A stretch of DNA of 64,000 nt, from the sequence record MZ501058; one strand, written 5' to 3'. The position numbers and the translations under genes are program-made. Origin of the DNA: Escherichia phage DaisyDussoix. Below the pieces are notes generated by a model. It was not told the origin of the DNA and searched no databases. It was given only the letters and a program-made list of their open reading frames with translations. This document shows, piece by piece, positions 1 through 64,000 of this stretch (position 1 is its first letter; the number at the start of each line of letters is the position of its first letter).

Positions 1-133
1 ATTTTTGGGTGCAAGACATCGACCTCGTACCGCAACGATATGAGGGTCAGACGTTAAACGTCTCATAAGAGGGAGCATTTCTACTAGGGTTTGAGGATCA
101 ACTTCATCAATTACATCAAACTTGAAGGGCATT
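1..133 (-). CDS. hypothetical protein, 5' part only (runs off window edge)
   Basis: Reverse-strand ATG near 133 opens a frame continuing past position 1 (MPFKFDVIDEV...); not in ORF track because truncated. Confidence 0.2.
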
Positions 134-886
134 GAAGCTGGTTTACCTTCAGGATGCTTTGAGGAAAATCTTTTAGCAAAAAGATAGTCTTCTGCTTTAA
201 CTTCTCGCCAATTGCCTGTGGCTAAATCGCGATGAAATCCTGCATGACCTTGTAGGATTGAGAACACAACAATACTCCTGTATTGGAAATGAAATAAGTT
301 TTCTTTAGGACTATTCAGAAAGAATAGAACAACTGTTACTGTCAATTTCTCAACAATTAATCGCAAATACTGAAGGGGGGGTGGCAACTTCCCCTTTCAC
401 GCTACACTGCCGCTTCACTATACCGCACAAATCCTTGAGGATGGCCGCTAAGCCAGATTTGCTCACCTAATGCTTCATGTACTAGCTCATACTAGATGCA
501 GTATACCTTACGTCATCACTTCTCAGAGTTTTTCACTCTTCCCGTCTCACTTCACAACCACCTCACACTAGGTTGCTTCGAGGCCTTACCAGGGTTCCTA
601 CGGGGTGTAGATCGCTAAGTATTCTATTAACTATTTGTTTAAAAACTAACACGTAACAGTTAAAACAACCCTTAATGGGGCAGCCTAACTGTTCCGTATC
701 GCGGATTGTAAACAAGAAAAATTAGCAAAATCAGTTTTTACTAATGTCTCTCAATTCAATATAAATATTATAGCAAGATTTTGAGCATCGTGCAAGTAAA
801 TTTTTAAAGAGAATGCTATCATTGGTCTTGAGTACGGATAAAACCGAGCCAAAATGACTCGGTAATCAGGATTGAGCTAATGAAAA

Positions 887-1282
887 TCAATCATCATTTA
901 GGCCTGGGACATAGATTCCAATGCGATTTAATTGACCTTTAGCTTCTTCGAGAATATCTTCGGTGTACTCCCAAATATCATCTTCTACTTGCAAAAGATA
1001 AGGGGATTCACCAGTTTCGGGGTCACGTGTAATGGCTAAGCCACATGGATGGAATATAGAGAAGTTGAGGGCAACAATCAAGCCCATGCTGGACAATTCA
1101 TTCCAGTCAGCTTCCCAACCATCATCTTCATTTTCGTCCACAAAGACACCTACACTAGGGTCTGTTACAGAAGTAAACGGAAATGTTACACTAACCTTGT
1201 CAACCCCCAACCAACGTGCAAGGAGCCCCTCAGCACGCTCTACCAAACTAGGATCTATCTGACGCCAAAATACTTGTTCCAT
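887..1282 (-). CDS. hypothetical protein, tandem paralog B
   Basis: 131 aa ORF; shares W..D..W.EL..MGL..ALN...F.P......TGE.P....V...W.Y..E.....L.R.G...PGL pattern with the adjacent 142 aa ORF. Confidence 0.6.
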   Translation of the reverse strand: MEQVFWRQIDPSLVERAEGLLARWLGVDKVSVTFPFTSVTDPSVGVFVDENEDDGWEADWNELSSMGLIVALNFSIFHPCGLAITRDPETGESPYLLQVEDDIWEYTEDILEEAKGQLNRIGIYVPGLNDD

Positions 1283-1291
1283 TCTGCCTCC

Positions 1292-1720
1292 TTAAGCAGT
1301 TAAACCTGGGATCATATACCCGAAACGACGAAGTTTCTGAATCCCCTCATTTACTTCCTCGGGCGAATATGACCAGCCCTCACGTTCATTTACCTGGAAA
1401 GCAGGAGCTTCACCAGTGCGATAATTTACAATAAGACGGTGATTTGCAGGCATAAACAGCTTATGATTCAAGGCAAAAACCAGACCCATTTCATCGAGTT
1501 CTTTCCAGTCTACAATCTCTTCTACTCCCTCCCCTAAATCCACGCTAACTCCAATACACGGAGCTTCCTCTAGCGGGCCTTTAAAGGATAAGAAGATATC
1601 GTTATTCTCACACCAAATCTTGAGCAGATTGATGGTTTCATTATACATACCATTAGGGAGAGAGCGCCAGAAGTTGAGAAGCATAGGATTTACCTCTTTC
1701 ATGAAAATATTATTGAACAT
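1292..1720 (-). CDS. hypothetical protein, tandem paralog A
   Basis: 142 aa ORF, paralog of 887..1282; 9 nt gap to the next gene suggests an operon. Confidence 0.6.
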   Translation of the reverse strand: MFNNIFMKEVNPMLLNFWRSLPNGMYNETINLLKIWCENNDIFLSFKGPLEEAPCIGVSVDLGEGVEEIVDWKELDEMGLVFALNHKLFMPANHRLIVNYRTGEAPAFQVNEREGWSYSPEEVNEGIQKLRRFGYMIPGLTA

Positions 1721-1722
1721 GC

Positions 1723-2262
1723 TTATACCTTAAGTTTCTGAAGAGCCTTACACATTTCAAGATCTGGACTAAACTCCAGCATATAGCTGATAGCGTTTAA
1801 ATCTTGAAGGTTTATTCCAGTCCTGCCGTTTACAATAACAGTAGGAAATTGATACATCATAGCACCAGCATCATCTAGGACACACCAATGCTTGAGCTTA
1901 TATTTTTCGACAAAACGTAAAACAGAATTACCCCGAGATAAACCACCTCCAGTAAAATCTGTTGTACCAAGAAAACGATCGATCAAACCGAGTCCGGTCA
2001 TAATCTGAACGTTCTCCATTTCATTTCGTACAGAAAACCATGAAGATACCCCAACAATCATTATTGGGGATGGCTTAAGAAAGTTCTGAAAAGCCTGGAG
2101 TAATGGCTTGTAAACCCAATCACCACCAAAGAATAGCTTCTCACTATCTGGAGCATGATGGTGAGAGATGCTCGAATTGAGCACCCCATCAATATCCAGG
2201 AAAATCACAGGAGTATTACTTATTTCCACCAGTAGCATCCCACGTCCAGACTTTAACTTCAT
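1723..2262 (-). CDS. HAD-superfamily phosphatase/nucleotidase-like protein
   Basis: 179 aa; N-terminal FLDIDGVLN matches HAD motif I (DxDGx). Confidence 0.7.
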   Translation of the reverse strand: MKLKSGRGMLLVEISNTPVIFLDIDGVLNSSISHHHAPDSEKLFFGGDWVYKPLLQAFQNFLKPSPIMIVGVSSWFSVRNEMENVQIMTGLGLIDRFLGTTDFTGGGLSRGNSVLRFVEKYKLKHWCVLDDAGAMMYQFPTVIVNGRTGINLQDLNAISYMLEFSPDLEMCKALQKLKV

Positions 2263-2401
2263 CAGTAAAAGGAACTGGAACCTTCAATTCACCTTTACCC
2301 CACATAACAGATAGGAACAGAGAATAAATGGTAATCATACCGATTAGGTTGACAAACCATACTAGACCTTTCCAGATACCCTTAAAAATCTTCTTCACCA
2401 T
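2216..2401 (-). CDS. small membrane protein
   Basis: Internal start MVKKIFKGIWKGLVWFVNLIGMITIYSLF preceded by AGGAGGG RBS; one hydrophobic helix. Confidence 0.45.
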   Translation of the reverse strand: MVKKIFKGIWKGLVWFVNLIGMITIYSLFLSVMWGKGELKVPVPFTDEVKVWTWDATGGNK

Positions 2402-2561
2402 ATTCTCCCTCCTTAATAAGGAACTCTTTCCACTCTGCTGTATCCTCATAGATAACGCAGAAATCATCACTCTTCCATGAGAAGTCATCAGTAGCAAATT
2501 CGAAACGGTAGCACCAACTACCGTCTGGCCATACTAAAAGATCACACATGCTTTTCTGGGA
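2382..2561 (-). CDS. hypothetical small protein
   Basis: Start MSQKSMCDLL preceded by GGAGGG RBS; overlaps the Sir2-like gene end. Confidence 0.4.
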   Translation of the reverse strand, partial: SQKSMCDLLVWPDGSWCYRFEFATDDFSWKSDDFCVIYEDTAEWKEFLIKEGEYGEEDF

Positions 2562-3393
2562 CATAAATATTTCCCTCCATAAAAGCTTCAACTTGATCAA
2601 TAAAGTGTTTATTACCAAAAACTTCGGCAGCTCCAGCACGCCATACAGTAACACCACGTTTCTCATACTCAAGCTGTTCGTCATAACGAACTTGTGGGTT
2701 AACAACCATCATCTTAGTTCCACGACATACAGCAGGAAATAGCTCCCAGTTGAAGTCGATTACTTGGTTGCTACAACCTACTACAATAACCATATCATTG
2801 CTAGTAAGTGTATCAAACAGGTTAATCTGACCCATATACCACGGAGCCGTCTCACCAAAGAATGTTACGTTTGGTTTTACCCATTCGTAATCCTCAGGGG
2901 CAATAGCAGTATACCCAACATCTTCGATGATTTGGTTGCGACCCTGACGATAGATCACCTCTTTCAAGTACCCGTGAGCGTGAATGATTTCATCACGAGG
3001 GATACCAGCACGTTCCAGAAGGTCATCAACGTTAGTAGTGAAGTTCTTCACGCTATCCGCACCATAACGCTGGAACCATTCTGCAATTCGCAGATGGGCA
3101 ATGTTAGGCTCAACAGTCTGTAATTCCTGACGACGCATGTTGTAGAACTCATGAGTCTTGAGATACAGATCGTTACCATCTTTATCAATGCCAGGGAAAC
3201 GAGCACTGAAGTAGTTAGGATCATCTTCACCACAGAAGCGACGGAAGCCAGCTTCAAAGTTAGGCAAGCTACATACTTCCTCTAGATCGTACTCATCCCA
3301 CAAGGATTTCCCACTAGCAGTATCAGTACGGAAAGCACGAACACCACTATCTACACTCAAACCTGCACCACTAACAACGATTAGTCTACGCAT
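2542..3393 (-). CDS. Sir2-family NAD-dependent deacetylase/ADP-ribosyltransferase-like protein
   Basis: 283 aa; GAGLSVDSGVRAFR (Sir2 GAGIS..GIP.FR), TTNVDDLLERAG...HAHG (TQNID..HG), PNVTFFGE, GCSNQV motifs. Confidence 0.8.
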   Translation of the reverse strand: MRRLIVVSGAGLSVDSGVRAFRTDTASGKSLWDEYDLEEVCSLPNFEAGFRRFCGEDDPNYFSARFPGIDKDGNDLYLKTHEFYNMRRQELQTVEPNIAHLRIAEWFQRYGADSVKNFTTNVDDLLERAGIPRDEIIHAHGYLKEVIYRQGRNQIIEDVGYTAIAPEDYEWVKPNVTFFGETAPWYMGQINLFDTLTSNDMVIVVGCSNQVIDFNWELFPAVCRGTKMMVVNPQVRYDEQLEYEKRGVTVWRAGAAEVFGNKHFIDQVEAFMEGNIYVPEKHV

Positions 3394-3587
3394 TATACGA
3401 TTCCTTGCTTGAATCCTTCGATGATATTTTGGAGCAGAATTGCTTCTTCTGGGCGAACCTTCTCTTGCTTAATAAGCATATCCAAACCAGCAATACAGGT
3501 AGCTACTCCAGCATTATACCCAGCATTCCACTGCTCCATAAGCATATTTTCTAAATTACTTTTTAGATTCTGATTCAAGAAGTCCAT
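3393..3587 (-). CDS. hypothetical small protein
   Basis: ORF track 3393..3671 trimmed to internal Met (MDFLNQNL...). Confidence 0.35.
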   Translation of the reverse strand: MDFLNQNLKSNLENMLMEQWNAGYNAGVATCIAGLDMLIKQEKVRPEEAILLQNIIEGFKQGIV

Positions 3588-3759
3588 AAAGTTTTTCCTC
3601 CAATTCCATAATACGATTTTCGTAAGAAGCACGCAGCTTCTCGATGGACAAAGCACGAACTGTAACTTCATCTGAATTGATCGCTAGCTGAGCTAGATCT
3701 TCTGTTTCCATACGTCCGTTGTAAATTAAGCGATATTTAAGATGTTTTACGTTTTTCAT
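3556..3759 (-). CDS. hypothetical small protein
   Basis: 67 aa ORF in operon context. Confidence 0.4.
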   Translation of the reverse strand: MKNVKHLKYRLIYNGRMETEDLAQLAINSDEVTVRALSIEKLRASYENRIMELEEKLYGLLESESKK

Positions 3760-3768
3760 TCTTGTTCC

Positions 3769-4050
3769 TTAGTTCTGTACTGTAAATTCATTCTTATCAC
3801 AGTGAGCATAATAATACCCATACATACGATAAATTTTCACAGCCTTAGTAGACCCCTTCGATTCTTCATAATCAATCCAGAGCCACTTGTCTTTACCTAC
3901 ATAATGTACCCGAAACTTCTTAACTTTCTTATCATTCCATGTTGCAACAACACGACGATAATCAAATCCGCCCAACCAATCTAGAGCCTTACGTTCTTCA
4001 CTAGGCTCTCCAAGATGGGAAACATCTACTTTCGGAAGCAATTCGCTCAT
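3769..4050 (-). CDS. hypothetical protein
   Basis: 93 aa ORF directly downstream of nrdD; no radical-SAM CxxxCxxC motif, so not NrdG. Confidence 0.5.
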   Translation of the reverse strand: MSELLPKVDVSHLGEPSEERKALDWLGGFDYRRVVATWNDKKVKKFRVHYVGKDKWLWIDYEESKGSTKAVKIYRMYGYYYAHCDKNEFTVQN

Positions 4051-4148
4051 AGCTTTCTCCTCTCAAATTTATAAATCAATTATACATAAGTTTTAGCTCG
4101 AAAGCAAATAAAATAAAAGCCAGGTCGACTAGCAACCTGGCTGATTCA

Positions 4149-6023
4149 TTATTTAGCGCGAATGTCTTGATGTTTCACTCGACCCATAACCTCATGTTGT
4201 TTACCTGGGTTAAACGGACGAGCACCTGGATTTCCAAGATATCCACAAACTCGACGAGTTACCTCAAGAGTCTCAGGATCATGATTGCCACAAATTGGGC
4301 ATTTGAAACCATCCTCAGAAGCTATAGTTTCACCCAAGAACCCACATTCCCCACAAGAGTCTACTGGAGTATTAATACCGAAGTAATGAACTTTACTTGC
4401 AGCATAGTTAATAACCCATTCCAGTGCATCAGGGAATCGTTTCATATCCGGTAATTCCACATAGGAAATGCACCCACCAGAAGCAATAGGAGTAAAGTTA
4501 GACTCATAATCAAACTTCACATTTGGAGCAACCTTACGTTCTACATCAAGGTGATGGGAATTAGTGTAATATCCTTTAGCCAGAATATCTTCATGCTCTG
4601 GGAAATACTCACGGTCTAGGCGACAGAAGCGATCACATAGAGATTCAGATGGTGTAGCATACAGACTATACCCTAATTGAGTCTCTTCCTTCTTCTGATC
4701 AGCACGATCACGCATGTATTGTAGCACACGTTGAACGAACTTGATACAAGACTCAGACATTGTATCTACATCTTTACCAAACATGAGCTGCAACATTTCG
4801 TGGCAACCAATATATCCTAGAGATACAGAAGCACGCTTGTAGAAATGATCAAATACATATTCATCTGGCCCCAGACGTAATCCAAAGGCTCCTGACATAT
4901 AGAGGATGGGCGCAGCTTTAGCTTGAATGTATTTTAAGCGATCAACCCTCCACTCCAATGCTTTTAACGCGGTATCCACACGCAGCTCAAGCAGATCGAA
5001 GAATAGATCAATATTTCCTTCCGCTTCGATAGCGATTCGAGGAAGGTTTACGGAAACAACGCCTAAGTTGTTACGACCAGAAGTTTCACCATCTTCCGCA
5101 GCAGCCAGGAACGAACGACAGCCCATAGAGACTTTGTAGTCCCCCGTAACTTCTACAACCTTATCATAACTGATGTAGTCAGGATACATACGTTCAGCAG
5201 TACATTTCATAGCTAACTTCTTGATATCATAGTTAACATCACCAGGTTTCATGTTTACGCCCTCACGCAAAACAAATACCAGTTTAGGGAAGATAGCTGT
5301 ACGTTTATTGATACCCAAACCATCCATACGTACTTCTAGTATTGCTTTCTGTACAAGACGTGCTTCCCAAGAAGTTCCTAGACCAAAACCAAAGGTAATA
5401 AACGGACTTTGACCATTAGAGTTGAACATCGTATTGATTTCATACTCCAGGCCCTGACAGGCATCGTAAACTTCTTTCTCAGTCATTTCCGTAGCCATTA
5501 CAGATGCTTTAGCTTCATCCTTAGTCCAACGCTTTGCAAACGCATGATTCTTATCATAAGACTTACGAACATAAGGAGCCAATACTTCATCTAATCGGTC
5601 TACAGAAGTACCCCCATATTGATGTGAACTAACCTGAGTGATAATCTGAGCTGTGATAGCAGCCGCAGTAGTAATAGAGTTTGGTGTACTGATTTCAGCA
5701 TTACCAACCTTCATACCATTCTTCAACATATCTTCCAAAGCAACCAGGCAACAGTTAGTCATACCTAACGCAGCGTAATCAGCATCATGGAAGTGAATAT
5801 CACCAATCATGTGAGCATTTCGAATCTGGATGGGCATTTCTTCCAGAATCAGATATTTACTCAATTCCCCTGCAAGCATATCCCTTTGTGTAGGGAAACG
5901 TTCTGAGGGCTTATTGGCATTATTAAACAGCAGCTCTTCATCTGCTGAACCTTCGATAATTTCTTTGCAGTTTCGAATCAAGGACTGCATTCCTTTATAC
6001 TTTAGTTCTTCATTGCGATTCAT
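4149..6023 (-). CDS. nrdD: anaerobic ribonucleoside-triphosphate reductase (class III RNR)
   Basis: 624 aa; C-terminal Zn-ribbon CGECG...CPICG and glycyl-radical motif RVCGYLG. Confidence 0.95.
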   Translation of the reverse strand: MNRNEELKYKGMQSLIRNCKEIIEGSADEELLFNNANKPSERFPTQRDMLAGELSKYLILEEMPIQIRNAHMIGDIHFHDADYAALGMTNCCLVALEDMLKNGMKVGNAEISTPNSITTAAAITAQIITQVSSHQYGGTSVDRLDEVLAPYVRKSYDKNHAFAKRWTKDEAKASVMATEMTEKEVYDACQGLEYEINTMFNSNGQSPFITFGFGLGTSWEARLVQKAILEVRMDGLGINKRTAIFPKLVFVLREGVNMKPGDVNYDIKKLAMKCTAERMYPDYISYDKVVEVTGDYKVSMGCRSFLAAAEDGETSGRNNLGVVSVNLPRIAIEAEGNIDLFFDLLELRVDTALKALEWRVDRLKYIQAKAAPILYMSGAFGLRLGPDEYVFDHFYKRASVSLGYIGCHEMLQLMFGKDVDTMSESCIKFVQRVLQYMRDRADQKKEETQLGYSLYATPSESLCDRFCRLDREYFPEHEDILAKGYYTNSHHLDVERKVAPNVKFDYESNFTPIASGGCISYVELPDMKRFPDALEWVINYAASKVHYFGINTPVDSCGECGFLGETIASEDGFKCPICGNHDPETLEVTRRVCGYLGNPGARPFNPGKQHEVMGRVKHQDIRAK

Positions 6024-6132
6024 TATACCCTCCTTCTCTAACTAAGACTACTATTATAACTCATTCGAAGGCGGATGTCAACAATATTTTACTATAACAT
6101 TCTGTAAATTGATCTGAGTCAAAAAATTTTAT

Positions 6133-6161
6133 TTGCCAACCTCTATTAAAAATAGTATAAT
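6133..6161 (+). promoter_or_regulatory. sigma70-type promoter (upstream of phoH)
   Basis: TTGCCA -35 and TATAAT -10 with AG upstream. Confidence 0.5.
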
Positions 6162-6273
6162 CACGCGCCCGTGTACGCGATATAAAATGATTATCTAGTA
6201 CCATACATCTCCCAATAAAAGCAAGCAAATTTTTTATTTAAATGCAATATCATAGGCTTATTTAAAATTGTAG

Positions 6274-6302
6274 TTGCTTTCTCCCGTATATATTGGTATA
6301 AT
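6274..6302 (+). promoter_or_regulatory. T5-type early promoter (phoH)
   Basis: TTGCTT -35, GGTATAAT extended -10. Confidence 0.6.
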
Positions 6303-6366
6303 ATATTTGTAAGTTGATAAACAAGATCTTTTTGTTGATCCTCTGTTAGCGAAGTACACTATAGGA

Positions 6367-7128
6367 GTGTTATTTATGGGAAAAGCACGTCAAAAAAGAG
6401 AGAACCGCAATGGTTCAAGAAAGCGTGGCAACAAGTACGAGAGTAACGTAATTCAAGCAGATTTCTCTGGTGATTACGCCAATCCAGTTGCTAAATCCCT
6501 AGTTGGTAAAAACCGTGAGCAAAAATCATATATCAATATGATCAAGAACAACACAGTGACTGTGGGTATCGGTGAACCAGGTACTGGTAAAACCTTTATC
6601 CCGTCTGTTCTTGCAGCTCAGGAACTCGTAGACATTCACTCAGATATTGAGCAAGTGATCCTCGTACGTCCTAATGAACCTCTAGGTAAGTCTCTTGGTA
6701 TGCTTCCTGGTGATCTAGCGGAAAAGCTAGAGCCTTGGTTAGAGCCAATAGCTGATGGTATGAAATGGGCCATCGGCGACCATGCCTATAAGGGATATGT
6801 CGAACGTCAGAAAATTAAATTTTTGGCTGTAGAACATGCTCGTGGCAGAACTTTCAACAACTCCTATGTAATTGTCGATGAAGCTCAGAATATTTCCGTT
6901 GAGGCAATGATTTGTCTCCTAACTCGTGTAGGGCAAGACTGCCGTTTAATTATCTGCGGAGATATAGCTCAGAAAGACATTAAAGGTGACTCAGGTCTAG
7001 CACTCCTTATGGAAGTCTATGAGAAATATGAAAATGCCCCATTCTCAATGATCGAATTGATTGATAACGTTCGTTCTATTGAGTCTAAAGCATTCTATGA
7101 TATTTTTAAAGACATGGGGAAGGTGTAA
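6367..7128 (+). CDS. phoH: PhoH-like ATPase
   Basis: 253 aa; Walker A GEPGTGKTF and VDEAQN Walker B-like motif. Confidence 0.9.
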   Translation: MLFMGKARQKRENRNGSRKRGNKYESNVIQADFSGDYANPVAKSLVGKNREQKSYINMIKNNTVTVGIGEPGTGKTFIPSVLAAQELVDIHSDIEQVILVRPNEPLGKSLGMLPGDLAEKLEPWLEPIADGMKWAIGDHAYKGYVERQKIKFLAVEHARGRTFNNSYVIVDEAQNISVEAMICLLTRVGQDCRLIICGDIAQKDIKGDSGLALLMEVYEKYENAPFSMIELIDNVRSIESKAFYDIFKDMGKV

Positions 7129-7129
7129 T

Positions 7130-7351
7130 ATGGGAAACGTCGTTCATCTGAGCCGTAAAACTAAAATACATCGTACTTCACTGAGTGCTGCTAATATGAT
7201 TACACGTAAGGAAGGGGAAGAAAGTCCTAAGACAACCCTAGCGTGGAAAATTGTAACCTCAAATCCAAATAAACCATTCAATTATAACGAGCTGAGCACT
7301 TCCATAGATATTCTATTAAAAGAAGTAGCTAGAGCTAAAGTAATTGAATAA
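7130..7351 (+). CDS. hypothetical small protein
   Basis: Internal ATG of ORF 7061..7351 immediately after the phoH stop. Confidence 0.3.
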   Translation: MGNVVHLSRKTKIHRTSLSAANMITRKEGEESPKTTLAWKIVTSNPNKPFNYNELSTSIDILLKEVARAKVIE

Positions 7352-7426
7352 GCTAAAAAGCTAGACTGGTAATATACGAGGCCTGGGTATGAAAATACTC
7401 GGGCCTTTTCTATCAGAAAATTTTAT

Positions 7427-7454
7427 TTGCCTAATGACCGATAATAAAGTAGAA
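7427..7454 (+). promoter_or_regulatory. putative promoter upstream of nrdA
   Basis: TTGCCT -35 with TAGAAT -10 at about 17 bp. Confidence 0.35.
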
Positions 7455-7493
7455 TATTCCTTAAATCCTGATAACTATAAAAAGGAAAGCCAA

Positions 7494-9824
7494 ATGAGCC
7501 ATCGCATTGAAAAAGTAATTAAACGTGACGGTACTGTAGAAGACTTTGCTCCTGAAAAACTCAATGGTTGGGCAGAGTATGGTTGCAAAACAGTTGATGT
7601 AAGCTGGTCAGCCATTACTATGGCTGCTCAAAAAACTCTACCTAAAGGGGTTGTAGATTCCGACACTCTGATGGATGCATTAATTAAGGCTGCTGAAAGT
7701 CTTATCAAAGATAATCCAGCATACGATGTGCCAGCAAAGGAATTACGTCTTGCGCAAATGCGTAAACGCCTTTATGATTCTTTCGAACCACCTTCTCTAC
7801 GCTTCTTCCATGATCACATGGTTAGCGTAGGTGCATGGGAAGACATGAGTGCATGGATTACCGATGAGCAATTTGAAGCTCTGAATCAGGTTATCGACCA
7901 TGATCGTGACCGTCTTTTTACTAGTGGTGGGCTGAAGCAGTTCTTTGATAAGTATTCCCGTCGTAATATAGCCACTGGTGAAATTTACGAAACTCCGCAA
8001 TTCGCCTACATGGGTATGGCAATGGCGATGTTATCTCAACCTAACTGGACAATTCTAGATGCAATCGACCTCTACAACGCAATGTCGCTCCACAAAATCA
8101 ACGTTCCTACGCCGCCACTGGTTGGCCTGCGCTCTAGTGACCGTGGATTTGCTAGTTGCTGCCTCGTGGATTCCACTGACACGTTGGATTCAATCGACAC
8201 CGCCGAGCACATCGTCTTCAAAATGGTCGCAGCCAGAGCGGGAATCGGGTATCATCTTGAAAGCCGATCAATTGCTGATCCGGTGCGAAATGGGGCATTC
8301 CCGCATTCCGGAAAACTGCCATATTATCGACACATTGACCGCTCAGTAAAGGCCAATACTCAGCAAACTCGTGGTGGTTCTGCTACAGTGTCTTATCCAT
8401 ATTTCGATCCTGAAATCATTCAATTGATGCAGGTTAAGCAACAACGTGCTACAGATGAGAATAAAATCGATAAGATGGATTATTCTCTGAGCTTCAACAA
8501 TCTTTTGTTAAAACGTTATCTGAAAAACGAAGATATTACGCTAATGTCATACTTCTATGCTCCAGAAGTTCATGAGGCGTTTTATAGTGATGACGAGGCT
8601 AAATTTGAAGAAATCTATGTGGCAGCGGAGAAACGTGTGGCATCTCTTACAAAGATCGACCACGAAGGAAAGACAGTTCCAGCAGCTCCTAAGGTCTCTG
8701 CAAAAGAAATCCTAGATACTTGGCTACGTATCCGAATGGAAACAGGACGTATGTATGCTCATCACATCGGGGAATCTAATCGTCACGGTAACTTCCTTGA
8801 TCCGATCCGTATGACAAACCTTTGTGTTGAAATTACTCAGCCTACACGCCCGTTCCATCATATTACAGAGCTGTATAAGACAAAAGAGCAGCTTGATCAA
8901 ATGAAGCCGGAGGATATTGGTGAAGTATCCCTGTGTAACTTAGGTGGTGTTGTACTTGGACGCATGGAATCTCTGGCTGAGTGGGAAAAAACTTGCTACA
9001 TCCTTCTGAAATTCGTTGATACAATTATTGAAATTCAGGATTATCCGTTCCCAACTATGGAATATACGGCTAAGAAACGTCGTAACGTTGGTATTGGCCT
9101 GATGAATGCAGCAGGTGCAATGGCAGCAGAAGGTCTGGCTTACGAAGGTATTGAAGCCCGTAACTGGATTCACCGTGAGGCTGAAAAACTGTCTTACTTC
9201 CTGCATAAAGCCTCTGTACGCCTGGCTAAAGAACAGGGCGCATGTGAGTGGTTTGATCGTACTAAACCATCTAAAGGAATTCTAGTAATCGATACGTACA
9301 AGAAAACTGTTGATGAACTGGTATCCGTAGGTCTAGAAATGGATTGGGAGTCTCTGCGTGCAGATATTCTGAAATACGGCATGCGTAACTCTGTTCTGAC
9401 TGCTCAGATGCCAGGAGAAAGTTCTTCTGTTCTGTTAGGTGTTACTAACTCTATTGAACCGCCTCGTAAGATTGTATCTATCAAGGGTAGTGCAGTAAAT
9501 AAAGTAATTGCAATTGCTCCAGGTGCAACCGATTGGGAAACGTTAATGAGCTATAAATTGGCTTATGATGTAGATCGTATCGAGTGGATCAAATGGGTAG
9601 CAACTATGCAGAAATTCTTCAGTCAGTCTATCAGTACGAATATGTACTATGACTACACCAAGTTTGAGAATGAGATCATTCCTGGTCCAGTAGTAGTTCG
9701 TGATTTCATGACTGCTGTTAAGTATGGGTGGAAAACTTGGTATTACGCTAACTTCAATACTGCAAATGGTGGAGGTGCTGGAGAAGAAGCAGCCGGTTGT
9801 GCATCAGGCGGTTGTACTATTTAA
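7494..9824 (+). CDS. nrdA: ribonucleoside-diphosphate reductase alpha subunit (class Ia)
   Basis: Start MSHRIEKVIKRDG (ATP-cone) preceded by AAAGGAAAG RBS; ORF track extends upstream to 7389. Confidence 0.95.
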   Translation: MSHRIEKVIKRDGTVEDFAPEKLNGWAEYGCKTVDVSWSAITMAAQKTLPKGVVDSDTLMDALIKAAESLIKDNPAYDVPAKELRLAQMRKRLYDSFEPPSLRFFHDHMVSVGAWEDMSAWITDEQFEALNQVIDHDRDRLFTSGGLKQFFDKYSRRNIATGEIYETPQFAYMGMAMAMLSQPNWTILDAIDLYNAMSLHKINVPTPPLVGLRSSDRGFASCCLVDSTDTLDSIDTAEHIVFKMVAARAGIGYHLESRSIADPVRNGAFPHSGKLPYYRHIDRSVKANTQQTRGGSATVSYPYFDPEIIQLMQVKQQRATDENKIDKMDYSLSFNNLLLKRYLKNEDITLMSYFYAPEVHEAFYSDDEAKFEEIYVAAEKRVASLTKIDHEGKTVPAAPKVSAKEILDTWLRIRMETGRMYAHHIGESNRHGNFLDPIRMTNLCVEITQPTRPFHHITELYKTKEQLDQMKPEDIGEVSLCNLGGVVLGRMESLAEWEKTCYILLKFVDTIIEIQDYPFPTMEYTAKKRRNVGIGLMNAAGAMAAEGLAYEGIEARNWIHREAEKLSYFLHKASVRLAKEQGACEWFDRTKPSKGILVIDTYKKTVDELVSVGLEMDWESLRADILKYGMRNSVLTAQMPGESSSVLLGVTNSIEPPRKIVSIKGSAVNKVIAIAPGATDWETLMSYKLAYDVDRIEWIKWVATMQKFFSQSISTNMYYDYTKFENEIIPGPVVVRDFMTAVKYGWKTWYYANFNTANGGGAGEEAAGCASGGCTI

Positions 9825-9832
9825 TAAAAACA

Positions 9833-9857
9833 AGGAGATCTTCGGGTCTCCTTTTTC
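9833..9857 (+). terminator. rho-independent terminator after nrdA
   Basis: GGAGATC-TTCG-GGTCTCC hairpin followed by TTTTTCTTT. Confidence 0.6.
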
Positions 9858-9870
9858 TTTGAAATTTTAC

Positions 9871-9900
9871 TTGCTAATCGCTACCAGATTTGCTATAATA
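9871..9900 (+). promoter_or_regulatory. T5-type early promoter (nrdB)
   Basis: TTGCTA -35, GCTATAAT -10. Confidence 0.55.
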
Positions 9901-9930
9901 TTCCTGAAATAGTGAGAAAGAGGAAAATCA

Positions 9931-11076
9931 ATGACTACTTTACTAAACCTGAACTGGGATCATACTAATGCTGACCTTTTCCTGGGAGATTCTCTCGGTA
10001 TCGCAGATTATGTACGTGTAGCACATCCAGAACTAGAACGTCTGGCACTACTGCAACGCTCTCAATTTTGGACTGAAACTGAAATCAGTCTGGAAGCAGA
10101 TAAGAAACAATGGCCTAATCTCCCACGTGAAATTCAGGAAATTACACTCCTGAACTTAGCATGGCAAACCCAAACCGACTCCTTTATCAGTCGTGCCCCT
10201 GAAGCAGCTATTATGCCGCTTGTAAGTCGTCCAGAATTGGAAGGTATGCTCAAGCAGTGGAGCTACTTCGAAGATCTGCATAGTCGTGCTTATAGTAATA
10301 TTATTCGTAATGTGCTGACTGACCCAGCAGAATTTATTGATTCTGTAACCAAAAACCAAGAAGCATTTGCACGCATCGCTGATTCTGTTGAACTGTTCGA
10401 TGAACTGTACCAGTTAGGTCAGTATTTCATCGCAGTACGTGATCATCGTGGTGACAATACGTATCCAGAAACTGAGTTCCCTGAAGTTAAGCGTGAAACT
10501 CAGGCTAAACTATTAGACGCTTACTTTGCGATCTATGGCCTGGAAGCAATGCAGTTTTACGCATCCTTTGCATGTACCTTTGCATTAGCAGAGAACGATA
10601 TTCTGCAAGGTATTGCTAAAAATCTGCAATTAATCGCTAAAGATGAAGCTCTGCACACTCAGATGTCCAAAGCAATCATCCATATTATGTTTCAGCAATT
10701 TGACAAAGATCTGGTAGATGAAGCAGTGGCTAAAGCACCAGCACAGCTCCTGAAAACTCTGAAAACTGAAATTGAATGGGGTCATTTCATTTTCAAAGGT
10801 CGTAGTCTGATTGGCTTGAATGCAGAACTTCTAGAAGAATATCTGTATTTTGTGGGACGTAATGCATTTATGCACATCGGTGTAGAATGGCCTAGTCATT
10901 TACCAGTAATCACCAAAAACCCTATTCCGTGGATTATGAACTGGTTGGATACTACTTCTCTACAGCCTGCTCCACAAGAAATCCAGATTGGTGCAGCCTA
11001 CCGTGTAGGTCAGGTAACTGAGACCTCTACTGATACTCTGAAAGATCTGGGCAATGAATTTGGAGATTTCCTATGA
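9931..11076 (+). CDS. nrdB: ribonucleoside-diphosphate reductase beta subunit
   Basis: 381 aa, directly after nrdA; typical R2 length and position. Confidence 0.9.
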   Translation: MTTLLNLNWDHTNADLFLGDSLGIADYVRVAHPELERLALLQRSQFWTETEISLEADKKQWPNLPREIQEITLLNLAWQTQTDSFISRAPEAAIMPLVSRPELEGMLKQWSYFEDLHSRAYSNIIRNVLTDPAEFIDSVTKNQEAFARIADSVELFDELYQLGQYFIAVRDHRGDNTYPETEFPEVKRETQAKLLDAYFAIYGLEAMQFYASFACTFALAENDILQGIAKNLQLIAKDEALHTQMSKAIIHIMFQQFDKDLVDEAVAKAPAQLLKTLKTEIEWGHFIFKGRSLIGLNAELLEEYLYFVGRNAFMHIGVEWPSHLPVITKNPIPWIMNWLDTTSLQPAPQEIQIGAAYRVGQVTETSTDTLKDLGNEFGDFL

Positions 11077-11606
11077 TTACAGCAATATATGCAGTTGGGC
11101 CGAGTGGGGAGTTCGGCCTCCGAGGTAAGCTTCCCTGGGGTTCTTTTAAAGAAGAACTAGATGCTTTTTATTCACAATTAGATGTACTAAATCCCGATAA
11201 TATTATTATGGGGGCAGGTACTTATTTAGCTCTTCCATATGCCGTTAGGGAACGTATGATTGGAGCTTCTGACCTATTTATTCGTGCTGATCGTCCACTG
11301 CCAGACGATATTACACATGATATTTACACTCCCATATCAATGATAGGTGATACATTACCTACTTTTCTAAAAGATCAGCAAACAGTAGTTCTAGGTGGAG
11401 CTAATCTTCTTCTAGAAATGTACCAACATGGGCATATAGAGAGTGCTTTTGTATCTACAATCTTTAGCGAACAGAAGCTAGAGGCAGATATATATCTAGA
11501 TAGTATGATACTAGATTATAACTATGAATCCACTCGATTAGTCTATGCAGTTGGCGCAAACAGTGATAACAGCCTGCGATTTGTACAGGAATTGGTTACT
11601 TATTAA
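11073..11606 (+). CDS. frd: dihydrofolate reductase
   Basis: 177 aa; N-terminus MITAIYAVGPSGEFGLRGKLPW typical of DHFR; start overlaps the nrdB stop. Confidence 0.9.
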   Translation: MITAIYAVGPSGEFGLRGKLPWGSFKEELDAFYSQLDVLNPDNIIMGAGTYLALPYAVRERMIGASDLFIRADRPLPDDITHDIYTPISMIGDTLPTFLKDQQTVVLGGANLLLEMYQHGHIESAFVSTIFSEQKLEADIYLDSMILDYNYESTRLVYAVGANSDNSLRFVQELVTY

Positions 11607-12445
11607 TGCAACAATACTTAAAAATTTTGACAGATGTAATTTTACTAGGTGAACCCCGTAATGACCGTACAGGAACAGGCACAGTTTCAATTTTTGATTC
11701 CTATGCTAAGTTCGACCTACGTGAAGGATTCCCGGCTGTAACTACTAAACGCCTGGCCTGGAAATCAGTAGTAGGAGAACTTTTGTGGTTCTTGTCTGGT
11801 TCCACAAATCTTCATGATCTACGTGTATTCACATTTGGTCGTGACGAAGGACAGTGGACCATCTGGACTCCAAATTATGAAGACCAAGCTATAAGTATGG
11901 GGTATGATAAGGGTAATCTAGGACCAGTATATGGTAAACAGTGGCGTAACTTTGGTGGGCGAGATCAGATCCTAGAACTTATTGAAGGAATCAAGAATAA
12001 TCCTCATGGCCGCAGACATCTAGTTTCTGCGTGGAACGTAGCTGAACTTGATAAAATGGCATTACCACCCTGTCATTATGGTTTTCAGTGTTACGTAAGT
12101 AATGATGGATACCTAGATCTTAAATGGACACAACGCTCTGTGGATTGTTTCCTCGGTTTACCTTTCAATATTGCTAGTTATGCTTTATTAACGCATATAT
12201 TAGCAAAACTGACAGGATTAAAACCTCGTTATCTTATCTTTAGTGGTGGTGATACTCATATCTATAATGACCACATGGAACAGGTAGAAGAACAGGTAAA
12301 ACGCAAGCCACGCCCTCTGCCAACTCTAGTAATGCCAGAGTTTGTAGATCTTTACGATTTATTAGAAAATAATACAGCAGCTTGGTCGTTCCATTTAGAG
12401 GGGTACGATCCTCATCCAGCTCTTAAAGCTAAAATGTCCTCTTAA
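11606..12445 (+). CDS. thyA: thymidylate synthase
   Basis: 279 aa; RNDRTGTGT motif and PPCH catalytic-cysteine region. Confidence 0.95.
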   Translation: MQQYLKILTDVILLGEPRNDRTGTGTVSIFDSYAKFDLREGFPAVTTKRLAWKSVVGELLWFLSGSTNLHDLRVFTFGRDEGQWTIWTPNYEDQAISMGYDKGNLGPVYGKQWRNFGGRDQILELIEGIKNNPHGRRHLVSAWNVAELDKMALPPCHYGFQCYVSNDGYLDLKWTQRSVDCFLGLPFNIASYALLTHILAKLTGLKPRYLIFSGGDTHIYNDHMEQVEEQVKRKPRPLPTLVMPEFVDLYDLLENNTAAWSFHLEGYDPHPALKAKMSS

Positions 12446-12449
12446 CTTA

Positions 12450-12478
12450 AATAGCCCTTCGGGGCTATTATATTTAAA
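12450..12478 (+). terminator. rho-independent terminator after thyA
   Basis: AAATAGCCC-TTCG-GGGCTATT hairpin plus T-rich tail. Confidence 0.6.
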
Positions 12479-12484
12479 ATTTCA

Positions 12485-12515
12485 TTTGCTTATTTAGTGA
12501 AATTTTAAATATAAT
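12485..12515 (+). promoter_or_regulatory. T5-type early promoter
   Basis: TTCATTTGCT ... AATATAAT then ACTAAAT leader. Confidence 0.6.
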
Positions 12516-12546
12516 ATACTAAATCAACCAATATGGACAAACAAGA

Positions 12547-12933
12547 ATGAGCAAAGATATAGAATTAGAACACGCCCTGCATAATTATACCTCTTACTTG
12601 GAGGGTAATGAAGTAAAAGAATTAACTAAGGAACAAATCCTACTAATTCTAGATTCTCTAGTTTTAAAGTTTAAAAAACTAGAGGAATACTACTCCGTAG
12701 GTAATGGGGATGAAAGAGTAGAACTATCTCTAAGTCTTCTAGAAGACATGGGGTGGGATGAAGATGACCAAGTAGGGTACTTGGGGATTTCTGTAGAAAT
12801 CTTAGAAAACACAGAACATGAAGATATTTTAGAAGTGAAAAGTAGAACAGCTATTCGTTATGGTACTTATGGAAGTGGAATAACTGGATTAAAAGCGCTT
12901 CTTAGTATGGATCTAGGGTGGTTGGATGAGTAA
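12547..12933 (+). CDS. hypothetical acidic protein
   Basis: 128 aa ORF with RBS. Confidence 0.5.
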   Translation: MSKDIELEHALHNYTSYLEGNEVKELTKEQILLILDSLVLKFKKLEEYYSVGNGDERVELSLSLLEDMGWDEDDQVGYLGISVEILENTEHEDILEVKSRTAIRYGTYGSGITGLKALLSMDLGWLDE

Positions 12934-13471
12934 ACAACCGACACTAGAGAGATTAAAAGAACTTCTAAATTATGATCCTGATACCGGAATATTTACTAAT
13001 AAAATAAGTAGAGGTAAGGGAGGTAAAGCCGGAGCAGTTGCTGGTTATTTAAGAAAAGATGGTTATATAACTATAAAAATAGATAAAGTAGATTATCTAG
13101 CCCATAGACTGGCATTCCTGTATATGACAGGGAGTATTCCTGACTTAGTAGATCATATAAATCGTATACGGTCAGATAATAGATGGAAAAATTTAAGAGA
13201 ATCTACTAGTCAAATTAATAATAGAAACTGCACTGCCTCTAGCAAATCAGGGTACTTAGGGGTACATTGGAATAAGCAACTACAAAAGTGGCAAGTACAG
13301 ATAATAAACTGTGAGGGTAAGAATATTTATGGTGGAATATTCGAATATCTAGACTTAGAGAACGCCGTATTAAAAGCAAATATCTTGAGACACGAGTTAC
13401 ATGGTAAAGATGCTGTAGAAGAAATATTTTATAATAACTATTATCCCACATTAGAGGAACTTAATAGATGA
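12926..13471 (+). CDS. HNH homing endonuclease (AP2-domain type), family A
   Basis: 181 aa; HINRIRSDNRWKNL HNH motif and SGYLGVHWNK..KWQVQI AP2-like segment; paralogs at 39960 and 43998. Confidence 0.85.
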   Translation: MSKQPTLERLKELLNYDPDTGIFTNKISRGKGGKAGAVAGYLRKDGYITIKIDKVDYLAHRLAFLYMTGSIPDLVDHINRIRSDNRWKNLRESTSQINNRNCTASSKSGYLGVHWNKQLQKWQVQIINCEGKNIYGGIFEYLDLENAVLKANILRHELHGKDAVEEIFYNNYYPTLEELNR

Positions 13472-13944
13472 GTACATTTCATATATACACAGATGGTGCT
13501 TGTAAGTCTAATCCAGGTCCAGGTGCTTGGGGTTTTATTGTCTATGATGATAACAACGATCGTTTAGGTTCTAAATCTGGTTATAATCCTAAAACCACAA
13601 ATAACGAGATGGAACTCACAGCTATTGTAGAAGCTCTACGTTGGTCCGTTAAAAAAGATAATAGACCAATTGCTATCTATACTGACTCTGCTTATTGCAA
13701 AAATGGCATGGAAAGTTGGATGTTTTCTTGGCAAAGGAAAGGCTGGAAGAAAGCAGATGGTGAAGTTCCTCTTAATCTAGAACTTTGGCAGGAAGCATTT
13801 AAATTAACACAGCAGTATATCAACTTTCATAATACTAACCCTACCTTTATTAAGGTTAAAGGACATTCTGGTATTAGTGGTAATGAAGCTGTAGATGCAC
13901 TATGTAATACAGTTATTACTGAGCAAGAACTTGCTGAGATGTGA
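13468..13944 (+). CDS. rnh: ribonuclease H
   Basis: 158 aa; MSTFHIYTDGACKSNPGPGAWGF is an RNase HI signature. Confidence 0.9.
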   Translation: MSTFHIYTDGACKSNPGPGAWGFIVYDDNNDRLGSKSGYNPKTTNNEMELTAIVEALRWSVKKDNRPIAIYTDSAYCKNGMESWMFSWQRKGWKKADGEVPLNLELWQEAFKLTQQYINFHNTNPTFIKVKGHSGISGNEAVDALCNTVITEQELAEM

Positions 13945-13964
13945 TAAATAAATTAAAAATTTTC

Positions 13965-13993
13965 TTGCTTAAAGCCCCCTAATTTAGTATAAT
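13965..13993 (+). promoter_or_regulatory. T5-type early promoter
   Basis: TTGCTT -35, AGTATAAT -10. Confidence 0.65.
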
Positions 13994-14020
13994 ATTCGTA
14001 TTGAAAGTGAGGAGGGCTTT

Positions 14021-14299
14021 ATGCGAATTTACAACTCAAATTCATTAGGATTTAAACCTTTGAGAAAACTCGCACAACCTCCGCGTCAGATCAGAAAGGC
14101 AAATATTGGTGAGCCAGAAACTAGGCTTCCACCACCTCCGGAGCAACGTCTAGTTTACCTAGACGAAGAATTAGCCGAAAGGGAACGCAAAGCTCAAGAA
14201 GAAATTGAGCGCAAGAAACTGTGTACTGCTCCAGCGTATAATAAAGGAGCGTATCAATATGTCTCAGATGCCGAACAAGCTAAGATGGTTGGTAGATAA
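14021..14299 (+). CDS. hypothetical protein
   Basis: 92 aa ORF with GAGG RBS. Confidence 0.45.
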   Translation: MRIYNSNSLGFKPLRKLAQPPRQIRKANIGEPETRLPPPPEQRLVYLDEELAERERKAQEEIERKKLCTAPAYNKGAYQYVSDAEQAKMVGR

Positions 14300-14314
14300 T
14301 TTTTAAAAAATTCA

Positions 14315-14344
14315 TTTGCTAAACGCTTCAAATTCTCGTATAAT
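14315..14344 (+). promoter_or_regulatory. T5-type early promoter
   Basis: AAAATTCATTTGCT ... TCGTATAATATACTTCATAAATTGA. Confidence 0.7.
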
Positions 14345-14382
14345 ATACTTCATAAATTGATAAACAAAAAGGAAAACAAATA

Positions 14383-14898
14383 ATGGCTAAGCAGAAAAAC
14401 GCAAAAACTCAAGCAGCTCCGGCAGTTAAAACTTTCCCGCAGACCGAGGCTAATCGCAAAGCTCGTCTGGAACGCCACCTGCGTAAGCATCCTACCGATG
14501 CTCAGGCTGCGCAAGCACTGAATAATCCGGCTCCGATTCGTAAGAAGCCTAAAGCTAAAAATGCCACCCGTAAATCCTACAAAATGGTTATGTATGTAGA
14601 AAATTACGGCCACAAATCTGTCCCAGTTTCCATGAGCTTCAACGCTGGGGCTGAATTATTCTCTCGTAATGGTATGTCTATGAAAGACTATGAGAAGGCA
14701 GTTAACCAGAAGCGTAAACCAACAGCAGATGTATTGCGTGATACTCGTGGACAGTTTGGTTCTGTTAAGCCAAATATCTTTGGCGTAGAGTATAGTAAAG
14801 ATAATGTTCGTGCTCTGTGTTACGGTGTAGGCATTAAGTTCACGGGTGATTCTGCTCGTAAATCTGCTAAACCAGCTCGCAAGCGTAAAGCGAAGTAA
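14383..14898 (+). CDS. hypothetical basic protein
   Basis: 171 aa, Lys/Arg-rich termini; terminator hairpin follows. Confidence 0.55.
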   Translation: MAKQKNAKTQAAPAVKTFPQTEANRKARLERHLRKHPTDAQAAQALNNPAPIRKKPKAKNATRKSYKMVMYVENYGHKSVPVSMSFNAGAELFSRNGMSMKDYEKAVNQKRKPTADVLRDTRGQFGSVKPNIFGVEYSKDNVRALCYGVGIKFTGDSARKSAKPARKRKAK

Positions 14899-14906
14899 TA
14901 GATAAA

Positions 14907-14930
14907 TAGGGGCAGAAGCCCCTACAATCT
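14907..14930 (+). terminator. hairpin terminator candidate
   Basis: AGGGGC-AGAA-GCCCCT hairpin; weak T tract. Confidence 0.4.
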
Positions 14931-14961
14931 ACTAATTCTCTAACTAATCAAGGATATTTTT

Positions 14962-15177
14962 ATGTTCTCTAAGAAACCACGTTCCGTTACTGAAATCGTT
15001 GCTTCCTTTACCACTATCACTGATGAGCTTCAAGCTCGTATTGAGGCTGATCAAAAAATTGCTGCGGATATTCAGAAACAGCAGGAAGAACTCGCTTTAA
15101 AGTTGGCTGAAACCAACAAGAGCGAAAAATCTGCCCAAACTATTATGGAAAATATCCTTAAACTGCTGGGCAAGTGA
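14962..15177 (+). CDS. hypothetical small protein
   Basis: 71 aa ORF followed by GC hairpin terminator. Confidence 0.45.
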   Translation: MFSKKPRSVTEIVASFTTITDELQARIEADQKIAADIQKQQEELALKLAETNKSEKSAQTIMENILKLLGK

Positions 15178-15184
15178 TTTAAAT

Positions 15185-15210
15185 CAGGGGGCGAAAGCCC
15201 CTCTTATTTG
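15185..15210 (+). terminator. rho-independent terminator
   Basis: AGGGGGC-GAAA-GCCCCTCTTATTTG. Confidence 0.55.
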
Positions 15211-15218
15211 GAGAAACT

Positions 15219-15455
15219 ATGCGTAATTTTGTAGCAAAGAATGATTTTAACCGTGCTAGCACCCATAAGTCAGCTAGGGATTATACACGACTTTCTAGTC
15301 ATGAAGTAATGGATACCTGTTATGAAGAGCTGGAAGGTAGCTGGAATGACTGGCCCGACTTCTCTATGGAAGAGAACTGGGATGTCAGTGAGGATATGCT
15401 TCCTGGTTTTAAAGACCCCAAGAAGTGGGAGTCTATTAAAGAGACAGCTCTTTAA
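15219..15455 (+). CDS. hypothetical small acidic protein
   Basis: 78 aa ORF with GGAG RBS. Confidence 0.45.
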   Translation: MRNFVAKNDFNRASTHKSARDYTRLSSHEVMDTCYEELEGSWNDWPDFSMEENWDVSEDMLPGFKDPKKWESIKETAL

Positions 15456-15483
15456 TAGTTTTCTACACAATAAAGGATAAGTT

Positions 15484-16185
15484 ATGAAAGTAAAACCATT
15501 TGGTATGCTAGATATTGAATCTCTAGGAACTCCAGGAGATTGTGGTACTACTCATATCGCAATGCCTTCTTTCGCTTTTGTGGCTATGCATGGGATTGAT
15601 AAAGACCCTGACTTAGTATTTGCTACTTTGGATGTGCAGGATCAGCTTAATTCTGGTGCCAAAGTTACAGCATCTACTCTAGCATTCTGGATGGATCAAG
15701 CTAAAAATAGCCCGTCTGCTATCCACATTATGGAAGCCATGAAGGAACGTAATCCAAAACTGATTGCCTTCCAAAATGGTAAACATCATTGCACTAATAA
15801 ATTAGGCTCAAACTATGCTGCCTTCTCTATGTCTCAAAATATTATGGAGTTGGCTCTAGGTGAAAATGCTTTGTATTATGGCAATGGCCCAGAGTTTGAT
15901 ATGACTATCTACTCTGCAAACACGTTCCATGCTGGAACCAATGAAGAGGTAGTTCCGTGGAAATTCTGGAATTTGGGCAATGTTCGATCTCTTCGTAATC
16001 TCTGGATGCAAGCTGGATACAGTTATAAGGCTCTAGAGACCGAAGGTATTAGCTGGGCAATAGCTAAAATGGAGAAGATGGACACTATTCGTTATGGGAT
16101 CTATCCGGTTAAGCATGATCCTGCATTTGATGCCTTAGTTGAAAGCTATTGTGTTGCAGCTATGATCGAAAAAATGAAAATTTGA
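15484..16185 (+). CDS. DEDD-family 3'-5' exonuclease-like protein
   Basis: 233 aa; FGMLDIESLG (Exo I D-x-E) and KHDPAFDAL (Exo III H..A.DA-like). Confidence 0.65.
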   Translation: MKVKPFGMLDIESLGTPGDCGTTHIAMPSFAFVAMHGIDKDPDLVFATLDVQDQLNSGAKVTASTLAFWMDQAKNSPSAIHIMEAMKERNPKLIAFQNGKHHCTNKLGSNYAAFSMSQNIMELALGENALYYGNGPEFDMTIYSANTFHAGTNEEVVPWKFWNLGNVRSLRNLWMQAGYSYKALETEGISWAIAKMEKMDTIRYGIYPVKHDPAFDALVESYCVAAMIEKMKI

Positions 16186-16186
16186 T

Positions 16187-16215
16187 TTGCTTCCGGCCCC
16201 AAAATTCTGTATAAT
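16187..16215 (+). promoter_or_regulatory. T5-type early promoter
   Basis: TTGATTTGCTT ... TCTGTATAATATATTCATAAATTTGAGA. Confidence 0.7.
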
Positions 16216-16255
16216 ATATTCATAAATTTGAGAAAACAATAAAAGGAAAACATAT

Positions 16256-16438
16256 ATGCCAGTATCTAAAAATGTTCGTAAAAATGGTAAGAAAGCTACT
16301 CGTAATCTGGGTATCCGTCGTATGGCTGAACGTCAATCAGGTATCCAGAAAATCTTTGATCTGCTAAATCGTGCTAATCCTAAAATTGATAACAGTAATG
16401 ATACTGTTCTACGCACTCTGCTGGCAATTGGTCTGTAA
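16256..16438 (+). CDS. hypothetical small basic protein
   Basis: 60 aa ORF with AAAGGAAAA RBS. Confidence 0.45.
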   Translation: MPVSKNVRKNGKKATRNLGIRRMAERQSGIQKIFDLLNRANPKIDNSNDTVLRTLLAIGL

Positions 16439-16491
16439 TAGACCAACTTTAAACAAATTCAAATCTCAAACTTCATATAAGGAAGCAAATA

Positions 16492-17130
16492 ATGACTACT
16501 CGTATTTCTAAAACTCGCGCTCTGGCAACTATCAAATCTCTGGAAGCTAAAATCCGTAAAGCTACTGAACAGCAGCTTCTGATCGCTGTTGGTGAAGGTA
16601 AGGATAAAAACCAAGTTGTAGTTGGCGCTGCAATCGAAGTAGCTGATCTGTCTACTCGTATTAAGACTGATTTCCAGTCTCTGCTGGATATGATGTCCCA
16701 GCGTGATCGTATCAAAGCTGCTCTGATTAAAAGCAATGCGGAAACAATCGTTGAGATTGGCTCTCGTAAGATGACTGTTGCGGAAGCAATTGAAGCTAAG
16801 CGTTCTATGGAACTTAAAGCCCAACTACTGGCTAACATGCGTAAGCAGTTCCATGCCGCTACGGTTAAGTTTAATACGCAGAAAGCACAGTTTGATGCTA
16901 AATATGAGCGTTTGCAGGATAGCATGGCTACCCGCGATAAGAAAACTTCCGAAGATGAAGTTAAAATGCAGCTCAACCTGCTGGAACTCAAGAATACTCC
17001 ATTCTTGATTGATCCGCTGGAACTGGAAAAGCTGATTAAGCAGCATGACGAGGAATATCAGGACTTTGCAACAAATGTTGACTTTGTTCTGTCCGAGTCT
17101 AACGCTTCTACCTTCATTGAAGTAGAGTAA
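16492..17130 (+). CDS. hypothetical coiled-coil protein
   Basis: 212 aa ORF with AAGGAAG RBS. Confidence 0.55.
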   Translation: MTTRISKTRALATIKSLEAKIRKATEQQLLIAVGEGKDKNQVVVGAAIEVADLSTRIKTDFQSLLDMMSQRDRIKAALIKSNAETIVEIGSRKMTVAEAIEAKRSMELKAQLLANMRKQFHAATVKFNTQKAQFDAKYERLQDSMATRDKKTSEDEVKMQLNLLELKNTPFLIDPLELEKLIKQHDEEYQDFATNVDFVLSESNASTFIEVE

Positions 17131-17513
17131 TAATTTAAAAGCTAGTAAATCGGTAGACGAAAGCCCAAGCATCTTACCTCGCAGCAGCGGTTGAAATACG
17201 AGGTTAAATAAGACCGCTGACCATACTATAAAGTATAATCTATTGGAGATTATGTTTATTACATCAGACATTTAATCTGACACGTAAAAACAAAAGGTCG
17301 TTGGTAGTACCAACACAACTTCAAAGATCAACGCTCAAGTATGAAAGCTGAAAAGTTAAAAGCACTCAAACTTCTAACCTTCTAAAGCTAAAAGATGCAA
17401 AGTATTCGTTGATGATTCAAACCCTAGATCAAAGGTACATGGCTCATAAGATATGGCCTGTGGCGCCTCTAGGCTGTTTATCGGTTTACTAGTCTCTCAA
17501 TTTAAAAATGTAT

Positions 17514-17542
17514 TTGCTAATTAGTTTAGTTTTCTATATAAT
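17514..17542 (+). promoter_or_regulatory. T5-type early promoter
   Basis: TGTATTTGCT ... CTATATAATATATTTTTAAATTGATGAGA. Confidence 0.7.
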
Positions 17543-17572
17543 ATATTTTTAAATTGATGAGACGAGGCTATT

Positions 17573-17890
17573 ATGATTTTTCATATTCTTATTGATGATG
17601 TTCGTGTCCTGCATGGGATGGATATTATCATTCGAACCCCCGAAGCCGCTATTGAGTTTCTGAATACAACCGATACCACCGGACATTTCGTTTATATGGA
17701 TAACGATCTGGCTGTAGATGGTATGGAAGGTTATCAAATTCTTCGATTACTCCTAGAATTTGGTCAGAGACCCAAGAAAGTGGTACTAGTAACCTCGAAC
17801 CCAGTAGCTAAAGAGACCATGCGTAATGATCTCCTAGACGAAGGGTATCAAGAAAGCCCTAATCGTATTGAGTACGATTGGCCGGAGTAA
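17573..17890 (+). CDS. receiver (CheY-like) domain-like protein
   Basis: 105 aa; HILIDDV...FVYMDNDLAVDGMEGYQILRLL...VVLVTSNP resembles REC-domain acidic pocket and D/T/K positions; weak. Confidence 0.45.
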   Translation: MIFHILIDDVRVLHGMDIIIRTPEAAIEFLNTTDTTGHFVYMDNDLAVDGMEGYQILRLLLEFGQRPKKVVLVTSNPVAKETMRNDLLDEGYQESPNRIEYDWPE

Positions 17891-17895
17891 ATAAA

Positions 17896-18345
17896 ATGAA
17901 GGCAGCTTTGCTTTTAATAGCTGCCCTAACCTATAGCTTCAATAGTCATGCGACCTACGACTCAAAGCAGATTGATTGCATTGCAAAAAATATCTACTTC
18001 GAAGCACGAGGTGAGGGCACTAAAGGAATGATCGCAGTTGCACAGGTTACTAAAAACCGTGTTAACTCTGGTACTTTTCCTGATTCTTACTGTAAAGTAG
18101 TATATCAGTCTAACCAGTTCTCTTGGGTGGCCAAGAGACCAAAAGTTGATAAAACCGATGAGGCTTGGCAAGTTGCTAAGAATTTAGCTAGAGTGATATA
18201 CTACGTTGATTTACCACAAGATCCAACACATGGAGCGTTATACTTCCATAGTGGTAAAGATAAACCTTACTGGACAAAGAAGTTTAAGAAAACAACGAAG
18301 ATTCAAGGCCATACGTTCTACAAGCCTGTGGTTAAGAAAACTTAA
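17896..18345 (+). CDS. secreted cell-wall hydrolase (SleB/Hydrolase_2-like)
   Basis: Signal peptide MKAALLLIAALTYSFNSHA, then IDCIAKNIYFEARGEG...VAQVTKNRV...YCKVVYQ..QFSW motif. Confidence 0.8.
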   Translation: MKAALLLIAALTYSFNSHATYDSKQIDCIAKNIYFEARGEGTKGMIAVAQVTKNRVNSGTFPDSYCKVVYQSNQFSWVAKRPKVDKTDEAWQVAKNLARVIYYVDLPQDPTHGALYFHSGKDKPYWTKKFKKTTKIQGHTFYKPVVKKT

Positions 18346-18354
18346 AAATTCGAT

Positions 18355-18382
18355 TGCTTAAAGCCTTAAATTTCTGTATAAT
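18355..18382 (+). promoter_or_regulatory. T5-type early promoter
   Basis: TTCGATTGCTT ... TCTGTATAATACTTTCATAAATTAATGAGAGG. Confidence 0.7.
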
Positions 18383-18413
18383 ACTTTCATAAATTAATGA
18401 GAGGAAGCGAAAT

Positions 18414-18584
18414 ATGAAATCAGTTGTAATTATTGGTGTTAATACTCGTGGTATCCGTACTACGAAAACAGTTAAAACTACTAACGTTGCTGAAATTACT
18501 ACAAACCCTAAGAAGTTTGATTTCGCCAAAGTCTCAGCAGTTATGACAGAGCAATCTTTTAACCAAGCACTGGGGATGAAATAA
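18414..18584 (+). CDS. hypothetical small protein
   Basis: 56 aa ORF (MKSVVIIGVNTRG...) with GAGAGGAAG RBS; below the ORF-track cutoff. Confidence 0.35.
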   Translation: MKSVVIIGVNTRGIRTTKTVKTTNVAEITTNPKKFDFAKVSAVMTEQSFNQALGMK

Positions 18585-19033
18585 TGGAAGAGAATATTCT
18601 AGATGTTTTGCGTAGGGCTTTGCAGGAATCTAAGGTTGATGGTTCTGATAAAGAAGTAGCTAAAAGCTACCAGACCATAATCGGAGATCTTCAGCGTGTT
18701 GATAAAGACTTCATTACTTCTGAACAGTTTGTATCTTATCTAAAAGCTCAACTGAAAAGCATTAATCAGACGAAAGCTAAACTTCACGGTCAAGACATTG
18801 ATAATTATAGCTTGCAGTCTGCTCAGTATGAATATATACTGAACAAATGGTTACAACAGTATCTGCCGCCTCAGCTTTCTGATTCTGAGATTCGCAAATA
18901 CTTTGCAGAATTAGTTAAGTTGAACCCTGGGATTACGAAAGGTATGCTGATGAAAGCGATTAAGGAAGAATTCCCTGGTCGTTATGATGGTGGTATTGCT
19001 GCTCAAGTTGCTGGCGAATTCAATAAAAATTGA
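18584..19033 (+). CDS. hypothetical protein
   Basis: 149 aa ORF. Confidence 0.55.
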   Translation: MEENILDVLRRALQESKVDGSDKEVAKSYQTIIGDLQRVDKDFITSEQFVSYLKAQLKSINQTKAKLHGQDIDNYSLQSAQYEYILNKWLQQYLPPQLSDSEIRKYFAELVKLNPGITKGMLMKAIKEEFPGRYDGGIAAQVAGEFNKN

Positions 19034-19034
19034 T

Positions 19035-19063
19035 TTGCTAAACGCTTCAAAATTCTGTATAAT
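19035..19063 (+). promoter_or_regulatory. T5-type early promoter reading into ORF-free block 19081-19920
   Basis: TGATTTGCT ... TCTGTATAATAGATTCATAAATTAGAGA, close to recalled T5 P25/P26-type sequence. Confidence 0.7.
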
Positions 19064-19080
19064 AGATTCATAAATTAGAG

Positions 19081-19920
19081 AACAGCGAGCCGATTACGCT
19101 GAGTGAGTTTAGTGATTCCTAATAGGATAGCTATCCCACTGAATAGAGTCGGTGAGTTGGAGACTAGTAAGTACTCTTAGAGAGGCTACGAGCTAACGCT
19201 TATTGCTATTGATAGGGAACTGAAAATCTGCGGAAAACTCGGGAGCTGTCCCGAAATCTCGTAAACTCTTCTCTAGTTTATGTTAGTGGGGTGTCGAACT
19301 GACTTATGTGATAACACTGCCGTCCTAGTATAAACGGTAATATCAAACCGTAACTGGTGGAAGATGCAGGTTCGAATCCTGCGGTCGGAAAGAATCAGAT
19401 AACTCGGGCTTATACCGGATAAGCATTCGCTGCTGTAGTACATACTATGACGGTTCAGGAGGTACGCCGCCTGATCAGTATTAGGTTAGAATCGAAACAG
19501 CTAAACCACGAGGAAACCTGACGGCCTCAATCAAACTCGGAACTCGGGATCACTGCCTAGTGTGTGCCCCGTTTAACCTGAGACTAGGCATCCAGCTTCG
19601 CATCGAAAATCGGAGGTGCGATTCTAACAGACCGCGTGAATATGAGAGTGGGAAATGCTGACATGAGAGATGTCACTAATGGTGCCCAATAGTACAGGTA
19701 ATTCGCGATAATTCCTGTTGAGCGGCAGCAGTAGGCTGGGAGTCATGACCTAAGCCTAACCGAGTTCTTCACATACGGAGAACATAACCACAAAGTCACC
19801 CTGACTTAAACTGGAGGATATTATCTGACGGAAGGGCTGCAGAGCTTAATCTGAGGGGGCTGACCCTACCTACCGTCGGGTATCTTTAAGAGCTTTTATA
19901 AGAGTTCTTAAAAATACCTA
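19081..19920 (+). ncRNA. ORF-free transcribed block, candidate stable structured RNA(s) of unknown class
   Basis: 840 nt without ORF of 60 aa or more, directly downstream of a consensus T5-type promoter; many GC hairpins (GGATAGCTATCC, CGGGAGCTGTCCCG, GCCTAGT...ACTAGGC) and a tRNA-like T-arm at 19366-19382 that lacks a pairing acceptor strand. Confidence 0.3.
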
Positions 19921-19922
19921 AA

Positions 19923-19994
19923 CGGGGTGTAGTCTAAGGGATAGGCAGGAGTCTTCTAAATTCCTTTATGCAGGTTCGAATCCTGTCACCTCGG
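19923..19994 (+). tRNA. tRNA-Arg (anticodon UCU)
   Basis: Acceptor CGGGGTG/CACCTCG, loop CTTCTAA, T-arm GCAGG-TTCGAAT-CCTGT, encoded CCA. Confidence 0.8.
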
Positions 19995-20023
19995 CCAATT
20001 TTATTAACTGCTAGGAAAATAAA

Positions 20024-20224
20024 GTGAAAACACGATATATAGTAAAAGTAGTAGGTGAACATTCACAAGTAAATACCACCGATGTTACAGCGCTAGCATT
20101 TGAAGTAGTCTCCGGTATAGTCATATTTCATAACGGAGATATCAAAGCTCCTGAATTTGCTGTGGATGCTAGCCTGTTTATTTCTGCAACTAAAGTAACT
20201 GTAGTAGCTAACTCTTCTAAATAA
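20024..20224 (+). CDS. hypothetical small protein
   Basis: 66 aa ORF just after tRNA-Arg. Confidence 0.4.
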   Translation: MKTRYIVKVVGEHSQVNTTDVTALAFEVVSGIVIFHNGDIKAPEFAVDASLFISATKVTVVANSSK

Positions 20225-20235
20225 TAAGGAAATAT

Positions 20236-21180
20236 ATGTTTACTAAAAATATGAAAGAACTGACTTCTGAGCAAAAAGTAATTCGCACTATTAAACGTTG
20301 GGGTATTGGTGCTGTAGTTGGTTTAGCAGGTTTAATCCTAGCTTTTAATTCATATACTATTGTTTCTGATGGTACGGTTAAAACCCAAACATTTCTTGGT
20401 AAAGTAGATCCTAATCCAGTATTACCTGGTTTCCATCTTGTAAACCCATTTGCATCTTTCGATACTTTTAGTACAAAAGATATTGCTGTAAAATTAGATA
20501 AACTTCAGGTTCCTAGCCAGGATAAGTTTAAATCCACTGTTGACCTGACTGTTATGTTGCAGTTTGACGGTTCTAAGGCACCGATCAACCGTATTAATGC
20601 AGGTACTCAGGATCAGGCTCTAGATAAGTACGTAACTGAAAAATTACTGTCTACTATTCGTGAGTTTGGTAAGTCTGTACCTAAAGCACAAGATTTATTT
20701 GATGCTAAAATTCAGGCTCAATTGCAAACTGCAATTCAACAGGAAGTTGAAGAGTATGCACGCCCTTATGGTTACACAGTTAAGCAAGTGTTCCTTCAGG
20801 ATATTACGTTGCCACCGGTAATCATGGAACAGGTACAAAATACCAAAGTTCGTGAAGAACAGGTTAATGCTGCGAAAGCTGAGTTGGCTCGTGTTGAACA
20901 AGAAGCACAGCAGAAGGTTAAACAAGCAGAAGCAGATCGTGAAGCTCGTAACAACCAAGCTATTGCAAACGAACGTGATGCAGATGCTAAACTGTACGCA
21001 GCTAAGAAAGAAGCCGAAGCTAACGCCGCGCTGCAACGTACTATTACTCCTGAGATGATTCGCTGGAAACAACTAGAAGTTGAAATGATTCGTGCTCAGA
21101 AATATCAAGGTGGTGTACCGCAAACAGTGGTTGGCACTGGTTATGATGGCCAGATGATTATGGATATGCGTAACAAGTAA
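20236..21180 (+). CDS. SPFH/band-7 (prohibitin/HflK-like) membrane protein
   Basis: 314 aa; N-terminal TM segment, then SPFH-like core and long Ala/Gln/Glu-rich coiled-coil. Confidence 0.7.
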   Translation: MFTKNMKELTSEQKVIRTIKRWGIGAVVGLAGLILAFNSYTIVSDGTVKTQTFLGKVDPNPVLPGFHLVNPFASFDTFSTKDIAVKLDKLQVPSQDKFKSTVDLTVMLQFDGSKAPINRINAGTQDQALDKYVTEKLLSTIREFGKSVPKAQDLFDAKIQAQLQTAIQQEVEEYARPYGYTVKQVFLQDITLPPVIMEQVQNTKVREEQVNAAKAELARVEQEAQQKVKQAEADREARNNQAIANERDADAKLYAAKKEAEANAALQRTITPEMIRWKQLEVEMIRAQKYQGGVPQTVVGTGYDGQMIMDMRNK

Positions 21181-21204
21181 TATCCGCATGTAATCTCTGA
21201 AGTA

Positions 21205-21240
21205 AACCCTGTGTTCCCTGGAGAGCGCAGGGTTTTTCTG
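21205..21240 (+). terminator. rho-independent terminator after SPFH gene
   Basis: AACCCTG...CAGGGTTTTTCTG. Confidence 0.6.
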
Positions 21241-21275
21241 TATAACGTATTTATAAAATCAACTAGGAGATCAAA

Positions 21276-21795
21276 TATGAGTGTTGATGAGTTGACCCGG
21301 CACCTTCTATCTAGAGGGTTTGATACAGATAAATATCATTGCTGGTTAAGTCCGGAAGGATGGCTAACAGTCCCGTTGTATGATTTCTCTGGGATGTTGA
21401 GGGGCTATCAGACGTATAATCCTTCTGCTCCAAAAGGTCATGGTAAGTGTCCCTTTGAGGCTAAATATTTTACCTACTCTACTACCCAGTGTGTATGGGG
21501 ACTAGAAACTCTCAATGGAGATGAAAAAGTAGTATTGATTGCTGAATCTGTATTTAAGGCAGTTGCATTACATAATGCTGGTTATCCAGCCCTAGCAATG
21601 TTGGGTTCTACCCCAGGAAAAGCGTTATTAAAGCAACTGAAATTACTACCTTTTAAATTGGTAGCTGTCGGGGATAATGATCCTGCGGGTGAAAAATTTG
21701 CTAGAAAATTAAACGGCTTTGTTTCTCCTGTAGATGTGGATGAGATGTCTACCGAAAACTTGAAAAATTTTCTTGCTATGAAGCTAAATTTCTAA
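21276..21795 (+). CDS. Toprim-domain protein
   Basis: Internal ATG (MSVDELTRH) with AGGAGA RBS; VVLIAESVFKAVAL...VGDNDPAGEKFA resembles Toprim DxD region. Confidence 0.5.
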
Positions 21796-21801
21796 TATAA
21801 T
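21773..21801 (+). promoter_or_regulatory. T5-type early promoter driving the tRNA-Ser block
   Basis: TTCTTGCT ... CTAATATAATATATCTTATAAATTCGGAAG. Confidence 0.6.
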
Positions 21802-21816
21802 ATATCTTATAAATTC

Positions 21817-21902
21817 GGAAGAATAGCATAACGGTATTGCAGCAGATTGCTAATCTGTCGGTTTGAAATATAGCCTTGTGGGTTCGATTCCCACTTCTTC
21901 CG
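21817..21902 (+). tRNA. tRNA-Ser (anticodon GCU), type II
   Basis: Acceptor GGAAGAA/TTCTTCC, loop TTGCTAA, long variable arm, T-arm GTGGG-TTCGATT-CCCAC, CCA. Confidence 0.85.
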
Positions 21903-21911
21903 CCAAATTCT

Positions 21912-21986
21912 GGTTCTCAAGCTCATATGGTATGAGCACCCAGCTCATAACTGGAAGGTACGTAGGTTCGAATCCTCGGGGAGCCA
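21912..21986 (+). tRNA. tRNA-Met or Ile2 (anticodon CAU)
   Basis: Acceptor GGTTCTC/GGGAGCC with G-U pairs, D-stem GCTC/GAGC, loop CTCATAA, CCA; T-stem pairs imperfectly. Confidence 0.7.
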
Positions 21987-22009
21987 CCAACTTAATTAGG
22001 GGATTACAA

Positions 22010-22198
22010 GTGGAATTATACATAGTTTATGTTGTGTTTATTCAAGATAGAGAATACCCTGATGAATATAAAAAAGGATATAGGTTAGCCAGAGCTACCT
22101 CTGAAGCCCAAGCTATGGATAAAGTGGCAGATTATATGATTACGGTAGAAAACGTACACTATATCGACTACCTTGAGGCCTCAAAAGTAATTGACTAA
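22010..22198 (+). CDS. hypothetical small protein
   Basis: ORF 21863..22198 trimmed to a GTG start after the CAU tRNA, because its 5' part overlaps two tRNA genes. Confidence 0.3.
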   Translation: MELYIVYVVFIQDREYPDEYKKGYRLARATSEAQAMDKVADYMITVENVHYIDYLEASKVID

Positions 22199-22207
22199 GG
22201 AGACTAT

Positions 22208-22393
22208 ATGTCCAAGTTTCAAGAACTCAAGCAAGAGCTAGAAGAATGTGCCTGCCCTGAGTGTAGGGGAATTGGTGAAAGTTCTGATGCAGAAGCAGGA
22301 GATACTTTTTGCAATATCTGGGTTTGCCCAAATTGCAATGGTACAGGTATTAATCCTAACTGTGGTATTTCTCTAGATATTGAAAGAGGGTAA
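22208..22393 (+). CDS. Cys-rich zinc-ribbon-like small protein
   Basis: 61 aa with CxxC...CxxC pairs. Confidence 0.45.
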   Translation: MSKFQELKQELEECACPECRGIGESSDAEAGDTFCNIWVCPNCNGTGINPNCGISLDIERG

Positions 22394-22493
22394 TATCTGT
22401 GAAACTAAAAGATTATTATATTGGTTGGTTTGTGGGACTAGTAGTAGGATTTTCACTAGGCTATAATATGTATCAACTAATAAACTGATTACA

Positions 22494-22567
22494 CGGGGGT
22501 GTAATCGAATTGGCATAGGTACTGGACTTAAAATTCAGGTTTTGTGGGTTCGAATCCCACCACCCCT
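22494..22567 (+). tRNA. tRNA with anticodon UAA (Leu-like) and short variable arm
   Basis: Acceptor GGGGGTG/CACCCCT, anticodon stem CTGGA/TTCAG, loop CTTAAAA, T-arm GTGGG-TTCGAAT-CCCAC, CCA. Confidence 0.7.
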
Positions 22568-22586
22568 ACCAAATTAAGGAAATAAG

Positions 22587-22754
22587 ATGTATAGACCTCC
22601 ACCTCCGCCAACACGTCGTTCTAGAGAAGTTATCCTCATGGAATTGACTAAAAACTTCAAGGCAACTCTTGAAGATAGAGATTTAGGCACGGATGAAGAC
22701 ATTGATTTTATTTGTAGACTATTAAAGATGAAACTGGAGAAACAACATGGCTAA
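22587..22754 (+). CDS. hypothetical Pro-rich small protein
   Basis: About 55 aa (MYRPPPPPTRRS...) with AAGGAAA RBS right after a tRNA; below ORF-track cutoff. Confidence 0.3.
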   Translation: MYRPPPPPTRRSREVILMELTKNFKATLEDRDLGTDEDIDFICRLLKMKLEKQHG

Positions 22755-22953
22755 TCCTGAAATTACCGCACAACGTTTCATGCTTAAAGGCATGATTGCT
22801 GAAGCAGGTATGACTCAAGAGGTTGCAGACTTTCATAAGCAAATTCTTGATATTATAACCCTAGCTAAAGAGACTGGAGAAAAAGAGCACGCAGCAGCAA
22901 TTATGGCTATATCTCTTATTAGTCTAGACTTGGCTGAAGAATCTGGAGTTTAG
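22747..22953 (+). CDS. hypothetical small protein
   Basis: 68 aa ORF. Confidence 0.45.
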   Translation: MANPEITAQRFMLKGMIAEAGMTQEVADFHKQILDIITLAKETGEKEHAAAIMAISLISLDLAEESGV

Positions 22954-22983
22954 CTCCTCCAAATAGAATTTTTAAAAATGTAC

Positions 22984-23013
22984 TTGCCTTTTGCTTTAAA
23001 TTTCTGATATAAT
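22984..23013 (+). promoter_or_regulatory. T5-type early promoter
   Basis: TACTTGCC ... TCTGATATAATAGTTATATAAATTGATGAAGGAG. Confidence 0.65.
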
Positions 23014-23043
23014 AGTTATATAAATTGATGAAGGAGTTAACTA

Positions 23044-23319
23044 ATGCAAAATCGTGTTATAGCAACTGGTATTGAAAGTGCAATCTGTAAATCCTGGGAA
23101 GGCTGGGAAGGTGAGATTGAATGGCTTTATTTCTACGATGTAGAACTTCTGCCGGAAGTTAAAGCTAAATGTGTTGAAGCTGGAATGGCTCCAGATGCAA
23201 AAGCTGATATTGATATTTCAATGTCTGAACTTAAAGGCCGTGTAATTACTGTTAGTGATGAGGGTGAAGAAGTTTTCGAACTTCCATTCTCCTTAACTGT
23301 CACTCCTAAGTTCGACTAA
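23044..23319 (+). CDS. hypothetical acidic protein
   Basis: 91 aa ORF with AAGGAG RBS. Confidence 0.5.
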   Translation: MQNRVIATGIESAICKSWEGWEGEIEWLYFYDVELLPEVKAKCVEAGMAPDAKADIDISMSELKGRVITVSDEGEEVFELPFSLTVTPKFD

Positions 23320-23354
23320 CTAATACAGCACTGAGCAAGTTCTTTAAAATTTGA

Positions 23355-23384
23355 CTTGCTCAGTGCCTTAAAACTTGGTATAAT
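23355..23384 (+). promoter_or_regulatory. T5-type early promoter driving the Tyr-Glu-Trp-Phe tRNA block
   Basis: TTGACTTGCT ... TTGGTATAATAGTTATCTAATTTGGAA. Confidence 0.65.
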
Positions 23385-23447
23385 AGTTATCTAATTTGGA
23401 AACATATTTAAAAGTGTTTAAACTAGTATTTTAGTACTTTTAAATAT

Positions 23448-23524
23448 GTTGGATTAGTATCGTAGAGGTAGCGAAGCAGACTGTAAATCTGCCGACTCGG
23501 GTGGTTCGACTCCATCATCCAACA
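23448..23524 (+). tRNA. tRNA-Tyr (anticodon GUA)
   Basis: Acceptor GTTGGAT/ATCCAAC, stem GCAGA/TCTGC, loop CTGTAAA, T-loop TTCGACT, CCA. Confidence 0.8.
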
Positions 23525-23534
23525 CCAAATTTAA

Positions 23535-23608
23535 GTCCTGTTAGACAAACTGGTAAAGTCACTACCCTTTCAAGGTAGGATTTGCGGGTTCGATCCCCGC
23601 ACAGGACG
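23535..23608 (+). tRNA. tRNA-Glu (anticodon UUC)
   Basis: Acceptor GTCCTGT/ACAGGAC, stem CTACC/GGTAG, loop CTTTCAA, T-arm GCGGG-TTCGATC-CCCGC, CCA. Confidence 0.85.
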
Positions 23609-23620
23609 CCAATTTCTGCA

Positions 23621-23693
23621 TTCCTAGAGTGTTACTGGACAGCATGTCGGTCTCCAAAACCGTACGGTCTAGGTTCGAGTCCTAGTAGGTTTG
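23621..23693 (+). tRNA. tRNA-Trp (anticodon CCA), acceptor stem with 5'-end mismatches
   Basis: D-stem TGTT/AGCA, loop CTCCAAA, T-arm CTAGG-TTCGAGT-CCTAG, CCA; positions 1-2 appear unpaired in my reading. Confidence 0.55.
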
Positions 23694-23702
23694 CCAAAAT
23701 TT

Positions 23703-23774
23703 GCACCTTTAGCTGAGATGGATTAGCGCTTGCCTGAAGAGCTTGAGAGGTTCGTTCGATACGAACAGGGTGCA
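23703..23774 (+). tRNA. tRNA, probably Phe (GAA); anticodon arm ambiguous
   Basis: Acceptor GCACCTT/AGGGTGC, T-arm GTTCG-TTCGATA-CGAAC, CCA; loop CTGAAGA gives GAA with weak stem, alternative register gives CUG. Confidence 0.6.
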
Positions 23775-23779
23775 CCAAA

Positions 23780-24067
23780 TTGAAGGAGCTGCTGATGCAT
23801 CCTGAAAACTTCTTTATTTACTGCGCGGATAAGTCGCTGAAACGTAGAATTAACAAAGTCTATCATTATCGTGCTAGTCAACAGCCTTATGTATACGCTT
23901 TTGACGGTAATCACATTCCATTAGAACAATTATCCTGTGATTACATGATATTGAAGAACTTTGACGAGACAAAGATCTCAAGCGTTCACAATCGACAGAA
24001 TCCATTAACGTGGAAACATAAGAAGAAAAAGAAAGGTATCAAATTCTTAAAAAATGTAGTTGCTTAG
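23780..24067 (+). CDS. hypothetical protein
   Basis: 95 aa ORF with AAGGAG RBS after the tRNA block. Confidence 0.45.
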   Translation: MKELLMHPENFFIYCADKSLKRRINKVYHYRASQQPYVYAFDGNHIPLEQLSCDYMILKNFDETKISSVHNRQNPLTWKHKKKKKGIKFLKNVVA

Positions 24068-24088
24068 TTTCCAAAAGTTCTGTATAAT
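24060..24088 (+). promoter_or_regulatory. T5-type early promoter
   Basis: GTAGTTGCTT ... TCTGTATAATAATTACATAAATTGAACTGGAG. Confidence 0.65.
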
Positions 24089-24136
24089 AATTACATAAAT
24101 TGAACTGGAGAAGCAACATGACAGAACAAGATAAAC

Positions 24137-24209
24137 CGACCGTTGGCTGAATGGCTTAGGCGAAGGATTGCAAATCCTTTTTATGTGAGTTCAAATCTCA
24201 TGCGGTCGT
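24137..24209 (+). tRNA. tRNA-Cys (anticodon GCA)
   Basis: Acceptor CGACCGT/GCGGTCG, stem AAGGA/TCCTT, loop TTGCAAA, T-loop TTCAAAT, CCA. Confidence 0.8.
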
Positions 24210-24233
24210 CCAAATTACTAAAGGAAAGAAGTA

Positions 24234-24752
24234 GTGCATACAAAAGTTTTTGATAGTTTGGTAAAGAAAGGCGTTGTTACTAATGAGCCCTTCTGTATAA
24301 CCGCAGAACTAATCCAAAGATTTATGGAAGAATATATAAATCTTTCAGGAACCAATGGTAACACCAAAAAGAATACAAATACTATGTATTCGAGAAAACT
24401 TGCTGCACTTTCCTTTATAAAGTTTAAGCAGGAAAATAAACTTCCTATTTCTGAAGGTTTTGTATACTGTATTAGTAATCCTGCATGGAAAAATCAGTAT
24501 AAAATAGGTATGAGTCAAAATCCGAAGGAGAGATTAGCTCAATATCAGACTTATTCCCCTTATAGGGATTATAAGTTAGAGCATTGGTCTTTTTGGTTTG
24601 ACAAACGAAAAGGTGAAAAACTAATTCACCAGTATTTCAAAGATTTAAAAGAACATGAGTGGTTTAGTATAAATTCTAGGGATCTTAGTAAATATCTAGG
24701 ACGTATTAACTCTAGTTCTGACTTATATGGTTCCTTAGCTCTAATTGGTTAG
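24234..24752 (+). CDS. T5orf172-domain (GIY-YIG-related) protein, putative homing endonuclease
   Basis: 172 aa; GFVYCISNPAWKNQYKIGMSQNPKERLAQYQTYSP matches the T5orf172/MUG113 core; 3' end overlaps tRNA-Asn. Confidence 0.75.
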   Translation: MHTKVFDSLVKKGVVTNEPFCITAELIQRFMEEYINLSGTNGNTKKNTNTMYSRKLAALSFIKFKQENKLPISEGFVYCISNPAWKNQYKIGMSQNPKERLAQYQTYSPYRDYKLEHWSFWFDKRKGEKLIHQYFKDLKEHEWFSINSRDLSKYLGRINSSSDLYGSLALIG

Positions 24753-24803
24753 AGCGGCATCTTGTTAAGTTGAGGGTTGCTGGTTCGAATCCAGCAGGAA
24801 CCG
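24729..24803 (+). tRNA. tRNA-Asn (anticodon GUU), weak anticodon stem
   Basis: Acceptor GGTTCCT/AGGAACC, D-stem GCTC/GAGC, loop TTGTTAA, T-arm GCTGG-TTCGAAT-CCAGC, CCA; overlaps 3' end of T5orf172 ORF. Confidence 0.7.
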
Positions 24804-24908
24804 CCAAATTCTGTGTAGAGTTAAGTAAACCGGTAGCCAACCAGCTATCATTGCTGACATCGAATTCAGCCACAGATACCATTTTCATTAATAACTGAGG
24901 AAACAAGC

Positions 24909-25094
24909 ATGTCCAAGAATGTGATTGCGCAGCTAGAAGTTCATCGTGATAGCACTATCAACAACATTGAAGTTGAAAAGAAATACATCGAAGAACTTAA
25001 ACATGATATACTAGTAAGTCTCAACCGTCTTAATGTACGAAAAGAGTTTCTTAAAGAACTTAATGCAGCTATTGAAAAACTCAAAGCTGAGTAA
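24909..25094 (+). CDS. hypothetical small protein
   Basis: 61 aa ORF. Confidence 0.4.
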   Translation: MSKNVIAQLEVHRDSTINNIEVEKKYIEELKHDILVSLNRLNVRKEFLKELNAAIEKLKAE

Positions 25095-25103
25095 ATAAAT
25101 TAT

Positions 25104-25177
25104 GCGACCGGGGCTGGCTTGGTAATGGTACTCCCCTGTCACGGGAGGGAATGTGGGTTCAAATCCCATCGGTCGCG
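25104..25177 (+). tRNA. tRNA-Asp (anticodon GUC)
   Basis: Acceptor GCGACCG/CGGTCGC, stem CTCCC/GGGAG, loop CTGTCAC, T-loop TTCAAAT, CCA. Confidence 0.85.
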
Positions 25178-25205
25178 CCAAATTAATTTAGTATGAGAAT
25201 ATACT

Positions 25206-25553
25206 ATGCGTAATGCAAAAGAAGAGCTGTTACTTGCCTTAAAAAATACTAATTCTGAAGTTAAATGTATTAAAATAGAATTCGGGTATTATGGGGATAA
25301 AAAAGTTTGGGTATTGCCTTTAGGTTACACAGAAGAAGATATTGAGGATTTTCTTAATAACCTAGACTTTAAATATGACTCTGGATATGGTGGACAATTA
25401 CTTTATGGTAATGTATGGTTTGCCGATGGAACTTGGTTAGAACGTGGTGAATATGATGGTTCTGAATGGTGGGAATATAAGGCTACACCAGCAATCCCAG
25501 AAGAATGCCGAACAATTAATGGTGAAGTAGATAATACTTTACGGTTAAACTAA
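25206..25553 (+). CDS. hypothetical protein
   Basis: 115 aa ORF. Confidence 0.5.
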   Translation: MRNAKEELLLALKNTNSEVKCIKIEFGYYGDKKVWVLPLGYTEEDIEDFLNNLDFKYDSGYGGQLLYGNVWFADGTWLERGEYDGSEWWEYKATPAIPEECRTINGEVDNTLRLN

Positions 25554-25561
25554 TAAAATTT

Positions 25562-25672
25562 CAGTGCAGAACACGGAGCTAGCAATTAGGAAGTGCTGAC
25601 TCATGATAAGCTGCCTATGTACTTGCAAAGCGGTCGTGTCCAAGACTCGGACTCTTGCACTGAAAACAATCA
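25562..25672 (+). ncRNA. structured RNA candidate closed by 8-bp terminal stem
   Basis: 5' TCAGTGCA pairs with 3' TGCACTGA enclosing about 95 nt; no ORF; no canonical T-loop. Confidence 0.3.
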
Positions 25673-25674
25673 AA

Positions 25675-25788
25675 CATTCTAGCGTGGTTGATGGGGAAAC
25701 CAGCTTGGCTAGGGCAGAAGCTCGTTCGATTCGAGTGAAAGAATGGTTCTCGTAAGTCCGCACAAGTGATAATAGGTTCGAGTCCTGT
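25675..25788 (+). ncRNA. tRNA-like structured RNA candidate (two T-arm-like hairpins, 7-bp closing stem)
   Basis: 5' ATTCTAG pairs with 3' CTAGAAT; internal CTCG-TTCGATT-CGAG and ATAGG-TTCGAGT-CCTGT hairpins; too long for a tRNA. Confidence 0.3.
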
Positions 25789-25805
25789 CTAGAATGACAC
25801 TATAA

Positions 25806-25930
25806 AGTTTACTTATTATGTAGGTTCCGATAGATCGGAGGGTCTATTCTGGCATTTAAGAGAGGTCTCGCAAACGTCTTTGTCAGCCGTGGGGTTGGTA
25901 GCCTCCAGGTGGCCTACACAATAAGTAAAT
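25806..25930 (+). ncRNA. structured RNA candidate closed by about 16-bp terminal stem
   Basis: 5' TTACTTATTATGTAGG pairs with 3' CCTACACAATAAGTAA with one mismatch; no ORF. Confidence 0.3.
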
Positions 25931-25945
25931 TTATTAAAAATTCAT

Positions 25946-25974
25946 TTGCTATTCTGCTTTATTATCTGTATAAT
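25946..25974 (+). promoter_or_regulatory. T5-type early promoter (HNH gene 26007)
   Basis: AAAATTCATTTGCT ... TCTGTATAATATATTTTATAAAGTGAAGAG. Confidence 0.7.
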
Positions 25975-26006
25975 ATATTTTATAAAGTGAAGAGAAGGAA
26001 AGCTAA

Positions 26007-26582
26007 ATGGAAGGATTTAAGCCAATACCCGAGTATCCAGAATACTTAGTATCTGAGAAGGGAGAAATATACTCTACTATCAGTAATAAATATCTAAAAC
26101 CTACTATAAACGGAAAAGGCTATTACCACTTTGCAGTACGTGAAGATACTAATAAGTATAAATGGCTCCAGCTGCACAGAGTCATATGCAGAGTTTATGG
26201 CAATCTCCCCTCTTTAGATAGTGAAATGGAAGTAGATCATAATGATCGTAATAAGCTTAATATACTCCCTAGTAATTTAGTTGCCAGAGAGAAGAAAGAT
26301 CATTATGATAAAACTACACTGGAGAGAGGAAAAACTATAGGGGGCACTAGATGTATAGTCTGTAATAAGAGGATACACTCTGGTCGAGAATACTGTATAA
26401 ATTGCAGCCCAGTTAAACAGACTAAATCTCCAGAGATTACCGCAGAACAGATAGAATATTGGGTATCAAAGTATTCCTGGACTAGAGCTGCAAAAGAGTT
26501 AAATTTATCTGATAATGGTCTACGAAAACGGTATACTAAATTAACAGGTAAATCCCCAAAAGAAATTAAAAAATCAGGGTAA
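26007..26582 (+). CDS. HNH homing endonuclease, family B
   Basis: 191 aa; N-terminal PEYPEYLVSEKGEIYS module, EVDHNDRNKLN HNH motif, CxxC...CxxC Zn site; paralogs at 27903 and 29338. Confidence 0.85.
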   Translation: MEGFKPIPEYPEYLVSEKGEIYSTISNKYLKPTINGKGYYHFAVREDTNKYKWLQLHRVICRVYGNLPSLDSEMEVDHNDRNKLNILPSNLVAREKKDHYDKTTLERGKTIGGTRCIVCNKRIHSGREYCINCSPVKQTKSPEITAEQIEYWVSKYSWTRAAKELNLSDNGLRKRYTKLTGKSPKEIKKSG

Positions 26583-26649
26583 GGGCGATAAGGTACGCCA
26601 CCTCGTTTGGGGTGAGGAAATCTTTAGAGTTCGAGTCCTGCCGCACTGA
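26575..26649 (+). tRNA. tRNA-Pro (anticodon UGG)-like; acceptor and T-stem imperfect
   Basis: D-arm GGCG-ATAAGGTA-CGCC, stem CCTCG/TGAGG, loop TTTGGGG, CCA present; acceptor has two mismatches; overlaps HNH ORF end. Confidence 0.45.
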
Positions 26650-26658
26650 CCAAACAAC

Positions 26659-26733
26659 TGCGGGTTAGATCTCTGGTAGAGATCGCTAGTCTCATAAGCT
26701 AGAAAGAGGTAGGTTCGATTCCTGCACCCGCTT
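26659..26733 (+). tRNA. tRNA-Met (anticodon CAU) with 1-72 mismatch
   Basis: Acceptor TGCGGGT/ACCCGCT, D-stem GATC/GATC, stem CTAGT/GCTAG, loop CTCATAA, T-arm GTAGG-TTCGATT-CCTGC, CCA. Confidence 0.7.
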
Positions 26734-26756
26734 CCACTTTAATAGAGGATTTCGAA

Positions 26757-26924
26757 ATGAAAGTATTTCGATTAGTAGTAAGTGACAAACGTTTAGGTAA
26801 TAATACATCAAAATCCTTACTCGCTCATTACGGTAAAAATTGGGATGAAGTAATGGCAGAGTTTAGTACTAATCACCCTTACTTGAAAGTTCACTCTATT
26901 AAAGAAGTGTACAATGGTTACTAA
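26757..26924 (+). CDS. hypothetical small protein
   Basis: About 55 aa ORF (MKVFRLVVSDKRLG...) between tRNA genes; below ORF-track cutoff. Confidence 0.3.
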   Translation: MKVFRLVVSDKRLGNNTSKSLLAHYGKNWDEVMAEFSTNHPYLKVHSIKEVYNGY

Positions 26925-26925
26925 T

Positions 26926-27001
26926 AGATCGCTAGCTCAATAGGTTTAGTAGCATCCGACTTTTAATCGGAAGGTTCTGGGTTCGAGTCCCAGGCGATCT
27001 A
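26926..27001 (+). tRNA. tRNA-Lys (anticodon UUU)
   Basis: Acceptor AGATCGC/GCGATCT, stem TCCGA/TCGGA, loop CTTTTAA, T-arm CTGGG-TTCGAGT-CCCAG, CCA. Confidence 0.85.
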
Positions 27002-27008
27002 CCAAATT

Positions 27009-27079
27009 GCTCGGTTAGTTTAATGGGAGAACCCCGTCTTTACACGGCGGTTGAGATAGTTCAATTCTATCACCGAGTA
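27009..27079 (+). tRNA. tRNA-Val (anticodon UAC)
   Basis: Acceptor GCTCGGT/ACCGAGT, stem CCGTC/GGCGG, loop TTTACAC, T-arm GATAG-TTCAATT-CTATC, CCA. Confidence 0.8.
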
Positions 27080-27101
27080 CCAATTAACTCAAAATAAGGA
27101 A

Positions 27102-27461
27102 TTGCAAATGCAATTATCAAGCAAGATTCAAGGTTATTTCGGTCATGTAACAATGGAGTTCGCTATCTCTAAAGGTTGGGACTTCGAACAAGATTTAGCT
27201 GAGTTCTACAAAGATATTGATCTGAACGTACCATACATGGGACTTTCTACTGGTCAGGAGATCACAGAAGCCGATGTATTCAAGGCAAGTCAAGGTGAGG
27301 TAACACCTAGTTTTGCCGAGTTCTGGTTAGGCATTACGTTAAAAGAAGATGCACCAGATAGTGGTGTACTAATGTCTAGTATGCACTCTGGAAGTTCCGA
27401 TTACCTTTTCATTAGCGATGTTAAGGAAATACAAGAAGTCTGCAAAAATGTACTTGCTTGA
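27102..27461 (+). CDS. hypothetical protein
   Basis: 119 aa ORF with AAGGA RBS. Confidence 0.5.
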   Translation: MQMQLSSKIQGYFGHVTMEFAISKGWDFEQDLAEFYKDIDLNVPYMGLSTGQEITEADVFKASQGEVTPSFAEFWLGITLKEDAPDSGVLMSSMHSGSSDYLFISDVKEIQEVCKNVLA

Positions 27462-27482
27462 TGCTTAATTTCTTGTTATAAT
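27454..27482 (+). promoter_or_regulatory. T5-type early promoter reading into structured RNA 27530-27702
   Basis: TGTACTTGCT ... TCTTGTTATAATATTTATATAAATTGATGGGG. Confidence 0.65.
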
Positions 27483-27529
27483 ATTTATATAAATTGATGG
27501 GGAGAAATCCTCATCATAGTTCACTAAGG

Positions 27530-27702
27530 TATTAGCTCGACCTAGGACTGGCTGCCAAAAAGCACGATCCCTACAATTCGGGAGAAGTTCTAGATTAGTC
27601 CACTAGATTCAGCGGCAACTGAATAGTGTATCGGGTTTGCGAGATGACGCAGTTCCTTCCGCTCGAAGCGAAGGTGCTGTAGTTACGCCGAGCTAATAGC
27701 CT
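27530..27702 (+). ncRNA. structured RNA candidate closed by 9-bp stem
   Basis: 5' ATTAGCTCG pairs with 3' CGAGCTAAT; sits between a T5-type promoter and tRNA-Ala; no ORF, no T-loop. Confidence 0.3.
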
Positions 27703-27720
27703 TAGTAAACTAAATAATTT

Positions 27721-27792
27721 GGGCGAATAGTGTCAGCGGGAGCACACCAGACTTGCAATCTGGTAGGGAGGGTTCGAGTCCCTCTTTGTCCA
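27721..27792 (+). tRNA. tRNA-Ala (anticodon UGC)
   Basis: Acceptor GGGCGAA/TTTGTCC with G3-U70, stem CCAGA/TCTGG, loop CTTGCAA, T-arm GAGGG-TTCGAGT-CCCTC, CCA. Confidence 0.8.
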
Positions 27793-27800
27793 CCAAATTC

Positions 27801-27882
27801 GGGGCTATGCTGGAACTGGTAGACAATACGGCCTTAGATTCCGTAGCTTAAATGCGTGGGAGTTCGAGTCTCCCTAGCCCCA
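27801..27882 (+). tRNA. tRNA-Leu (anticodon UAG), type II
   Basis: Acceptor GGGGCTA/TAGCCCC, stem TACGG/CCGTA, loop containing TAG, long variable arm, T-arm GGGAG-TTCGAGT-CTCCC, CCA. Confidence 0.75.
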
Positions 27883-27902
27883 CCAACTCATAGGATTTAT
27901 GT

Positions 27903-28487
27903 ATGCAGTTTGTACCAATAAAAGATGCACCAGGGTATTTAGTAAATGAGGCGGGGGATGTGTTCTCTACATTTACTAATAAAGTTTTATCAAGATATAT
28001 AGTTGATGGATACCCTGCTGTAAAATTACAGATAAATGGTAAACAAACCTCTGTACTTATACACCGAATTATTTCTCATGTATTTGGGGACTTATATAAT
28101 CTATTTGACCCTGAACTAGAGGTAGATCATAAGGATAGAGATAGACTGAATCTATCTAAAGATAATCTTCAAGTCCTATCAAAAATAGAACATCAGAGGA
28201 AAACTAATAAAGATAATGGGTGGTCTGACAGTAGAGTACCTTGCCCCCTATGTGGGAGTCTAATGCTTCAGAGATCTGTAACATGTACAAATTGTAAGCC
28301 AAAACCTACAGGAAGGTTGATAAAACCAGAATTGTCTTTAGACGACATAACTGAAAAGGTTTTATTAATGGGGTGGGTTAAGGCAGCTAAAGAGTTAGAA
28401 GTATCAGAGTCCACTTTGCGCAGGAGGTATACTAAACTAACTGGATTAAGCCCAAAAGTATTAACAGAACAATGGAAAAGCAAGTAG
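27903..28487 (+). CDS. HNH homing endonuclease, family B
   Basis: 194 aa; EVDHKDRDRLN HNH motif, same architecture as 26007 and 29338. Confidence 0.85.
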   Translation: MQFVPIKDAPGYLVNEAGDVFSTFTNKVLSRYIVDGYPAVKLQINGKQTSVLIHRIISHVFGDLYNLFDPELEVDHKDRDRLNLSKDNLQVLSKIEHQRKTNKDNGWSDSRVPCPLCGSLMLQRSVTCTNCKPKPTGRLIKPELSLDDITEKVLLMGWVKAAKELEVSESTLRRRYTKLTGLSPKVLTEQWKSK

Positions 28488-28562
28488 ACTGGCGACTAAA
28501 CCCGATTGGAAAGTGGCTGACTTGTGAAAGCAGGCTTGAGAGTTCGAATCTCTCTTCTTCCG
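28474..28562 (+). tRNA. tRNA-like gene, long type; 3' half canonical, 5' half not confidently folded
   Basis: T-arm GAGAG-TTCGAAT-CTCTC, acceptor 3' strand TTCTTCC-G-CCA identical to tRNA-Ser(GCU) end; 5' strand GGAAAAG has one mismatch; overlaps HNH ORF stop. Confidence 0.4.
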
Positions 28563-28572
28563 CCAAACAATA

Positions 28573-28660
28573 GAAGATAGGACGTAGTGGTACGTAACCG
28601 GTCTTGAAAACCGGCCCGCTGTAGTGATACGGTGTAAGGGTTCGATCCCCTTACCTACCT
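28573..28660 (+). tRNA. tRNA-Ser (anticodon UGA)-like, type II; acceptor pairing not found
   Basis: D-arm ACGT-AGTGGT-ACGT, stem CCGGT/ACCGG, loop CTTGAAA, long variable arm, T-arm AAGGG-TTCGATC-CCCTT, CCA; 5' acceptor strand does not pair in my reading. Confidence 0.4.
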
Positions 28661-29029
28661 CCAAATCTTGAAGTATGCCGAAATCGGTAGACGGGGCTGC
28701 CTAAAAGGTTTATAGGGAACATCCACTCCCTACAACATACCTCATAAAGCGGCTGAGATAAATGGTCTATCTCGTGAAGGTTCAAGTCCTTCTGCTTCTT
28801 GATACATCTATGGCTCAAAGTGTAACGGTGCTATTTGATGCTCTTGGTAAGACTTCCCCGACATGCGTTCGGGAGTAAGCTGCTAAGACTAGAGTAGAAG
28901 AGTTTCTGAGAGCCGCCACAATTGAAAATTCGTACTCGTCTTGAGCTGCGCGCAATAGGAGATAACTTGATTAGTATTCTAGAACATGCTAATTGAGGAA
29001 GGTTTCGCTAACCCTGCGAGTTTTCAATT

Positions 29030-29103
29030 GTGGCTATATCATAATTGGTTAATGATCCTGATTGTGAATCAGGCCTATGTGGATTCGAATTCCACTAGCC
29101 ACC
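29030..29103 (+). tRNA. tRNA-His (anticodon GUG)
   Basis: Acceptor GTGGCTA/TAGCCAC, stem CCTGA/TCAGG, loop TTGTGAA, T-arm GTGGA-TTCGAAT-TCCAC, CCA. Confidence 0.85.
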
Positions 29104-29136
29104 CCAAATTAACTTAACTTAAATAGGAAATAAAAT

Positions 29137-29331
29137 ATGGCTGATTTCTGCAAACAATGCTCCATTGATATGTGGGGCAGAGATACTGGTGATCTTTCTG
29201 GTTTGATTACAGAAGCTGAGGTCAAAGAAGGTTATGGTGCAGTTGTGATTTGCGAAGGATGCGGAGTTATTCGAGTAGATCATGAAGGCAAACGTTTAGA
29301 AGAATCTGAGCCAACAACAATTTTTCCGTAG
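29137..29331 (+). CDS. Cys-rich small protein
   Basis: 64 aa with CKQC...CEGC pairs. Confidence 0.4.
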   Translation: MADFCKQCSIDMWGRDTGDLSGLITEAEVKEGYGAVVICEGCGVIRVDHEGKRLEESEPTTIFP

Positions 29332-29337
29332 AATAAG

Positions 29338-29919
29338 ATGAAATTAGAGAATTTCAAAGTAATTCCTGAGTATCCAGAATACTTAATCTCTCCATACGGA
29401 GAGGTTTACTCTACCAAGAGTAATAAATTACTTACACATCATTTAGGCAGTGCGGGATACCTGTTTGTAACGTTCTATGAACAGGGTAAAAATGTTTCTG
29501 TTGTACTGCATAGATTATTGGCTAGAGTATTTAAAGATTTACCTTCGCTAGAATCTGAACTAGAGGTGGATCACAAAGATAGGAATAAATTGAACTTTGC
29601 CCTGGATAATCTAGTTGTCATGACCAAGGAAGATCACAGAGTAAAAACTACACTTGAAAGAGGACATATAATAGGTGGTAACAAGTGCCCTTATTGTAGT
29701 AAACAAATAAATTCTTCAGCTAAAACTTGTTTTGATTGTAAACCTAAGAGTAACCCTGCTATTACAGCAGAGCAAATAGAATATTGGGTAATAAATTATT
29801 CGTGGGTTAAAGCATCAAAAGAGCTGGGACTATCTGATAATGGTCTACGTAAACGTTATAAATCCTTAACAGGTAAAGATCCAAAAAGTATTAAGAAGAA
29901 GGTTAGCCAAGTCGGTTAA
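29338..29919 (+). CDS. HNH homing endonuclease, family B
   Basis: 193 aa; EVDHKDRNKLN HNH motif; 3' end overlaps the following tRNA. Confidence 0.85.
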   Translation: MKLENFKVIPEYPEYLISPYGEVYSTKSNKLLTHHLGSAGYLFVTFYEQGKNVSVVLHRLLARVFKDLPSLESELEVDHKDRNKLNFALDNLVVMTKEDHRVKTTLERGHIIGGNKCPYCSKQINSSAKTCFDCKPKSNPAITAEQIEYWVINYSWVKASKELGLSDNGLRKRYKSLTGKDPKSIKKKVSQVG

Positions 29920-29968
29920 GGCTGGGGTCTCTGAAATCCTGATCAGTGGTTCAAATCCACTACTTTCT
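29897..29968 (+). tRNA. tRNA-Gln (anticodon CUG)
   Basis: Acceptor AGAAGGT/ACTTTCT, loop CTCTGAA, T-arm AGTGG-TTCAAAT-CCACT, CCA; overlaps last 22 nt of HNH ORF. Confidence 0.65.
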
Positions 29969-29978
29969 GCCAAACAAT

Positions 29979-30053
29979 TGGGGATTAGCTTAGCTTGGCC
30001 TAAAGCTTCGGCCTTTGAAGTCGAGATCATTGGTTCAAATCCAATATCCCCTG
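29979..30053 (+). tRNA. tRNA-Gln (anticodon UUG)
   Basis: Acceptor (T)GGGGAT/ATCCCCT, stem TCGGC/GTCGA, loop CTTTGAA, T-arm ATTGG-TTCAAAT-CCAAT, CCA. Confidence 0.65.
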
Positions 30054-30067
30054 CCAGCCAAATTAAT

Positions 30068-30139
30068 GCGTGATTAGTTCAGTGGCTAGAATAACTGGCT
30101 TCCAACCAGTAGACACGAGTTCGACTCTCGTATCCCGCA
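30068..30139 (+). tRNA. tRNA-Gly (anticodon UCC)
   Basis: Acceptor GCGTGAT/ATCCCGC (one mismatch), stem ACTGG/CCAGT, loop CTTCCAA, T-arm ACGAG-TTCGACT-CTCGT, CCA. Confidence 0.75.
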
Positions 30140-30156
30140 CCAAATAAGGAAACACT

Positions 30157-30408
30157 ATGCACGTTTTTGAGTTTCGTAATAAAAGTACCGATAAGCGAGT
30201 TATCATTATTGGAGAAACATATCGAGCATATGAACAAACTGACGGCTCTGTTATCTTGAATGATGAGAAAGGAGGTTTTAGCTTTTATCCAGAAGAACCT
30301 TATGAAGAGTTTCGAAAACAATTTAACCTAGACTGGAGAAAGCATTTAAACACTGTTGCTTCATCTGTAATATTGCCAACTACCAGTACTGTACTCTCTA
30401 ATGGCTGA
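30157..30408 (+). CDS. hypothetical protein
   Basis: 83 aa ORF with AAGGAAA RBS. Confidence 0.45.
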   Translation: MHVFEFRNKSTDKRVIIIGETYRAYEQTDGSVILNDEKGGFSFYPEEPYEEFRKQFNLDWRKHLNTVASSVILPTTSTVLSNG

Positions 30409-30575
30409 CAACCTAAAAGTAAAGATTGATAAACAAAAGAAACGTGTAGAAGTAGAGATTGGTGAAGAACGTGTTGCCTTTACTTTTGAATTTCTACAGC
30501 AAATGGCAATGACAGTTATGACTGATAAGTCCCCTGTTATTGAAAAAGAAATCCCGTTGAAATAACGGGATCATA

Positions 30576-30647
30576 GCTCCTAAAGCATTGCTGGCGATGC
30601 AGTTGCCTTGTAAGCATCTGAACCGGGTTCGATTCCTGGTGGGAGCA
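30576..30647 (+). tRNA. tRNA-Thr (anticodon UGU)
   Basis: Acceptor GCTCCTA/TGGGAGC, D-stem GCAT/ATGC, loop CTTGTAA, T-arm CCGGG-TTCGATT-CCTGG, CCA. Confidence 0.8.
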
Positions 30648-30665
30648 CCAAATTTAAAAATTCAT

Positions 30666-30694
30666 TTGCTTTCTCTCTTATTTATTGTTATAAT
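30666..30694 (+). promoter_or_regulatory. T5-type early promoter
   Basis: AAAATTCATTTGCT ... ATTGTTATAATAATTATATAAATTAATGAGAGGG. Confidence 0.7.
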
Positions 30695-30724
30695 AATTAT
30701 ATAAATTAATGAGAGGGAAACCAA

Positions 30725-31015
30725 ATGAAACGTTATCTTTCTGTAGTATTCCAAACTGGCGGCCAAAGATACACCTATGAATTTCCACCCTCTTGGAAAA
30801 TCAAAGAGGGTGATCAAGTAGTAGTGTTAACACCGCGTGAAGGATATAAAGTAGTAACGGTTAAACAAGTATTTCTAAAAGATCATGAACCAGCTAAAGG
30901 CATCTGCTATAAGATGATTCATGGTGTGGTTCGTCAAGTACCACGAACTGAGGTAGAAGTAGATAAGACTGGAGAAACTAAATTCCATTATACTTCTTAC
31001 TTAGACAGTGTGTGA
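30725..31015 (+). CDS. hypothetical protein
   Basis: 96 aa ORF with GAGAGGG RBS downstream of a T5-type promoter. Confidence 0.5.
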   Translation: MKRYLSVVFQTGGQRYTYEFPPSWKIKEGDQVVVLTPREGYKVVTVKQVFLKDHEPAKGICYKMIHGVVRQVPRTEVEVDKTGETKFHYTSYLDSV

Positions 31016-31030
31016 TGTAAATATTTTAAT

Positions 31031-31104
31031 GCTTCGGTAGCTTAGCGATCTAAAGCACTCGGCTGATAACCGAGAGATCGGGGGTTTAAATCCCTCCCGG
31101 AGTA
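31031..31104 (+). tRNA. tRNA-Ile (anticodon GAU)
   Basis: Acceptor GCTTCGG/CCGGAGT, stem CTCGG/CCGAG, loop CTGATAA, unusual T-loop TTTAAAT, CCA. Confidence 0.75.
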
Positions 31105-31203
31105 CCAAATTTAGGAATTAAGACTATGCGTCCAGGAAAGTTTAAAAAAGCTAATTGGACTAAAGAGTATAAAGAATACTTACTTAGTCTAGTAAAACAT
31201 AAT

Positions 31204-31276
31204 AGTTAGTTGGCAGAGTGGTTATGCACCTCCTTCATACGGAGTGACTACAGTGGTTCAAATCCACTACTAACTA
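31204..31276 (+). tRNA. tRNA-Met or Ile2 (anticodon CAU), third CAU tRNA
   Basis: Acceptor AGTTAGT/ACTAACT, loop TTCATAC, T-arm AGTGG-TTCAAAT-CCACT, CCA. Confidence 0.7.
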
Positions 31277-31316
31277 CCATTAAAAGAGCTAGAGATAGCT
31301 AAATTTAGGAGCAGCT

Positions 31317-31511
31317 ATGTTAACAATTAAAATAATGTCAGCCAAGAATGGGGAGCAGATTCATACAGGAAAAAGTGTAAGCTTTAATCCTAGAAATAAA
31401 AGATTGGCTATAGTTGGAGTAGACCAAGCCATCTTTTTAAAAGAAGATGAAGTAGCATATGTCATGAACCAAACTGGTAAGACAGTTTCCGTATACTATG
31501 GAAAAGTATAA
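31317..31511 (+). CDS. hypothetical small protein
   Basis: 64 aa ORF with AGGAG RBS. Confidence 0.4.
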   Translation: MLTIKIMSAKNGEQIHTGKSVSFNPRNKRLAIVGVDQAIFLKEDEVAYVMNQTGKTVSVYYGKV

Positions 31512-31553
31512 AGAATAAAGAGCTGAGCCAAATTCTAATATCGTGGAGATCTA

Positions 31554-31922
31554 ATGAAAGCATATCAAAATCTTAAATCCGGCGTAATCAACCTCGTTCA
31601 TGAAAATCAGATTATTCAGCTATACTCCGACAACGGTGAACTTAAACAGAAAGTTCTAGTTGAAGATCTAGAAGGTATCACACCACAATTCGATCCTGAA
31701 GCCTTCCGTGAAGTTAAGGTGGAAGTCGCCCCTCAAATCGAAGGTGGTCAGCACCTAAATGTCAATGTGTTAAGCCGTGATCAGCTTTTGGATGCGCAGA
31801 AACATCTTGAAAAATATCCTCAGTTGACCATCCGTGTCTCTGGCTACGCTGTTCGATTTAATGCACTGACTCGTGAACAACAGAACGACGTTATTAGTCG
31901 TACATTTACTCAGGCGATGTAA
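31554..31922 (+). CDS. hypothetical protein
   Basis: 122 aa ORF. Confidence 0.5.
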
Positions 31923-32003
31923 TGGGGTTTGGATACGATTTCTCCCAGCTACGCAAGGTAGTCGAGCAAACTCCATTTATCTCCCAAGTTTTAGGAGAAA
32001 TGT

Positions 32004-32318
32004 GTGGATCGAGCATTAAGACGTCATCACCGGCAACGTGTGAAGAACAACCGCAAGAAGTATTGGACAGTCTTCCCACATGAAGAAAGCCCTAAGCGGT
32101 TAGGTATTATCACTACTACTCCTTGCATCTGTTCTTGTTGGATGTGTGGGAACCCTCGCAAATATTATAAGAATAGTAAAGCAGGTATGAAAACCTCGGA
32201 GATCAGGAAAATGGAAGCAATGATTATGGGCATTTCAAATGATGAATTTGATGGCTTTGTAGGATTCGGAGAAGGAATCAGCTCAGGCTGTTTCGAAGAT
32301 GAACGCCCCTATCTGTAA
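32004..32318 (+). CDS. hypothetical Cys-containing basic protein
   Basis: 104 aa ORF followed by hairpin terminator. Confidence 0.45.
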   Translation: MDRALRRHHRQRVKNNRKKYWTVFPHEESPKRLGIITTTPCICSCWMCGNPRKYYKNSKAGMKTSEIRKMEAMIMGISNDEFDGFVGFGEGISSGCFEDERPYL

Positions 32319-32327
32319 TTAATAACA

Positions 32328-32363
32328 AACCCCAGCTATTGAATAAGTAGTCTGGGGTTTTTC
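32328..32363 (+). terminator. rho-independent terminator
   Basis: AAACCCCAG...CTGGGGTTTTTCTG. Confidence 0.65.
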
Positions 32364-32439
32364 TGTATAAAGGTACATAATATATGTATAACAAAATTCA
32401 TCCACATTAGGTTAATTTAAAAGACTTAATGGAGGTAAT

Positions 32440-32787
32440 ATGAGCCGTACTTATCGTAAACAATCTGGTGATCAGTGGTGGAAGTCTAAAGCTAATTACA
32501 CCCAGGGATATACTTTCCTCAAAGCAAGTGGCTACTACATTCGTGTTACTTATGCTAAATCCTGGGATGAGGTAGAACAGGAAATGGAAGAAGCAACCAT
32601 TCGTAATGAGAAAAAGGATGGTTATAACTGGAATTCCATTAGTAAGAATGTTAAGTGGCACTCTAATAAAATGGTTCGTCAAGGGAATCGTCAAGAACTT
32701 CACCGCGTGATGAAAGATCCAGAAAATTACGACTATAATCGTGATCATGACATGCGTAAGCGTGGGTTATGGTGGTGCTATGACTAA
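32440..32787 (+). CDS. hypothetical protein
   Basis: 115 aa ORF with GGAGG RBS. Confidence 0.5.
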   Translation: MSRTYRKQSGDQWWKSKANYTQGYTFLKASGYYIRVTYAKSWDEVEQEMEEATIRNEKKDGYNWNSISKNVKWHSNKMVRQGNRQELHRVMKDPENYDYNRDHDMRKRGLWWCYD

Positions 32788-32805
32788 ATTCTGAAATAAT
32801 TCATT

Positions 32806-32833
32806 TGCTAAACCTCTCTTTTCTTGCTATAAT
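32806..32833 (+). promoter_or_regulatory. T5-type early promoter
   Basis: AATTCATTTGCT ... CTTGCTATAATATGTTTATAAATTGATGAGAGAGG. Confidence 0.7.
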
Positions 32834-32863
32834 ATGTTTATAAATTGATGAGAGAGGTTTGAA

Positions 32864-33145
32864 ATGAAAACTCGTCTAGACTGTGCTGTTCATGTTCTTG
32901 AGCATGATGTTGCTGGAACCTGTATGTCTTACCACGAAGCAGGTCGTTTGATTAAAGAACGTGTGGCAGATGTGTGTGGATTGAAGATTACTGCTGAGGA
33001 AGCTGATGATCTTTTAGGTCAAGCACTGGAGAAAACCGAAATGTTCCTCTGCGATTCTTGTTCTTGGTGGTGTGAAGCTCACGAACGTTCTTTCAATGAT
33101 TATGATGTATGTCGTGATTGTAGTGGGGAGGATGAAGATGAATAA
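32864..33145 (+). CDS. Cys-rich hypothetical protein
   Basis: 93 aa ORF with several Cys pairs. Confidence 0.5.
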   Translation: MKTRLDCAVHVLEHDVAGTCMSYHEAGRLIKERVADVCGLKITAEEADDLLGQALEKTEMFLCDSCSWWCEAHERSFNDYDVCRDCSGEDEDE

Positions 33146-33437
33146 GTTTATTATTGCACTGATGATCTCCGCAGTTAGTTTCGGTTCTCTGGCATCTACC
33201 AAAGTTTCTATGAAAAATGGTAATGTTAAAGTCCAACAGAACGGTATTATTACCGAGTATGGTAAAGTTCGTGATGTTAAAGAACGTAATGGTAAAGTAG
33301 AAATCTATACTAATAAAAACTTCTCTACTCCAGCCGTTACTATTGGCAAACGTGGTGAAATAACCACTCAACGTACTAATAGTTCCAGCTCTTTTACTTG
33401 TCGTTATGATTGCGACTTTGAAGGTGAAGATGAATAA
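33138..33437 (+). CDS. secreted small protein
   Basis: MNKFIIALMISAVSFGSLAS signal peptide, internal start of ORF 33072..33437. Confidence 0.5.
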   Translation: MNKFIIALMISAVSFGSLASTKVSMKNGNVKVQQNGIITEYGKVRDVKERNGKVEIYTNKNFSTPAVTIGKRGEITTQRTNSSSSFTCRYDCDFEGEDE

Positions 33438-33825
33438 TTTAGACCCTAGAATTAAATTTGCAATTACGGAAATCCAAGATCAAATTGATGAGGACTTCAC
33501 TGTTTGGTCAAGGTCTGGTAATGGAGAATATTGCCAGCTTTATAGCATGAAAATGGGTATCTCAATTGAGCTTAATATCAACTCTGAAGGCAGAGTAGAA
33601 GCCCAACCCATGTTTAGCGTTCCAGGCTTCTCTGGATTTGTTGCAGGTATAAAATTGTGTCTACCAAATAACCATCTTCATCGAGTTATTTGTCAGCTAG
33701 AGACTATTAAGCATTTCTTGCCAGAAGATAACATTAATGACTACTACCACGAAGTTGTAGCAGCTCATATGATGAAAGAATCTAAACGTCGGAGAGAAGA
33801 ACGTGAAAAGACTAAACATCAATAG
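33430..33825 (+). CDS. hypothetical protein
   Basis: Internal Met (MNNLDPRIKF) of ORF 33406..33825, overlapping previous stop. Confidence 0.5.
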   Translation: MNNLDPRIKFAITEIQDQIDEDFTVWSRSGNGEYCQLYSMKMGISIELNINSEGRVEAQPMFSVPGFSGFVAGIKLCLPNNHLHRVICQLETIKHFLPEDNINDYYHEVVAAHMMKESKRRREEREKTKHQ

Positions 33826-34099
33826 CACAGTGCAGATTCCAGCAACTAAGGATGTTTTAACATTCCTACGAAGTGAAAACGCTCAGTTTTGGCATGATCA
33901 TGTTGTAAAGAACGGTAGTATTCCAGATGTAGTTGCCTTTGCCAAAAAACGTATTGAAGAATATAAAGATCCAGAGATTAAAGATGGGATGATCACTATG
34001 CAATTGTGGGTAGCCATGAATACGTTTGGACCTACTATGAGTCTAGGAGTTACTCCACTGTTTACTAATATTCTAATTAAGGAAAAGGATCTGAAATGA
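33803..34099 (+). CDS. hypothetical protein
   Basis: 98 aa ORF. Confidence 0.45.
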   Translation: MKRLNINSTVQIPATKDVLTFLRSENAQFWHDHVVKNGSIPDVVAFAKKRIEEYKDPEIKDGMITMQLWVAMNTFGPTMSLGVTPLFTNILIKEKDLK

Positions 34100-34380
34100 T
34101 TATCTCTCCATTTGCTCTTTGGTTCGTCATTGGATCTATAGTAGCTATTTACAGCTTGGTTGATGATCTGTATATTTCTAAGAATAAAGATGTAATATTA
34201 TACGTTATACATAAAACTCGACCGTTAGATCTGCCTCCTCTTGATGATAAAACATTACTCAGATGTGCTAGATCTATGATATTTGTTGTGGATATTCTTC
34301 TAGGCCCAACATCTGTGTTTTTCTTTTATAGAAAGACTCGTAATATGAAAAAATTTAAAGCTGAAATGCAGAATACCTAA
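34096..34380 (+). CDS. small membrane protein
   Basis: 94 aa, hydrophobic N-terminus. Confidence 0.5.
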   Translation: MIISPFALWFVIGSIVAIYSLVDDLYISKNKDVILYVIHKTRPLDLPPLDDKTLLRCARSMIFVVDILLGPTSVFFFYRKTRNMKKFKAEMQNT

Positions 34381-34490
34381 AGAACTCGCGTAGGACCGAG
34401 TTGCGTCACCTGCAACTGTTACGGATAAGGGAGTCGTGCCCCTTAGTGCGGTAAGTGGTGAGGTGGCTGCTAGCCATAACTGGAGATAAT

Positions 34491-34835
34491 ATGACTATAT
34501 TACTAATTCTTGTTACAACTTGGTTTTTAATCGGTGCTGTATATGCGATAGCTATTATTAGACATTTGGATGAACATTCTGCTGAATGGTTTGTTAAGTA
34601 TCTACGTATTGATGATCAAGAACAGAAGTTTAAAGATGAAAAGCAGAAAAAAGCAGTAAATAATATGACAGCCAAAGAATGCTTGTTCTACATGCGTATT
34701 GTAGGGTTCTTTGGACTATTAGTTGCTGGCCCAATTGGTTCTACCATTGCTCCATATAAAGAAACAGTTGCTGACATCAAATTGTGGAGAAATGCAGGGG
34801 TACTACGCAAAGCTAGAGAAACTAATATTACATAA
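34491..34835 (+). CDS. small membrane protein
   Basis: Internal Met MTILLILVTTWFLIGAVYAIAII with RBS; two predicted TM helices. Confidence 0.5.
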   Translation: MTILLILVTTWFLIGAVYAIAIIRHLDEHSAEWFVKYLRIDDQEQKFKDEKQKKAVNNMTAKECLFYMRIVGFFGLLVAGPIGSTIAPYKETVADIKLWRNAGVLRKARETNIT

Positions 34836-34878
34836 GATTGATACTAAATCAACTTACTAGCAAAAGCAAATAATGACA

Positions 34879-34916
34879 AAGCCCAGCCTGCACTTTTGCG
34901 ACTGGGCTATTTTTAT
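34879..34916 (+). terminator. rho-independent terminator
   Basis: AAGCCCAGCC...GACTGGGCTATTTTTAT. Confidence 0.6.
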
Positions 34917-34928
34917 AATAAAATTTTA

Positions 34929-34958
34929 GTTGCTTAGATGCCCAAACTTTTGTATAAT
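34929..34958 (+). promoter_or_regulatory. T5-type early promoter
   Basis: TTTAGTTGCTT ... TTTGTATAATATGTTTATAGATTGAGGCAAGAGG. Confidence 0.7.
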
Positions 34959-34989
34959 ATGTTTATAGATTGAGGCAAGAGGATTAAAT

Positions 34990-35688
34990 ATGAGGATTAT
35001 TTCTAAGTTCGCCGATGTGTATGATTTGCAGAACAGTTTGTTCGACCCAGATCGTGTTTGGGAGCGTAAAACTGAAGAGTTGCTGGTTAAAGTAACCGAT
35101 GATGCAGAAAAGAACATTGTGCATACTCGCCAGGTATTTCGTGATGGCTCGCTATCTTTTCGTGGTGATTTCGAATATTTTGTAAACCCACTATTTGTTG
35201 CAGGTGAAGTTTACTGGTTACACGAGCTGTACTGCTGGCATCCAGAGTTTAGCTTCAAAACGTTCGACCTCGACACTATGTTCGATAAAATGGAAGAGAT
35301 GGGATTGCATGCTCGCTCTTATTTAATGGATAAGAGTCGTGGAGATGTTCGTGAAACAATGCGTGATTTGCTAGTTGAAGCAAAACCTAAAGCAGAACGT
35401 ATCTTATCCGAACTGCGTGTACCGATTGCATATGTGAAAGGTATTAAAAAGAACGATAACGATGATGTTCGTAACTTCGTGATTCAGACTAACATTCGTT
35501 TCCATCAATCAGGTATTCCGTGGCAGGAAATTGAAAGTAACTTATACCGTTTACACCAAGTTCTCGAACAGTATATCTTTGGGGTACTAGGAACTGGTGA
35601 GCCTGATATGATTAAAGTATCAGATAAAGACAGGTTAGCAGCGCATGGATTTGATACAAAAACTTCTTTCAGGAATATGGCACGGTAA
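34990..35688 (+). CDS. hypothetical protein
   Basis: 232 aa ORF downstream of a T5-type promoter. Confidence 0.55.
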   Translation: MRIISKFADVYDLQNSLFDPDRVWERKTEELLVKVTDDAEKNIVHTRQVFRDGSLSFRGDFEYFVNPLFVAGEVYWLHELYCWHPEFSFKTFDLDTMFDKMEEMGLHARSYLMDKSRGDVRETMRDLLVEAKPKAERILSELRVPIAYVKGIKKNDNDDVRNFVIQTNIRFHQSGIPWQEIESNLYRLHQVLEQYIFGVLGTGEPDMIKVSDKDRLAAHGFDTKTSFRNMAR

Positions 35689-36094
35689 GTGGTATATCCT
35701 GGGAGCAGGTCTAGCGATAGGCATCGGGTTTGGTGCTTATCACTTAGTAGATAAAGTGGAGACTCTAGCAGGTGATCTTGCAGTAGCTACTAAAAAGATC
35801 TCTTCTCTAGAGACTTCGCTTAATAAGGTGAAAGCTGAAAGTGAACTTCGTGAGACTAGAATGAATCAGTATTTCACGATGAATAATATTTCTCAAGCAG
35901 ATCTAGACAAAAAGATTAAGCAGTTAGATAAAGCACTTAGTCGCCAAGATATTATAGCTGCAAAGCCTGGATTGGTAACATTAATTGCTAAAAAGCAGAG
36001 TAAAGAGTTCGAGGAAAGATTAGCGTGTTTAACTGGAAACTTGGAATACTGCTCGCAGCCGCAATCACAATCACAGGCTGTGCAGAAGAAATAA
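35645..36094 (+). CDS. i-spanin-like membrane-anchored coiled-coil protein
   Basis: N-terminal TM helix (WYILGAGLAIGIGFGAY), then coiled-coil periplasmic region; the next gene overlaps its 3' end, as in Rz/Rz1 pairs. Confidence 0.5.
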   Translation: MDLIQKLLSGIWHGKWYILGAGLAIGIGFGAYHLVDKVETLAGDLAVATKKISSLETSLNKVKAESELRETRMNQYFTMNNISQADLDKKIKQLDKALSRQDIIAAKPGLVTLIAKKQSKEFEERLACLTGNLEYCSQPQSQSQAVQKK

Positions 36095-36378
36095 AACCAG
36101 AGCCATCTCATGAGTTAAAGCAAGCTCACGTAGACTGGCCTAAAGGACTTCAACCTTGTAGCTTTGACTTTAAGTTTGAAAAGAAATTAGCTACAAATGG
36201 AGAAGATGGCGTAGTAGTTGTTGTACCATATAAAGATTGGAATATGTTGGCAAAATGCCGTGAGGCAGAATACTCATATATTTCACGACTGACAAGTATG
36301 GTTTGCTTCTATCGTCAAGATTTACAAGAAAAACGTTGTTTAGTATATTATCCACCAATTAACAATAGGAAAGATTAA
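36025..36378 (+). CDS. o-spanin-like outer-membrane lipoprotein
   Basis: Signal peptide with lipobox LLAAAITITGC; 117 aa; start lies inside the preceding gene. Confidence 0.55.
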   Translation: MFNWKLGILLAAAITITGCAEEIKPEPSHELKQAHVDWPKGLQPCSFDFKFEKKLATNGEDGVVVVVPYKDWNMLAKCREAEYSYISRLTSMVCFYRQDLQEKRCLVYYPPINNRKD

Positions 36379-37130
36379 TGTCAGTATTAGTCGGTTTACA
36401 TGGTGAAGCTGGTTCGGGAAAAGATACCGTTGCAAAATTAATTATCGATTGGTGTAATGACACGTATCCAACGTATTTATATCGTCGTTATAGTTTTGCT
36501 AAGCCCGTTTATGAACTTGCATCCGTAATCCTCGGTGTAACTCCAGAGTTTCTAGGAGAGCGCAGGGGAAAAGAGATTGACCAATGGTTTACGGTCACAC
36601 AATCTCAGTTGGAGCGAGCCAGGGATGTATGGTTTAAGTACGGTATCGATAAGTTCGAAGACTTCTCGTACGTTTGGCCTATTTTTGAGGAAAAATATCT
36701 TAATCCTCAACAACTTATATCAGAGAATAAAGAAGACGGTCTTTATAGCTTATTTATTTCTCCGAGAAAAATGTTACAGCTCATAGGAACAGAGCTAGGA
36801 AGGCAGCTGGTGCATGAACGCATTTGGCTCATAATTCTGGAGCAATCCATCGCTAAAGACGACCCAGATGTCGCCGTAATAACAGATGTTAGATTCCCCA
36901 ATGAAGGAGAGCTACTCAGAGAAACAAACCATTTAGATATGGATTCTTTGATAGTAAATGTAGTACCAGCTGAGCAGAAGTTCACTATTAAATCAGATCA
37001 TCCATCTGAAAGTGGTATTCCTGCAAAATATATTACTCACGAATTAGTTAATAAATTCGATGGTATCAATAACCTTAAACTAGAAGTTTATAACTTCTGT
37101 GACTTAGAGCTAGAACCACTAGTTGGATAA
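36378..37130 (+). CDS. dnk: deoxynucleoside monophosphate kinase-like P-loop protein
   Basis: 250 aa; Walker A GEAGSGKDT at N-terminus; size as recalled for T5 dNMP kinase. Confidence 0.7.
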   Translation: MSVLVGLHGEAGSGKDTVAKLIIDWCNDTYPTYLYRRYSFAKPVYELASVILGVTPEFLGERRGKEIDQWFTVTQSQLERARDVWFKYGIDKFEDFSYVWPIFEEKYLNPQQLISENKEDGLYSLFISPRKMLQLIGTELGRQLVHERIWLIILEQSIAKDDPDVAVITDVRFPNEGELLRETNHLDMDSLIVNVVPAEQKFTIKSDHPSESGIPAKYITHELVNKFDGINNLKLEVYNFCDLELEPLVG

Positions 37131-37142
37131 TCAAGGATCGCT

Positions 37143-37742
37143 ATGACTAATAAAAAAGAAGAAAAGACTAACCTGTTTCACTCCATTCGCCAATCTAATG
37201 AGTATACCTTTTTCTTTGATGAAGAATTAGGCCCGCCGGATGAATACCGTGATTTATCAATGGTACTTATGCAAGCAAATGAGGACGACGAAATTAATCT
37301 GATGATTAATGGCCCTGGTGGTTATGTTGATACTGCTGCACAGTTATCTAACTTAATTGCTAATTGCCGTGGAACAGTTATAGGACATCTGGTTGGTCCT
37401 AGTGCTTCTGCTTACTGCACAATTTTTCTATCCTGTCATGGATGGGTAGTATATCCACATGCTACGCTAATAGGCCACACGTTCTCTGGTGGGTTCTGTG
37501 AGAAAGGTCAGGAAATCAAGAAAGCCTATGAATCTTACAACAAGTTTGTAGAAGATATGATGCTAGATGTCTACTATCCATTTTTCTCAATAGATGAAAT
37601 CGACGAGATGGTAAAAGACAACAAAAATATCTATCTAGATAGCAAGGAAATCCATAAGCGTATTGAAATCTTGGCGAAATATCGATCTGAGCAATATAAT
37701 AAAGCCCAGTTACCTCAATCCGAGGAGCACAACGAAGAGTAA
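37143..37742 (+). CDS. ClpP-like serine protease
   Basis: 199 aa; LMINGPGGYVDTAAQL...GPSASAYCTIF...H pattern resembles ClpP/S14 fold. Confidence 0.55.
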   Translation: MTNKKEEKTNLFHSIRQSNEYTFFFDEELGPPDEYRDLSMVLMQANEDDEINLMINGPGGYVDTAAQLSNLIANCRGTVIGHLVGPSASAYCTIFLSCHGWVVYPHATLIGHTFSGGFCEKGQEIKKAYESYNKFVEDMMLDVYYPFFSIDEIDEMVKDNKNIYLDSKEIHKRIEILAKYRSEQYNKAQLPQSEEHNEE

Positions 37743-37749
37743 GTAATTT

Positions 37750-37790
37750 TAAGCCAGGGTTTAACGACCCTGGCTTTTCTTTTATCTAAA
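37750..37790 (+). terminator. rho-independent terminator after ClpP-like gene
   Basis: AAGCCAGGGT-TTAACGA-CCCTGGCTTTTCTTTT. Confidence 0.65.
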
Positions 37791-37797
37791 ATTCTTC

Positions 37798-37875
37798 TTG
37801 ACAACGACAAAATTTTGTGCTCCAAAGAAAATCTTTAAAAACACATTGTAATTTTCCTCCAAAATTAGTATAATG
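37798..37875 (+). promoter_or_regulatory. promoter region upstream of holin (tandem -35/-10 candidates)
   Basis: TTGACA at 37798 and TAGTATAAT at about 37868 preceding GAGGAGG RBS. Confidence 0.45.
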
Positions 37876-37898
37876 GTACTGGTTAGAGGAGGTTACAA

Positions 37899-38555
37899 TT
37901 GGAAAAGTTCTTACAATTATTAACGGTACTGCTCCAAGAAGCGAAAGATCCAGCATCGCTTCTTAAACGTCTGCTAACTATCTTAGTTGCTGTCATTATT
38001 TTCTTATTTGTTAGTAATACTAGCGAGGTGATGTCATTCTTAAAGACTTTCTCCACGTCTGCGGTTCTACAGGATGTTCAAACTCAAAGGATAGATAACT
38101 TTCCTAATGTAGCTAGAGAAAAGAGCATGGTACTCTTTTCTCAAACGGGTGCGGATGCTGTTTTTGTAGTCAAGTATAAACCCGATGCCATTAATGATTA
38201 TTCTAACATTATTGCATGGGAAAGCAATGCGCAATTAGATAGGGCTGACTTGGCCGATAAAGCAGTAAATAAAACGTCTGAGCTATACAGACGTCACTTA
38301 GAGGGCTTTAACTACGCATCGGATTTAAGTGTAAGAGTAAATAAATATACGGGGTTAAATATACCTGCGTTTAAGAACGTTACTTTTAATTACATATACA
38401 CTTGTCCATATTTCAATCTAAACAATATCTATGCTGGATATATTGGTATTGCTTGGAAAGATAATCCTGTAGATGCAGCCGATTCTGAGAAATTTAAGGA
38501 ATATTTAACAAAGCTCTGTTCCCCACAACAGAGATCTTTAGGTAGATCAATATGA
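37899..38555 (+). CDS. holin-like membrane protein
   Basis: 218 aa with N-terminal TM segment, directly upstream of endolysin; apparent TTG start after GAGGAGG RBS. Confidence 0.65.
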   Translation: MEKFLQLLTVLLQEAKDPASLLKRLLTILVAVIIFLFVSNTSEVMSFLKTFSTSAVLQDVQTQRIDNFPNVAREKSMVLFSQTGADAVFVVKYKPDAINDYSNIIAWESNAQLDRADLADKAVNKTSELYRRHLEGFNYASDLSVRVNKYTGLNIPAFKNVTFNYIYTCPYFNLNNIYAGYIGIAWKDNPVDAADSEKFKEYLTKLCSPQQRSLGRSI

Positions 38556-38965
38556 GTTTTAAATTTGGTAAAAATAGCGAAAAACAATTAGCTACCGTTA
38601 AGCCAGAGCTACAAAAAGTAGCTCGTAGGGCTTTAGAATTATCTCCATATGATTTCACGATCGTACAGGGTATTCGTACAGTAGCACAAAGTGCCCAGAA
38701 TATTGCTAATGGTACTTCATTTTTAAAAGATCCTAGTAAAAGCAAGCATATTACTGGGGATGCTCTTGATTTTGCTCCATACATTAATGGCAAGATTGAT
38801 TGGAATGACTTAGAAGCATTTTGGGCAGTTAAAAAGGCTTTTGAACAAGCGGGTAAAGAACTAGGCATTAAACTTCGTTTTGGTGCTGATTGGAATGCTT
38901 CGGGAGACTATCACGATGAAATAAAACGTGGTACCTATGATGGCGGTCATGTCGAACTAGTTTAA
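38552..38965 (+). CDS. lys: endolysin, L-alanyl-D-glutamate peptidase (M15-like)
   Basis: 137 aa; H..GDALD...DGGH Zn-binding pattern; size matches T5 endolysin. Confidence 0.85.
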   Translation: MSFKFGKNSEKQLATVKPELQKVARRALELSPYDFTIVQGIRTVAQSAQNIANGTSFLKDPSKSKHITGDALDFAPYINGKIDWNDLEAFWAVKKAFEQAGKELGIKLRFGADWNASGDYHDEIKRGTYDGGHVELV

Positions 38966-38974
38966 TTAATAACT

Positions 38975-39000
38975 GAGGCGGGAATATTCCCGCCTTTTTA
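38975..39000 (+). terminator. rho-independent terminator after endolysin
   Basis: AGGCGGGAATATTCCCGCCTTTTTA. Confidence 0.7.
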
Positions 39001-39042
39001 GGCAAAGGGGGCTTTAATAATTTTTGAAGATAGGAGAAAGCC

Positions 39043-39459
39043 ATGTTTGCAGAACTATTCACTATGATGCTGCTAGGTATCTGGAAAATAAGTCTAGTAG
39101 TATTCGTTTTAATGATAGTCTTTACTATCATTGCATTAACTACCCGAAATAGCTTATTAATAAAGGTTATTCACGGACTAGAGTATATAATTATGGGTTC
39201 ATTCGGCGTTTGTAAATGCAATTGCCCTAGAGATACGAAATATTGTTGGTTATGGATGGAACTAGAGAATCCTATATCCATAGCTTTGGCTGTTTCATTC
39301 GGTATGATTCTTATGGCCCTTACTCTAGCATTAATACCTTTGATGTTAGCTGGGGGAGTTACAGCGTATTTCACCCTTTTCTCCCCGATACTTATGTACT
39401 CAATTTACCCAATAACTATGTATCTAGTTAGGAAAAAATTTATACATGCAGTAGATTAA
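39043..39459 (+). CDS. polytopic membrane protein
   Basis: 138 aa with 3-4 hydrophobic segments. Confidence 0.5.
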   Translation: MFAELFTMMLLGIWKISLVVFVLMIVFTIIALTTRNSLLIKVIHGLEYIIMGSFGVCKCNCPRDTKYCWLWMELENPISIALAVSFGMILMALTLALIPLMLAGGVTAYFTLFSPILMYSIYPITMYLVRKKFIHAVD

Positions 39460-39472
39460 GATAAAAAAGTAG

Positions 39473-39501
39473 TTGACTTTTAGCCCTAGTTATTATATAA
39501 T
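39473..39501 (+). promoter_or_regulatory. T5-type early promoter
   Basis: AGTTGACTTT ... ATTATATAATATATACATAAATTAGTTAAGAGAGG. Confidence 0.65.
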
Positions 39502-39534
39502 ATATACATAAATTAGTTAAGAGAGGTATATATT

Positions 39535-39963
39535 ATGTCTGATCGTTTCTATACTCAAATGGCGGAACATTTTCGTATACCACATTACGAGCTAAACATT
39601 GCACTCCGTGATCATGACTCTCCTGAGTACAAAAAGCTCGAAAAGAAAGCGGAAAAATCTATTGATACAAAGGTAGGTGCATCTATGTCTAAGGGCAAAA
39701 AGTTAACTCGTCTTGATCTTAATAAAATTTTAACTGAACTTTTGGGTACTGATATTGAAGGTGCTAAATTACCGCTTCTTGTACTAGAGACTATGATTAA
39801 AAAGGTCAAAAATAAAGAGTATAAGAAGGTAGAAGTCCCAGAAGGCAGATTAAAGGCTCCCTATCAGGAAGCATTAACCGAGTGTTTGGGTGTAAATCTT
39901 GATCTGAGCACCGCAACCGTTAAGTGCATGAAAAACTTCTTAGAAGCTATTAATAAACTATGA
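39535..39963 (+). CDS. hypothetical basic protein
   Basis: 142 aa ORF with GAGAGG RBS. Confidence 0.5.
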   Translation: MSDRFYTQMAEHFRIPHYELNIALRDHDSPEYKKLEKKAEKSIDTKVGASMSKGKKLTRLDLNKILTELLGTDIEGAKLPLLVLETMIKKVKNKEYKKVEVPEGRLKAPYQEALTECLGVNLDLSTATVKCMKNFLEAINKL

Positions 39964-40487
39964 TTACACAGGATACTCTTAAACAGATGTTCAATTACGA
40001 CCCTGAAACGGGAATCTTTACATGGAAAGTAAGTAGAGGACCGAAAAAGAAGGGTGATATAGCAGGAACACTCACTAAAGATGGGTACATTAGGATAACC
40101 ATTAATAAACGCCCTTATTATGCGCAGCAATTAGCATGCCTATACATGACTGGAGAATGGCCAGAGCATGAGATGGACCATGAAAATCGCATAACCTATG
40201 ATAATAGGTGGTGTAATATTCGTAATGCTACTAAACAGGAAAATCTAAGAAATAGGAAAGCATGGAGTAAATCCGGCTATTTAGGAGTTTCATGGAATCG
40301 AGGTAAGTGGCAAGTCTACGTCGTGAACTCAAATGGAGAAAGTATATCCGGCGGGCGTTTTGAACATAAAGATTTAGAATTGGCAGTTAAATCAGCCAAT
40401 ACTTTAAGAGCAAAATTGCACGGGGAACGTGCTATTTTTGAAGAATTTACAGGATATATACCTAATATTGGAGAGTTAAATAAATGA
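39960..40487 (+). CDS. HNH homing endonuclease (AP2-domain type), family A
   Basis: 175 aa; HENRITYDNRWCNIRNATKQENLRNR and SGYLGVSWNRGKWQV motifs. Confidence 0.85.
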   Translation: MITQDTLKQMFNYDPETGIFTWKVSRGPKKKGDIAGTLTKDGYIRITINKRPYYAQQLACLYMTGEWPEHEMDHENRITYDNRWCNIRNATKQENLRNRKAWSKSGYLGVSWNRGKWQVYVVNSNGESISGGRFEHKDLELAVKSANTLRAKLHGERAIFEEFTGYIPNIGELNK

Positions 40488-40774
40488 GTAAATTAGTTTT
40501 TTTATTGAAAGGTTCTACTTGCAATCCTTGCAAAATGTTTGAGCCAGTATTTGATAAAGTAGTCAATGAATATAATTTGGAAGTCCATAAAGAGACTGAT
40601 AATACAGAATTAATGCAGAAATTTGGTGTGCGCCAAGTACCTGTAGTAGTTCTGGCGGATCGCTTACCTAATGGTCGAGTAGAAGCTAATCATATTTTGA
40701 TTGGACGTCAGCTTCGTAAAGAAACTATGCACGAAGCTATTAAAAATTTCCTGGACGATAATCCAGAGGATTAA
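40484..40774 (+). CDS. thioredoxin/glutaredoxin-like protein
   Basis: 96 aa; CNPC redox motif near N-terminus. Confidence 0.6.
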   Translation: MSKLVFLLKGSTCNPCKMFEPVFDKVVNEYNLEVHKETDNTELMQKFGVRQVPVVVLADRLPNGRVEANHILIGRQLRKETMHEAIKNFLDDNPED

Positions 40775-40778
40775 TAAA

Positions 40779-40812
40779 CCAAGCCTGATCTTAGCGGATC
40801 AGGCTTTTATTT
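40779..40812 (+). terminator. rho-independent terminator
   Basis: AAGCCTGATC-TTAGC-GGATCAGGCTTTTATTTT. Confidence 0.7.
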
Positions 40813-40815
40813 TAC

Positions 40816-40844
40816 TTGCTTTTTGCTAAAAATTTTGGTATAAT
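40816..40844 (+). promoter_or_regulatory. T5-type early promoter
   Basis: TTACTTGCTT ... TTGGTATAATATTTATATAGATTGATAGGAGG. Confidence 0.65.
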
Positions 40845-40871
40845 ATTTATATAGATTGATAGGAGGATTAA

Positions 40872-41117
40872 ATGTTAGCAGAGCAAGCAAAACATTTAGC
40901 TAGAGTTAATAGAGCCGCATCCCTTAAGAGCCGAAAGAAAACGTATAGATGGGTTAAGCGGAGGATAGTATCTTCTGTCGAGATTGGAGGTTCTTTTGTA
41001 CAGCTTAATCGTGACGAAATTAGTTATGAAGCTATAAAAGCTCTCAATAAAGAGGGTTATACTCTCCAACTATCTAATGATTATGGCACAACTATTTTAA
41101 CTGTTATTTGGGAATAA
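40872..41117 (+). CDS. hypothetical small protein
   Basis: 81 aa ORF with AGGAGG RBS. Confidence 0.45.
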   Translation: MLAEQAKHLARVNRAASLKSRKKTYRWVKRRIVSSVEIGGSFVQLNRDEISYEAIKALNKEGYTLQLSNDYGTTILTVIWE

Positions 41118-41119
41118 TT

Positions 41120-41983
41120 ATGAAAAAAGAATTTAATGTACATAAAACTCTAGTAGTGCCGGATGATGCCAACTTGTTTTTCGTTGGTGATATTCATGGA
41201 TGCAATGATTTGCTAGAAGATGCGTTGATGTTAGCTGGGTATAATAGCAAAAAAGATTGCCTAGTATGTGTTGGTGACTTAATTGACCGGGGCACACAAA
41301 ACTTACAAGTTTTAGCCAAATTCCTGTATAACCCACGTTTTATCAGTGTCCGTGGCAATCATGATCAATTTATGATTGTGGGAGATTGGGCTAATTGGAT
41401 GTATAATGGTGGTATGTGGGCCATGAATGAACTAGATGCAGACACCATTAAAAATATTGCCGAAGATATGGCTGAAAAAATGCCAGTATTCCTAACTGTT
41501 AGACATCGTGGTAAGAAGTTTGGTGTTGTTCATGGTGGTGTACCTTTTACATACAAAGAATGTGGTAATGAAGTAGAAACCCCAGTATGGGATAATCTTA
41601 TTGCACAAGTAGAAGCAGCTAAGGAAGACCCACATGATCATCCTGGATACCATGTTGAGCCATATTTATGGGATCGAGATGTAATCCAAGAAATAGGCTT
41701 CTACTTGTCCAAAAATGGCGAGGAACACCCGTATTTCCAGCGTTATGCAGGATTTAAGGAAAAATACATGGTAGAAGTGCCAGAAGTTAAAGGGGTAGAT
41801 TTCGTGTTTCACGGACATACTGGGGTTCCTTACCCAATACTCCATAAAAACCGTGTTTATCTTGATACTGGCGGTGTTTTCAACGGGCAGTTGACGGTTG
41901 CGCAAGTTAACGATGAAACAGGTAAAATCACCACATTTACCACAGACAAAAATAATAGCTGCGGTGTACAGAGGACTCTATAA
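41120..41983 (+). CDS. Ser/Thr protein phosphatase (PPP/lambda-phosphatase family)
   Basis: GDIHGC, GDLIDRG, RGNHD motifs; start set at MKKEFNV. Confidence 0.85.
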   Translation: MKKEFNVHKTLVVPDDANLFFVGDIHGCNDLLEDALMLAGYNSKKDCLVCVGDLIDRGTQNLQVLAKFLYNPRFISVRGNHDQFMIVGDWANWMYNGGMWAMNELDADTIKNIAEDMAEKMPVFLTVRHRGKKFGVVHGGVPFTYKECGNEVETPVWDNLIAQVEAAKEDPHDHPGYHVEPYLWDRDVIQEIGFYLSKNGEEHPYFQRYAGFKEKYMVEVPEVKGVDFVFHGHTGVPYPILHKNRVYLDTGGVFNGQLTVAQVNDETGKITTFTTDKNNSCGVQRTL

Positions 41984-42351
41984 TGGAACGTGAAGAACGT
42001 TATGTAGTTATAAAGCTGTCTGATATTGAGAAAGCCCTAGAATTAGGGCATATCACTCAAAGCAACTTTACCACTTTGGAACATATCCTATCTAAACTAC
42101 GGTATAGTCGAGCACAACGTGGTAAGGAGGATCTCAAAACCGTCGTAGTAGAGCATGATTGGCCAGAGTACGAAGAAGTCTGGAAGATGCTAGAGAATCG
42201 TGTTGAATTTGAACAAGCACGACAGGAAGAGATTGACAAAGGCTACCAAGAAGCGAAAGAGCACTATGAGGTTTATGATGAAATATTCAAACTTCGTGGT
42301 ATTAGTAGTTATTGTCAGGGTTGGAATAAATATGCGGAGGAAGTTCTGTAA
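41983..42351 (+). CDS. hypothetical protein
   Basis: 122 aa ORF. Confidence 0.5.
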   Translation: MEREERYVVIKLSDIEKALELGHITQSNFTTLEHILSKLRYSRAQRGKEDLKTVVVEHDWPEYEEVWKMLENRVEFEQARQEEIDKGYQEAKEHYEVYDEIFKLRGISSYCQGWNKYAEEVL

Positions 42352-42458
42352 TGAGAAGGACACGCCAAGAAATTGATGCCGAAGTTCTTCATGGCATTGC
42401 AGTTTGTGTTAGGCTAGCTTTGTTGATGGCCTTACCGTTTATTTTATAAGGATTAAAC

Positions 42459-43049
42459 ATGAAAGTTAAATTCTGGTCAGACTTGCACCTAGACCACCCT
42501 GGAGCGTTACGTTTCCGTCCGTGGTTTAAGAACATGAAAGAGCACGATGAGTATATTCTAGATACTTTGTCCAAGCATATTGGTAAACGAACAAAACTTA
42601 TTTTGCTAGGAGATATTGCAGTAGGTCGTGAAGGTCTAGCTAAATTAAAGTCGGTTATCCACAATGTTCCTAATCAACTGATTATGGGTAATCATGATGC
42701 AGAACGTCAGGGACTGAGTATTAGGGACTTGGCGGAAGTTTATGACGATATTCAGGCTCTAGGTAAACAGACTGGAGGCGGCAAAAAGTTTTGGCTATCT
42801 CACTGTCCTTTGCACCCTAATGAACTTCGTGGCAAACTAAATATTCATGGACACGTACATACTACTTCTCTACGTGATCCACGTTATATCAATGTTTCAT
42901 TTGAAATGAGTAAAACTCCAATTTCATTAGAGGATATTGTGTCTGGTAAGTTTACTAGTTACGATAGAGTAGTTAACTGTACTACCGGCGAGGTATTACA
43001 AATAGGGGAAGACGTAGCTGCTGTATTGCGTGGTGATATAAATGTATAA
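42459..43049 (+). CDS. calcineurin-like metallophosphoesterase
   Basis: 196 aa; SDLHLDH, LGDIAVG, GNHD, GHVHT motifs. Confidence 0.75.
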   Translation: MKVKFWSDLHLDHPGALRFRPWFKNMKEHDEYILDTLSKHIGKRTKLILLGDIAVGREGLAKLKSVIHNVPNQLIMGNHDAERQGLSIRDLAEVYDDIQALGKQTGGGKKFWLSHCPLHPNELRGKLNIHGHVHTTSLRDPRYINVSFEMSKTPISLEDIVSGKFTSYDRVVNCTTGEVLQIGEDVAAVLRGDINV

Positions 43050-43157
43050 GTATATAGCTGAGGCTATTATTAAACGAATCATACAAGCGATAGCAATACT
43101 TATAATCATTTGTATTGCTATTGGCACAGGACTAGGCATTTTAATTAAAAGTTTTAT

Positions 43158-43186
43158 TTGCTAAAATGCTTAAGTTTCTGTATAAT
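43158..43186 (+). promoter_or_regulatory. T5-type early promoter
   Basis: TTTATTTGCT ... TCTGTATAATTACTTTATAAATTGATGAGAAGG. Confidence 0.7.
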
Positions 43187-43216
43187 TACTTTATAAATTG
43201 ATGAGAAGGAATCAAA

Positions 43217-43648
43217 ATGAACAAAGTTGATAAAGCTCTAGTTTTCGCAGCAGCAGATAAGTTTGAACAAGTTAAGGCAACTTTCCGAACCTTGTTCCAG
43301 TCTTACGTTCAGGATAAGTCTAATCCTATCTCTGAACGTTTGATGGTCTGGGAATGTCATGCTTGCAATGCCCTATTAATTGCGGATTATCGTAGCGATA
43401 TAGATAAAGATCTGTGCGAAATTCTTATCGCTGAGGAGGCAGAACGTTATCAGTTAATCTCTTTCCAAGATTTGGCGGAGCATATCATTCCTGATGATCT
43501 TTGGGATAAATACTACGGTGATCCTGAAGATGAGGGAATGACTCCAGAAGCCTGTATTGAGCTGATCTGCAAAGATCATCCTGAAATTGCAGAGAAATTT
43601 GAAAAAGTTTTTGCTTCTGAGTTCTCCGGCGTTGTTAACGATTGGTAA
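43217..43648 (+). CDS. hypothetical protein
   Basis: 143 aa ORF. Confidence 0.5.
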   Translation: MNKVDKALVFAAADKFEQVKATFRTLFQSYVQDKSNPISERLMVWECHACNALLIADYRSDIDKDLCEILIAEEAERYQLISFQDLAEHIIPDDLWDKYYGDPEDEGMTPEACIELICKDHPEIAEKFEKVFASEFSGVVNDW

Positions 43649-43664
43649 GTAATTAAAAATTCAG

Positions 43665-43693
43665 TTGCTTTAAGCCTTAAAATTCTGTATAAT
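43665..43693 (+). promoter_or_regulatory. T5-type early promoter
   Basis: TTCAGTTGCTT ... TCTGTATAATAAGTTCATAAATTAATGAGAGAGG. Confidence 0.7.
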
Positions 43694-43725
43694 AAGTTCA
43701 TAAATTAATGAGAGAGGAAATTCTA

Positions 43726-44001
43726 ATGGAAAACATGACTAAAGACTTCGATGCCTCTAACCTTACCAAGACTGAAATGGCCAATGTATTAGCAATTCTC
43801 CTCGACATGCAAGGATTTGAGGGGCAACTGATGAAAATGTCCATCCCAGCAATGAAAAAGATGTACGATTCTCTTAATAAGAACGCTATGGCCTTTAACT
43901 TAGCGAAACAAGAGGCACGATTTGCTAAGGAGCATCAAGCAGTGGCAGAACGCCGAGCAGCTAGCTTTGAGCGCGAAGTCAAGCAATTAAAGAAAAAATG
44001 A
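43726..44001 (+). CDS. hypothetical protein
   Basis: Internal Met (MENMTKDF) after GAGAGG RBS in ORF 43708..44001. Confidence 0.45.
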   Translation: MENMTKDFDASNLTKTEMANVLAILLDMQGFEGQLMKMSIPAMKKMYDSLNKNAMAFNLAKQEARFAKEHQAVAERRAASFEREVKQLKKK

Positions 44002-44534
44002 TAACACAAGAAAGATTAAAAGAATTATTTGAATACCGCCCGGAAACGGGCGAGTTTATAAGGAAAGTCAGTAGGGGGCGAGGTAAAGCAGGTAGTATTG
44101 CGGGCAGTCCTGATAAGGATGGTTATATATTTATTGGAATAAATAGAAAAAGATATGCAGCCCATAGATTAGCCTTTTTGTACATGGAGGGGTATATTCC
44201 GAATCTAGTACACCACTTAAACAATATAAGAAAAGATAATAGATGGTGTAATTTAAAAGATTGTACGTCCCAAGAGAATAATCGTAGCAAAATCGCTCAA
44301 TCTAATTCAGGGTACTTAGGAGTTACCTGGAAAAAAGATCGACAACAATGGAGAGTCCAGGTCAGAAGCGCCGAAAGTATTACAGTACACGGAGGCTACT
44401 TTAGGTATTTAGATTTAGAGTTAGCAGTTCAAAGAGCTAATGAACTACGTTTAGAACTACATGGGTCTAACGCTGTTATAGAAACTTTTGATCATACAAA
44501 ACCCTTACCTACTTTAGAGGAATTAAATAAATGA
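43998..44534 (+). CDS. HNH homing endonuclease (AP2-domain type), family A
   Basis: 178 aa; HHLNNIRKDNRWCNL and SGYLGVTWKKDRQQWRVQV motifs. Confidence 0.85.
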   Translation: MITQERLKELFEYRPETGEFIRKVSRGRGKAGSIAGSPDKDGYIFIGINRKRYAAHRLAFLYMEGYIPNLVHHLNNIRKDNRWCNLKDCTSQENNRSKIAQSNSGYLGVTWKKDRQQWRVQVRSAESITVHGGYFRYLDLELAVQRANELRLELHGSNAVIETFDHTKPLPTLEELNK

Positions 44535-44812
44535 TTACAGAAATTCTTATTGGATTACTAATTCTTACTACGCTAGCAGCGATTGGTGGGGTTATTGGTA
44601 TTGTAAGCATGCGAAAAAATATAGAGAGTATGCTTACTACTAATAGTGGACTTCACTGCCGCTTAATAGAACAAGAACAAGATATTGAACTAGCACAGAG
44701 ACGCTCAGATATTCTAAAAGAAAAACTAAACAATATTGAAGCAATTGCTGGGAATACAAAACTACCTAATAAAGTAATGCGTGCTCAGATAATTACGGAG
44801 ATTAAAAAATGA
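44531..44812 (+). CDS. membrane-anchored small protein
   Basis: 93 aa, N-terminal TM helix. Confidence 0.45.
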   Translation: MITEILIGLLILTTLAAIGGVIGIVSMRKNIESMLTTNSGLHCRLIEQEQDIELAQRRSDILKEKLNNIEAIAGNTKLPNKVMRAQIITEIKK

Positions 44813-45054
44813 TGATGTTTATTCTAGCGTTTTATCTAATTGTGGTTGGTGTACTGGTTACTAAGTACCACACATGGACACCAAAGAATGTAGCTAAGGT
44901 AGCTTTATTTGTTATTCCAGTTCCACTTATTATCTTTTCTATGTTACTGGTGATGTTAATCGGTAAAATAACAAAAACCGATATTAAACGTATTGCTGAT
45001 GAATTGCAACAGTCTTGTGATATGGTAGAGGATATTCTTAAAGATGAAGCTTAA
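44809..45054 (+). CDS. small membrane protein
   Basis: 81 aa, two hydrophobic helices. Confidence 0.45.
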   Translation: MMMFILAFYLIVVGVLVTKYHTWTPKNVAKVALFVIPVPLIIFSMLLVMLIGKITKTDIKRIADELQQSCDMVEDILKDEA

Positions 45055-45370
45055 TTTTAATGAATTAAATACCTTACATGAGATATTACAGTTTGTGAAT
45101 AATAATATTAGTATTCCAGATGATACACTAGAAGTTCTCATGTTAATCGAGAAAAAGGTAGGAATTGAGATTGAGGACTCTTGGAAACCACTTTCTGTAT
45201 TAACACCACTTAATATGAAAGTGATAGTTAAAAATATTGATACTGGTGAAGAGTGTGAAATGATTCGTAAAGAACTAGCTGATAGCTATTCACCAAAGTC
45301 TGTAGTAATGTACCATGATGATACTGCTAAGACTCTACAGACAGCTAATTACGTATGGCGTCTCCCATGA
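45044..45370 (+). CDS. hypothetical protein
   Basis: 108 aa ORF. Confidence 0.5.
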   Translation: MKLNFNELNTLHEILQFVNNNISIPDDTLEVLMLIEKKVGIEIEDSWKPLSVLTPLNMKVIVKNIDTGEECEMIRKELADSYSPKSVVMYHDDTAKTLQTANYVWRLP

Positions 45371-45469
45371 TTGATTTAGTACCAATTACTGCGGGGCTAA
45401 TAGCACTATTAGTGCTTGCAGTTTTTATTATTGTGGAGCAGGCCAAAGTAATAAGGAGACTTAAAAACA

Positions 45470-45670
45470 ATGGTAAAACGTCTTGTTTATCAGGCACCAA
45501 AGATTGTAACTGAGTATTTTGTATTACTGCCCCAGATTGTATTTCTAACAGCACTATTTAATATACTTTTTCGACATCTAGGAATAACGGAAAATATCTT
45601 CTACACTTCTGAACTACTTCCTTTTATGTACGAAGGCATCATCGTGGCAATTAACGGAGTTCGTAAATGA
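45470..45670 (+). CDS. small membrane protein
   Basis: 66 aa hydrophobic ORF. Confidence 0.4.
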   Translation: MVKRLVYQAPKIVTEYFVLLPQIVFLTALFNILFRHLGITENIFYTSELLPFMYEGIIVAINGVRK

Positions 45671-46128
45671 CAGCACTACAACAACTACAGAATTACTGGT
45701 TTGATAACCAATTTAACGATCTCTTTATCCAGTTATTTGTCGAAACGAACGGACGCTTCAACTACCGATTCTTTAATAAGTTTCACGAAACAAAATTCTC
45801 TCATACAGAAATTAATGCAGCAATTCAAGATCTAACGGGTTCTAAAGTAATTCAGTATCGTGAAGTAGACTTTACACCGGATTGTTTTGGGTTTGAGTTG
45901 TTTAAGAAAGCGTATAAATTTGGTAAGTTTGAAGATGCTCGTCAATGGGTTCACGATTTCTGGTATAATACCGATATTGTCCCTAGTCGTGTGCTGATTC
46001 TTAACTGGATTGCTAAACAACATCCACCTAAAGCTCAATCGTCCTTCTTACCGACTGACACAGGAAACCTCTACCATGACAGAAAAGAAAAATCCATTAT
46101 TGGAGCAGATGAAGGAGTGGGAGAGTAA
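45667..46128 (+). CDS. hypothetical protein
   Basis: 153 aa ORF. Confidence 0.5.
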   Translation: MTALQQLQNYWFDNQFNDLFIQLFVETNGRFNYRFFNKFHETKFSHTEINAAIQDLTGSKVIQYREVDFTPDCFGFELFKKAYKFGKFEDARQWVHDFWYNTDIVPSRVLILNWIAKQHPPKAQSSFLPTDTGNLYHDRKEKSIIGADEGVGE

Positions 46129-46447
46129 TATTGAAACTGGTCTAATAGACGGTGAAGATATTGTTAACTCCATGCTAGAAGTAACAGTAGATAATATTAA
46201 TCCTATTTTGGCTGGAGAAACCTCAGATCTTATAGGACTCTATAGCACATTTGATTCTTTGGCTAAATTAGCTTTAGACGATGAAGAGATAACCAAAGAA
46301 GATCTCGCTACAGCTATGAATATGGCTATTAATGCTTACATCAGTAAACGTACTGATGAACTTGGTAAACAGATCAATAAGCGTGATGCTACGCTAGGTC
46401 TTATGGAAACGGCCACTATGTTAAGAAGTGGTAAACAACTTCATTAA
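46073..46447 (+). CDS. hypothetical acidic protein
   Basis: Internal Met (MTEKKNPLL) of ORF 46010..46447; terminator follows. Confidence 0.4.
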   Translation, partial: TMTEKKNPLLEQMKEWESNIETGLIDGEDIVNSMLEVTVDNINPILAGETSDLIGLYSTFDSLAKLALDDEEITKEDLATAMNMAINAYISKRTDELGKQINKRDATLGLMETATMLRSGKQLH

Positions 46448-46454
46448 TTTTAGG

Positions 46455-46490
46455 GGGCCAGGACTTAATTGTTCTGGCCTTTTATGTTTT
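46455..46490 (+). terminator. rho-independent terminator
   Basis: GGCCAGGAC...TCTGGCCTTTTATGTTTT. Confidence 0.6.
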
Positions 46491-46503
46491 CAAGGAACTT
46501 CAA

Positions 46504-46707
46504 ATGCAAGTATATGTCCTTACTAGAGATATAAATGAGTATAACCAGGATGGTGAATATTTTGTAAAGATATTCGCTGAAAAGCCAAGTAAACAACAAC
46601 TATTAGATGCCGGAGTACCAGAAGACCAGGCTAAGTGTATACTACAAGATAAAGAGTTTACTGGTGATGCTTACGAATGTTTCTACCTTAGCTGTGAGAA
46701 TATCTAA
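46504..46707 (+). CDS. hypothetical small protein
   Basis: 67 aa ORF. Confidence 0.4.
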   Translation: MQVYVLTRDINEYNQDGEYFVKIFAEKPSKQQLLDAGVPEDQAKCILQDKEFTGDAYECFYLSCENI

Positions 46708-46708
46708 T

Positions 46709-47155
46709 ATGAGAGAAAAAGTAAATGAATTATTAATCGAGGAAGCTAACAACTTCCCAATAAATAGGTTTATCAAATCTGATGGATCTATTAATAGAAC
46801 TAAGATTAAGCAGCTACATCCCGACTTTCAGCAAGAAGCACTAAATCTTATATTTATCAAGAAAGCTATTGCAGCTCATGGAGCTTTCTTTGGGTATGAG
46901 CGTGTAAATTATAAAACAATGCAACAGCAAGTCGAGATCTATTGTCCAGATCATGAAGGGTATTATTGGCAAACTGCTAGATCTCATTTAGAAGGGCATG
47001 GTTGTCGACTGTGTGCACACAAGGTTGTGCAGCGTGTCACGGATTATGGAACTTATACCGTACCAGCATGTTATCATAAATTTGTAATTGACGATAATCA
47101 TATAGTTTGGTATAATAAGTTTTCAAAGTTAAGAATGGAGATAAATAGTGAGTAG
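46709..47155 (+). CDS. hypothetical protein with putative Zn-ribbon domain, paralog of the N-terminus of 49176..49904
   Basis: Start MREKVNELLIEEANN; shares NRFIKSDGSINRTKIKQLHPDFQQEALNLIFI...GYERVNYKT...ARSHL.GHGC..CA with the 49176 ORF. Confidence 0.55.
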   Translation: MREKVNELLIEEANNFPINRFIKSDGSINRTKIKQLHPDFQQEALNLIFIKKAIAAHGAFFGYERVNYKTMQQQVEIYCPDHEGYYWQTARSHLEGHGCRLCAHKVVQRVTDYGTYTVPACYHKFVIDDNHIVWYNKFSKLRMEINSE

Positions 47156-47438
47156 CTATATTATATGGTCAAATCCATTAGCAGCACTTAGTAACAAACT
47201 ATTTAAAACAACGTGGGGCTATAATGAAATAGACTTAAGTAGTCGCCCCATACCAAATACATGCTCACTAGTCCCAGATCTGTATAAAGTAGTAATAAAT
47301 AACATAGAATATTTGGTTGACGAATTTGACAGAAGGTATATACTAGAGTGCATTTATGATAACAACACATCAATGAATGAACTGATAGATCATGCCCAAA
47401 TGTGTGATAAAAGCTGGATGTTAATATGGAGATCATAG
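47148..47438 (+). CDS. hypothetical protein
   Basis: 96 aa ORF. Confidence 0.45.
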   Translation: MSSYIIWSNPLAALSNKLFKTTWGYNEIDLSSRPIPNTCSLVPDLYKVVINNIEYLVDEFDRRYILECIYDNNTSMNELIDHAQMCDKSWMLIWRS

Positions 47439-47659
47439 TAATTATTTTAGCAGTTATGTTATTTATTGTAACATTTGTATCATTTGCTATTATGCGCAGA
47501 GCTAAAGAACTAGCGGAAGATATAACAAAATTACGCGGTGAGTTAGCTGCTCTTAAATTACAGCGTGAGGCTTTAAAGTTGTTTGTGGTTCAGGGTAGTG
47601 TAGAGCATACAGCAGAAGACTTCATCATATATCTCAAACGTTACATGGGAGTTAAATAA
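47426..47659 (+). CDS. small membrane protein
   Basis: 77 aa, N-terminal TM helix. Confidence 0.45.
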   Translation: MEIIVIILAVMLFIVTFVSFAIMRRAKELAEDITKLRGELAALKLQREALKLFVVQGSVEHTAEDFIIYLKRYMGVK

Positions 47660-47844
47660 TGGAAACTCTTTTTCTTTTAATGCTCGTAGGTTCCTTGCTA
47701 GTTATATTAGCACTTCTACTGATCTGCAATATTCTTAATAATAAGAATCTAGAGCTAAAGTGTGAGAACCAAATCCTTAATCGTGAACTTAAACAATATA
47801 ACCTAGCAGCCCATAAACTGTTAGACAAACTGGAGAATAAATAA
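47659..47844 (+). CDS. small membrane protein
   Basis: 61 aa, N-terminal TM helix. Confidence 0.4.
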   Translation: METLFLLMLVGSLLVILALLLICNILNNKNLELKCENQILNRELKQYNLAAHKLLDKLENK

Positions 47845-48458
47845 TGTTTACACAACAACCTATTCAAGTAGTACCAGACCATGAACTGAACACATGGGAT
47901 TATAGCTTTAAAGATTTAACGGCTACTGTACAATTCAAATCTATGAAGCTAACATTTGCACACACTGACCTTAGAGCATGTAAAGATCTTGAAAGTAAGC
48001 TCGAAGATGCTCGTAAGATTTTTGGCACGGCCCGCATCCCGGCTGATAACCTGATTAATGCACTAATCGATGCAGGGTACAAACTCGTGAAGACCGAGGT
48101 GAACCGCCCCAGTACTCCAGTGACTATTAGAGATCCGTGGCAATCAGGGCCAATCGCAATGCTGAATAACTCCGATAAAAGATTAATGTCAGATTTGCAC
48201 AATGTTCCATGTGGTGGTGTGGTAAGTAGTACGCAGTCATACAAGTTTGGTGAAGACTACGGCCCTTCTGTACAGCTGAAACATACTCAAGAAGCTTTTG
48301 AATCTGATATGCGAAGCGTAGCACCTGCGGATGCTGGAGTTTCTAGGAGTTCTGTTTGTACTATTCATTTTAATAATCCTAGTAAACATGGAAGCTTAGA
48401 AGATGCTATTATGGAGGCATTGGGAGCTGCTATTAATGAAGATAAGAGGGGTAATTAA
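47844..48458 (+). CDS. hypothetical protein
   Basis: 204 aa ORF. Confidence 0.55.
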   Translation: MFTQQPIQVVPDHELNTWDYSFKDLTATVQFKSMKLTFAHTDLRACKDLESKLEDARKIFGTARIPADNLINALIDAGYKLVKTEVNRPSTPVTIRDPWQSGPIAMLNNSDKRLMSDLHNVPCGGVVSSTQSYKFGEDYGPSVQLKHTQEAFESDMRSVAPADAGVSRSSVCTIHFNNPSKHGSLEDAIMEALGAAINEDKRGN

Positions 48459-49183
48459 TGAGTATAAAAAAGAATTTAGCAGAGATTATTAAGTTAGCTA
48501 GAGCTTGTAATGGAAAATGTGTTTCTCAGCTTAATGAACTAGAAGCACATGCAGTAGCATTTTGTGCAGAGTTTTATCCTGCATACCTTAATGCTAGTGG
48601 GCAACCTAAATATAATAAGGATGCCGAAGAAGTTACGTTAGCTCCTTCATATATTAGCTTGCGTCGTTTAATTCAAACCGTTGATCCTACTATTAAAGGA
48701 TTCTCAGCAGATTCATTCCACGTCTTTGCAGATAAAGAACTCCCGTATTTTAAAGAAGGAAATGCAAAGTCATGTCTAGAATGTTATCCAAATATTCTGA
48801 TGATTCCTCAAAAGCAATGTAAATACGATCATCTTCCTAGACTTACAAAGAAAGTAGAACCACCTTATTCTTCTCTGTCTGAATTAAAGCTAGGAATTGT
48901 ATCTACGCTTGCGCAGGTTCATCTAAGTATAGTTGACGACTCAACAACATCTAACCCTATTCTAGATGCTGCACATTATGAAATCTTACGTGATCCTGAG
49001 CAGGCTAGAAAAGTTGCGAAGTCTGTTAAGTTTGACATCTCAACAATTCTTGACACTAAACAAGAAACTAGACCTAGAGGAAGTGTAGATTATTCTGCGC
49101 TAAATTCCGAGTCATCTTACTTAGCAACATTCCTTTTCATGGCGTCAAAAGGGGTTATTCTAAAGGTTAATAAAGATGGATGA
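48458..49183 (+). CDS. hypothetical protein
   Basis: 241 aa ORF. Confidence 0.55.
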   Translation: MSIKKNLAEIIKLARACNGKCVSQLNELEAHAVAFCAEFYPAYLNASGQPKYNKDAEEVTLAPSYISLRRLIQTVDPTIKGFSADSFHVFADKELPYFKEGNAKSCLECYPNILMIPQKQCKYDHLPRLTKKVEPPYSSLSELKLGIVSTLAQVHLSIVDDSTTSNPILDAAHYEILRDPEQARKVAKSVKFDISTILDTKQETRPRGSVDYSALNSESSYLATFLFMASKGVILKVNKDG

Positions 49184-49904
49184 TTTACGTGCTGAAATTA
49201 ATAAAAAGTTACGAGAGGAAGCCCGGAGGTTTCCTCTTAAAAACTTTTTGAAGTCAAATGGCTCTACTAATATAACGAAGATTAGGCAACTTCACCCTGA
49301 CTTCCAACAAGAGGCCTTAAACCTTATCTTTATTAGGAAAGCTTTAAAAGTCCAGAAAGAAGAGTATGGGTATGAAAGAGTTAATTATAAGACAGCCAAT
49401 CAGTTAGTAGAGATATGGTGCTATAAACATAAAGGATACTTTATGCAAACTGCTAGATCTCACCTAGATGGGCACGGTTGTTTACAATGTGCTAGGGAAA
49501 GCAACCTAAATACACCTATCGAGAAACCGGAGGTAGAAGAAGATGTTCAGTCCCCCACATATCTCTATATCTTCTCTAATAAAGATCAGTCTAGGAAGAA
49601 ATTAAAGACAAAGATTGGGTTTTCTAGAGAGCCACATCAAAGGTTTAAGAATCTAGAGTATGATAAATTGCGTGTGCCGGGTTTTGAAGATATGGAAGTA
49701 TTTGGTATCTACCAGTATAAGAAAGGATCGAAAGAACTCGCTTACAAAATAGAACACCAAGCACATAAATTTTTCGAGAATAAATTTGCTAACCATTATA
49801 AATTCGATGGAGCAAAAGAGATATTCAACATTAAAGCTGTAGAGGCAGAAGAATATCTATTAAGTCAAGGTTGCATAAAAATTTACCCAACTCCAAACTC
49901 ATGA
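49176..49904 (+). CDS. T5orf172/GIY-YIG-like domain protein with N-terminal Zn-ribbon-like domain, putative homing endonuclease
   Basis: 242 aa; C-terminal YLYIFSNKDQSRKKLKTKIGFSREPHQRFKNL resembles T5orf172 core; N-terminus paralogous to 46709. Confidence 0.6.
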   Translation: MDDLRAEINKKLREEARRFPLKNFLKSNGSTNITKIRQLHPDFQQEALNLIFIRKALKVQKEEYGYERVNYKTANQLVEIWCYKHKGYFMQTARSHLDGHGCLQCARESNLNTPIEKPEVEEDVQSPTYLYIFSNKDQSRKKLKTKIGFSREPHQRFKNLEYDKLRVPGFEDMEVFGIYQYKKGSKELAYKIEHQAHKFFENKFANHYKFDGAKEIFNIKAVEAEEYLLSQGCIKIYPTPNS

Positions 49905-49931
49905 CAAAAATTTAAAAGTAACGAAATCTGC

Positions 49932-49961
49932 TTGACATTCGTGAGAATAATGTGTTATAAT
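49932..49961 (+). promoter_or_regulatory. consensus sigma70 promoter reading into the ORF-free repeat block
   Basis: CTTGACA, 17-18 bp spacer, TGTTATAAT; no ORF of 60 aa or more downstream for about 1.6 kb. Confidence 0.55.
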
Positions 49962-50290
49962 AATCTCATAGATTAAAAACATCAACTTGTTTTTACCTCT
50001 AGGCCGTAGATTTACATCATTCCTCGTAGGAAAACACTTGATGACGGTTCTGTTCGCAGGTTCTCGTCAATTGTTCTTCCACACCGAGACTTAGGAGGAT
50101 GTATCAAATCGCACGCGCCTAGAGGGGCTAACTCTCATGAAATGGGGGTATATTAACTTTTAAATAACTGATAAATATTTAAAGGCAATATCTGTGTTCA
50201 AGATGATACACCTGTTGCCGCTCATCTGCTAGGATGGCACAACACTTTCTTCTAGACTCCTAAGTTTCTAGGAAAACTCTGGTTAACTCA

Positions 50291-50363
50291 GGCGGTTTTC
50301 ATGTTCCTAGAAACTCTAGCAATAGGCGGTTAATATAGGGCGGTTATAGGGAGGGCGGTTATT
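50291..50363. repeat. direct repeats of GGCGGTTA (4 copies) interleaved with TCTAGAA motifs
   Basis: AGGCGGTTTT, AGGCGGTTAAT, GGGCGGTTATAG, GGGCGGTTATTT within 75 bp. Confidence 0.6.
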
Positions 50364-50404
50364 TCTAGAAGACATTTTTTGAAAACACATTTCTGGATTT
50401 TACT

Positions 50405-51010
50405 GTCGGATTTGCACATTGTGTTTCTAGAAATTTATGGTCGGATTTGCACAAACGCCTAAGTTTTTAGGAACTCTTACTCTCCTGAAAATAGCAGCAT
50501 TATTTCGGGCCGAAGGCCCGTGATTGCCTGAGTTTTTAGAGCCACAGAAATTTTCACTTGTCAAGCTATTTTGCCCCATTTTGCTAATAAAATTTTACTT
50601 TATCTCCACTAATCTCAAATTAACCCAAATCTTCTCAACTCTTCCCCAAAAACGCAGCAAATCAGGTGCTCCGCACCAAACATGCGCCTCTCTCACAGTT
50701 CCCCCAAGTTTCTCTCGCTCTCTCAACTTCTCCCCAAACCCACACAATCACACACCCTCCAATCGAAGTCACAAAAATCTTGTCGGATTCGCACATCTTA
50801 ATCCTAGAAAAACCGTGTCGGATTTGCACATACCCCACAGGATTCGAACGCAGTTCGAGATTGCTGGAGTTTTTGGGAAAATTCATTGTCGGATTTGCAC
50901 ACTATAAAAATTTTTCGGGTCGGATTTGCACACTACCAAAAATTGTCGGATTCGCACATACATGCCCGCACGTAACACCCGTGGAGCAATGTCGGATTTG
51001 CACAAAAGCG
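50405..51010. repeat. iteron-like array: 8 copies of GTCGGATT(T/C)GCACA
   Basis: Copies near 50406, 50440, 50783, 50815, 50887, 50918, 50943, 50990, all same orientation, irregular spacing; the ORF-track calls here are probably spurious. Confidence 0.7.
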
Positions 51011-51215
51011 CAGGGCAATTGCCCTGCTTGCCTGAATGCGAATGATAATGAGAATCATTCGCATTTAAAAAGCGGAACGAGAATGATAATAATTCGCATT
51101 TAAGAATGGAAGTGAGAATTATTCAGGAAGTGAAACGATTCTCATTTAAAAAGTGGAATGATTATTAGTTAGATAGTGAAATGCGAATGATAATGATTCG
51201 CATTTAAGAATGGAA
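51011..51215. repeat. array of AATGCGAATGATAAT...ATTCGCATTTAA hairpin-forming repeats
   Basis: Palindrome CAGGGCAATTGCCCTG, then three AATGCGAATGA/TCATTCGCATT inverted-repeat units each followed by TTAAGAATGGAAGTGAG-like sequence. Confidence 0.6.
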
Positions 51216-51237
51216 GTGAGTAACACTATTATTTAAG

Positions 51238-51319
51238 TTATCCACAGACTTATTAACAGCACGATTTGACTTGACAAAATCCTAGCCATTTTGAGGCGTT
51301 ATTAACAGACTTATCCACA
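51238..51319. promoter_or_regulatory. DnaA boxes (2 consensus TTATCCACA sites)
   Basis: TTATCCACA at 51238-51246 and 51311-51319. Confidence 0.6.
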
Positions 51320-51328
51320 GGTTATCCT

Positions 51329-51348
51329 ACTGTATAAATATACAGTAT
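51329..51348. promoter_or_regulatory. LexA (SOS) box, near-consensus
   Basis: TACTGTATAAATATACAGTA versus consensus TACTGTATATATATACAGTA, 19 of 20 match. Confidence 0.6.
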
Positions 51349-51540
51349 TCCTACGCAGTGAATAATTCTAATATACAGCTAAAACGCTCTCAAACGCATT
51401 CTAACGCGTTTAATTTTGGTGGGGATACTAAAACAAGGGCAAAATTGGAGGAGGCTTGAAAATTAGTTAGCTCGCTAATGATCACACAAGGCGATACGTA
51501 ACACCCTAATCATTAGCAGGCTAACCATCGCGGGCGCGGT

Positions 51541-51563
51541 CAAATGAGAATCATTCTCATTTG
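51541..51563. repeat. perfect palindrome CAAATGAGAATCATTCTCATTTG
   Basis: 10-bp arms; related to the GAGAATCATTC units upstream. Confidence 0.55.
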
Positions 51564-51604
51564 AAAATTGGGGGGCACTTCCTGATAGTTGCGCCCCGTG
51601 ATTA

Positions 51605-51799
51605 TTAGTCTGGTAGTCGGTGCGTGATTTTCTCCTCCTCCCCGTAGGAATCTACCAAATGTTGATAATAACCATCGTGATCATAAATCACTTTATCATA
51701 CTCGCCACGCTCGACCGCTTGTCGGTTTTCCGGCGTATCGGGCACGTAAAAAACATCAACCATTGTACTGATTTTGGTTACAACAATTTTATTGCTCAT
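51605..51799 (-). CDS. hypothetical protein (pre-early-like module)
   Basis: 64 aa, last gene of the minus-strand operon. Confidence 0.5.
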   Translation of the reverse strand: MSNKIVVTKISTMVDVFYVPDTPENRQAVERGEYDKVIYDHDGYYQHLVDSYGEEEKITHRLPD

Positions 51800-51824
51800 A
51801 ATAACGCCCCGTTACTATATAATC

Positions 51825-52169
51825 TCATTGCGCCACCTTTCGAAATGCTGTTTCAATACTATCAGCGGTGGATTGAATATATGCGCCTTTCATTATCAGG
51901 CGCTCGGTACATACCTTGCGGAAAATATTAATAAAATCATCTTCATTTTCTGCAATTAATGCTTCACCCATAACCTGAACGTCACAAGATGCAAAGGTCA
52001 AAAATTGAAACGCTAGTTCACGGGCAACGACCGCATTGATTTTATAATGCGCCTTGCCCTCATAAATATTAATAACGCCCTTATAGGCTGGGGAAAGCTG
52101 ATTTAAATAGTTTGCTAACAATGCCGGGCGGCAATTAGCAACAAAACGATTGCCCTCATAAATAACCAT
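51825..52169 (-). CDS. hypothetical protein
   Basis: ORF 51825..52208 trimmed to Met (MVIYEGNRF) whose ATG follows the upstream stop by 1 nt. Confidence 0.5.
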   Translation of the reverse strand: MVIYEGNRFVANCRPALLANYLNQLSPAYKGVINIYEGKAHYKINAVVARELAFQFLTFASCDVQVMGEALIAENEDDFINIFRKVCTERLIMKGAYIQSTADSIETAFRKVAQ

Positions 52170-52170
52170 T

Positions 52171-52383
52171 TTATAATACCCCACGAAACGCAGCGTAAAA
52201 GGTGGCAAAGTGTTTAACTGTTTCAGCGATCATGTTGCCGCGCTTGTCAAATTTCTTTTCTGTAACACGAAAGGCATTCTTATTACGTGCTACATATTCG
52301 ATTTTACAATCTTCCCGCTCGAACGTGTTAACGTCCACCAGCTTAAAGCCTTTCGAACGTGCGAGAGAAACATTACGAATCAT
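52171..52383 (-). CDS. hypothetical protein
   Basis: 70 aa ORF. Confidence 0.5.
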   Translation of the reverse strand: MIRNVSLARSKGFKLVDVNTFEREDCKIEYVARNKNAFRVTEKKFDKRGNMIAETVKHFATFYAAFRGVL

Positions 52384-52385
52384 TT

Positions 52386-52535
52386 TTATTCTCCTTTACT
52401 AGTCATGCAGCCCAGCAGATAAGAAAATACAGCGATACCCGCGCCGATAATAACGGCGTGAACACCGAAAGCTATTGCAAACAACGATAAAATAGCGCCC
52501 AAGATACCCGCCAGAATAGCTCGAAAAATAATCAT
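52386..52535 (-). CDS. small hydrophobic membrane protein
   Basis: About 49 aa (MIIFRAILAGILGAILSLFAIAFGVHAVIIGAGIAVFSYLL...) with GGAGAATAA RBS; below ORF-track cutoff. Confidence 0.35.
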   Translation of the reverse strand: MIIFRAILAGILGAILSLFAIAFGVHAVIIGAGIAVFSYLLGCMTSKGE

Positions 52536-52581
52536 TTTTATTCTCCTAGTCAGTGGGGGATATAATATCCCCCGTTATTAA

Positions 52582-52812
52582 TTACATTAAAACAATTTTT
52601 GCAGCTTGTTTTTTAGTGCAATGTTCAGCTTTCAGGGTATCCAGCAAAAAGCCCGCCGTTTGCTGATCGATTTTATCGGCGTTGTATAGTTCCTGAATGG
52701 TATTATAAGTTTTAGCAATGCCGAACTCCTGCACCATTTCATAGATGACAGCACGATTAGATACCCAGCCTTGAGCGGTGAACAGATGAGTAGCAGAAGA
52801 GTAAGCAACCAT
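52582..52812 (-). CDS. hypothetical protein
   Basis: 76 aa ORF. Confidence 0.5.
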   Translation of the reverse strand: MVAYSSATHLFTAQGWVSNRAVIYEMVQEFGIAKTYNTIQELYNADKIDQQTAGFLLDTLKAEHCTKKQAAKIVLM

Positions 52813-52916
52813 TTTAAGCCTCCAAATTTTTGGGAAATTTTCAACCCACCGTTTTGGTGTAAAAGCATTATAACAAAAAAGGCCACCATAAAAGGCGACC
52901 TTTACAAAACTTTACA

Positions 52917-53411
52917 TTAAACTACTTGTAAGGACTCAACATTGAAACATCGTTTCAATTCGTCATGCAAAACGGCATATTCCTCCCATCGGGTATTATC
53001 AGGAATATAAACAAGCTGTTTTAATCGGTTTGCATATATTACCGCTTTGTTATCGACTATCTCGACGCCGCCATATTTAATAATTAATTTCATGACGGAA
53101 TTAATAGGATCGCCGCCGTTTACATATGTGCCGGATTTACTTAGCTGATAATGATAAAGGCTTGCGTATACGTTTTCATTTTCATACCATTCGCCAGTTT
53201 CTTCGTCTTCATAGCCATCGCTACCAAAACGAGAAGCATTATCAACAGCCATTTCATGAGCAAAAGCGTCCAGATCCGTACCAGCAGGAACAAAATATTC
53301 CTCGGTATTCCCTTCCCCGCAATAGCCAGTATGACAATCGACTAAAATGATCATATCATGTTTAGCCGTGCTCACTTCCCCTAGCGAGAAGCCGTATTTT
53401 TCCTCAGCCAT
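52917..53411 (-). CDS. hypothetical acidic protein
   Basis: 164 aa ORF with GGAGG RBS. Confidence 0.55.
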   Translation of the reverse strand: MAEEKYGFSLGEVSTAKHDMIILVDCHTGYCGEGNTEEYFVPAGTDLDAFAHEMAVDNASRFGSDGYEDEETGEWYENENVYASLYHYQLSKSGTYVNGGDPINSVMKLIIKYGGVEIVDNKAVIYANRLKQLVYIPDNTRWEEYAVLHDELKRCFNVESLQVV

Positions 53412-53425
53412 TAGTTAGCCTCCTA

Positions 53426-53743
53426 TTAATTAGCGGGAAAATAAAACTGATTGCCTGTTTCATATTGGTCATTGTCTAAGAATACAACCTCATCCGTGAT
53501 TACTTCCGATTCTGATACTCCTATTAATAACTCACCTTTAAAAACGCAAAGTTTTCCATGACCTAAATCACGAAAGGCATGAAATCCGTTTGCGCTTTCT
53601 GCATGTTGCCATACGTGGGGCCATCCTGCTTTTTTCCATGAATCGGCGGTGTCTACTACTTCCGAAGAATAGTTAATGTGAGGATAGTCATCGCGCTGGA
53701 TTCTACCTTGCAATTGTTCTAGCATTTTTTGGTTAAGCTGCAT
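53426..53743 (-). CDS. hypothetical protein
   Basis: Start MQLNQKMLEQ preceded by AGGAGG RBS. Confidence 0.5.
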   Translation of the reverse strand: MQLNQKMLEQLQGRIQRDDYPHINYSSEVVDTADSWKKAGWPHVWQHAESANGFHAFRDLGHGKLCVFKGELLIGVSESEVITDEVVFLDNDQYETGNQFYFPAN

Positions 53744-53807
53744 AATTAGCCTCCTATTAATTAACAAGGGAATAGTAAAGTGGGGAAATAATCCCCACTA
53801 AATATTA

Positions 53808-54818
53808 TTACTCGATTTCGGTGCTAGTGGTAAAAGTAGAAATATCAATACCTTTCACCATTTCATCAATCATTTCAGCGATGTTGAAACTTTGTACCAT
53901 TTCCAACATTGCCGCCTCCATAGCCGCCCCTGCTACCGCTTTCGCCTTTTGGTTAGTCGGTGCGTACTGGTCAACCGCTACACTCAGCAGGTTAGCGATC
54001 ACTACACGACCAATAGGAGTATCGATATAACCTTTGATCATAAACGGTGCTTTTTTAGCCGCTACTTTCGTAATTTGAGTCAGTGCAATTTTACCCGCTT
54101 CCAGTTTTGCAGCATTTACAACAGCGGATTTATTAGCGGCAACGATGTTAGCAATCTTGGTCATGGTGTTTTTTCCTTTGTTTTCAGTAGTTTGAGTGTT
54201 AACGCTTTGAGTGTTAGAATTTACAGCATGGTTTTCTACGCTGTCAATAATCTGATCTTCATCTTTCCAGAAAGAAAAACCAGCGCTTTCTATATCCCCA
54301 TCATAAATATATGGGTATAGCTCCCGTGGTAACAAAAAATTACCATCGCCATCAAAAGCCATTATACCAGTATATTGAGATCCGTCGTTATCCGGCTTAT
54401 GCCATCCAGCGGGTAAATACTTCCAGATAACATCTAAAAATCCCTCAATGCTAGAAAGTCTATTTATCAGATCAAGCCCAATAAGCTCGAAACCATTTAT
54501 ATTAAATGATTGACGGCCTGAATTGCTATGATACGCAACAATATTATTACCCTGCGCAATAATAAAATCGGTATCCGGCCCCGCTCCCCTGCCTGTAAAG
54601 ATATGGCAATCCCGATTATATAAAACTAGCGTTGCCCCTTGTTTATATAACGGCAAAAAACCATCCATATCATAAGCGTCATAATCATCAAAAAAGTTTT
54701 GATGAATAGTTTCAGCCTTGTTAATAAAATGTTTAATGCTGGTTGACTTGCTACCGTCCAGCAGGTTGCGCAATGCGCCTTTTAAAACGGTGGCATTATC
54801 AGGTTTATACAGCCTCAT
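53808..54818 (-). CDS. hypothetical protein, first gene of minus-strand operon
   Basis: 336 aa; start MRLYKPD preceded by GAGGAGG RBS; no motif recognised. Confidence 0.6.
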   Translation of the reverse strand: MRLYKPDNATVLKGALRNLLDGSKSTSIKHFINKAETIHQNFFDDYDAYDMDGFLPLYKQGATLVLYNRDCHIFTGRGAGPDTDFIIAQGNNIVAYHSNSGRQSFNINGFELIGLDLINRLSSIEGFLDVIWKYLPAGWHKPDNDGSQYTGIMAFDGDGNFLLPRELYPYIYDGDIESAGFSFWKDEDQIIDSVENHAVNSNTQSVNTQTTENKGKNTMTKIANIVAANKSAVVNAAKLEAGKIALTQITKVAAKKAPFMIKGYIDTPIGRVVIANLLSVAVDQYAPTNQKAKAVAGAAMEAAMLEMVQSFNIAEMIDEMVKGIDISTFTTSTEIE

Positions 54819-55084
54819 TTGTTCGGCCTCCTCGTTAATCGGTGAGTGAATGATAAAGGTAATTTTCTAGCATAGGCAAATATTATTTTACCTTTTTATT
54901 TTCCTTGCCTAGCGCCTATTTTTATGCTAATCGCGCAGCGGTGTAATAAAGAGCAAAACACGGCGAAGCCACCAGGCCGCAGCATTGAGGCTTTACTTTA
55001 CTATTACCTTGCAGCGTTTAGCTCGTTAGAATGCGATTTAGGCCGCTTAAAATTGATTGCAGTTGTTAACACTACCTTTTTACC

Positions 55085-55100
55085 CTGTATATTTATACAG
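55085..55100. promoter_or_regulatory. LexA (SOS) box upstream of the minus-strand operon
   Basis: CTGTATATTTATACAG core, CTGT-N8-ACAG, about 270 bp upstream of the 54818 start. Confidence 0.55.
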
Positions 55101-55110
55101 TGGAATAACC

Positions 55111-55192
55111 TGTGGATAAGTCTGTGTAAAAGTCCTTATATCGCCGCCTATCGTGTCAAGTTATTTTGTGCTGTGGATAACGTTGTGGATAA
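55111..55192. promoter_or_regulatory. DnaA box cluster (3 sites, inverted orientation)
   Basis: TGTGGATAA at 55111-55119, 55172-55180, 55184-55192. Confidence 0.6.
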
Positions 55193-55443
55193 CTTAAATG
55201 ATAGTGGTTCTCACTTAGCTAGATGATTTCTTATAGTTATTATTTCTCATTAATTTATATGTATATTATATATCATGAAATAGTTATTTAGCTAATGAGA
55301 TTTTTCGTGATTAATAGTCTGCTAATAGTTTACTCTGTTACAGTCCACCAGCATGATTATCATCCTAGCAATTATTATCCTGCTATCTTTCCGATACATA
55401 CTAGCAAACAAAAGTCAATTAATTTATTTCATAAAATAAGTAG

Positions 55444-55510
55444 TTATCCACTGGAAAATAAAAGTCAAGTGGATAACTAGGAAAATTTCATTTTTGCTTT
55501 TGGGGATAAG
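55444..55510. promoter_or_regulatory. additional DnaA-box-like sites in divergent intergenic region
   Basis: TTATCCAC at 55444, GTGGATAA at 55470, GGGGATAAG at 55502. Confidence 0.4.
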
Positions 55511-55923
55511 TTATCAACAAGGCTAGAATGCGCCTAAAACGCCCTAGAACGCGATGAAGTTTTTAGCCATCCCATCATAAGGGAACACGCCGTTTATCGC
55601 CATCAGGAGGATTCTAGATTTTGTCAAGTATGGCAAAGCAAATATAAATGAAAAAATTACTTGCCTATTTGCTATGTTTTGTGGTATTCGCGCGCCCGTT
55701 TCTTTTAATTTTAGGCCGTCGCCGCACGGTGTCCGGTGAGTTTTACCTTTACATTTCTTTACAAAAATAAGGTTGCGCCATTTTCGGGAATCCCCTATTA
55801 TTTATCACGTAGGGCGGCAATGACGAACTACACGGCGGGAAGTTTACCGCCACGCTCTTTAAAAATTGGGTACATCTTAAAGCCTATCGGCGGTAAACTT
55901 ATACATTATAAGGAATCGACGAT

Positions 55924-56127
55924 ATGAAACAAACGCTTTTGATCACTGGCAAGCCTATTAAGGCACTAGATAGCAAAACAAAAAATTTGTTGACAGTAGC
56001 TCAAAGATCAGTAAAATATAGATTCACGCAGTACAAGAAAGGTCGCCAGCAAGGTCTGGAAATGATCTGGCGAAACATTATGATTGACTTGAAAGAAAAT
56101 CATAAAAAACTGCAAAAAACAGTTTGA
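55924..56127 (+). CDS. hypothetical small basic protein
   Basis: 67 aa ORF. Confidence 0.4.
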   Translation: MKQTLLITGKPIKALDSKTKNLLTVAQRSVKYRFTQYKKGRQQGLEMIWRNIMIDLKENHKKLQKTV

Positions 56128-56354
56128 CAACCTAGCCGATAGGCTTTAAGATGTACTCAGTTCGATAAGAGCGATAACTTGATAAAATTTGACGGTCGGC
56201 ACTTACCATAATGTGTCCCGCCCCCTAACTGGGATATAGCGGCCTACGTGGAGTTCTTTAAATTGATTATAGCGGTGAGCGGATTGTTGCTTATTACCTG
56301 CTACTTTCTAGCAGGTAATGCGGAACAATCCCCAAATAACTAGGAGTTTATATT

Positions 56355-56606
56355 ATGAAAAACGTTATTACCGCGCCTAAAATTGGTCAATCCGTTTTTA
56401 TTCCTTTCGTTACTAAAACGGATGAACTAACCGGAAAAGCCGAACGTATTAAAGGTGCGGCGCTTATGCCGTTTGATACAATCGACGCGGTATACGCTGA
56501 AAATGAACGTAGTAACAACGGCAAAACCGTTTTTAGCGTTCGCGTTAAATCCGGCGACGTTGTAAAGGTTGTTCAACGTAACGAAAAATGGGAAGCTGTA
56601 TTGTAA
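56355..56606 (+). CDS. hypothetical protein
   Basis: 83 aa ORF with AGGAG RBS, followed by perfect palindrome. Confidence 0.5.
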   Translation: MKNVITAPKIGQSVFIPFVTKTDELTGKAERIKGAALMPFDTIDAVYAENERSNNGKTVFSVRVKSGDVVKVVQRNEKWEAVL

Positions 56607-56620
56607 TGTAGTGTTAACTT

Positions 56621-56650
56621 TATATCCCCCTTATTTCAGGGGGATATAAC
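56621..56650. terminator. perfect 10-bp-stem palindrome (terminator or operator) in pre-early region
   Basis: TATATCCCCC-TTATTTCA-GGGGGATATA; no U-tract. Confidence 0.45.
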
Positions 56651-56663
56651 GATTAACATTAGG

Positions 56664-56682
56664 TTAATCTAATCCCTTAAAT
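56664..56682 (+). promoter_or_regulatory. conserved pre-early leader motif TTAATCTAATCCCTTAAAT
   Basis: Same 19-mer about 20 nt upstream of the 56704, 57490 and 59985 start codons. Confidence 0.5.
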
Positions 56683-56703
56683 TAAACTAATAGGAGTTTT
56701 ATC

Positions 56704-57111
56704 ATGACTAACGCTAAAACCGCAAAATTCGGATGGAATGAAGAAAACACTCAGAAAGCTGTTTCCATGTATCAGCAGTTAATTAATGAAAACGGTTTAG
56801 ATTTCGCAAATAGCGACGGCCTGAAAGAGATTGCAAAAGCAGTAGGCGCGGCTTCCCCTGTATCCGTTCGCTCAAAATTGACCAGTGCAAAAGCCTATCA
56901 AAAAAGCGATAAGCCGCGTAAAGTTGGCGGCGGTAGCTCTGTGCGTAAAGCTCACTATGTGCGAGTAATTGCAAAACACGCTATCGATTCCGGCATTATC
57001 AAAGACGCCGATGATCTGGCAAGTCTGGAAAGTGCAAAACTTGAAACGCTGGACGCAGTAGCGCAATTGTTAGGCGTTGCCGATGAAGTAAAACAGGCCG
57101 CAGGGGAATAA
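56704..57111 (+). CDS. pre-early protein, A2-like by size and position
   Basis: 135 aa ORF preceded by the conserved leader motif; placed next to the A1-like gene; A2 identity is from memory of size only. Confidence 0.45.
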   Translation: MTNAKTAKFGWNEENTQKAVSMYQQLINENGLDFANSDGLKEIAKAVGAASPVSVRSKLTSAKAYQKSDKPRKVGGGSSVRKAHYVRVIAKHAIDSGIIKDADDLASLESAKLETLDAVAQLLGVADEVKQAAGE

Positions 57112-57158
57112 TAGTTATATCTTGCCCCCTTCTAGTGAGGGGGCAATAATATAACTGT
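57112..57158. terminator. long palindrome (terminator or operator)
   Basis: TAGTTATATCTTGCCCCCT-TCTAGTGA-GGGGGCAATAATATAACT. Confidence 0.45.
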
Positions 57159-57201
57159 TTAGCGATAGTTATTTTCTTCCCTTAAATCAGGAGTTTTAAA
57201 A

Positions 57202-57399
57202 ATGATTTTCTTCCCTACTGAATCATTAATTCTAGGCTTGTTTATTATGGCGGCCTCGTTATTGTTCGCTTATTTTCAAAATGATTTAGATTCATATTAT
57301 TTTAAACGTAAATCTAAACTAGCAAAACGTTTAGGTCTGCTTTGTTTTATCGCTGCCGTTGCTTGTGGTGTTAGTTCTAGCCTAGTGCCTTTAAATTAA
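57202..57399 (+). CDS. small membrane protein
   Basis: 65 aa with hydrophobic segments. Confidence 0.4.
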   Translation: MIFFPTESLILGLFIMAASLLFAYFQNDLDSYYFKRKSKLAKRLGLLCFIAAVACGVSSSLVPLN

Positions 57400-57406
57400 T
57401 GTTGCA

Positions 57407-57440
57407 AATTATAACGCCTATTATTTGAGGCGTTATATTT
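57407..57440. terminator. palindrome (terminator or operator)
   Basis: AATTATAACGCCT-ATTATTTG-AGGCGTTATATTT. Confidence 0.45.
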
Positions 57441-57456
57441 GGCAATATTGCCATTA

Positions 57457-57475
57457 TTAATCTAATCCCTTTAAT
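57457..57475 (+). promoter_or_regulatory. conserved pre-early leader motif
   Basis: TTAATCTAATCCCTTTAATGGAG upstream of A1-like gene. Confidence 0.5.
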
Positions 57476-57489
57476 GGAGTTTTATTACT

Positions 57490-59160
57490 ATGATTATTTC
57501 CGCAGAAAAACAAACCGTTATCCTGAAAATGGCCGCTGACTTTAATTTCTATGGTAAACGTCTGCGCGCTACTAAACTGGAGGTCTGCGACGATATATCA
57601 AAAGCAGTCTACGATACAACGAAACATTCCACCGCCATTTGTGATTGGCTGGAAGCAAACAAACCAGCGAAACCAAAAGCGGCAAAAGTAGCAAAAGCCA
57701 TTAAAAATGATGAGCGCCCAGAAGCGGCTGGGATTGTTTCTAGTACCGTGGAACAGTGGGAAGTAAAACAGGGTAAACGTTTTATTATTACGTCGATTCA
57801 GAATAATACTTTCCCGCATAAAAACTTTTTGGCCTCACTGGAGCAATTTGCTAAATATATCGGCGCTGATTTGCTGGTTAGCAAGTATATTTATAATAAA
57901 AACGGATTCCAAAATGGGGAAGGTGCGGACGGTATCAAATATGACCCCGCTTTTGATAAATATATTTGCAGCAAAAACGTGTTTTTGAATAATCGCCGTT
58001 TTGCTTTCATGGCTGAAATTAACGTTTTGCCAACCGCAGATTATCCGCTTTCTGGATTCGCTGAAACTGCAACCGCGCTTAATCTTGAAGGTCTGGCAAT
58101 TGGTCACGCTAAAATCACCGCCGAAAGCGTTCCAGCTTTAAAAGGTGAAGTAGTGCGCCGTATGTATTCAACCGGAACGGCAACGCTCAAAAACTACATT
58201 CAGCAGAAGGCAGGACAAAAAGCCGAAGCATTGCATAATTTCGGTGCGCTTGTTGTCGAGTTCGACGAGGACGGTGAGTTTTTTGTTCGCCAGCTTGAAA
58301 CAATGGACGAAAGCGGGGTGTTTTATGATCTGAATGTTTGCGCTACTCCCGCCGGATGCTATGAAACAACGGGGCACGTTTTAGGTTTACAATATGGCGA
58401 CATTCACGCCGAAAAATTAGATGAAGAGTGCGCCGCCGCATCTTGGGGGCATGGTGATACTTATGGGCTTGTGGATATTCTTAAACCAAAATATCAGTTT
58501 GTGCATGACGTGCATGATTTTACGTCCCGCAATCATCATAACCGCGCATCCGGTGTATTCCTAGCAAAACAGTATGCCGCCGGACGTGATAAAGTTCTGG
58601 ATGATCTTATCGATACGGGGCGAGTGCTGGAATCAATGGAACGTGATTTTAGTCAAACGATCATTGTTGAATCGAATCACGATTTGGCGCTATCCCGTTG
58701 GCTTGATGATCGTAATGCTAACATTAAAGACGATCCCGCGAACGCCGAACTATATCATCGCCTGAATGCTGCAATTTACGCGGCAATCGGTGAACATGAC
58801 GAAACGTTTAACGTGCTAGATTATGCGTTGCGCAAGGTTGCAGGTTGTGAATTTAACGCCATTTTTCTAACGACTGACCAATCTTTCAAGATTGCAGGGA
58901 TTGAATGCGGCGTACACGGTCACAATGGCATTAACGGCAGCCGTGGCAATCCTAAACAATTTAAGAAATTGGGCAAGTTAAACACGGGGCATACGCATAC
59001 CGCCAGCATTTACGGCGGCGTATACACCGCTGGCGTAGCTGGTAGTCTGGATATGGGTTACAACGTTGGCGCGTCAAGCTGGACGCAGACGCATTTAATT
59101 ACCTATGCAAATGGTCAAAGAACATTGATTGACTTTAAGAACGGTAAATTCTTTGCATAA
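57490..59160 (+). CDS. A1: pre-early protein A1-like metallophosphoesterase-domain protein
   Basis: 556 aa; C-terminal half has YGDIHAE, ESNHD, GVHGHNG, GHTHT calcineurin-like phosphoesterase motifs; length matches my recollection of T5 A1. Confidence 0.7.
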   Translation: MIISAEKQTVILKMAADFNFYGKRLRATKLEVCDDISKAVYDTTKHSTAICDWLEANKPAKPKAAKVAKAIKNDERPEAAGIVSSTVEQWEVKQGKRFIITSIQNNTFPHKNFLASLEQFAKYIGADLLVSKYIYNKNGFQNGEGADGIKYDPAFDKYICSKNVFLNNRRFAFMAEINVLPTADYPLSGFAETATALNLEGLAIGHAKITAESVPALKGEVVRRMYSTGTATLKNYIQQKAGQKAEALHNFGALVVEFDEDGEFFVRQLETMDESGVFYDLNVCATPAGCYETTGHVLGLQYGDIHAEKLDEECAAASWGHGDTYGLVDILKPKYQFVHDVHDFTSRNHHNRASGVFLAKQYAAGRDKVLDDLIDTGRVLESMERDFSQTIIVESNHDLALSRWLDDRNANIKDDPANAELYHRLNAAIYAAIGEHDETFNVLDYALRKVAGCEFNAIFLTTDQSFKIAGIECGVHGHNGINGSRGNPKQFKKLGKLNTGHTHTASIYGGVYTAGVAGSLDMGYNVGASSWTQTHLITYANGQRTLIDFKNGKFFA

Positions 59161-59175
59161 TTAAATTATTCCCCT

Positions 59176-59199
59176 AGCGGCTTGAAATATAGCCGCTAT
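59176..59199. terminator. palindrome after A1-like gene
   Basis: TAGCGGCT-TGAAATAT-AGCCGCTA. Confidence 0.45.
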
Positions 59200-59215
59200 T
59201 TCAGGAGTCACAAAA

Positions 59216-59473
59216 ATGAAAGTTACATTACCCAAAACACTGGACGAAAAAGTATTCATTTCACCGGATGAAATGGAATCTGATAAAGTTTACAGCTTCG
59301 GGCCTATCCTAGCCGCCAAAACTAATACTGATGGCATTATTTCCGTCGATTCCCGTGATAATGATGTTGTTCCTTTTGATGACGATAGCGCTTTTTATGA
59401 GTGGCTAAGCGATAATAATTTACCCGTAAACGGTGAATTAACGCCGTACCAGATGCAGATTATTATCAAATAA
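59216..59473 (+). CDS. hypothetical acidic protein
   Basis: 85 aa ORF. Confidence 0.5.
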   Translation: MKVTLPKTLDEKVFISPDEMESDKVYSFGPILAAKTNTDGIISVDSRDNDVVPFDDDSAFYEWLSDNNLPVNGELTPYQMQIIIK

Positions 59474-59511
59474 ATTAAATCCATTATTAAACTAATTGGA
59501 GTTTTATAAAC

Positions 59512-59904
59512 ATGAAAAAGCAAAATATTCCATTCGATCGCGCTCAGTCTTCCATTGTTCTGGTTTATTCTAATGGTGAACGTTATCACGTCGAGGCAGG
59601 CCACGTTATTGATGAATTATTAGATTTCAATGATGCGATGCAGGTTACAACATTTGCATATATGCAGGGCAAACTAACCAGCCATATTAAAGCAAAAGGC
59701 GTTTATGTTGACACGATGAAACAAGAAACAATCATTATTGACGCGGTAAAATCTGGTCTAGCCTTTGCAGTTGTCGCGCCTTGCCCCGCTTGCCTTGATG
59801 ATCAGCTAACGAGTGCGAAAGTATATACTTGTGCGGGTATTCGTTCCAGCGTATCCGGTGAGGATGTTAGTTTTATCGCTGATGCGTTGGCTTATGGTCT
59901 TTAA
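59512..59904 (+). CDS. hypothetical protein
   Basis: 130 aa ORF preceded by conserved leader. Confidence 0.5.
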   Translation: MKKQNIPFDRAQSSIVLVYSNGERYHVEAGHVIDELLDFNDAMQVTTFAYMQGKLTSHIKAKGVYVDTMKQETIIIDAVKSGLAFAVVAPCPACLDDQLTSAKVYTCAGIRSSVSGEDVSFIADALAYGL

Positions 59905-59914
59905 TAGTTGATTT

Positions 59915-59946
59915 ATTATTACCCGCTTATAAATAGCGGGTAATGC
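59915..59946. terminator. palindrome (terminator or operator)
   Basis: TTATTACCCGCT-TATAAAT-AGCGGGTAATG. Confidence 0.45.
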
Positions 59947-59950
59947 TGAA

Positions 59951-59969
59951 TTAATCTAATCCCTTAAAT
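59951..59969 (+). promoter_or_regulatory. conserved pre-early leader motif
   Basis: TTAATCTAATCCCTTAAATGGAG upstream of dmp-like gene. Confidence 0.5.
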
Positions 59970-59984
59970 GGAGAACGCAACAAA

Positions 59985-60719
59985 ATGAATAAAGCTATTA
60001 TGAATATTTCCCGCAGCTTCCCGCATATTTCCCGCGTCATGATTTGGGATTTAGACGGCACTATCATTAATTCTTTCCATCGTGTAGCGCCTTGCTTTGA
60101 TAATGAGGGTAATTTAGATTTAAATAAGTATAAAAATGAAGCCTGCAAACATCATTTAATAATGCAAGATACTTTATTACCATTAGTTGAATACATGCGC
60201 CAGTGCATGAATGACTCAAATACTTTAAACATTATTTGCACCGCTCGACTAATGAGCAAATCAGATTATTACTTCCTGCGCAAACAAGGCTTGCGTGGTC
60301 GTGATAAAAGCAATATCCGCGTGTTTTCCCGCGACACACTGCATAAATATTTTAAAGCTGATAAGGTTAGCGAAATATACCACAGCAAGGACGCAGTGTA
60401 TAAATCTTATTATTTTGAGTTATTTAAACAGTTATATCCGAACGCTGATTTTACAATGATTGATGATCATAAAGGCGTGCTATCAGCGGCAGCGTCATAC
60501 GGATTTAAAACACTGGACGCACAAGCCGTTAACGATATTCTATCAATCGGCGTGGCATTAATAGGTGAAACCTTTATTGATGAATCCCTCGACGATGATA
60601 ATGATTATCAATTCCTAGCTGATCGTTTGAAATTATGTTGGGAAGGTATGACCGAGGAAGAACGCGCAGAATATAGTTGCAGCCCGCAACAATACATGGA
60701 GAAATTAAAAGTTGCATAA
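59985..60719 (+). CDS. dmp: HAD-family 5'-deoxyribonucleotidase-like protein
   Basis: 244 aa; IWDLDGTIINS HAD motif I; dmp assignment from position in the A1 cluster. Confidence 0.7.
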   Translation: MNKAIMNISRSFPHISRVMIWDLDGTIINSFHRVAPCFDNEGNLDLNKYKNEACKHHLIMQDTLLPLVEYMRQCMNDSNTLNIICTARLMSKSDYYFLRKQGLRGRDKSNIRVFSRDTLHKYFKADKVSEIYHSKDAVYKSYYFELFKQLYPNADFTMIDDHKGVLSAAASYGFKTLDAQAVNDILSIGVALIGETFIDESLDDDNDYQFLADRLKLCWEGMTEEERAEYSCSPQQYMEKLKVA

Positions 60720-60736
60720 TAATTAAAGTTGAAATA

Positions 60737-60773
60737 GTTTCACCCTGCAATTAAAATGGTTGCAGGGTGAAAC
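60737..60773. terminator. palindrome after dmp-like gene, likely bidirectional terminator
   Basis: GTTTCACCCTGCAA-TTAAAATGG-TTGCAGGGTGAAAC, between convergent gene sets. Confidence 0.55.
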
Positions 60774-60883
60774 AGTTACCCTGATAATAGTAACGGGGGT
60801 GGCGGTTAGCAGACTAAGTATTCTCCCCCAACCCACTGGACACACCTCCATGTGTAATCTTATGAAATTTGGCAAAAGTCAAA

Positions 60884-61129
60884 TTAGCGCATAGAAGGGT
60901 CATCAAACCTGTGTTCTGGTCTGAACTCACGGAATCTCTTCCGCGATGCCCGAGATCCATCCGACCACTCCCGCTCAAACTCCGCACGTTTCTCGTCAAA
61001 CTTCCGCTCCCTTTCCGCAATCTCCCGCGACACTCCCGCAATATATTCCCGATGCTTGTTAATTGCCGCAGTCGCTCCGAAAACTCCCGCGAGTATCCCG
61101 ATAATAAAAGCAATTACAATACTAAACAT
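60884..61129 (-). CDS. small membrane protein
   Basis: 81 aa with N-terminal TM helix. Confidence 0.45.
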   Translation of the reverse strand: MFSIVIAFIIGILAGVFGATAAINKHREYIAGVSREIAERERKFDEKRAEFEREWSDGSRASRKRFREFRPEHRFDDPSMR

Positions 61130-61316
61130 CTAATTCCCTCTCAATTTGCAGAATACGGGTGCTATCACAACGTTGCAGTAGTACTAGCTTTTCTAGAGTA
61201 ACTTGTTGTTGTTTTACCTGAGCTTCTAGAGTTTTTAGGCGAACATACGCGTTATAAGAAACAATGAAAGTTGCCCAGACCAGTATTACTATTAGTGTAG
61301 CTACTACTTCCATCAT
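61122..61316 (-). CDS. small membrane protein
   Basis: 64 aa with N-terminal TM helix. Confidence 0.45.
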   Translation of the reverse strand: MMEVVATLIVILVWATFIVSYNAYVRLKTLEAQVKQQQVTLEKLVLLQRCDSTRILQIERELDV

Positions 61317-61318
61317 TT

Positions 61319-61426
61319 ACGTTTCTCCAGTAATAAGGTTTCAATTCTATCTAAGTGATTATCCAAAATACATTGCCCAATAATCACAATTCCTAGTAGT
61401 GCAATAATTACCCATTCCATTATTTA
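61319..61426 (-). CDS. tiny membrane protein, paralog of 61420..61575
   Basis: About 35 aa (MEWVIIALLGIVIIG...RIETLLLEKRK); shares MEWVII and RIETLLEE ends with neighbour. Confidence 0.3.
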
Positions 61427-61575
61427 CGCTCCTCTAATAAAGTTTCAATTCTAGATAATCTATTACTCAACTGCATTAATTTAATTTCTGTTTGGGTTAC
61501 AGAGGTATCTATTACACGTAAGCCTACAAAGAGAAGTATCAATAAGACGAATATGCCAATAATTACCCATTCCAT
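61420..61575 (-). CDS. tiny membrane protein
   Basis: Internal Met MEWVIIGIFVLLILLFVGL of ORF 61420..61605. Confidence 0.4.
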   Translation of the reverse strand: MEWVIIGIFVLLILLFVGLRVIDTSVTQTEIKLMQLSNRLSRIETLLEERK

Positions 61576-61701
61576 TAAATCCACCCCGCCATAGCTGCTA
61601 ACCAAAAACCTACGAAGATTAGGAATAATACAAAACCAAATCCGTAAATATTAATCCACGCTTCGTACACTTCTCCACGTCTGTTCTTTCTTTTATTTGA
61701 C
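61573..61701 (-). CDS. tiny membrane protein
   Basis: About 42 aa (MSNKRKNRRGEVYEAWINIYGFGFVLFLIFVGFWL...); below ORF-track cutoff. Confidence 0.3.
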
Positions 61702-61880
61702 ATATCTTTCTTGCTCCTATGAGTATGGTATTTTAAAATATTTTATAATTTGTATATAACCAACCATGCTTGTGACTTCCTAGAAGGACTTCTCATTTTC
61801 TTACATAGTGGTTTCTGCCAATATACCATCCAAAAAATAAAAAATTTAGTTTACTTAGATGTCTTTTTGCTTTATACTAA

Positions 61881-62147
61881 TTACAGGTAGTTAGATTGCT
61901 CTAGTTTAAATTTACAATCACCATATTTAAGGTCAAACTGACTGAGATCCCACCATCCAAACTTAGTACGGAGCTGTACTACTGGGAAGCGATCTCCCTT
62001 AATACGAACTTTTTGAACCTTGAGGCCGTAATGTTCTTCTCCCGCACCACCAAAAGATTTTACAAATCCAGTACAAAATGGTTTGGGAGCAGGTGCACAA
62101 CCAGATAACATAACTGCGGCAACTAGTGCAATCACAAACTTTTTCAT
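61881..62147 (-). CDS. llp: Llp-like lipoprotein (candidate receptor-blocking superinfection-exclusion protein)
   Basis: 88 aa; signal peptide with lipobox LSGC; divergent from the adjacent RBP-like gene, as recalled for T5 llp/oad. Confidence 0.6.
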   Translation of the reverse strand: MKKFVIALVAAVMLSGCAPAPKPFCTGFVKSFGGAGEEHYGLKVQKVRIKGDRFPVVQLRTKFGWWDLSQFDLKYGDCKFKLEQSNYL

Positions 62148-62232
62148 ATTTATCTCTCCATTTCTAATTTATGAATCTATTATAGCAAAATAGAGGGATG
62201 AAAGCAAATACATTTTTATAATAGGAGATTAT

Positions 62233-63990
62233 ATGGGTTTTTTCGCTGGAAAATATAGCGATGGTAAGACCGTACTATCTTTAAATACTGAATCTGGTGG
62301 TGACATTAATCGTCACTATAGTCCAAATGCCAATAGTATTTTTCATAGTGATATGCCATTTGTCCTAGTTGATGGTACTTATGAGGCTGGGTTAGGAAAT
62401 GCCGGAAATGGGTTTTTTGTATGTCAGATGCCCTCTGACATAATAAATATTAAATCTAACGATCCTGGTAGAGTTATATTAACTGCTATTGAGATTAATG
62501 GTACTCACAGAGCTTTTCTTAATGGTACTCAGAGTAAGGTGGGTCAAACTATAGTTGCCACTCAAGCAGATCCTTTTAGATCTTTTGCTAGTGTTTCCCA
62601 GACTAGTGGATTTGCATTTGGTAATAGCCTGGCATCTGGTACATATAACTATAATCCATCTATAGGGCATGAAGAATCTATTTCTAGGAATGGTACTGGT
62701 GGAACTACCCTACATAGTACGTATCATGGTATAGTTAGGCCAGGTGCAGGAGCTCCAGTAGGGGTTACTGTTGCAAAAGCTTTTGCACAGTTAGGATTCC
62801 CTACTAATAGTAGTACAGTACCTATAGATGGGAATAACCAAAATTACTGGGACCCAGGATGGATGTCTCCTTTAGGATCAGCACACAGAGGGCACGATTG
62901 GTTCTATGTTTGTAACTCTAACATACGTGGGTATGGTGGGGTAAGACAAGGTCTTCCTGGTAATGTAAATACTATGTATCATGATGGGGGTAATAGGTTT
63001 GTTTGTAGGGGTTCTACAACTAATTTAGCTAATCAATCTGGTGATTCTACAATACTACAAGATTGGTATAACATAACTCCTACTAAAGTTATTTGGTACG
63101 TTTTGAATTTAAGATACTCAAATGGTGGTATGAGTATCTCTGGTAATCCTTTTACTGGTTCAGATATTCTTATATCTCCTTCTAATTTCATAATTAAAGG
63201 GGTTAGTCTTCCCAATACTGGATACAAGTTTATTAACCAGAACGCTTTCGGTAACTTAGGTTATAGACCAGATATGGAATATATTGGAAATAATGCAGCA
63301 TATACTGGGGCCTTTGGGGATACCACCGCAAGGTGCGAACTTGTAGGTTCTAGTAACGGGAGTTTATGGTCTCCTGTGGACTATGGAGGGGCTAAGTCTC
63401 AAATTAGTATTTACAAATTCGGAGCTGGTAAGCAATGGTACGTAAACTCTAATGATAATACTATCGGTAATGGACACGGGGTTGTTTGGGGACCATCAGC
63501 AGTTCCATTACGACTTTTTGGTGGAAATGTAGGTAGTTCTTATATGGGAGATGATATTACCCCCAGCTACCCAGGAACAGGAGATAGATACGTTGGTTTA
63601 TCAACTATTGGGCTAGGTATACCGGGTGGCAATGCTACAGTAATTCTTACCACTGAAGTTATATCAGGTAATCTTAACTGTGCAGGTGTCCCTGCTAATA
63701 CATGGAATAACGGTGTGTTTCAGGTGCAAGGAAGAAGAGCATATAGTTATAGTAATGGTGACGCGATATTCCACCAGATTTTAACATTACCAGTAGGGTA
63801 TTTAGTACCTTTTCATACTACATCTGCTTTTAGATACACACCTAACAATGCCCTAAGTAGAAATAGTTTTATATATACTGCTAAAAATCTGGGGAATGGA
63901 AATGTAGAGTTAGGGGTAGTTATGCACGTAAGTTTAGGTAGTGCAGTTTTTCTACCTAGATTAAGAGTAACAGTTCAACGCCTTACCTAA
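62233..63990 (+). CDS. receptor-binding tail protein (pb5/Oad-like)
   Basis: 585 aa; N-terminus MGFFAGKYSDGKTVLSLNTESGGDINRHYSPNANSIFHSDMP resembles my recollection of T5 pb5; Gly/Asn/Thr-rich. Confidence 0.6.
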   Translation: MGFFAGKYSDGKTVLSLNTESGGDINRHYSPNANSIFHSDMPFVLVDGTYEAGLGNAGNGFFVCQMPSDIINIKSNDPGRVILTAIEINGTHRAFLNGTQSKVGQTIVATQADPFRSFASVSQTSGFAFGNSLASGTYNYNPSIGHEESISRNGTGGTTLHSTYHGIVRPGAGAPVGVTVAKAFAQLGFPTNSSTVPIDGNNQNYWDPGWMSPLGSAHRGHDWFYVCNSNIRGYGGVRQGLPGNVNTMYHDGGNRFVCRGSTTNLANQSGDSTILQDWYNITPTKVIWYVLNLRYSNGGMSISGNPFTGSDILISPSNFIIKGVSLPNTGYKFINQNAFGNLGYRPDMEYIGNNAAYTGAFGDTTARCELVGSSNGSLWSPVDYGGAKSQISIYKFGAGKQWYVNSNDNTIGNGHGVVWGPSAVPLRLFGGNVGSSYMGDDITPSYPGTGDRYVGLSTIGLGIPGGNATVILTTEVISGNLNCAGVPANTWNNGVFQVQGRRAYSYSNGDAIFHQILTLPVGYLVPFHTTSAFRYTPNNALSRNSFIYTAKNLGNGNVELGVVMHVSLGSAVFLPRLRVTVQRLT

Positions 63991-64000
63991 AGGAGGAAAT

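Follow-up and report, generated by a model that had tools for sequence, protein, structure and literature searches.

A Sir2-family protein encoded next to a HAD phosphatase in the early region of a lytic phage raises the question of what such a pair acts on: RNA, protein or a small molecule. The window, by which we mean the whole 64,000-nucleotide stretch of Escherichia phage DaisyDussoix analyzed here (MZ501058), is 99% identical to phages Stitch and 3-29 and represents a T5-like Epseptimavirus. Fourteen GenBank phage records contain the locus at ≥99% identity, and 187 records cover 80% or more of it. All genes named in the first-pass annotation were confirmed, on the minus strand and at the coordinates given below.

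The Sir2 plus Swiss-army-knife HAD neighborhood of T5-like phages has already been published (Iyer et al. 2022, PMC9503650), and Tpt1/KptA-like, NAD+-dependent RNA repair was predicted for viral sirtuins (Iyer, Burroughs, Anantharaman and Aravind 2022, Viruses 14:1977, section 3.7.3, PMC9503650). Three gene neighborhoods of a viral "RNA-repair" sirtuin clade were described, type 3 being a sirtuin with a HAD in T5-like phages, e.g. SP15 (PMC9503650). The Sir2-HAD cassette of the window is real and intact but not new, given that NAD+-using repair of cut RNA had been proposed for it in 2022. We arrived independently at the same answer, an NAD+-using sirtuin and a HAD acting on cut RNA, and tentatively favor it as the most likely mechanism.

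The sirtuin gene lies in a tightly packed nine-gene early unit, which is the conserved Sir2 cassette of T5-like phages (Demerecviridae) and is surrounded by nucleotide-metabolism and replication genes. The Sir2 genes had been placed in a nucleotide-metabolism operon downstream of nrdD, but a strong terminator and a promoter-like site separate them from nrdD. The intrinsic terminator (4109..4142, minus strand), supported by a scan match and by folding, lies directly 3' of the nrdD stop codon (4151-4149). Its hairpin (4142-4118) has a 10-bp stem with 6 GC pairs, followed by a T-run; the fold has a dG of -16.1 kcal/mol and a z of -4.3, and 0 of 200 shuffles were as stable. The promoter-like site, TTGCTT-17 nt-TATAAT (4079..4107, minus strand), was read from the sequence and would serve the nine-gene unit. 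Its -10 hexamer is perfect, and it fell below the scan threshold because the -35 matches at only 3 of 6 positions. A second intrinsic terminator (837..863, minus strand; hairpin 863-843 followed by a U-run; dG -13.2 kcal/mol, z -4.3) closes the unit 3' of its last gene, paralogue B, and a terminator is annotated at the corresponding position in phage Stitch.

The Sir2-like sirtuin itself (2542..3393, minus strand, 283 aa) was characterized by Pfam and PHROG searches, CobB alignment, an AF2 model and Foldseek. It matched Pfam SIR2 (PF02146) with 77.7 bits (cutoff 24) as well as phrog_2162 (2.5e-107). Its motifs are GAGxSxxSG..FR, Y84-x-x-R87, T119-x-N121-x-D123, H140-G141, FGE, GxS and N232. 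The three that had been reported as intact are present as G9-A10-G11-L12-S13, H140-G141 and F179-G180-E181; GAGxS and HG are invariant in 35 homologues, as are F179 and E181, with G180 varying in a few, and the Sir2 assignment stands. In the NAD+-binding loop GAGxSxxSGIPxFR, common to CobB, residues G9, A10, G11, S13, S16, G17, F21 and R22 are invariant in the 35 homologues, and so are N121, D123 and H140; H140-G141 aligns with CobB H147 (long-form numbering). The TQNID motif, which belongs to the pocket for nicotinamide and ribose, reads T119-T120-N121-V122-D123, keeping Asn and Asp, with Gln replaced by Thr in every clade member. The class III YxxR signature is also found: F83-Y84-N-M-R87-R88 lies opposite CobB F-Y92-N-A-R95-R, with no variation at Y84 or R87. 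No cysteine occupies a CobB zinc-ligand position in 19 of the 19 phage sequences aligned, and in the AF2 model (pLDDT 88.8) the zinc-module region is a beta-hairpin (E141-150, E153-158). No macrodomain gene, which would point to the macrodomain-linked ADP-ribosylating sirtuins (SirTM), is present among the nine genes of the unit. Judged by its sequence, the protein belongs to the CobB/SIRT5 (class III) branch, has no zinc site and appears to have the complete residue set for NAD+ binding and nicotinamide cleavage.

How far the resemblance to CobB extends to function bears directly on the question. In a PDB sequence search, the best match of the sirtuin was CobB (1s5p, 1.7e-16), and Foldseek with the AF2 model also ranked CobB first (target-normalised TM 0.85), followed in the top 10 by Af1-Sir2 and SIRT5. 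Every NCBIfam model that matched is named "NAD-dependent protein deacylase", deacylase is the default GenBank annotation, and YxxR is invariant, as is the catalytic His, on which the deacylation steps depend. These data would suit an enzyme that, like CobB, uses NAD+ to deacylate protein lysines (as a deacetylase, desuccinylase or lipoamidase), with the HAD as an unrelated nucleotide phosphatase that shares the early operon. Such an enzyme would reset host or phage protein acylation early, e.g. on replication, transcription or nucleotide-metabolism enzymes, in line with the position of the operon among nucleotide-metabolism and replication genes, and its acidity would match that of many deacylases. 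However, its 71-88 bits fall far below all cutoffs (243-320) of the CobB equivalog models (NCBIfam NF040867, NF001753-5), the zinc module is lost across the whole clade, and the Gln-to-Thr change in TQNID is found in all members. Moreover, the substrate-cleft segment "NQVINFNWELFP" is strongly conserved and differs from CobB "GHVYPAAGF", and CobB is already present in the host. A deacylase would also leave the repeated linkage with phosphoesterases, RNA ligase and cREC unexplained. We regard this role as possible, with some doubt.

The second member of the pair, the HAD phosphatase (1723..2238, minus strand), has 171 aa, or 179 aa if translated from an upstream ATG at 2262. It matched Pfam HAD_SAK_2 (Swiss-army-knife, PF18143) with 65.5 bits against a cutoff of 27.5, over profile positions 1-138 of 139. 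The motifs LDIDGV, SSW, TGGGxxR and VLDD are conserved, and D15-x-D17-G-V (motif I), S65/S66, R102 and D122-D123 are invariant in five divergent homologues. By these residues it is a HAD with all four phosphatase motifs, in agreement with the first-pass annotation. Neither sequence nor profile searches found a PDB relative. Pfam names HAD_SAK_2 after RNA-repair proteins. The family also occurs without Sir2, and T4-like phages of Aeromonas encode it in overlap with the thymidylate synthase gene; this overlap suggests a nucleotide phosphatase, and such coupling favors the deacylase with an unrelated HAD.

Gene neighborhoods speak to whether the two proteins belong together. Homologues of Sir2 occur in 977 of 50,697 phage records. 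The gene order is Sir2-small-(small)-HAD in the window and in SP15, and HAD_SAK_2-small-SIR2-small in Erwinia phage KEY and a metagenomic contig (L006). Thus, Sir2 and HAD are adjacent in divergent Demerecviridae, even with the order reversed. As evidence, this counts for less than linkage in unrelated genomes would, because both genes lie in an ancestrally syntenic early region. In Vequintavirus Murica, whose Sir2 is 46% identical (E = 1e-82), the operon order is RNA_lig_T4_1, cREC_REC, SIR2, NTP pyrophosphohydrolase, flanked by a divergent AAA_33 kinase and a Metallophos phosphoesterase near a tRNA cluster. This RNA ligase-cREC-Sir2 operon confirms the RNA-repair context of Sir2 in rV5-like phages, and its parts map step by step onto the yeast/plant Trl1 plus Tpt1 pathway. 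The closest relatives, at 57-60% identity, are found in phi92-like phages, where no RNA-repair gene was identified adjoining Sir2.

The cREC_REC family ("cyclic-phosphate processing receiver domain"), which sits between RNA ligase and Sir2 in rV5-like phages, is also represented in the window by a 105-aa gene on the plus strand (17573..17890), unlinked to the Sir2 unit. It matched PF20274 with 55.3 bits against a cutoff of 27, and the Murica cREC with a BLASTP E of 4e-6, and it is possibly a third component. The window phage also has 23 tRNA genes. No match to an Rnl1-type RNA ligase or to a kinase was found in the window, and this ligase is present in only 14 Salmonella phage records.

If the pair repairs RNA, the sirtuin would use NAD+ as an ADP-ribosyl donor to remove phosphate from damaged RNA, as a functional, non-homologous analogue of the RNA 2'-phosphotransferase Tpt1/KptA. 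Its substrates would be the ends that remain when host anticodon nucleases, or other RNases that act without metal, cut tRNA or mRNA. Probably together with the unlinked cREC, the HAD_SAK_2 protein would either trim phosphates that are terminal or cyclic, or strip the phosphate from the ADP-ribose-phosphate by-product. Sealing would be left to a host ligase, needed because T5-like phages are without an RNA ligase of their own.

Several points count against RNA repair. With ligase and kinase missing, no known step yields a 2'-phosphate junction in T5-like phages. All 35 clade members are acidic (pI 4.65-6.05), which is unusual for an RNA-binding enzyme, and, apart from residues that CobB also has, the alignment revealed no basic patch that is conserved. 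Moreover, the closest sequences and structures are deacylases, and the acyl-pocket residues Y84 and R87 are invariant. In the literature, we found no experiment on any phage sirtuin of this clade. Since the enzyme is acidic and T5-like phages do not encode the ligase, the CobB-like deacylase stays a serious rival.

The small genes of the unit all lie on the minus strand. The first gene, orf93 (3769..4050, phrog_7953), encodes a soluble protein, and Tequintavirus SP15 has an unrelated 126-aa gene at its position. The small helical protein of orf67 (3556..3759, phrog_5236) is 86% identical to its SP15 homologue. The small acidic protein of orf64 (3393..3587, phrog_5827), whose stop overlaps the Sir2 start by 1 nt, has 34% identity to SP15 and diverged along with Sir2. 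On the other side, orf60 (2382..2564, phrog_5116) encodes a small acidic Trp/Cys-rich protein of 60 aa with a "W-x-DG-x-WCYR" motif. Its homologue lies directly 3' of Sir2 in SP15 and in the distant Demerecviridae contig L006, and orf60 is a candidate Sir2 partner. A single transmembrane helix is predicted in the 61-aa product of orf61 (2216..2401, phrog_11166; 19-residue Kyte-Doolittle maximum 1.93), a homologue of which is absent from SP15. Of the small membrane proteins proposed earlier, only orf61 is membrane-like, as orf60 has a pI of 4.1 and is not hydrophobic.

The orf64-Sir2-orf60 segment is much more divergent than its flanks, and the co-diverging orf64 and orf60 are candidate regulators or adaptors of Sir2. 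Such divergence is expected of an arms-race locus, which would also fit a Sir2 that acts with phosphoesterase partners on small NAD+-derived molecules, in counter-defence or signal processing, e.g. on ADP-ribose-derived immune signals or NAD+ breakdown products. In the different phages, each of its partners is a nucleotide phosphoesterase or pyrophosphatase (HAD, cREC, Metallophos, MazG-like), and in a phi92-like locus (L004) an Acb2/Tad1-hairpin sponge gene lies ~4 kb from Sir2. To our knowledge, no sirtuin acts on such signals or breakdown products, and the enzyme retains the acyl- and peptide-binding features of class III sirtuins. Related Epseptimaviruses carry the NAD+-rebuilding NARP3 pair PnuC/NadR (PMC13464706), so NAD+ is contested in this phage group; however, NARP3 is missing in the window's phage, whose DNA ligase is NAD+-dependent, and the use of NAD+ would bring no obvious gain. 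We consider action on small NAD+-derived molecules unlikely.

In bacterial immunity, Sir2 domains often serve as NADase effectors (PMC9503650), an analogy that the first-pass annotation had drawn. A phage-carried effector of this type would deplete NAD+ for superinfection exclusion or host shut-off, and the catalytic Asn, Asp and His are indeed intact. The analogy was not borne out: no PADLOC defence Sir2 model matched Sir2 or any neighbor (E <= 0.01), no SLOG, HerA, pAgo or TIR sensor or partner domain is encoded in the unit, and this stand-alone 283-aa enzyme is closest in sequence and structure to the deacylases CobB, Af1-Sir2 and SIRT5. The carrier, besides, is strictly lytic and uses an NAD+-dependent ligase of its own. 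A defence-type NADase is thus very improbable here.

One more role would link sirtuin and phosphatase chemically, namely the making of a nucleoside-like small molecule, in which Sir2 would load a base with phosphoribosyl taken from NMN/NaMN or NAD+, much as CobB can replace CobT, and the phosphate would then be taken off by the HAD in a CobC-like manner. Compensating for CobT was the original genetic role of CobB (cited in PMC9503650), and a phosphatase is the conserved Sir2 partner in Demerecviridae. Yet Sir2 occurs without HAD in at least 480 phage records (977 vs 497), no acceptor-base pathway genes are present, and the idea is purely speculative; we give it hardly any credence.

Downstream of the HAD gene, the unit ends with a tandem pair, paralogue A (1292..1720, minus strand, 142 aa) and paralogue B (887..1282, minus strand, 131 aa). 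They are 31% identical over 124 aa (E = 8e-21), which bears out the paralogy noted at first. The family had been called unknown, but it is Pfam DUF7415 (PF24187): the whole paralogues scored 125.5 and 95.6 bits, and both halves of each match, the four half-proteins reaching 73.3, 56.6, 43.9 and 55.7 bits against a cutoff of 27. The C-terminal half of paralogue B has the canonical core "DWNELSxxGLIxxLNxxIFHPxGLAIxRDPxTGxSP". The lack of an assignable fold does hold, as a confident structure model of paralogue A matched no solved fold. DUF7415 recurs adjoining or fused to dNTP-metabolism enzymes. It is widespread in phages without Sir2 and therefore probably lies outside the Sir2 system, and we regard the pair as probably a separate accessory linked to dNTP metabolism.

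As a more far-reaching reading, we speculate that the zinc-less sirtuin may be the first to act on nucleic acid, a non-homologous Tpt1/KptA substitute removing RNA 2'-phosphates with NAD+ and helped by the HAD and cREC; that orf64 and orf60 (WCYR) may tune or target it in an arms race with RNA-cleaving host defences; and, separately, that DUF7415 may be a new alpha/beta fold attaching to the phage machinery for dNTP synthesis (NrdD/NrdG, a MazG-like dATP/dGTP pyrophosphatase, thymidylate kinase). As a whole, this combination is conceivable rather than probable. If RNA repair is true, a sirtuin scaffold would carry out chemistry otherwise known only from the unrelated Tpt1/KptA, and both T5-like and rV5-like phages would be equipped with a countermeasure dedicated to host defences that cut tRNA and RNA. 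This would matter for phage therapy, where cocktails widely include T5-like phages of Salmonella and E. coli. If the enzyme instead deacylates proteins, a phage would be remodelling the acyl-proteome of its host, which is rare. In both cases, the Sir2 gene is abundant (977/50,697 phage records) and highly conserved.

Compared with known systems, the phage sirtuin has in common with CobB/SIRT5 the fold (target-normalised TM 0.85 to CobB), the NAD+-binding loop, the nicotinamide-pocket Asn and Asp, the catalytic His, the FGE loop and the Y-x-x-R pair. Identity is only 26-31%, however; all four CobB zinc cysteines are missing in the whole phage clade, the substrate-cleft strand is unlike that of CobB and strongly conserved within the clade, and in some members residue 47 is followed by an insertion of variable sequence or length (25-30 aa). 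With the defence Sir2 NADases (ThsA, DSR1/2, Sir2-HerA, SPARSA) it shares the Sir2 superfamily and, by prediction, NAD+ as substrate, but it has no PADLOC match and no sensor or partner domain, and its nearest structures are deacylases.

With Tpt1/KptA, the proposed chemistry would be common, i.e. transfer of ADP-ribosyl from NAD+ to a phosphate oxygen with release of nicotinamide. The genomic role is the same in rV5-like phages, where the gene has as neighbors an Rnl1-type ligase, a kinase and an enzyme that processes cyclic phosphates; ligase, kinase and cREC adjoin the Murica orthologue, whereas the window phage has only the cREC (17573-17890) and the HAD. The folds are unrelated, Tpt1 belonging to the ADP-ribosyltransferase superfamily and the phage protein having the Rossmann-type sirtuin fold, and Tpt1/KptA proteins are basic whereas the phage sirtuin is acidic. 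The HAD matches the HAD_SAK_2 domain of "Swiss Army Knife" RNA-repair proteins over its full length and above threshold, with motifs I-IV kept. It differs in being a stand-alone protein of 171 aa and not a domain within such proteins, and some related phage copies adjoin a thymidylate synthase gene, not Sir2.

Finally, the locus corresponds to the type 3 neighborhood of the clade of Iyer et al. 2022, with the same gene order as SP15 and no essential difference. To that description our analysis adds the terminators and promoter-like site that bound the unit, and the unlinked cREC. It also assigns the sirtuin to class III without a zinc site, recognizes orf64-Sir2-orf60 as a divergent island, finds no RNA ligase in the phage and notes an acidic pI, which counts against direct RNA binding.

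Bases 600-4200 of the window are 99.1-99.4% identical to the Salmonella phages ZBSTP12, 3-29, fuchur and Stitch (Demerecviridae, Markadamsvirinae, Epseptimavirus). This region matched 471 phage records and was covered to at least 80% in 187 of them. In Stitch, it is annotated as an anaerobic ribonucleotide reductase, three hypotheticals, a 'Sir2-like protein', five hypotheticals, a terminator and a replication-origin-binding protein. The first-pass annotation had reported a Sir2 gene, a HAD phosphatase gene and a downstream paralogue pair, and Pfam and PHROG matches confirmed all of them on the minus strand. Sir2 (2542-3393) matched Pfam SIR2 with 77.7 bits (cutoff 24) and PHROG 2162 (2.5e-107), and HAD (1723-2238) matched Pfam HAD_SAK_2 with 65.5 bits (cutoff 27.5). 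On the same strand, orf93 (3769-4050), orf67 (3556-3759) and orf64 (3393-3587) lie between nrdD (4149-6023) and Sir2, while orf60 (2382-2564) and orf61 (2216-2401) lie between Sir2 and HAD. The pair, DUF7415-A (1292-1720) and DUF7415-B (887-1282), closes the series.

These genes had been placed in a nucleotide-metabolism operon. Straight after nrdD, we found a strong intrinsic terminator (hairpin 4142-4118, 10-bp stem, T-run) with a fold of -16.1 kcal/mol (z = -4.3; 0 of 200 shuffles as stable), followed by TTGCTT-17 nt-TATAAT (4107-4079), a Shine-Dalgarno sequence and the start of orf93. A second terminator (863-843, -13.2 kcal/mol) lies 3' of DUF7415-B, and within the nine genes the spacing is confined to overlaps of 1-32 nt or gaps of 2-9 nt. 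Because a terminator and a promoter-like site follow nrdD and another terminator closes the series, the Sir2 genes are predicted to form their own nine-gene transcription unit beside nrdD instead of being part of such an operon, with read-through from nrdD possible. The interval between nrdD and the divergent phoH-like gene (6053-6161) carries back-to-back near-consensus sigma-70 promoters, TTGACA-17-TATAAT on the minus strand (12/12) and TTGCCA-17-TATAAT on the plus strand (11/12). As for the small membrane proteins proposed for the unit, a hydrophobic helix is present in orf61 alone (Kyte-Doolittle maximum 1.93 over 19 residues). The acidic, Trp/Cys-rich orf60 (pI 4.1) is soluble, as are orf64, orf67 and orf93.

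By sequence, the nearest solved protein to Sir2 is E. coli CobB (1s5p, 1.7e-16), followed by Archaeoglobus Sir2-Af1/Af2 and SIRT5. The AlphaFold2 model built from 35 homologues (pLDDT 88.8, pTM 0.87) gave CobB (target-normalised TM 0.82-0.85), Af1-Sir2 and SIRT5 as the best Foldseek matches. We took residue equivalences from an alignment with CobB of the MG1655 genome. The NAD+ loop (G9-A-G-x-S13-x-x-S16-G17...F21-R22), the helix motif P96-N97-x-A99-H100, the catalytic H140-G141, G206-x-S208 and N232 are all conserved, and so are the class III acyl-pocket residues Y84 and R87 (CobB Y92 and R95). At the TQNID motif (T119-T-N121-V-D123), Asn and Asp are retained, and Gln is replaced by Thr in all members. 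The motifs GAGxS, HG and FGE, earlier described as intact, held up across the 35 homologues: GAGxS, HG, F179 and E181 are invariant, and only G180 of the F179-G-E181 loop varies in a few members. The four zinc-ligand cysteines are missing from every phage sequence, and the model has a beta-hairpin there. These features make the phage Sir2 a divergent class III sirtuin that lacks the zinc site and keeps a complete site for NAD+ cleavage.

Homology, fold and the retained acyl-pocket residues speak for a CobB-like protein deacylase, a possible reading that we rank a close second. The nearest NCBIfam models are likewise 'NAD-dependent protein deacylase' models, with scores of 71-88 bits against cutoffs of 243-320. 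A substrate-cleft strand, 'NQVINFNWELFP', is near-invariant in the clade, unlike 'GHVYPAAGF' of CobB. PADLOC defence-system profiles matched none of the nine unit proteins, Sir2 included, and membership of the unit in a defence system was rejected on that ground. The analogy with Sir2 defence effectors gained no support from these profiles; Sir2 does not appear to be of the defence type, and a defence-type NADase is highly improbable. We consider it unlikely, to a lesser degree, that Sir2 processes small NAD+-derived molecules as counter-defence.

Sir2 homologues were found in 977 of 50,697 phage records. Identity to the window Sir2 is 96-100% in Epseptimavirus, 63-77% in Klebsiella T5-like phages, 57-60% in phi92-like phages and relatives, 51-52% in Tequintavirus (T5 group, e.g. 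SP15), 46% in rV5-like Vequintavirus, and 30-36% in KVP40-like Vibrio phages and jumbo phages. We compared the locus with SP15 gene by gene. Protein identity is 98% for nrdD, 86% for orf67, 34% for orf64, 52% for Sir2, 57% for orf60, 89% for HAD, 74% for DUF7415-A and 71% for DUF7415-B. In SP15, orf61 is absent and an unrelated 126-aa gene occupies the position of orf93. No nucleotide alignment with SP15 was found across 2229-2733, and identity in the flanks is 86-98% on the nrdD side and 71-89% on the HAD/DUF7415 side. Given this missing alignment and the low identities of the three proteins, orf64-Sir2-orf60 (within 2229-3587) is a divergent island in a conserved region. With 57-60% identity to phi92-like phages against 51% to Tequintavirus, the window Sir2 has its nearer relatives in the former, which suggests cassette exchange. 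The Sir2 gene was also among the variable loci in a 2018 comparison of T5-like subgroups (PMC5816814). In SP15 and in the distant Demerecviridae contig L006, the gene right after Sir2 is an orf60 homologue with a 'DG-x-WCYR' motif, which makes orf60 a candidate partner of the Sir2 enzyme.

Five HAD homologues, down to 33% identity, keep motif I (L-D15-I-D17-G-V-L-N-S), S65/S66-W-F, T-G-G-G-x-x-R102 and V-x-D122-D123; because of this conservation, HAD is likely an active phosphatase. No solved relative was found in the PDB by sequence search or by a five-member profile search. HAD occurs in 497 phage records. Two other Demerecviridae, Erwinia phage KEY and contig L006, have the genes arranged as HAD_SAK_2, small gene, SIR2, small gene, without DUF7415; thus Sir2 and HAD stay adjacent even in reversed order. 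As at least 480 records hold Sir2 without HAD, the pairing is a Demerecviridae feature. HAD is also present in 34 Aeromonas phage records, a genus outside the ten most frequent of the Sir2 search, and in the one record examined (Aeromonas phiWae14) the thymidylate synthase gene overlaps with it at its own 3' end. That Sir2 and HAD together would carry out a CobT/CobC-like riboside synthesis strikes us as far-fetched. We noticed that many RefSeq/GenBank records list two 'Sir2' genes at this locus, because PHROG 18062 bears the name 'Sir2 (NAD-dependent deacetylase)' and hits HAD (1723-2238) in its C-terminal half (8.6e-54), an annotation error spread by PHROG-based pipelines.

DUF7415-A and DUF7415-B are true paralogues, as the first-pass annotation had it (31% identity over 124 residues, E = 8e-21). 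They are not without a family: both match the catalogued Pfam DUF7415 and PHROG 2502. The statement that they have no assignable fold agrees with the structure prediction run on DUF7415-A (AlphaFold2, pLDDT 88.1, pTM 0.83). The model begins with one beta and one alpha element, continues with three strands, two helices and two further strands, and ends in a helix. Fold searches gave no named match; in BFVD, every protein returned belonged to DUF7415 (T5-like, Proteus, Morganella and Vibrio phages). With a profile search against 1.84 billion representatives we recovered 159 proteins, mostly of 60-200 aa, most of which share the C-terminal core 'DWNELSxxGLIxxINxEILHPxGLAIxRDPxTGxS'. Pfam DUF7415 matches both halves of each paralogue. 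We credit the putative two-repeat architecture to Pfam alone, because our profile-profile comparison of the halves (hhalign) was not significant (probability 19%).

Of the 898 phage records with DUF7415, many lack Sir2. Demerecviridae outside the T5/Epseptimavirus group have the Sir2-HAD pair and lack DUF7415, and we conclude that the DUF7415 pair is probably a lineage-specific addition, dispensable for the Sir2 module. RB43 has a member one gene downstream of nudE. The domain is fused to dATP/dGTP pyrophosphohydrolase (PF04447) in two cluster representatives and to thymidylate kinase (PF02223) in one (fusion proteins P0283, P0286 and P0204). A link to dNTP metabolism is suggestive, if unproven; no paper mentioning the family was found, and as far as our searches show this recurring link is undescribed. 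In Klebsiella Jiaodavirus (contig L012, 3480-3713), nrdD and nrdG flank a 77-aa single-domain DUF7415 gene, which overlaps with each of them. Labels such as 'exonuclease' or 'tail tube protein' on DUF7415 records and 'tail assembly protein' on one Sir2 record are annotation noise with no domain evidence behind them (mislabelled records P0003, P0018, P0020, P0028 and P0058).

Vequintavirus Murica carries a Sir2 orthologue (46% identity, E about 1e-82) in an operon with the order RNA_lig_T4_1 (55.5 bits), cREC_REC (54.5 bits), SIR2 and NTP pyrophosphohydrolase. The operon is accompanied by genes for a divergent AAA_33 kinase and a Metallophos phosphoesterase, and a tRNA cluster adjoins. Fungal and plant tRNA splicing by Trl1 and Tpt1 employs a kinase, a cyclic phosphodiesterase, an Rnl1-type ligase and a 2'-phosphotransferase, and the Murica parts match this well-established pathway one-to-one. 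Our data show the family membership of Sir2, its intact active site, its lost zinc site, the structure of the operon and the conserved adjacency, and from there we infer the substrate and the biological role. NAD+-dependent RNA-end repair is our tentative first choice, because it is the sole model to account for the repeated linkage with phosphoesterase, cREC and RNA ligase across phage families. Several observations count against it. Among Murica-type ligase, kinase, MazG, Metallophos and cREC proteins, only cREC matched the window by tblastn, and this ligase is found in just 14 Salmonella phage records. Pfam and PHROGs identified no RNA-repair gene next to Sir2 in the phi92-like contig L004, which carries the closest Sir2 relative and where only a Metallophos/NinI-like phosphatase 6 kb off and unnamed families occur. 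Finally, 35 of 35 members of the Sir2 clade are acidic (pI 4.65-6.05), an unusual property in an RNA-binding enzyme.

Elsewhere on the plus strand, the window encodes a 105-aa cREC_REC 'cyclic-phosphate processing receiver domain' protein (17573-17890; Pfam 55.3 bits), hypothetical in Stitch; in rV5-like phages this family sits between RNA ligase and Sir2. The 23 tRNA genes predicted by ARAGORN (19923-31279), typical of T5-like phages, likewise run opposite to the Sir2 unit. Contig L004 contains an Acb2/Tad1-hairpin gene of the anti-CBASS/Thoeris sponge family (2942-3211) about 4 kb upstream of Sir2. NARP3 is a counter-defence that rebuilds NAD+ (Sci Adv 2026); its PnuC/NadR pair is annotated in Stitch (record 36595-41684; 22595-27684 of our Stitch stretch, L002) and had no tblastn match anywhere in the window (corresponding place about 21243-22732). 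Either this phage is without NARP3 or NARP3 lies outside the window. Given its absence from the window, we rejected a link to the window Sir2.

The Sir2-HAD finding is genuine and already known: hundreds of records carry annotations of the genes, and a mechanistic prediction for their neighbourhood has been published. Annotation of Sir2 genes in T5-like phages goes back years, and the genes appear in genome announcements; a 2016 paper (PMC5107563) refers to the 2005 report of the T5 genome for the gene. We found no experimental study of T5 or phage sirtuins in the literature. The present analysis contributes the limits of the transcription unit, the assignment of Sir2 to class III without zinc ligands, the divergent Sir2 island and the mini-proteins that co-vary with it, an unlinked cREC gene, counter-arguments to the RNA model (the acidic pI and the lack of a phage ligase) and the association of DUF7415 with nucleotide-metabolism enzymes. 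The sighting of the locus is itself not new, and the biochemistry of Sir2-HAD could be notable. Iyer, Burroughs, Anantharaman and Aravind (Viruses 2022, PMC9503650) assigned most viral sirtuins to a distinct clade with three conserved neighbourhoods and proposed that the sirtuin takes off RNA 2'-phosphates, analogous to KptA. Their first neighbourhood, in jumbo phages, joins the sirtuin with 2H, Nudix, cREC and PIN; the second, known from phage V5 and from Proteus Mydo, combines it with a T4-like tRNA ligase, cREC, kinase, MazG and a calcineurin-like phosphoesterase. The Sir2-HAD locus of the window is their type 3 neighbourhood.

What the first reader, a model, noticed from the sequence alone, without database searches (positions are those of the whole stretch)
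12926..49904. Heavy load of free-standing endonuclease-like genes in three families
There are three AP2-HNH genes (12926, 39960, 43998), three NUMOD-like HNH genes (26007, 27903, 29338), and T5orf172/GIY-YIG-like genes (24234, 49176). An N-terminal Zn-ribbon-like domain is shared between 46709 and 49176. That is at least eight mobile-endonuclease-like genes in 37 kb, indicating active intragenomic spread. The 46709 gene may be a truncated derivative or a separate DNA-binding protein.
Basis: partly seen in the sequence, partly recalled or inferred. Interest (0 to 1): 0.45.

Follow-up and report, generated by a model that had tools for sequence, protein, structure and literature searches.

The report
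Homing endonuclease genes in T5-like phage
The window is the early/tRNA region of a T5-like phage and really does carry eight free-standing homing-endonuclease genes of three known families, but this load and its patchy distribution are already well documented for T5 and its relatives, so the finding is correct and ordinary.

Summary
The window is a Tequintavirus (T5-like) early/tRNA region. It holds exactly three HNH_3+AP2 genes (12926, 39960, 43998), three NUMOD4-HNH_3-HTH genes (26007, 27903, 29338) and two T5orf172 (GIY-YIG clan) genes (24234, 49176); six-frame profile searches found no others. The AP2 label, sub-threshold in Pfam, was confirmed by a family profile hitting plant AP2 structures and by a confident model matching AtERF1. 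27903 and 29338 are orthologs of T5 F-TflI and F-TflII, and 24234 is T5.069. Each gene is sporadic among collinear relatives (4 to 94 of more than 500 phage records), with precise empty sites, linked flank changes and dN/dS of 0.02-0.24. This is classical homing between co-infecting phages. "Active intragenomic spread" is not supported: paralogs are only 39-59% identical, while positional orthologs elsewhere are mostly 95-99% identical. 46709 is T5.023. It shares a treble-clef Zn-finger DNA-binding module with 49176 (63% identity), is near-universal (26 of 28 relatives) and is strongly constrained (100% protein identity to T5 at dS 0.40). It is a conserved stand-alone protein, possibly a domesticated HEG DNA-binding domain like CapR. 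HEG variability in T5-like phages is already published.

The parts
12926..13471 (+). A1: free-standing HNH_3 + C-terminal AP2 homing endonuclease gene (181 aa), inserted between thy and rnh
   Evidence: Pfam HNH_3 E 1.2e-14. AP2 confirmed by profile and by fold. 98% identical to the BF23 'H-N-H-endonuclease'. Absent from T5 at this site. Present in 4 phage records and 5 of 27 related loci.
12547..12933 (+). 128-aa acidic ORF that travels with the HNH gene at the thy|rnh site (passenger of a two-gene cassette), function unknown
   Evidence: Lies inside the 958-bp insertion relative to T5. phrog_26840, unknown function. No Pfam hit. Found only in the 6 of 27 loci that carry an HNH gene at this site, including one with a different HNH lineage.
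39960..40487 (+). A2: HNH_3 + AP2 homing endonuclease gene (175 aa), inserted exactly at the stop/start overlap of the T5.038 and T5.037 (thioredoxin) orthologs
   Evidence: Pfam. Precise empty site in 19 of 28 relatives, and the same site occupied by diverse HNH lineages in 9. Present in 18 phage records.
43998..44534 (+). A3: HNH_3 + AP2 homing endonuclease gene (178 aa), replacing the small T5.031 ORF
   Evidence: Pfam. Present in 94 phage records and 11 of 28 related loci, in two allele groups (97-99% and 66-73%). dN/dS 0.04-0.10.
26007..26582 (+). N1: NUMOD4-HNH_3-Zn ribbon-HTH homing endonuclease gene (191 aa) in the tRNA cluster, replacing T5.066 and the 5' part of tRNA-Pro
   Evidence: Pfam NUMOD4 + HNH_3. 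58% identical to T5 hegD. Present in 12 phage records and 0 of 22 IMG/VR loci.
26583..26655 (+). Degenerate tRNA-Pro(UGG) remnant directly downstream of N1
   Evidence: The anticodon arm is recognisable, but there is no ARAGORN call and no Rfam tRNA hit at E<=10.
27903..28487 (+). N2: ortholog of T5 hegC = F-TflI (194 aa); its stop codon lies inside the tRNA-Ser(GGA) gene
   Evidence: 99.5% amino-acid identity to T5.064, named TflI in AY543070. Overlap with the tRNA. Present in only 1 of 22 related loci, T5 itself.
29338..29919 (+). N3: ortholog of T5 hegD = F-TflII (193 aa); its last 23 nt are the 5' end of its own tRNA-Gln(CUG) allele
   Evidence: 94% amino-acid identity to T5.061 F-TflII. 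HEG-free relatives carry a different tRNA-Gln(CUG). Present in 4 of 20 loci.
29897..29972 (+). HEG-linked tRNA-Gln(CUG) allele, co-inherited with N3
   Evidence: ARAGORN call. The allele differs completely from that of HEG-free loci, and L074 keeps this allele with only a 3' stub of the HEG.
24234..24752 (+). G1: T5orf172/MUG113 (GIY-YIG clan) gene (172 aa), ortholog of T5.069; its stop lies inside tRNA-Asn
   Evidence: Pfam MUG113 E 1.8e-15 and T5orf172 E 5.8e-12. 97.7% identical to T5.069. Present in 9 of 22 loci. Overlaps tRNA-Asn at 24729-24806.
49176..49904 (+). G2: N-terminal helical region + one treble-clef Zn finger (DUF723/DUF4379 type) + C-terminal T5orf172 domain (242 aa)
   Evidence: Pfam T5orf172 26.7 bits against a cut-off of 20. 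Close homolog named 'endonuclease', with PF10544 + PF05265 on record. The Zn module is a repeat found in more than 14,000 proteins. Present in 33 phage records and 3 of 25 loci.
46709..47155 (+). Z: ortholog of T5.023 (148 aa); same N-terminal region and Zn finger as G2 but no nuclease domain; a conserved stand-alone protein
   Evidence: 63% identical to G2 residues 4-106. 100% amino-acid identity to T5.023 at dS 0.40, with dN/dS 0-0.17. Present in 26 of 28 relatives and 208 phage records.

Best explanation
The window is the early and tRNA-gene region of a T5-like phage (Tequintavirus). Its eight endonuclease-like genes are free-standing homing endonuclease genes (HEGs) of three known kinds:
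- I-HmuI-like HNH_3 nucleases with a C-terminal AP2 DNA-binding domain (A1, A2, A3; relatives of T5 F-TflV).
- NUMOD4-HNH_3-Zn ribbon-HTH nucleases in the tRNA cluster (N1, N2 = F-TflI, N3 = F-TflII).
- T5orf172 (GIY-YIG clan) proteins (G1 = T5.069; G2, which has a treble-clef Zn-finger DNA-binding module).

Each gene sits at a fixed intergenic position. The start and stop codons usually overlap those of the neighbouring genes, or the stop lies inside the next tRNA gene.

Inferred mechanism, from what is known of these families:
1. When a HEG-bearing and a HEG-free phage co-infect a cell, the enzyme cuts or nicks the HEG-free allele near the empty site.
2. Recombinational repair copies the HEG and adjacent flank into the recipient.
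3. The HEG-linked allele itself is not a target.

The three paralog sets are old lineages, each tied to its own site, not recent copies made within this genome.

The 46709 gene (T5.023) is a conserved stand-alone protein that shares the DNA-binding module of G2. It most likely works as a sequence-specific DNA-binding protein without nuclease activity.

Shown here: domains, orthology, sporadic site-specific distribution, precise empty sites, linked flank alleles, purifying selection. Inferred: cleavage, target sites, homing itself, and what Z does.
For: Identity of the region:
- Megablast matches 533 T5-like records at 80-99% identity, and the window is collinear with T5.

Domains:
- Pfam hits above cut-offs.
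- AP2 and I-HmuI by family profile, and AP2 by fold.
- PHROG and PADLOC 'HNH/homing endonuclease' families.

Orthology to named T5 enzymes:
- N2 is 99.5% identical to TflI and N3 94% to F-TflII; A1, A2 and A3 are 57-63% identical to F-TflV.

Sporadic distribution:
- The genes occur in 4, 18, 94, 12 and 33 phage records, against 208 for Z and more than 500 for the backbone.
- Site occupancy in 20-28 related genomes shows minority presence and precise empty sites.
- The pattern is reciprocal with T5: its hegA, E, F, G and H sites are HEG-free here, while A1, A2, A3, N1 and G2 are absent from T5.

Signs of homing:
- A2 is inserted exactly at the ATGA stop/start junction. The A2-lineage loci share a left-flank polymorphism that is absent from empty sites.
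- N3 is linked to a distinct tRNA-Gln(CUG) allele, and one relative keeps that allele with only a stub of the HEG.
- Identity to T5 shifts across A1, N1 and A2.
- dN/dS is 0.02-0.24 for all tested HEGs, and one degenerate A2 copy exists elsewhere.

Literature:
- HEGs such as the F-Tfl enzymes are the main source of differences among T5-like genomes (PMC10644984).
- T5orf172 HEGs are abundant in T5-like phages and usually carry DUF723/DUF4379/CapR Zn-finger modules (PMC10448857).
- HNH_3 with NUMOD, HTH or AP2 modules is typical of HEGs (PMC5714182).
Against: - No cleavage, target site or homing event was or can be tested here.
- For T5orf172 proteins of T5-like phages I found no biochemical evidence of nuclease activity. 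The G2 model was too poor (pLDDT 47.5) to confirm a GIY-YIG fold.
- Strong purifying selection on the HEGs is compatible with ongoing homing. It is also compatible with a benefit to the phage.
- At the A2 site, occupants range from 30 to 99% identity. That needs either repeated independent invasions of one site or replacement in situ, and I did not resolve which.
- The identity shift is absent across A3.
Confidence: 0.9

Rival explanations
1. Active intragenomic spread: the paralogs arose by recent copying of an endonuclease gene to new sites within this genome.
For: Three members per HNH family lie within 37 kb, and members of one family sit at different sites. The A family occupies at least four different sites across T5-like genomes, including the T5 hegE site, so moves to new sites have happened at some time.
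Against: Paralogs are only 51-59% (A) and 39-57% (N) identical, and G1 and G2 are essentially unrelated outside the domain. Each gene has orthologs at the same site in other phages, mostly 95-99% identical. Divergence between Z and G2 is saturated at synonymous sites. No near-identical copies or fragments exist in the window.
Confidence: 0.04
2. The genes are kept mainly because they benefit the phage (excluding or degrading co-infecting competitor genomes, marking boundaries of genetic exchange, or other roles such as regulation or genome nicking), not as purely selfish elements.
For: dN/dS is 0.02-0.24 for all tested genes. Identity to T5 shifts at three HEG positions, as in the 'nucleases at boundaries of exchange' model (PMC10448857). 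Marker exclusion by phage HEGs is documented for T4 SegB (PMC2330249).
Against: Every one of the eight is absent from most close relatives, so none is needed for growth. Degenerate or deleted copies occur. This reading overlaps with homing and does not replace it.
Confidence: 0.3
3. The 46709 gene (Z) is a decaying, truncated pseudogene copy of a G2-type endonuclease.
For: Z shares 103 N-terminal residues with G2 and lacks the T5orf172 domain. A possible vestige of the first catalytic strand aligns: HIVWYNK with YLYIFSNK. The PHROG family of Z also covers G2 residues 1-144.
Against: Z has 100% protein identity to T5.023 despite dS of 0.40, and dN/dS is 0-0.17 including the C-terminal tail. It is present and full-length in 26 of 28 relatives and in 208 records, mostly at 95-99% nucleotide identity. 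That is the signature of a working protein.
Confidence: 0.03

Closest known systems
T5 free-standing HNH endonucleases F-TflI, F-TflII, F-TflIV (Akulenko et al. 2004) and the annotated F-TflV to P-TflVIII (hegA to hegH of T5, AY543070/NC_005859)
   Same: N2 and N3 are the orthologs of F-TflI and F-TflII (99.5% and 94% amino-acid identity) at the same positions in the tRNA cluster. N1 is a third member of that family. A1, A2 and A3 are 57-63% identical to F-TflV.
   Different: This genome carries a different subset. T5's hegA, E, F, G and H sites are HEG-free here, while A1, A2, A3 and N1 occupy sites that are empty or differently filled in T5.
I-HmuI (PDB 1u3e) and the HNH_3 group of His-Me finger homing endonucleases with AP2 modules (Magnani 2004; Wessler 2005; PMC5714182)
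   Same: The family profile hits I-HmuI over the HNH core and plant AP2 domains over the C-terminus. The model's C-terminal domain matches AtERF1. The D-H...N...N residues are conserved.
   Different: I-HmuI is intron-encoded and uses a different C-terminal DNA-binding region. These genes are free-standing and use AP2.
T5orf172 homing endonucleases with CapR/DUF723/DUF4379 Zn-finger DNA-binding modules (Barth, Dunham and Seed 2023, PMC10448857)
   Same: G2 has one such Zn finger followed by a T5orf172 domain. Relatives carry 4-14 tandem copies of the module. The paper notes that T5orf172 genes are abundant in T5-like phages.
   Different: G2 has a single module preceded by a helical region of about 50 residues. 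G1 has no detectable Zn finger.
CapR of the Vibrio cholerae PLE satellite, a domesticated HEG DNA-binding domain acting as a repressor (PMC8096241)
   Same: Like CapR, Z is a stand-alone protein homologous to the Zn-finger DNA-binding part of T5orf172 HEGs, lacks the nuclease domain, and is conserved.
   Different: Z is encoded by the phage itself, not by a satellite. Its motif is CxxH...CxxC, not CxxC...CxC. No DNA binding or regulatory role has been shown, and I did not test homology to CapR itself.
T4 SegB, a GIY-YIG homing endonuclease in the T4 tRNA gene cluster (PMC2330249)
   Same: It is a HEG embedded in a phage tRNA cluster with its 3' end abutting a tRNA gene. The paper proposes that tRNA processing of the transcript limits its expression, and mentions the T5 F-Tfl genes in the same context. 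Here the G1, N2 and N3 stop codons lie inside tRNA genes.
   Different: Different nuclease families for N1-N3. Preferential inheritance is shown for SegB but not tested here.

Membership tests
HNH_3 / I-HmuI-like His-Me finger nuclease (A1, A2, A3, N1, N2, N3) | Significant match to the HNH_3 profile above the curated cut-off | tested here: met
   All six score above the 24.8-bit cut-off, from 26.6 to 54 bits. The family profile hits I-HmuI 1u3e at E 3.2e-6.
HNH_3 / I-HmuI-like His-Me finger nuclease (A1, A2, A3, N1, N2, N3) | Conserved catalytic and metal-binding residues of the beta-beta-alpha-metal motif (D-H...N...N/H) | tested here: met
   In the 71-sequence alignment H77 and N89 are invariant, and D76, N98 and N101 are at least 90% conserved. 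The N-type proteins read VDHxDRNKLN...H.
HNH_3 / I-HmuI-like His-Me finger nuclease (A1, A2, A3, N1, N2, N3) | Site-specific DNA cutting or nicking | not testable with these tools
   Reported for T5 F-TflI and F-TflII (Akulenko 2004, cited in PMC2330249 and PMC10644984; I did not read the paper itself). Nothing is reported for the A-type proteins.
AP2 DNA-binding domain (C-terminus of A1, A2, A3) | Sequence match to AP2 | tested here: met
   Single-sequence Pfam is sub-threshold (E 0.14, 12.9 bits against 33.3). The family profile hits WRI1 at E 3.9e-8 and TEM1 at 8.4e-5. About a third of homologs carry PF00847 on record.
AP2 DNA-binding domain (C-terminus of A1, A2, A3) | Three-stranded sheet packed on a helix (AP2/ERF fold) | tested here: met
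   Model pLDDT 94.8, with strands 113-116, 121-127 and 133-139 and helix 141-162. Foldseek to 1gcc_A: rmsd 1.6 A, TM 0.76, probability 1.0. Modelled for A1 only.
NUMOD4 module (N1, N2, N3) | Match to the NUMOD4 profile above its cut-off | tested here: met
   N1 scores 29.6 bits and N3 28.4 bits against a cut-off of 23.4. N2 gets no NUMOD4 hit, but aligns over its full length with N1 and N3 at 39% identity.
T5orf172 / GIY-YIG clan (G1, G2) | Match to T5orf172/MUG113 profiles above cut-offs | tested here: met
   G1: 57.7 and 46.4 bits. G2: 26.7 against 20, and 23.9 against 22.3. A multi-repeat relative also gives a weak GIY-YIG hit.
T5orf172 / GIY-YIG clan (G1, G2) | GIY-YIG-like fold and nuclease activity | tested here: inconclusive
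   The G2 model has pLDDT 47.5, with the catalytic domain below 50, so no fold search was run. Activity is not testable here.
Free-standing homing endonuclease gene | Presence/absence polymorphism at a fixed site among otherwise collinear close relatives, with precise empty sites | tested here: met
   Shown. For example, the A2 site is empty with the ancestral gene overlap in 19 of 28 loci.
Free-standing homing endonuclease gene | Co-conversion of flanking markers and a HEG-linked resistant allele | tested here: inconclusive
   Consistent signs only: a left-flank polymorphism linked to the A2 lineage, a distinct tRNA-Gln allele linked to N3, and identity shifts across A1, N1 and A2. The target sites are unknown.
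Free-standing homing endonuclease gene | Preferential inheritance in mixed infection that depends on the nuclease | not testable with these tools
   Needs phage crosses.
Domesticated HEG DNA-binding protein (CapR-like) for Z | Homology to the DNA-binding module of a HEG, with the nuclease domain absent | tested here: met
   63% identity to G2 residues 4-106, E 4e-46. No T5orf172 hit even at E<=10. The module is typed as DUF723/DUF4379 in relatives.
Domesticated HEG DNA-binding protein (CapR-like) for Z | Maintained by selection as an independent gene | tested here: met
   dN/dS 0-0.17, and 100% amino-acid identity to T5 at dS 0.40. Present in 26 of 28 genomes.
Domesticated HEG DNA-binding protein (CapR-like) for Z | Sequence-specific DNA binding with a regulatory or protective effect | not testable with these tools
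   No functional literature was found for T5.023.

The most novel reading that the evidence does not exclude
T5.023 (46709-47155) may be a domesticated homing-endonuclease DNA-binding domain that has become a near-core gene of T5-like phages. It is a stand-alone treble-clef Zn-finger protein derived from a G2-type T5orf172 endonuclease. It could act as an early-gene regulator, or it could occupy the target site of G2-type endonucleases and so protect the genome from invasion by co-infecting relatives. It would be a phage-encoded counterpart of the satellite repressor CapR. A weaker second possibility is that the acidic 128-aa ORF travelling with the HNH gene at the thy|rnh site is a functional cargo spread by the endonuclease.
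Probability: 0.4. Interest if true: 0.35.

Novelty: already known. Interest (0 to 1): 0.15.

Why it matters
It matters little as a discovery. Heavy and variable homing-endonuclease loads are a textbook feature of T5 and its relatives, two of the genes are orthologs of enzymes characterised in 2004, and the domain architectures are published.

The useful by-products are:
- A clean site-by-site map of which endonuclease occupies which position in this genome compared with T5.
- Direct confirmation that the T5 F-TflV-type enzymes carry a true AP2 fold.
- Evidence that the tRNA-cluster genes drag their own tRNA alleles along, and in one case leave a damaged tRNA-Pro.
- The observation that T5.023 is a strongly conserved stand-alone copy of an endonuclease DNA-binding module, which would be a cheap and sensible target for a knockout or DNA-binding experiment.

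Tried and rejected
- Single-sequence Pfam and PDB searches for AP2 failed or were sub-threshold. I replaced them with a family profile and a structure model, which succeeded.
- The structure prediction of G2 from a six-sequence alignment gave pLDDT 47.5, so no fold search was run. The GIY-YIG-like fold of G2 therefore rests on Pfam only.
- Nine ORFs in other gaps of T5 homology were scanned with Pfam, and an overlapping set of nine with PHROGs: 21863, 22208, 27102, 33406, 41983, 42459, 43708, 48458, 52917, 53426. None is endonuclease-like, so they are not hidden HEGs.
- PADLOC gave only 'homing endonuclease' models, plus a weak candidate-system hit (PDC-S57) for G1. There is no support for a defence-system reading.
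- The word-indexed protein search with G2 found only four clusters. The exhaustive search was needed to see the repeat family.
- A literature search for T5.023 found nothing relevant.
- I considered whether these HNH genes make the T5 genome nicks and rejected it, because each gene is missing from most relatives.
- I did not resolve whether the 30-99% identical occupants of the A2 site reflect independent invasions or in-place replacement.

Full report
**What the window is.**
Megablast of 24000-44000 matches 533 phage records at 80-99% identity. Nearly all are T5-like phages of Salmonella, Escherichia and Klebsiella, including T5 itself at 92%. A local blastn map shows the window + strand is collinear with the T5 minus strand. 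It runs from nrdA/nrdB through the tRNA cluster to the pre-early terminal-repeat region. ARAGORN finds 23 tRNA genes between 19.9 and 31.3 kb. So the finding lies in the early/tRNA region of a Tequintavirus.

**Checking the observation.**
All ORFs exist at the stated coordinates. Pfam gives hits above curated cut-offs:
- HNH_3 for 12926, 39960 and 43998 (called A1, A2, A3 here).
- NUMOD4 + HNH_3 for 26007 and 29338 (N1, N3), and HNH_3 alone for 27903 (N2).
- T5orf172/MUG113 for 24234 and 49176 (G1, G2).

Identities:

| Comparison | Amino-acid identity |
|---|---|
| A1, A2, A3 pairwise | 51-59% over full length |
| N1, N2, N3 pairwise | 39-57% |
| G1 vs G2 | 24% (share only the domain) |
| G2 residues 4-106 vs the 46709 product (Z) residues 1-103 | 63% (E 4e-46) |

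The region shared by G2 and Z has a CxxH...CxxC motif. Profile and phmmer searches of all 573 stop-to-stop segments of the window, in six frames, find exactly these copies and no fragments.

**The AP2 claim.**
Pfam AP2 was only sub-threshold for two of the three proteins (E about 0.14), and a single-sequence PDB search found nothing. I collected homologs. The best is a BF23 'H-N-H-endonuclease' at 98% identity, and about a third of the hits at 45-55% identity carry PF00847 on record.

I aligned 71 of them and searched PDB with the profile:
- WRI1 AP2 domain: E 3.9e-8.
- TEM1 AP2 domain: E 8.4e-5.
- I-HmuI, over the HNH core: E 3.2e-6.

An AlphaFold model of A1 has pLDDT 94.8. Its C-terminal sheet-plus-helix domain matches the AtERF1 GCC-box domain 1gcc with rmsd 1.6 A and TM 0.76. 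'AP2-HNH' is therefore correct.

**Orthology to known T5 genes.**
In the original T5 submission, T5.064 (hegC) is named TflI, T5.061 (hegD) F-TflII and T5.075 (hegA) TflIV. The window's genes relate to T5 as follows:

| Window gene | T5 counterpart | Amino-acid identity |
|---|---|---|
| N2 | TflI (hegC) | 99.5% |
| N3 | F-TflII (hegD) | 94% |
| N1 | F-TflII (hegD) | 58% |
| G1 | T5.069 | 97.7% |
| Z | T5.023 | 100% |
| A1, A2, A3 | F-TflV (hegE), which sits at a fourth site | 57-63% |

Conversely, T5's hegA, hegE, hegF, hegG and hegH positions are HEG-free in the window, while A1, A2, A3, N1 and G2 are absent from T5. The total load is about the same as in T5.

**Presence/absence mapping.**
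Megablast of each gene against 50,697 phage records finds:

| Gene or insert | Records |
|---|---|
| A1 insert | 4 |
| A2 | 18 |
| A3 | 94 |
| N1 | 12 |
| G2 | 33 |
| Z | 208 |
| Backbone (24000-44000) | more than 500 |

I then fetched 20-28 related genomes around four anchor genes and measured what lies between the conserved flanks of each site:

| Site | Occupancy in related loci |
|---|---|
| A1 | 5 orthologs plus one different HNH, of 27 |
| A2 | Empty with the ancestral gene overlap in 19 of 28; occupied in 9 by HNH genes 30-99% identical to the window's A-type proteins |
| A3 | 11 of 28, in two allele groups |
| G1 | 9 of 22 |
| N1 | 0 of 22 |
| N2 | 1 of 22 (T5 itself) |
| N3 | 4 of 20 |
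| G2 | 3 of 25 |

At the A2 site the insertion is exactly at the ATGA stop/start overlap of the two flanking genes. The A2-lineage loci share a left-flank polymorphism that is absent from empty sites. Identity to T5 shifts across three of the insertions:
- A1: 94.4% to 89.6%.
- N1: 97.1% to 87.3%.
- A2: 95.3% to 89.7%.

There is no such shift across A3.

**The tRNA-cluster genes.**
- The stops of G1, N2 and N3 lie 24, 14 and 23 nt inside the tRNA-Asn, tRNA-Ser(GGA) and tRNA-Gln(CUG) genes.
- HEG-free relatives have a quite different, canonical tRNA-Gln(CUG). N3-bearing genomes have their own allele.
- One relative keeps that allele with only the last ~40 nt of the HEG.
- Downstream of N1 the tRNA-Pro gene is reduced to a remnant that neither ARAGORN nor the Rfam tRNA model recognises.

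These features fit invasion with flank replacement followed by occasional loss. They also fit the published suggestion that tRNA processing limits expression of such genes (PMC2330249).

**Selection.**
Against positional orthologs, every tested HEG has dN/dS of 0.02-0.24. One A2 ortholog elsewhere has an internal stop. The genes are kept as working proteins, with occasional decay.

**Z and G2.**
- Z is present in 26 of 28 relatives.
- It is identical in protein to T5.023 despite dS of 0.40, and dN/dS is 0-0.17 including its 45-residue tail.
- Z and G2 are saturated at synonymous sites, so they diverged long ago.
- An exhaustive search with G2 finds more than 14,000 proteins. Most carry 4-14 tandem copies of the ~60-residue module (G2 residues 51-113), and some end in T5orf172.
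- Pfam types the module as DUF4379 (treble-clef Zn finger) and DUF723.
- MAFFT aligns Z's HIVWYNK with G2's YLYIFSNK, the first strand of the catalytic domain. This is a weak hint that Z descends from a truncated endonuclease.
- The G2 model was unusable (pLDDT 47.5).

**Comparison with the literature.**
- PMC10644984 states that HEGs such as the F-Tfl enzymes account for most differences among T5-like genomes.
- PMC12639943 reports HNH HEGs among the genes unique to a new Tequintavirus.
- PMC5714182 lists NUMOD, HTH and AP2 modules as typical partners of HNH_3.
- PMC10448857 reports that T5orf172 genes are abundant in T5-like phages, and that 87% of T5orf172 HEGs carry CapR/DUF723/DUF4379-type Zn fingers, often repeated and shuffled.
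- PMC8096241 describes CapR, a stand-alone domesticated derivative.

Both the finding and its parts are therefore already known in kind, and largely in detail.

**Verdict.**
The 'intragenomic spread' inference is wrong in emphasis, because the signal is site-specific homing among genomes of a phage population. The only mildly new angle is that T5.023 looks like a domesticated HEG DNA-binding domain kept by nearly all T5-like phages. I rate the finding as already known, with interest 0.15.

Noticed in passing
window 12547-12933: An acidic 128-aa ORF (phrog_26840, no Pfam hit) lies in the same 958-bp insertion as A1. It occurs only in the 6 of 27 related loci that have an HNH gene at the thy|rnh site. 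One of these is L026, where the HNH is a different lineage (62% to A3) but the ORF is 75% identical. It looks like a passenger in a two-gene mobile cassette.
   Followed up: partly
window 26583-26655: A degenerate tRNA-Pro(UGG) lies right after N1. The anticodon arm is preserved with compensatory changes, but the 5' half and the T-stem are disrupted. There is no ARAGORN call and no Rfam tRNA hit at E<=10, so the window seems to lack a working tRNA-Pro, which T5 has.
   Followed up: partly
window 29897-29972; loci L060, L064, L070, L073, L074: N3 is linked to its own tRNA-Gln(CUG) allele, whose first 23 nt encode the end of the endonuclease. HEG-free relatives have an unrelated canonical tRNA-Gln(CUG). 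L074 keeps the HEG-type allele with only the last ~40 nt of the HEG.
   Followed up: partly
window 21999-22565: Where T5 has hegA (F-TflIV), the window has a small ORF matching a Q-like anti-termination PHROG (22208-22393, phrog_6060), an ORF of unknown function (21863-22198), and a tRNA-Leu(UAA) at 22495-22571 that is not annotated in the T5 region examined.
   Followed up: no
window 33406-33825: A 139-aa ORF of unknown function (phrog_5486, no Pfam hit) occupies the site where T5 has hegE (F-TflV).
   Followed up: no
window about 21234-21243: About 1.9 kb of T5 (37840-39728, genes T5.077-T5.079 on the opposite strand) has no counterpart in the window. The flanks join directly.
   Followed up: no
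window 52917-53411 and 53426-53767 (minus strand): Two ORFs (164 and 113 aa; phrog_6741 and phrog_16959, unknown function) form an ~885-bp insertion relative to T5 in the pre-early region, between the T5.011 and T5.012 orthologs.
   Followed up: no
window 41983-43049: The T5.034 phosphoesterase is replaced by a 122-aa ORF of unknown function plus a diverged 196-aa calcineurin-like metallophosphatase (Pfam Metallophos E 2.5e-4).
   Followed up: no
loci L072 and L081 (site equivalent to window 27903-28487): In two relatives the N2 (F-TflI) site holds a T5orf172-type gene (41% identical to G1) and not an HNH gene. Different nuclease families can therefore occupy the same tRNA-cluster position.
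   Followed up: no
locus L049 (ortholog of window 39960-40487): The A2 ortholog in this relative (the 117,842-bp contig) is 98.7% identical in nucleotides but has an internal stop codon, so it is a decaying copy.
   Followed up: no
window 21912-21989 and 28474-28567: Sequences matching T5's annotated tRNA-Ile(CAU) (100% identity) and tRNA-Ser(GGA) (first 39 nt at 97%) are present but were not called by ARAGORN. The tRNA count of 23 is therefore an underestimate.
   Followed up: no
window 48458-49183: The 241-aa ORF upstream of G2 (phrog_8993, unknown function) lies in a hypervariable slot. Relatives carry alleles only 32-50% identical, or unrelated sequence. G2 is always found just downstream of this ORF when it is present.
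   Followed up: partly
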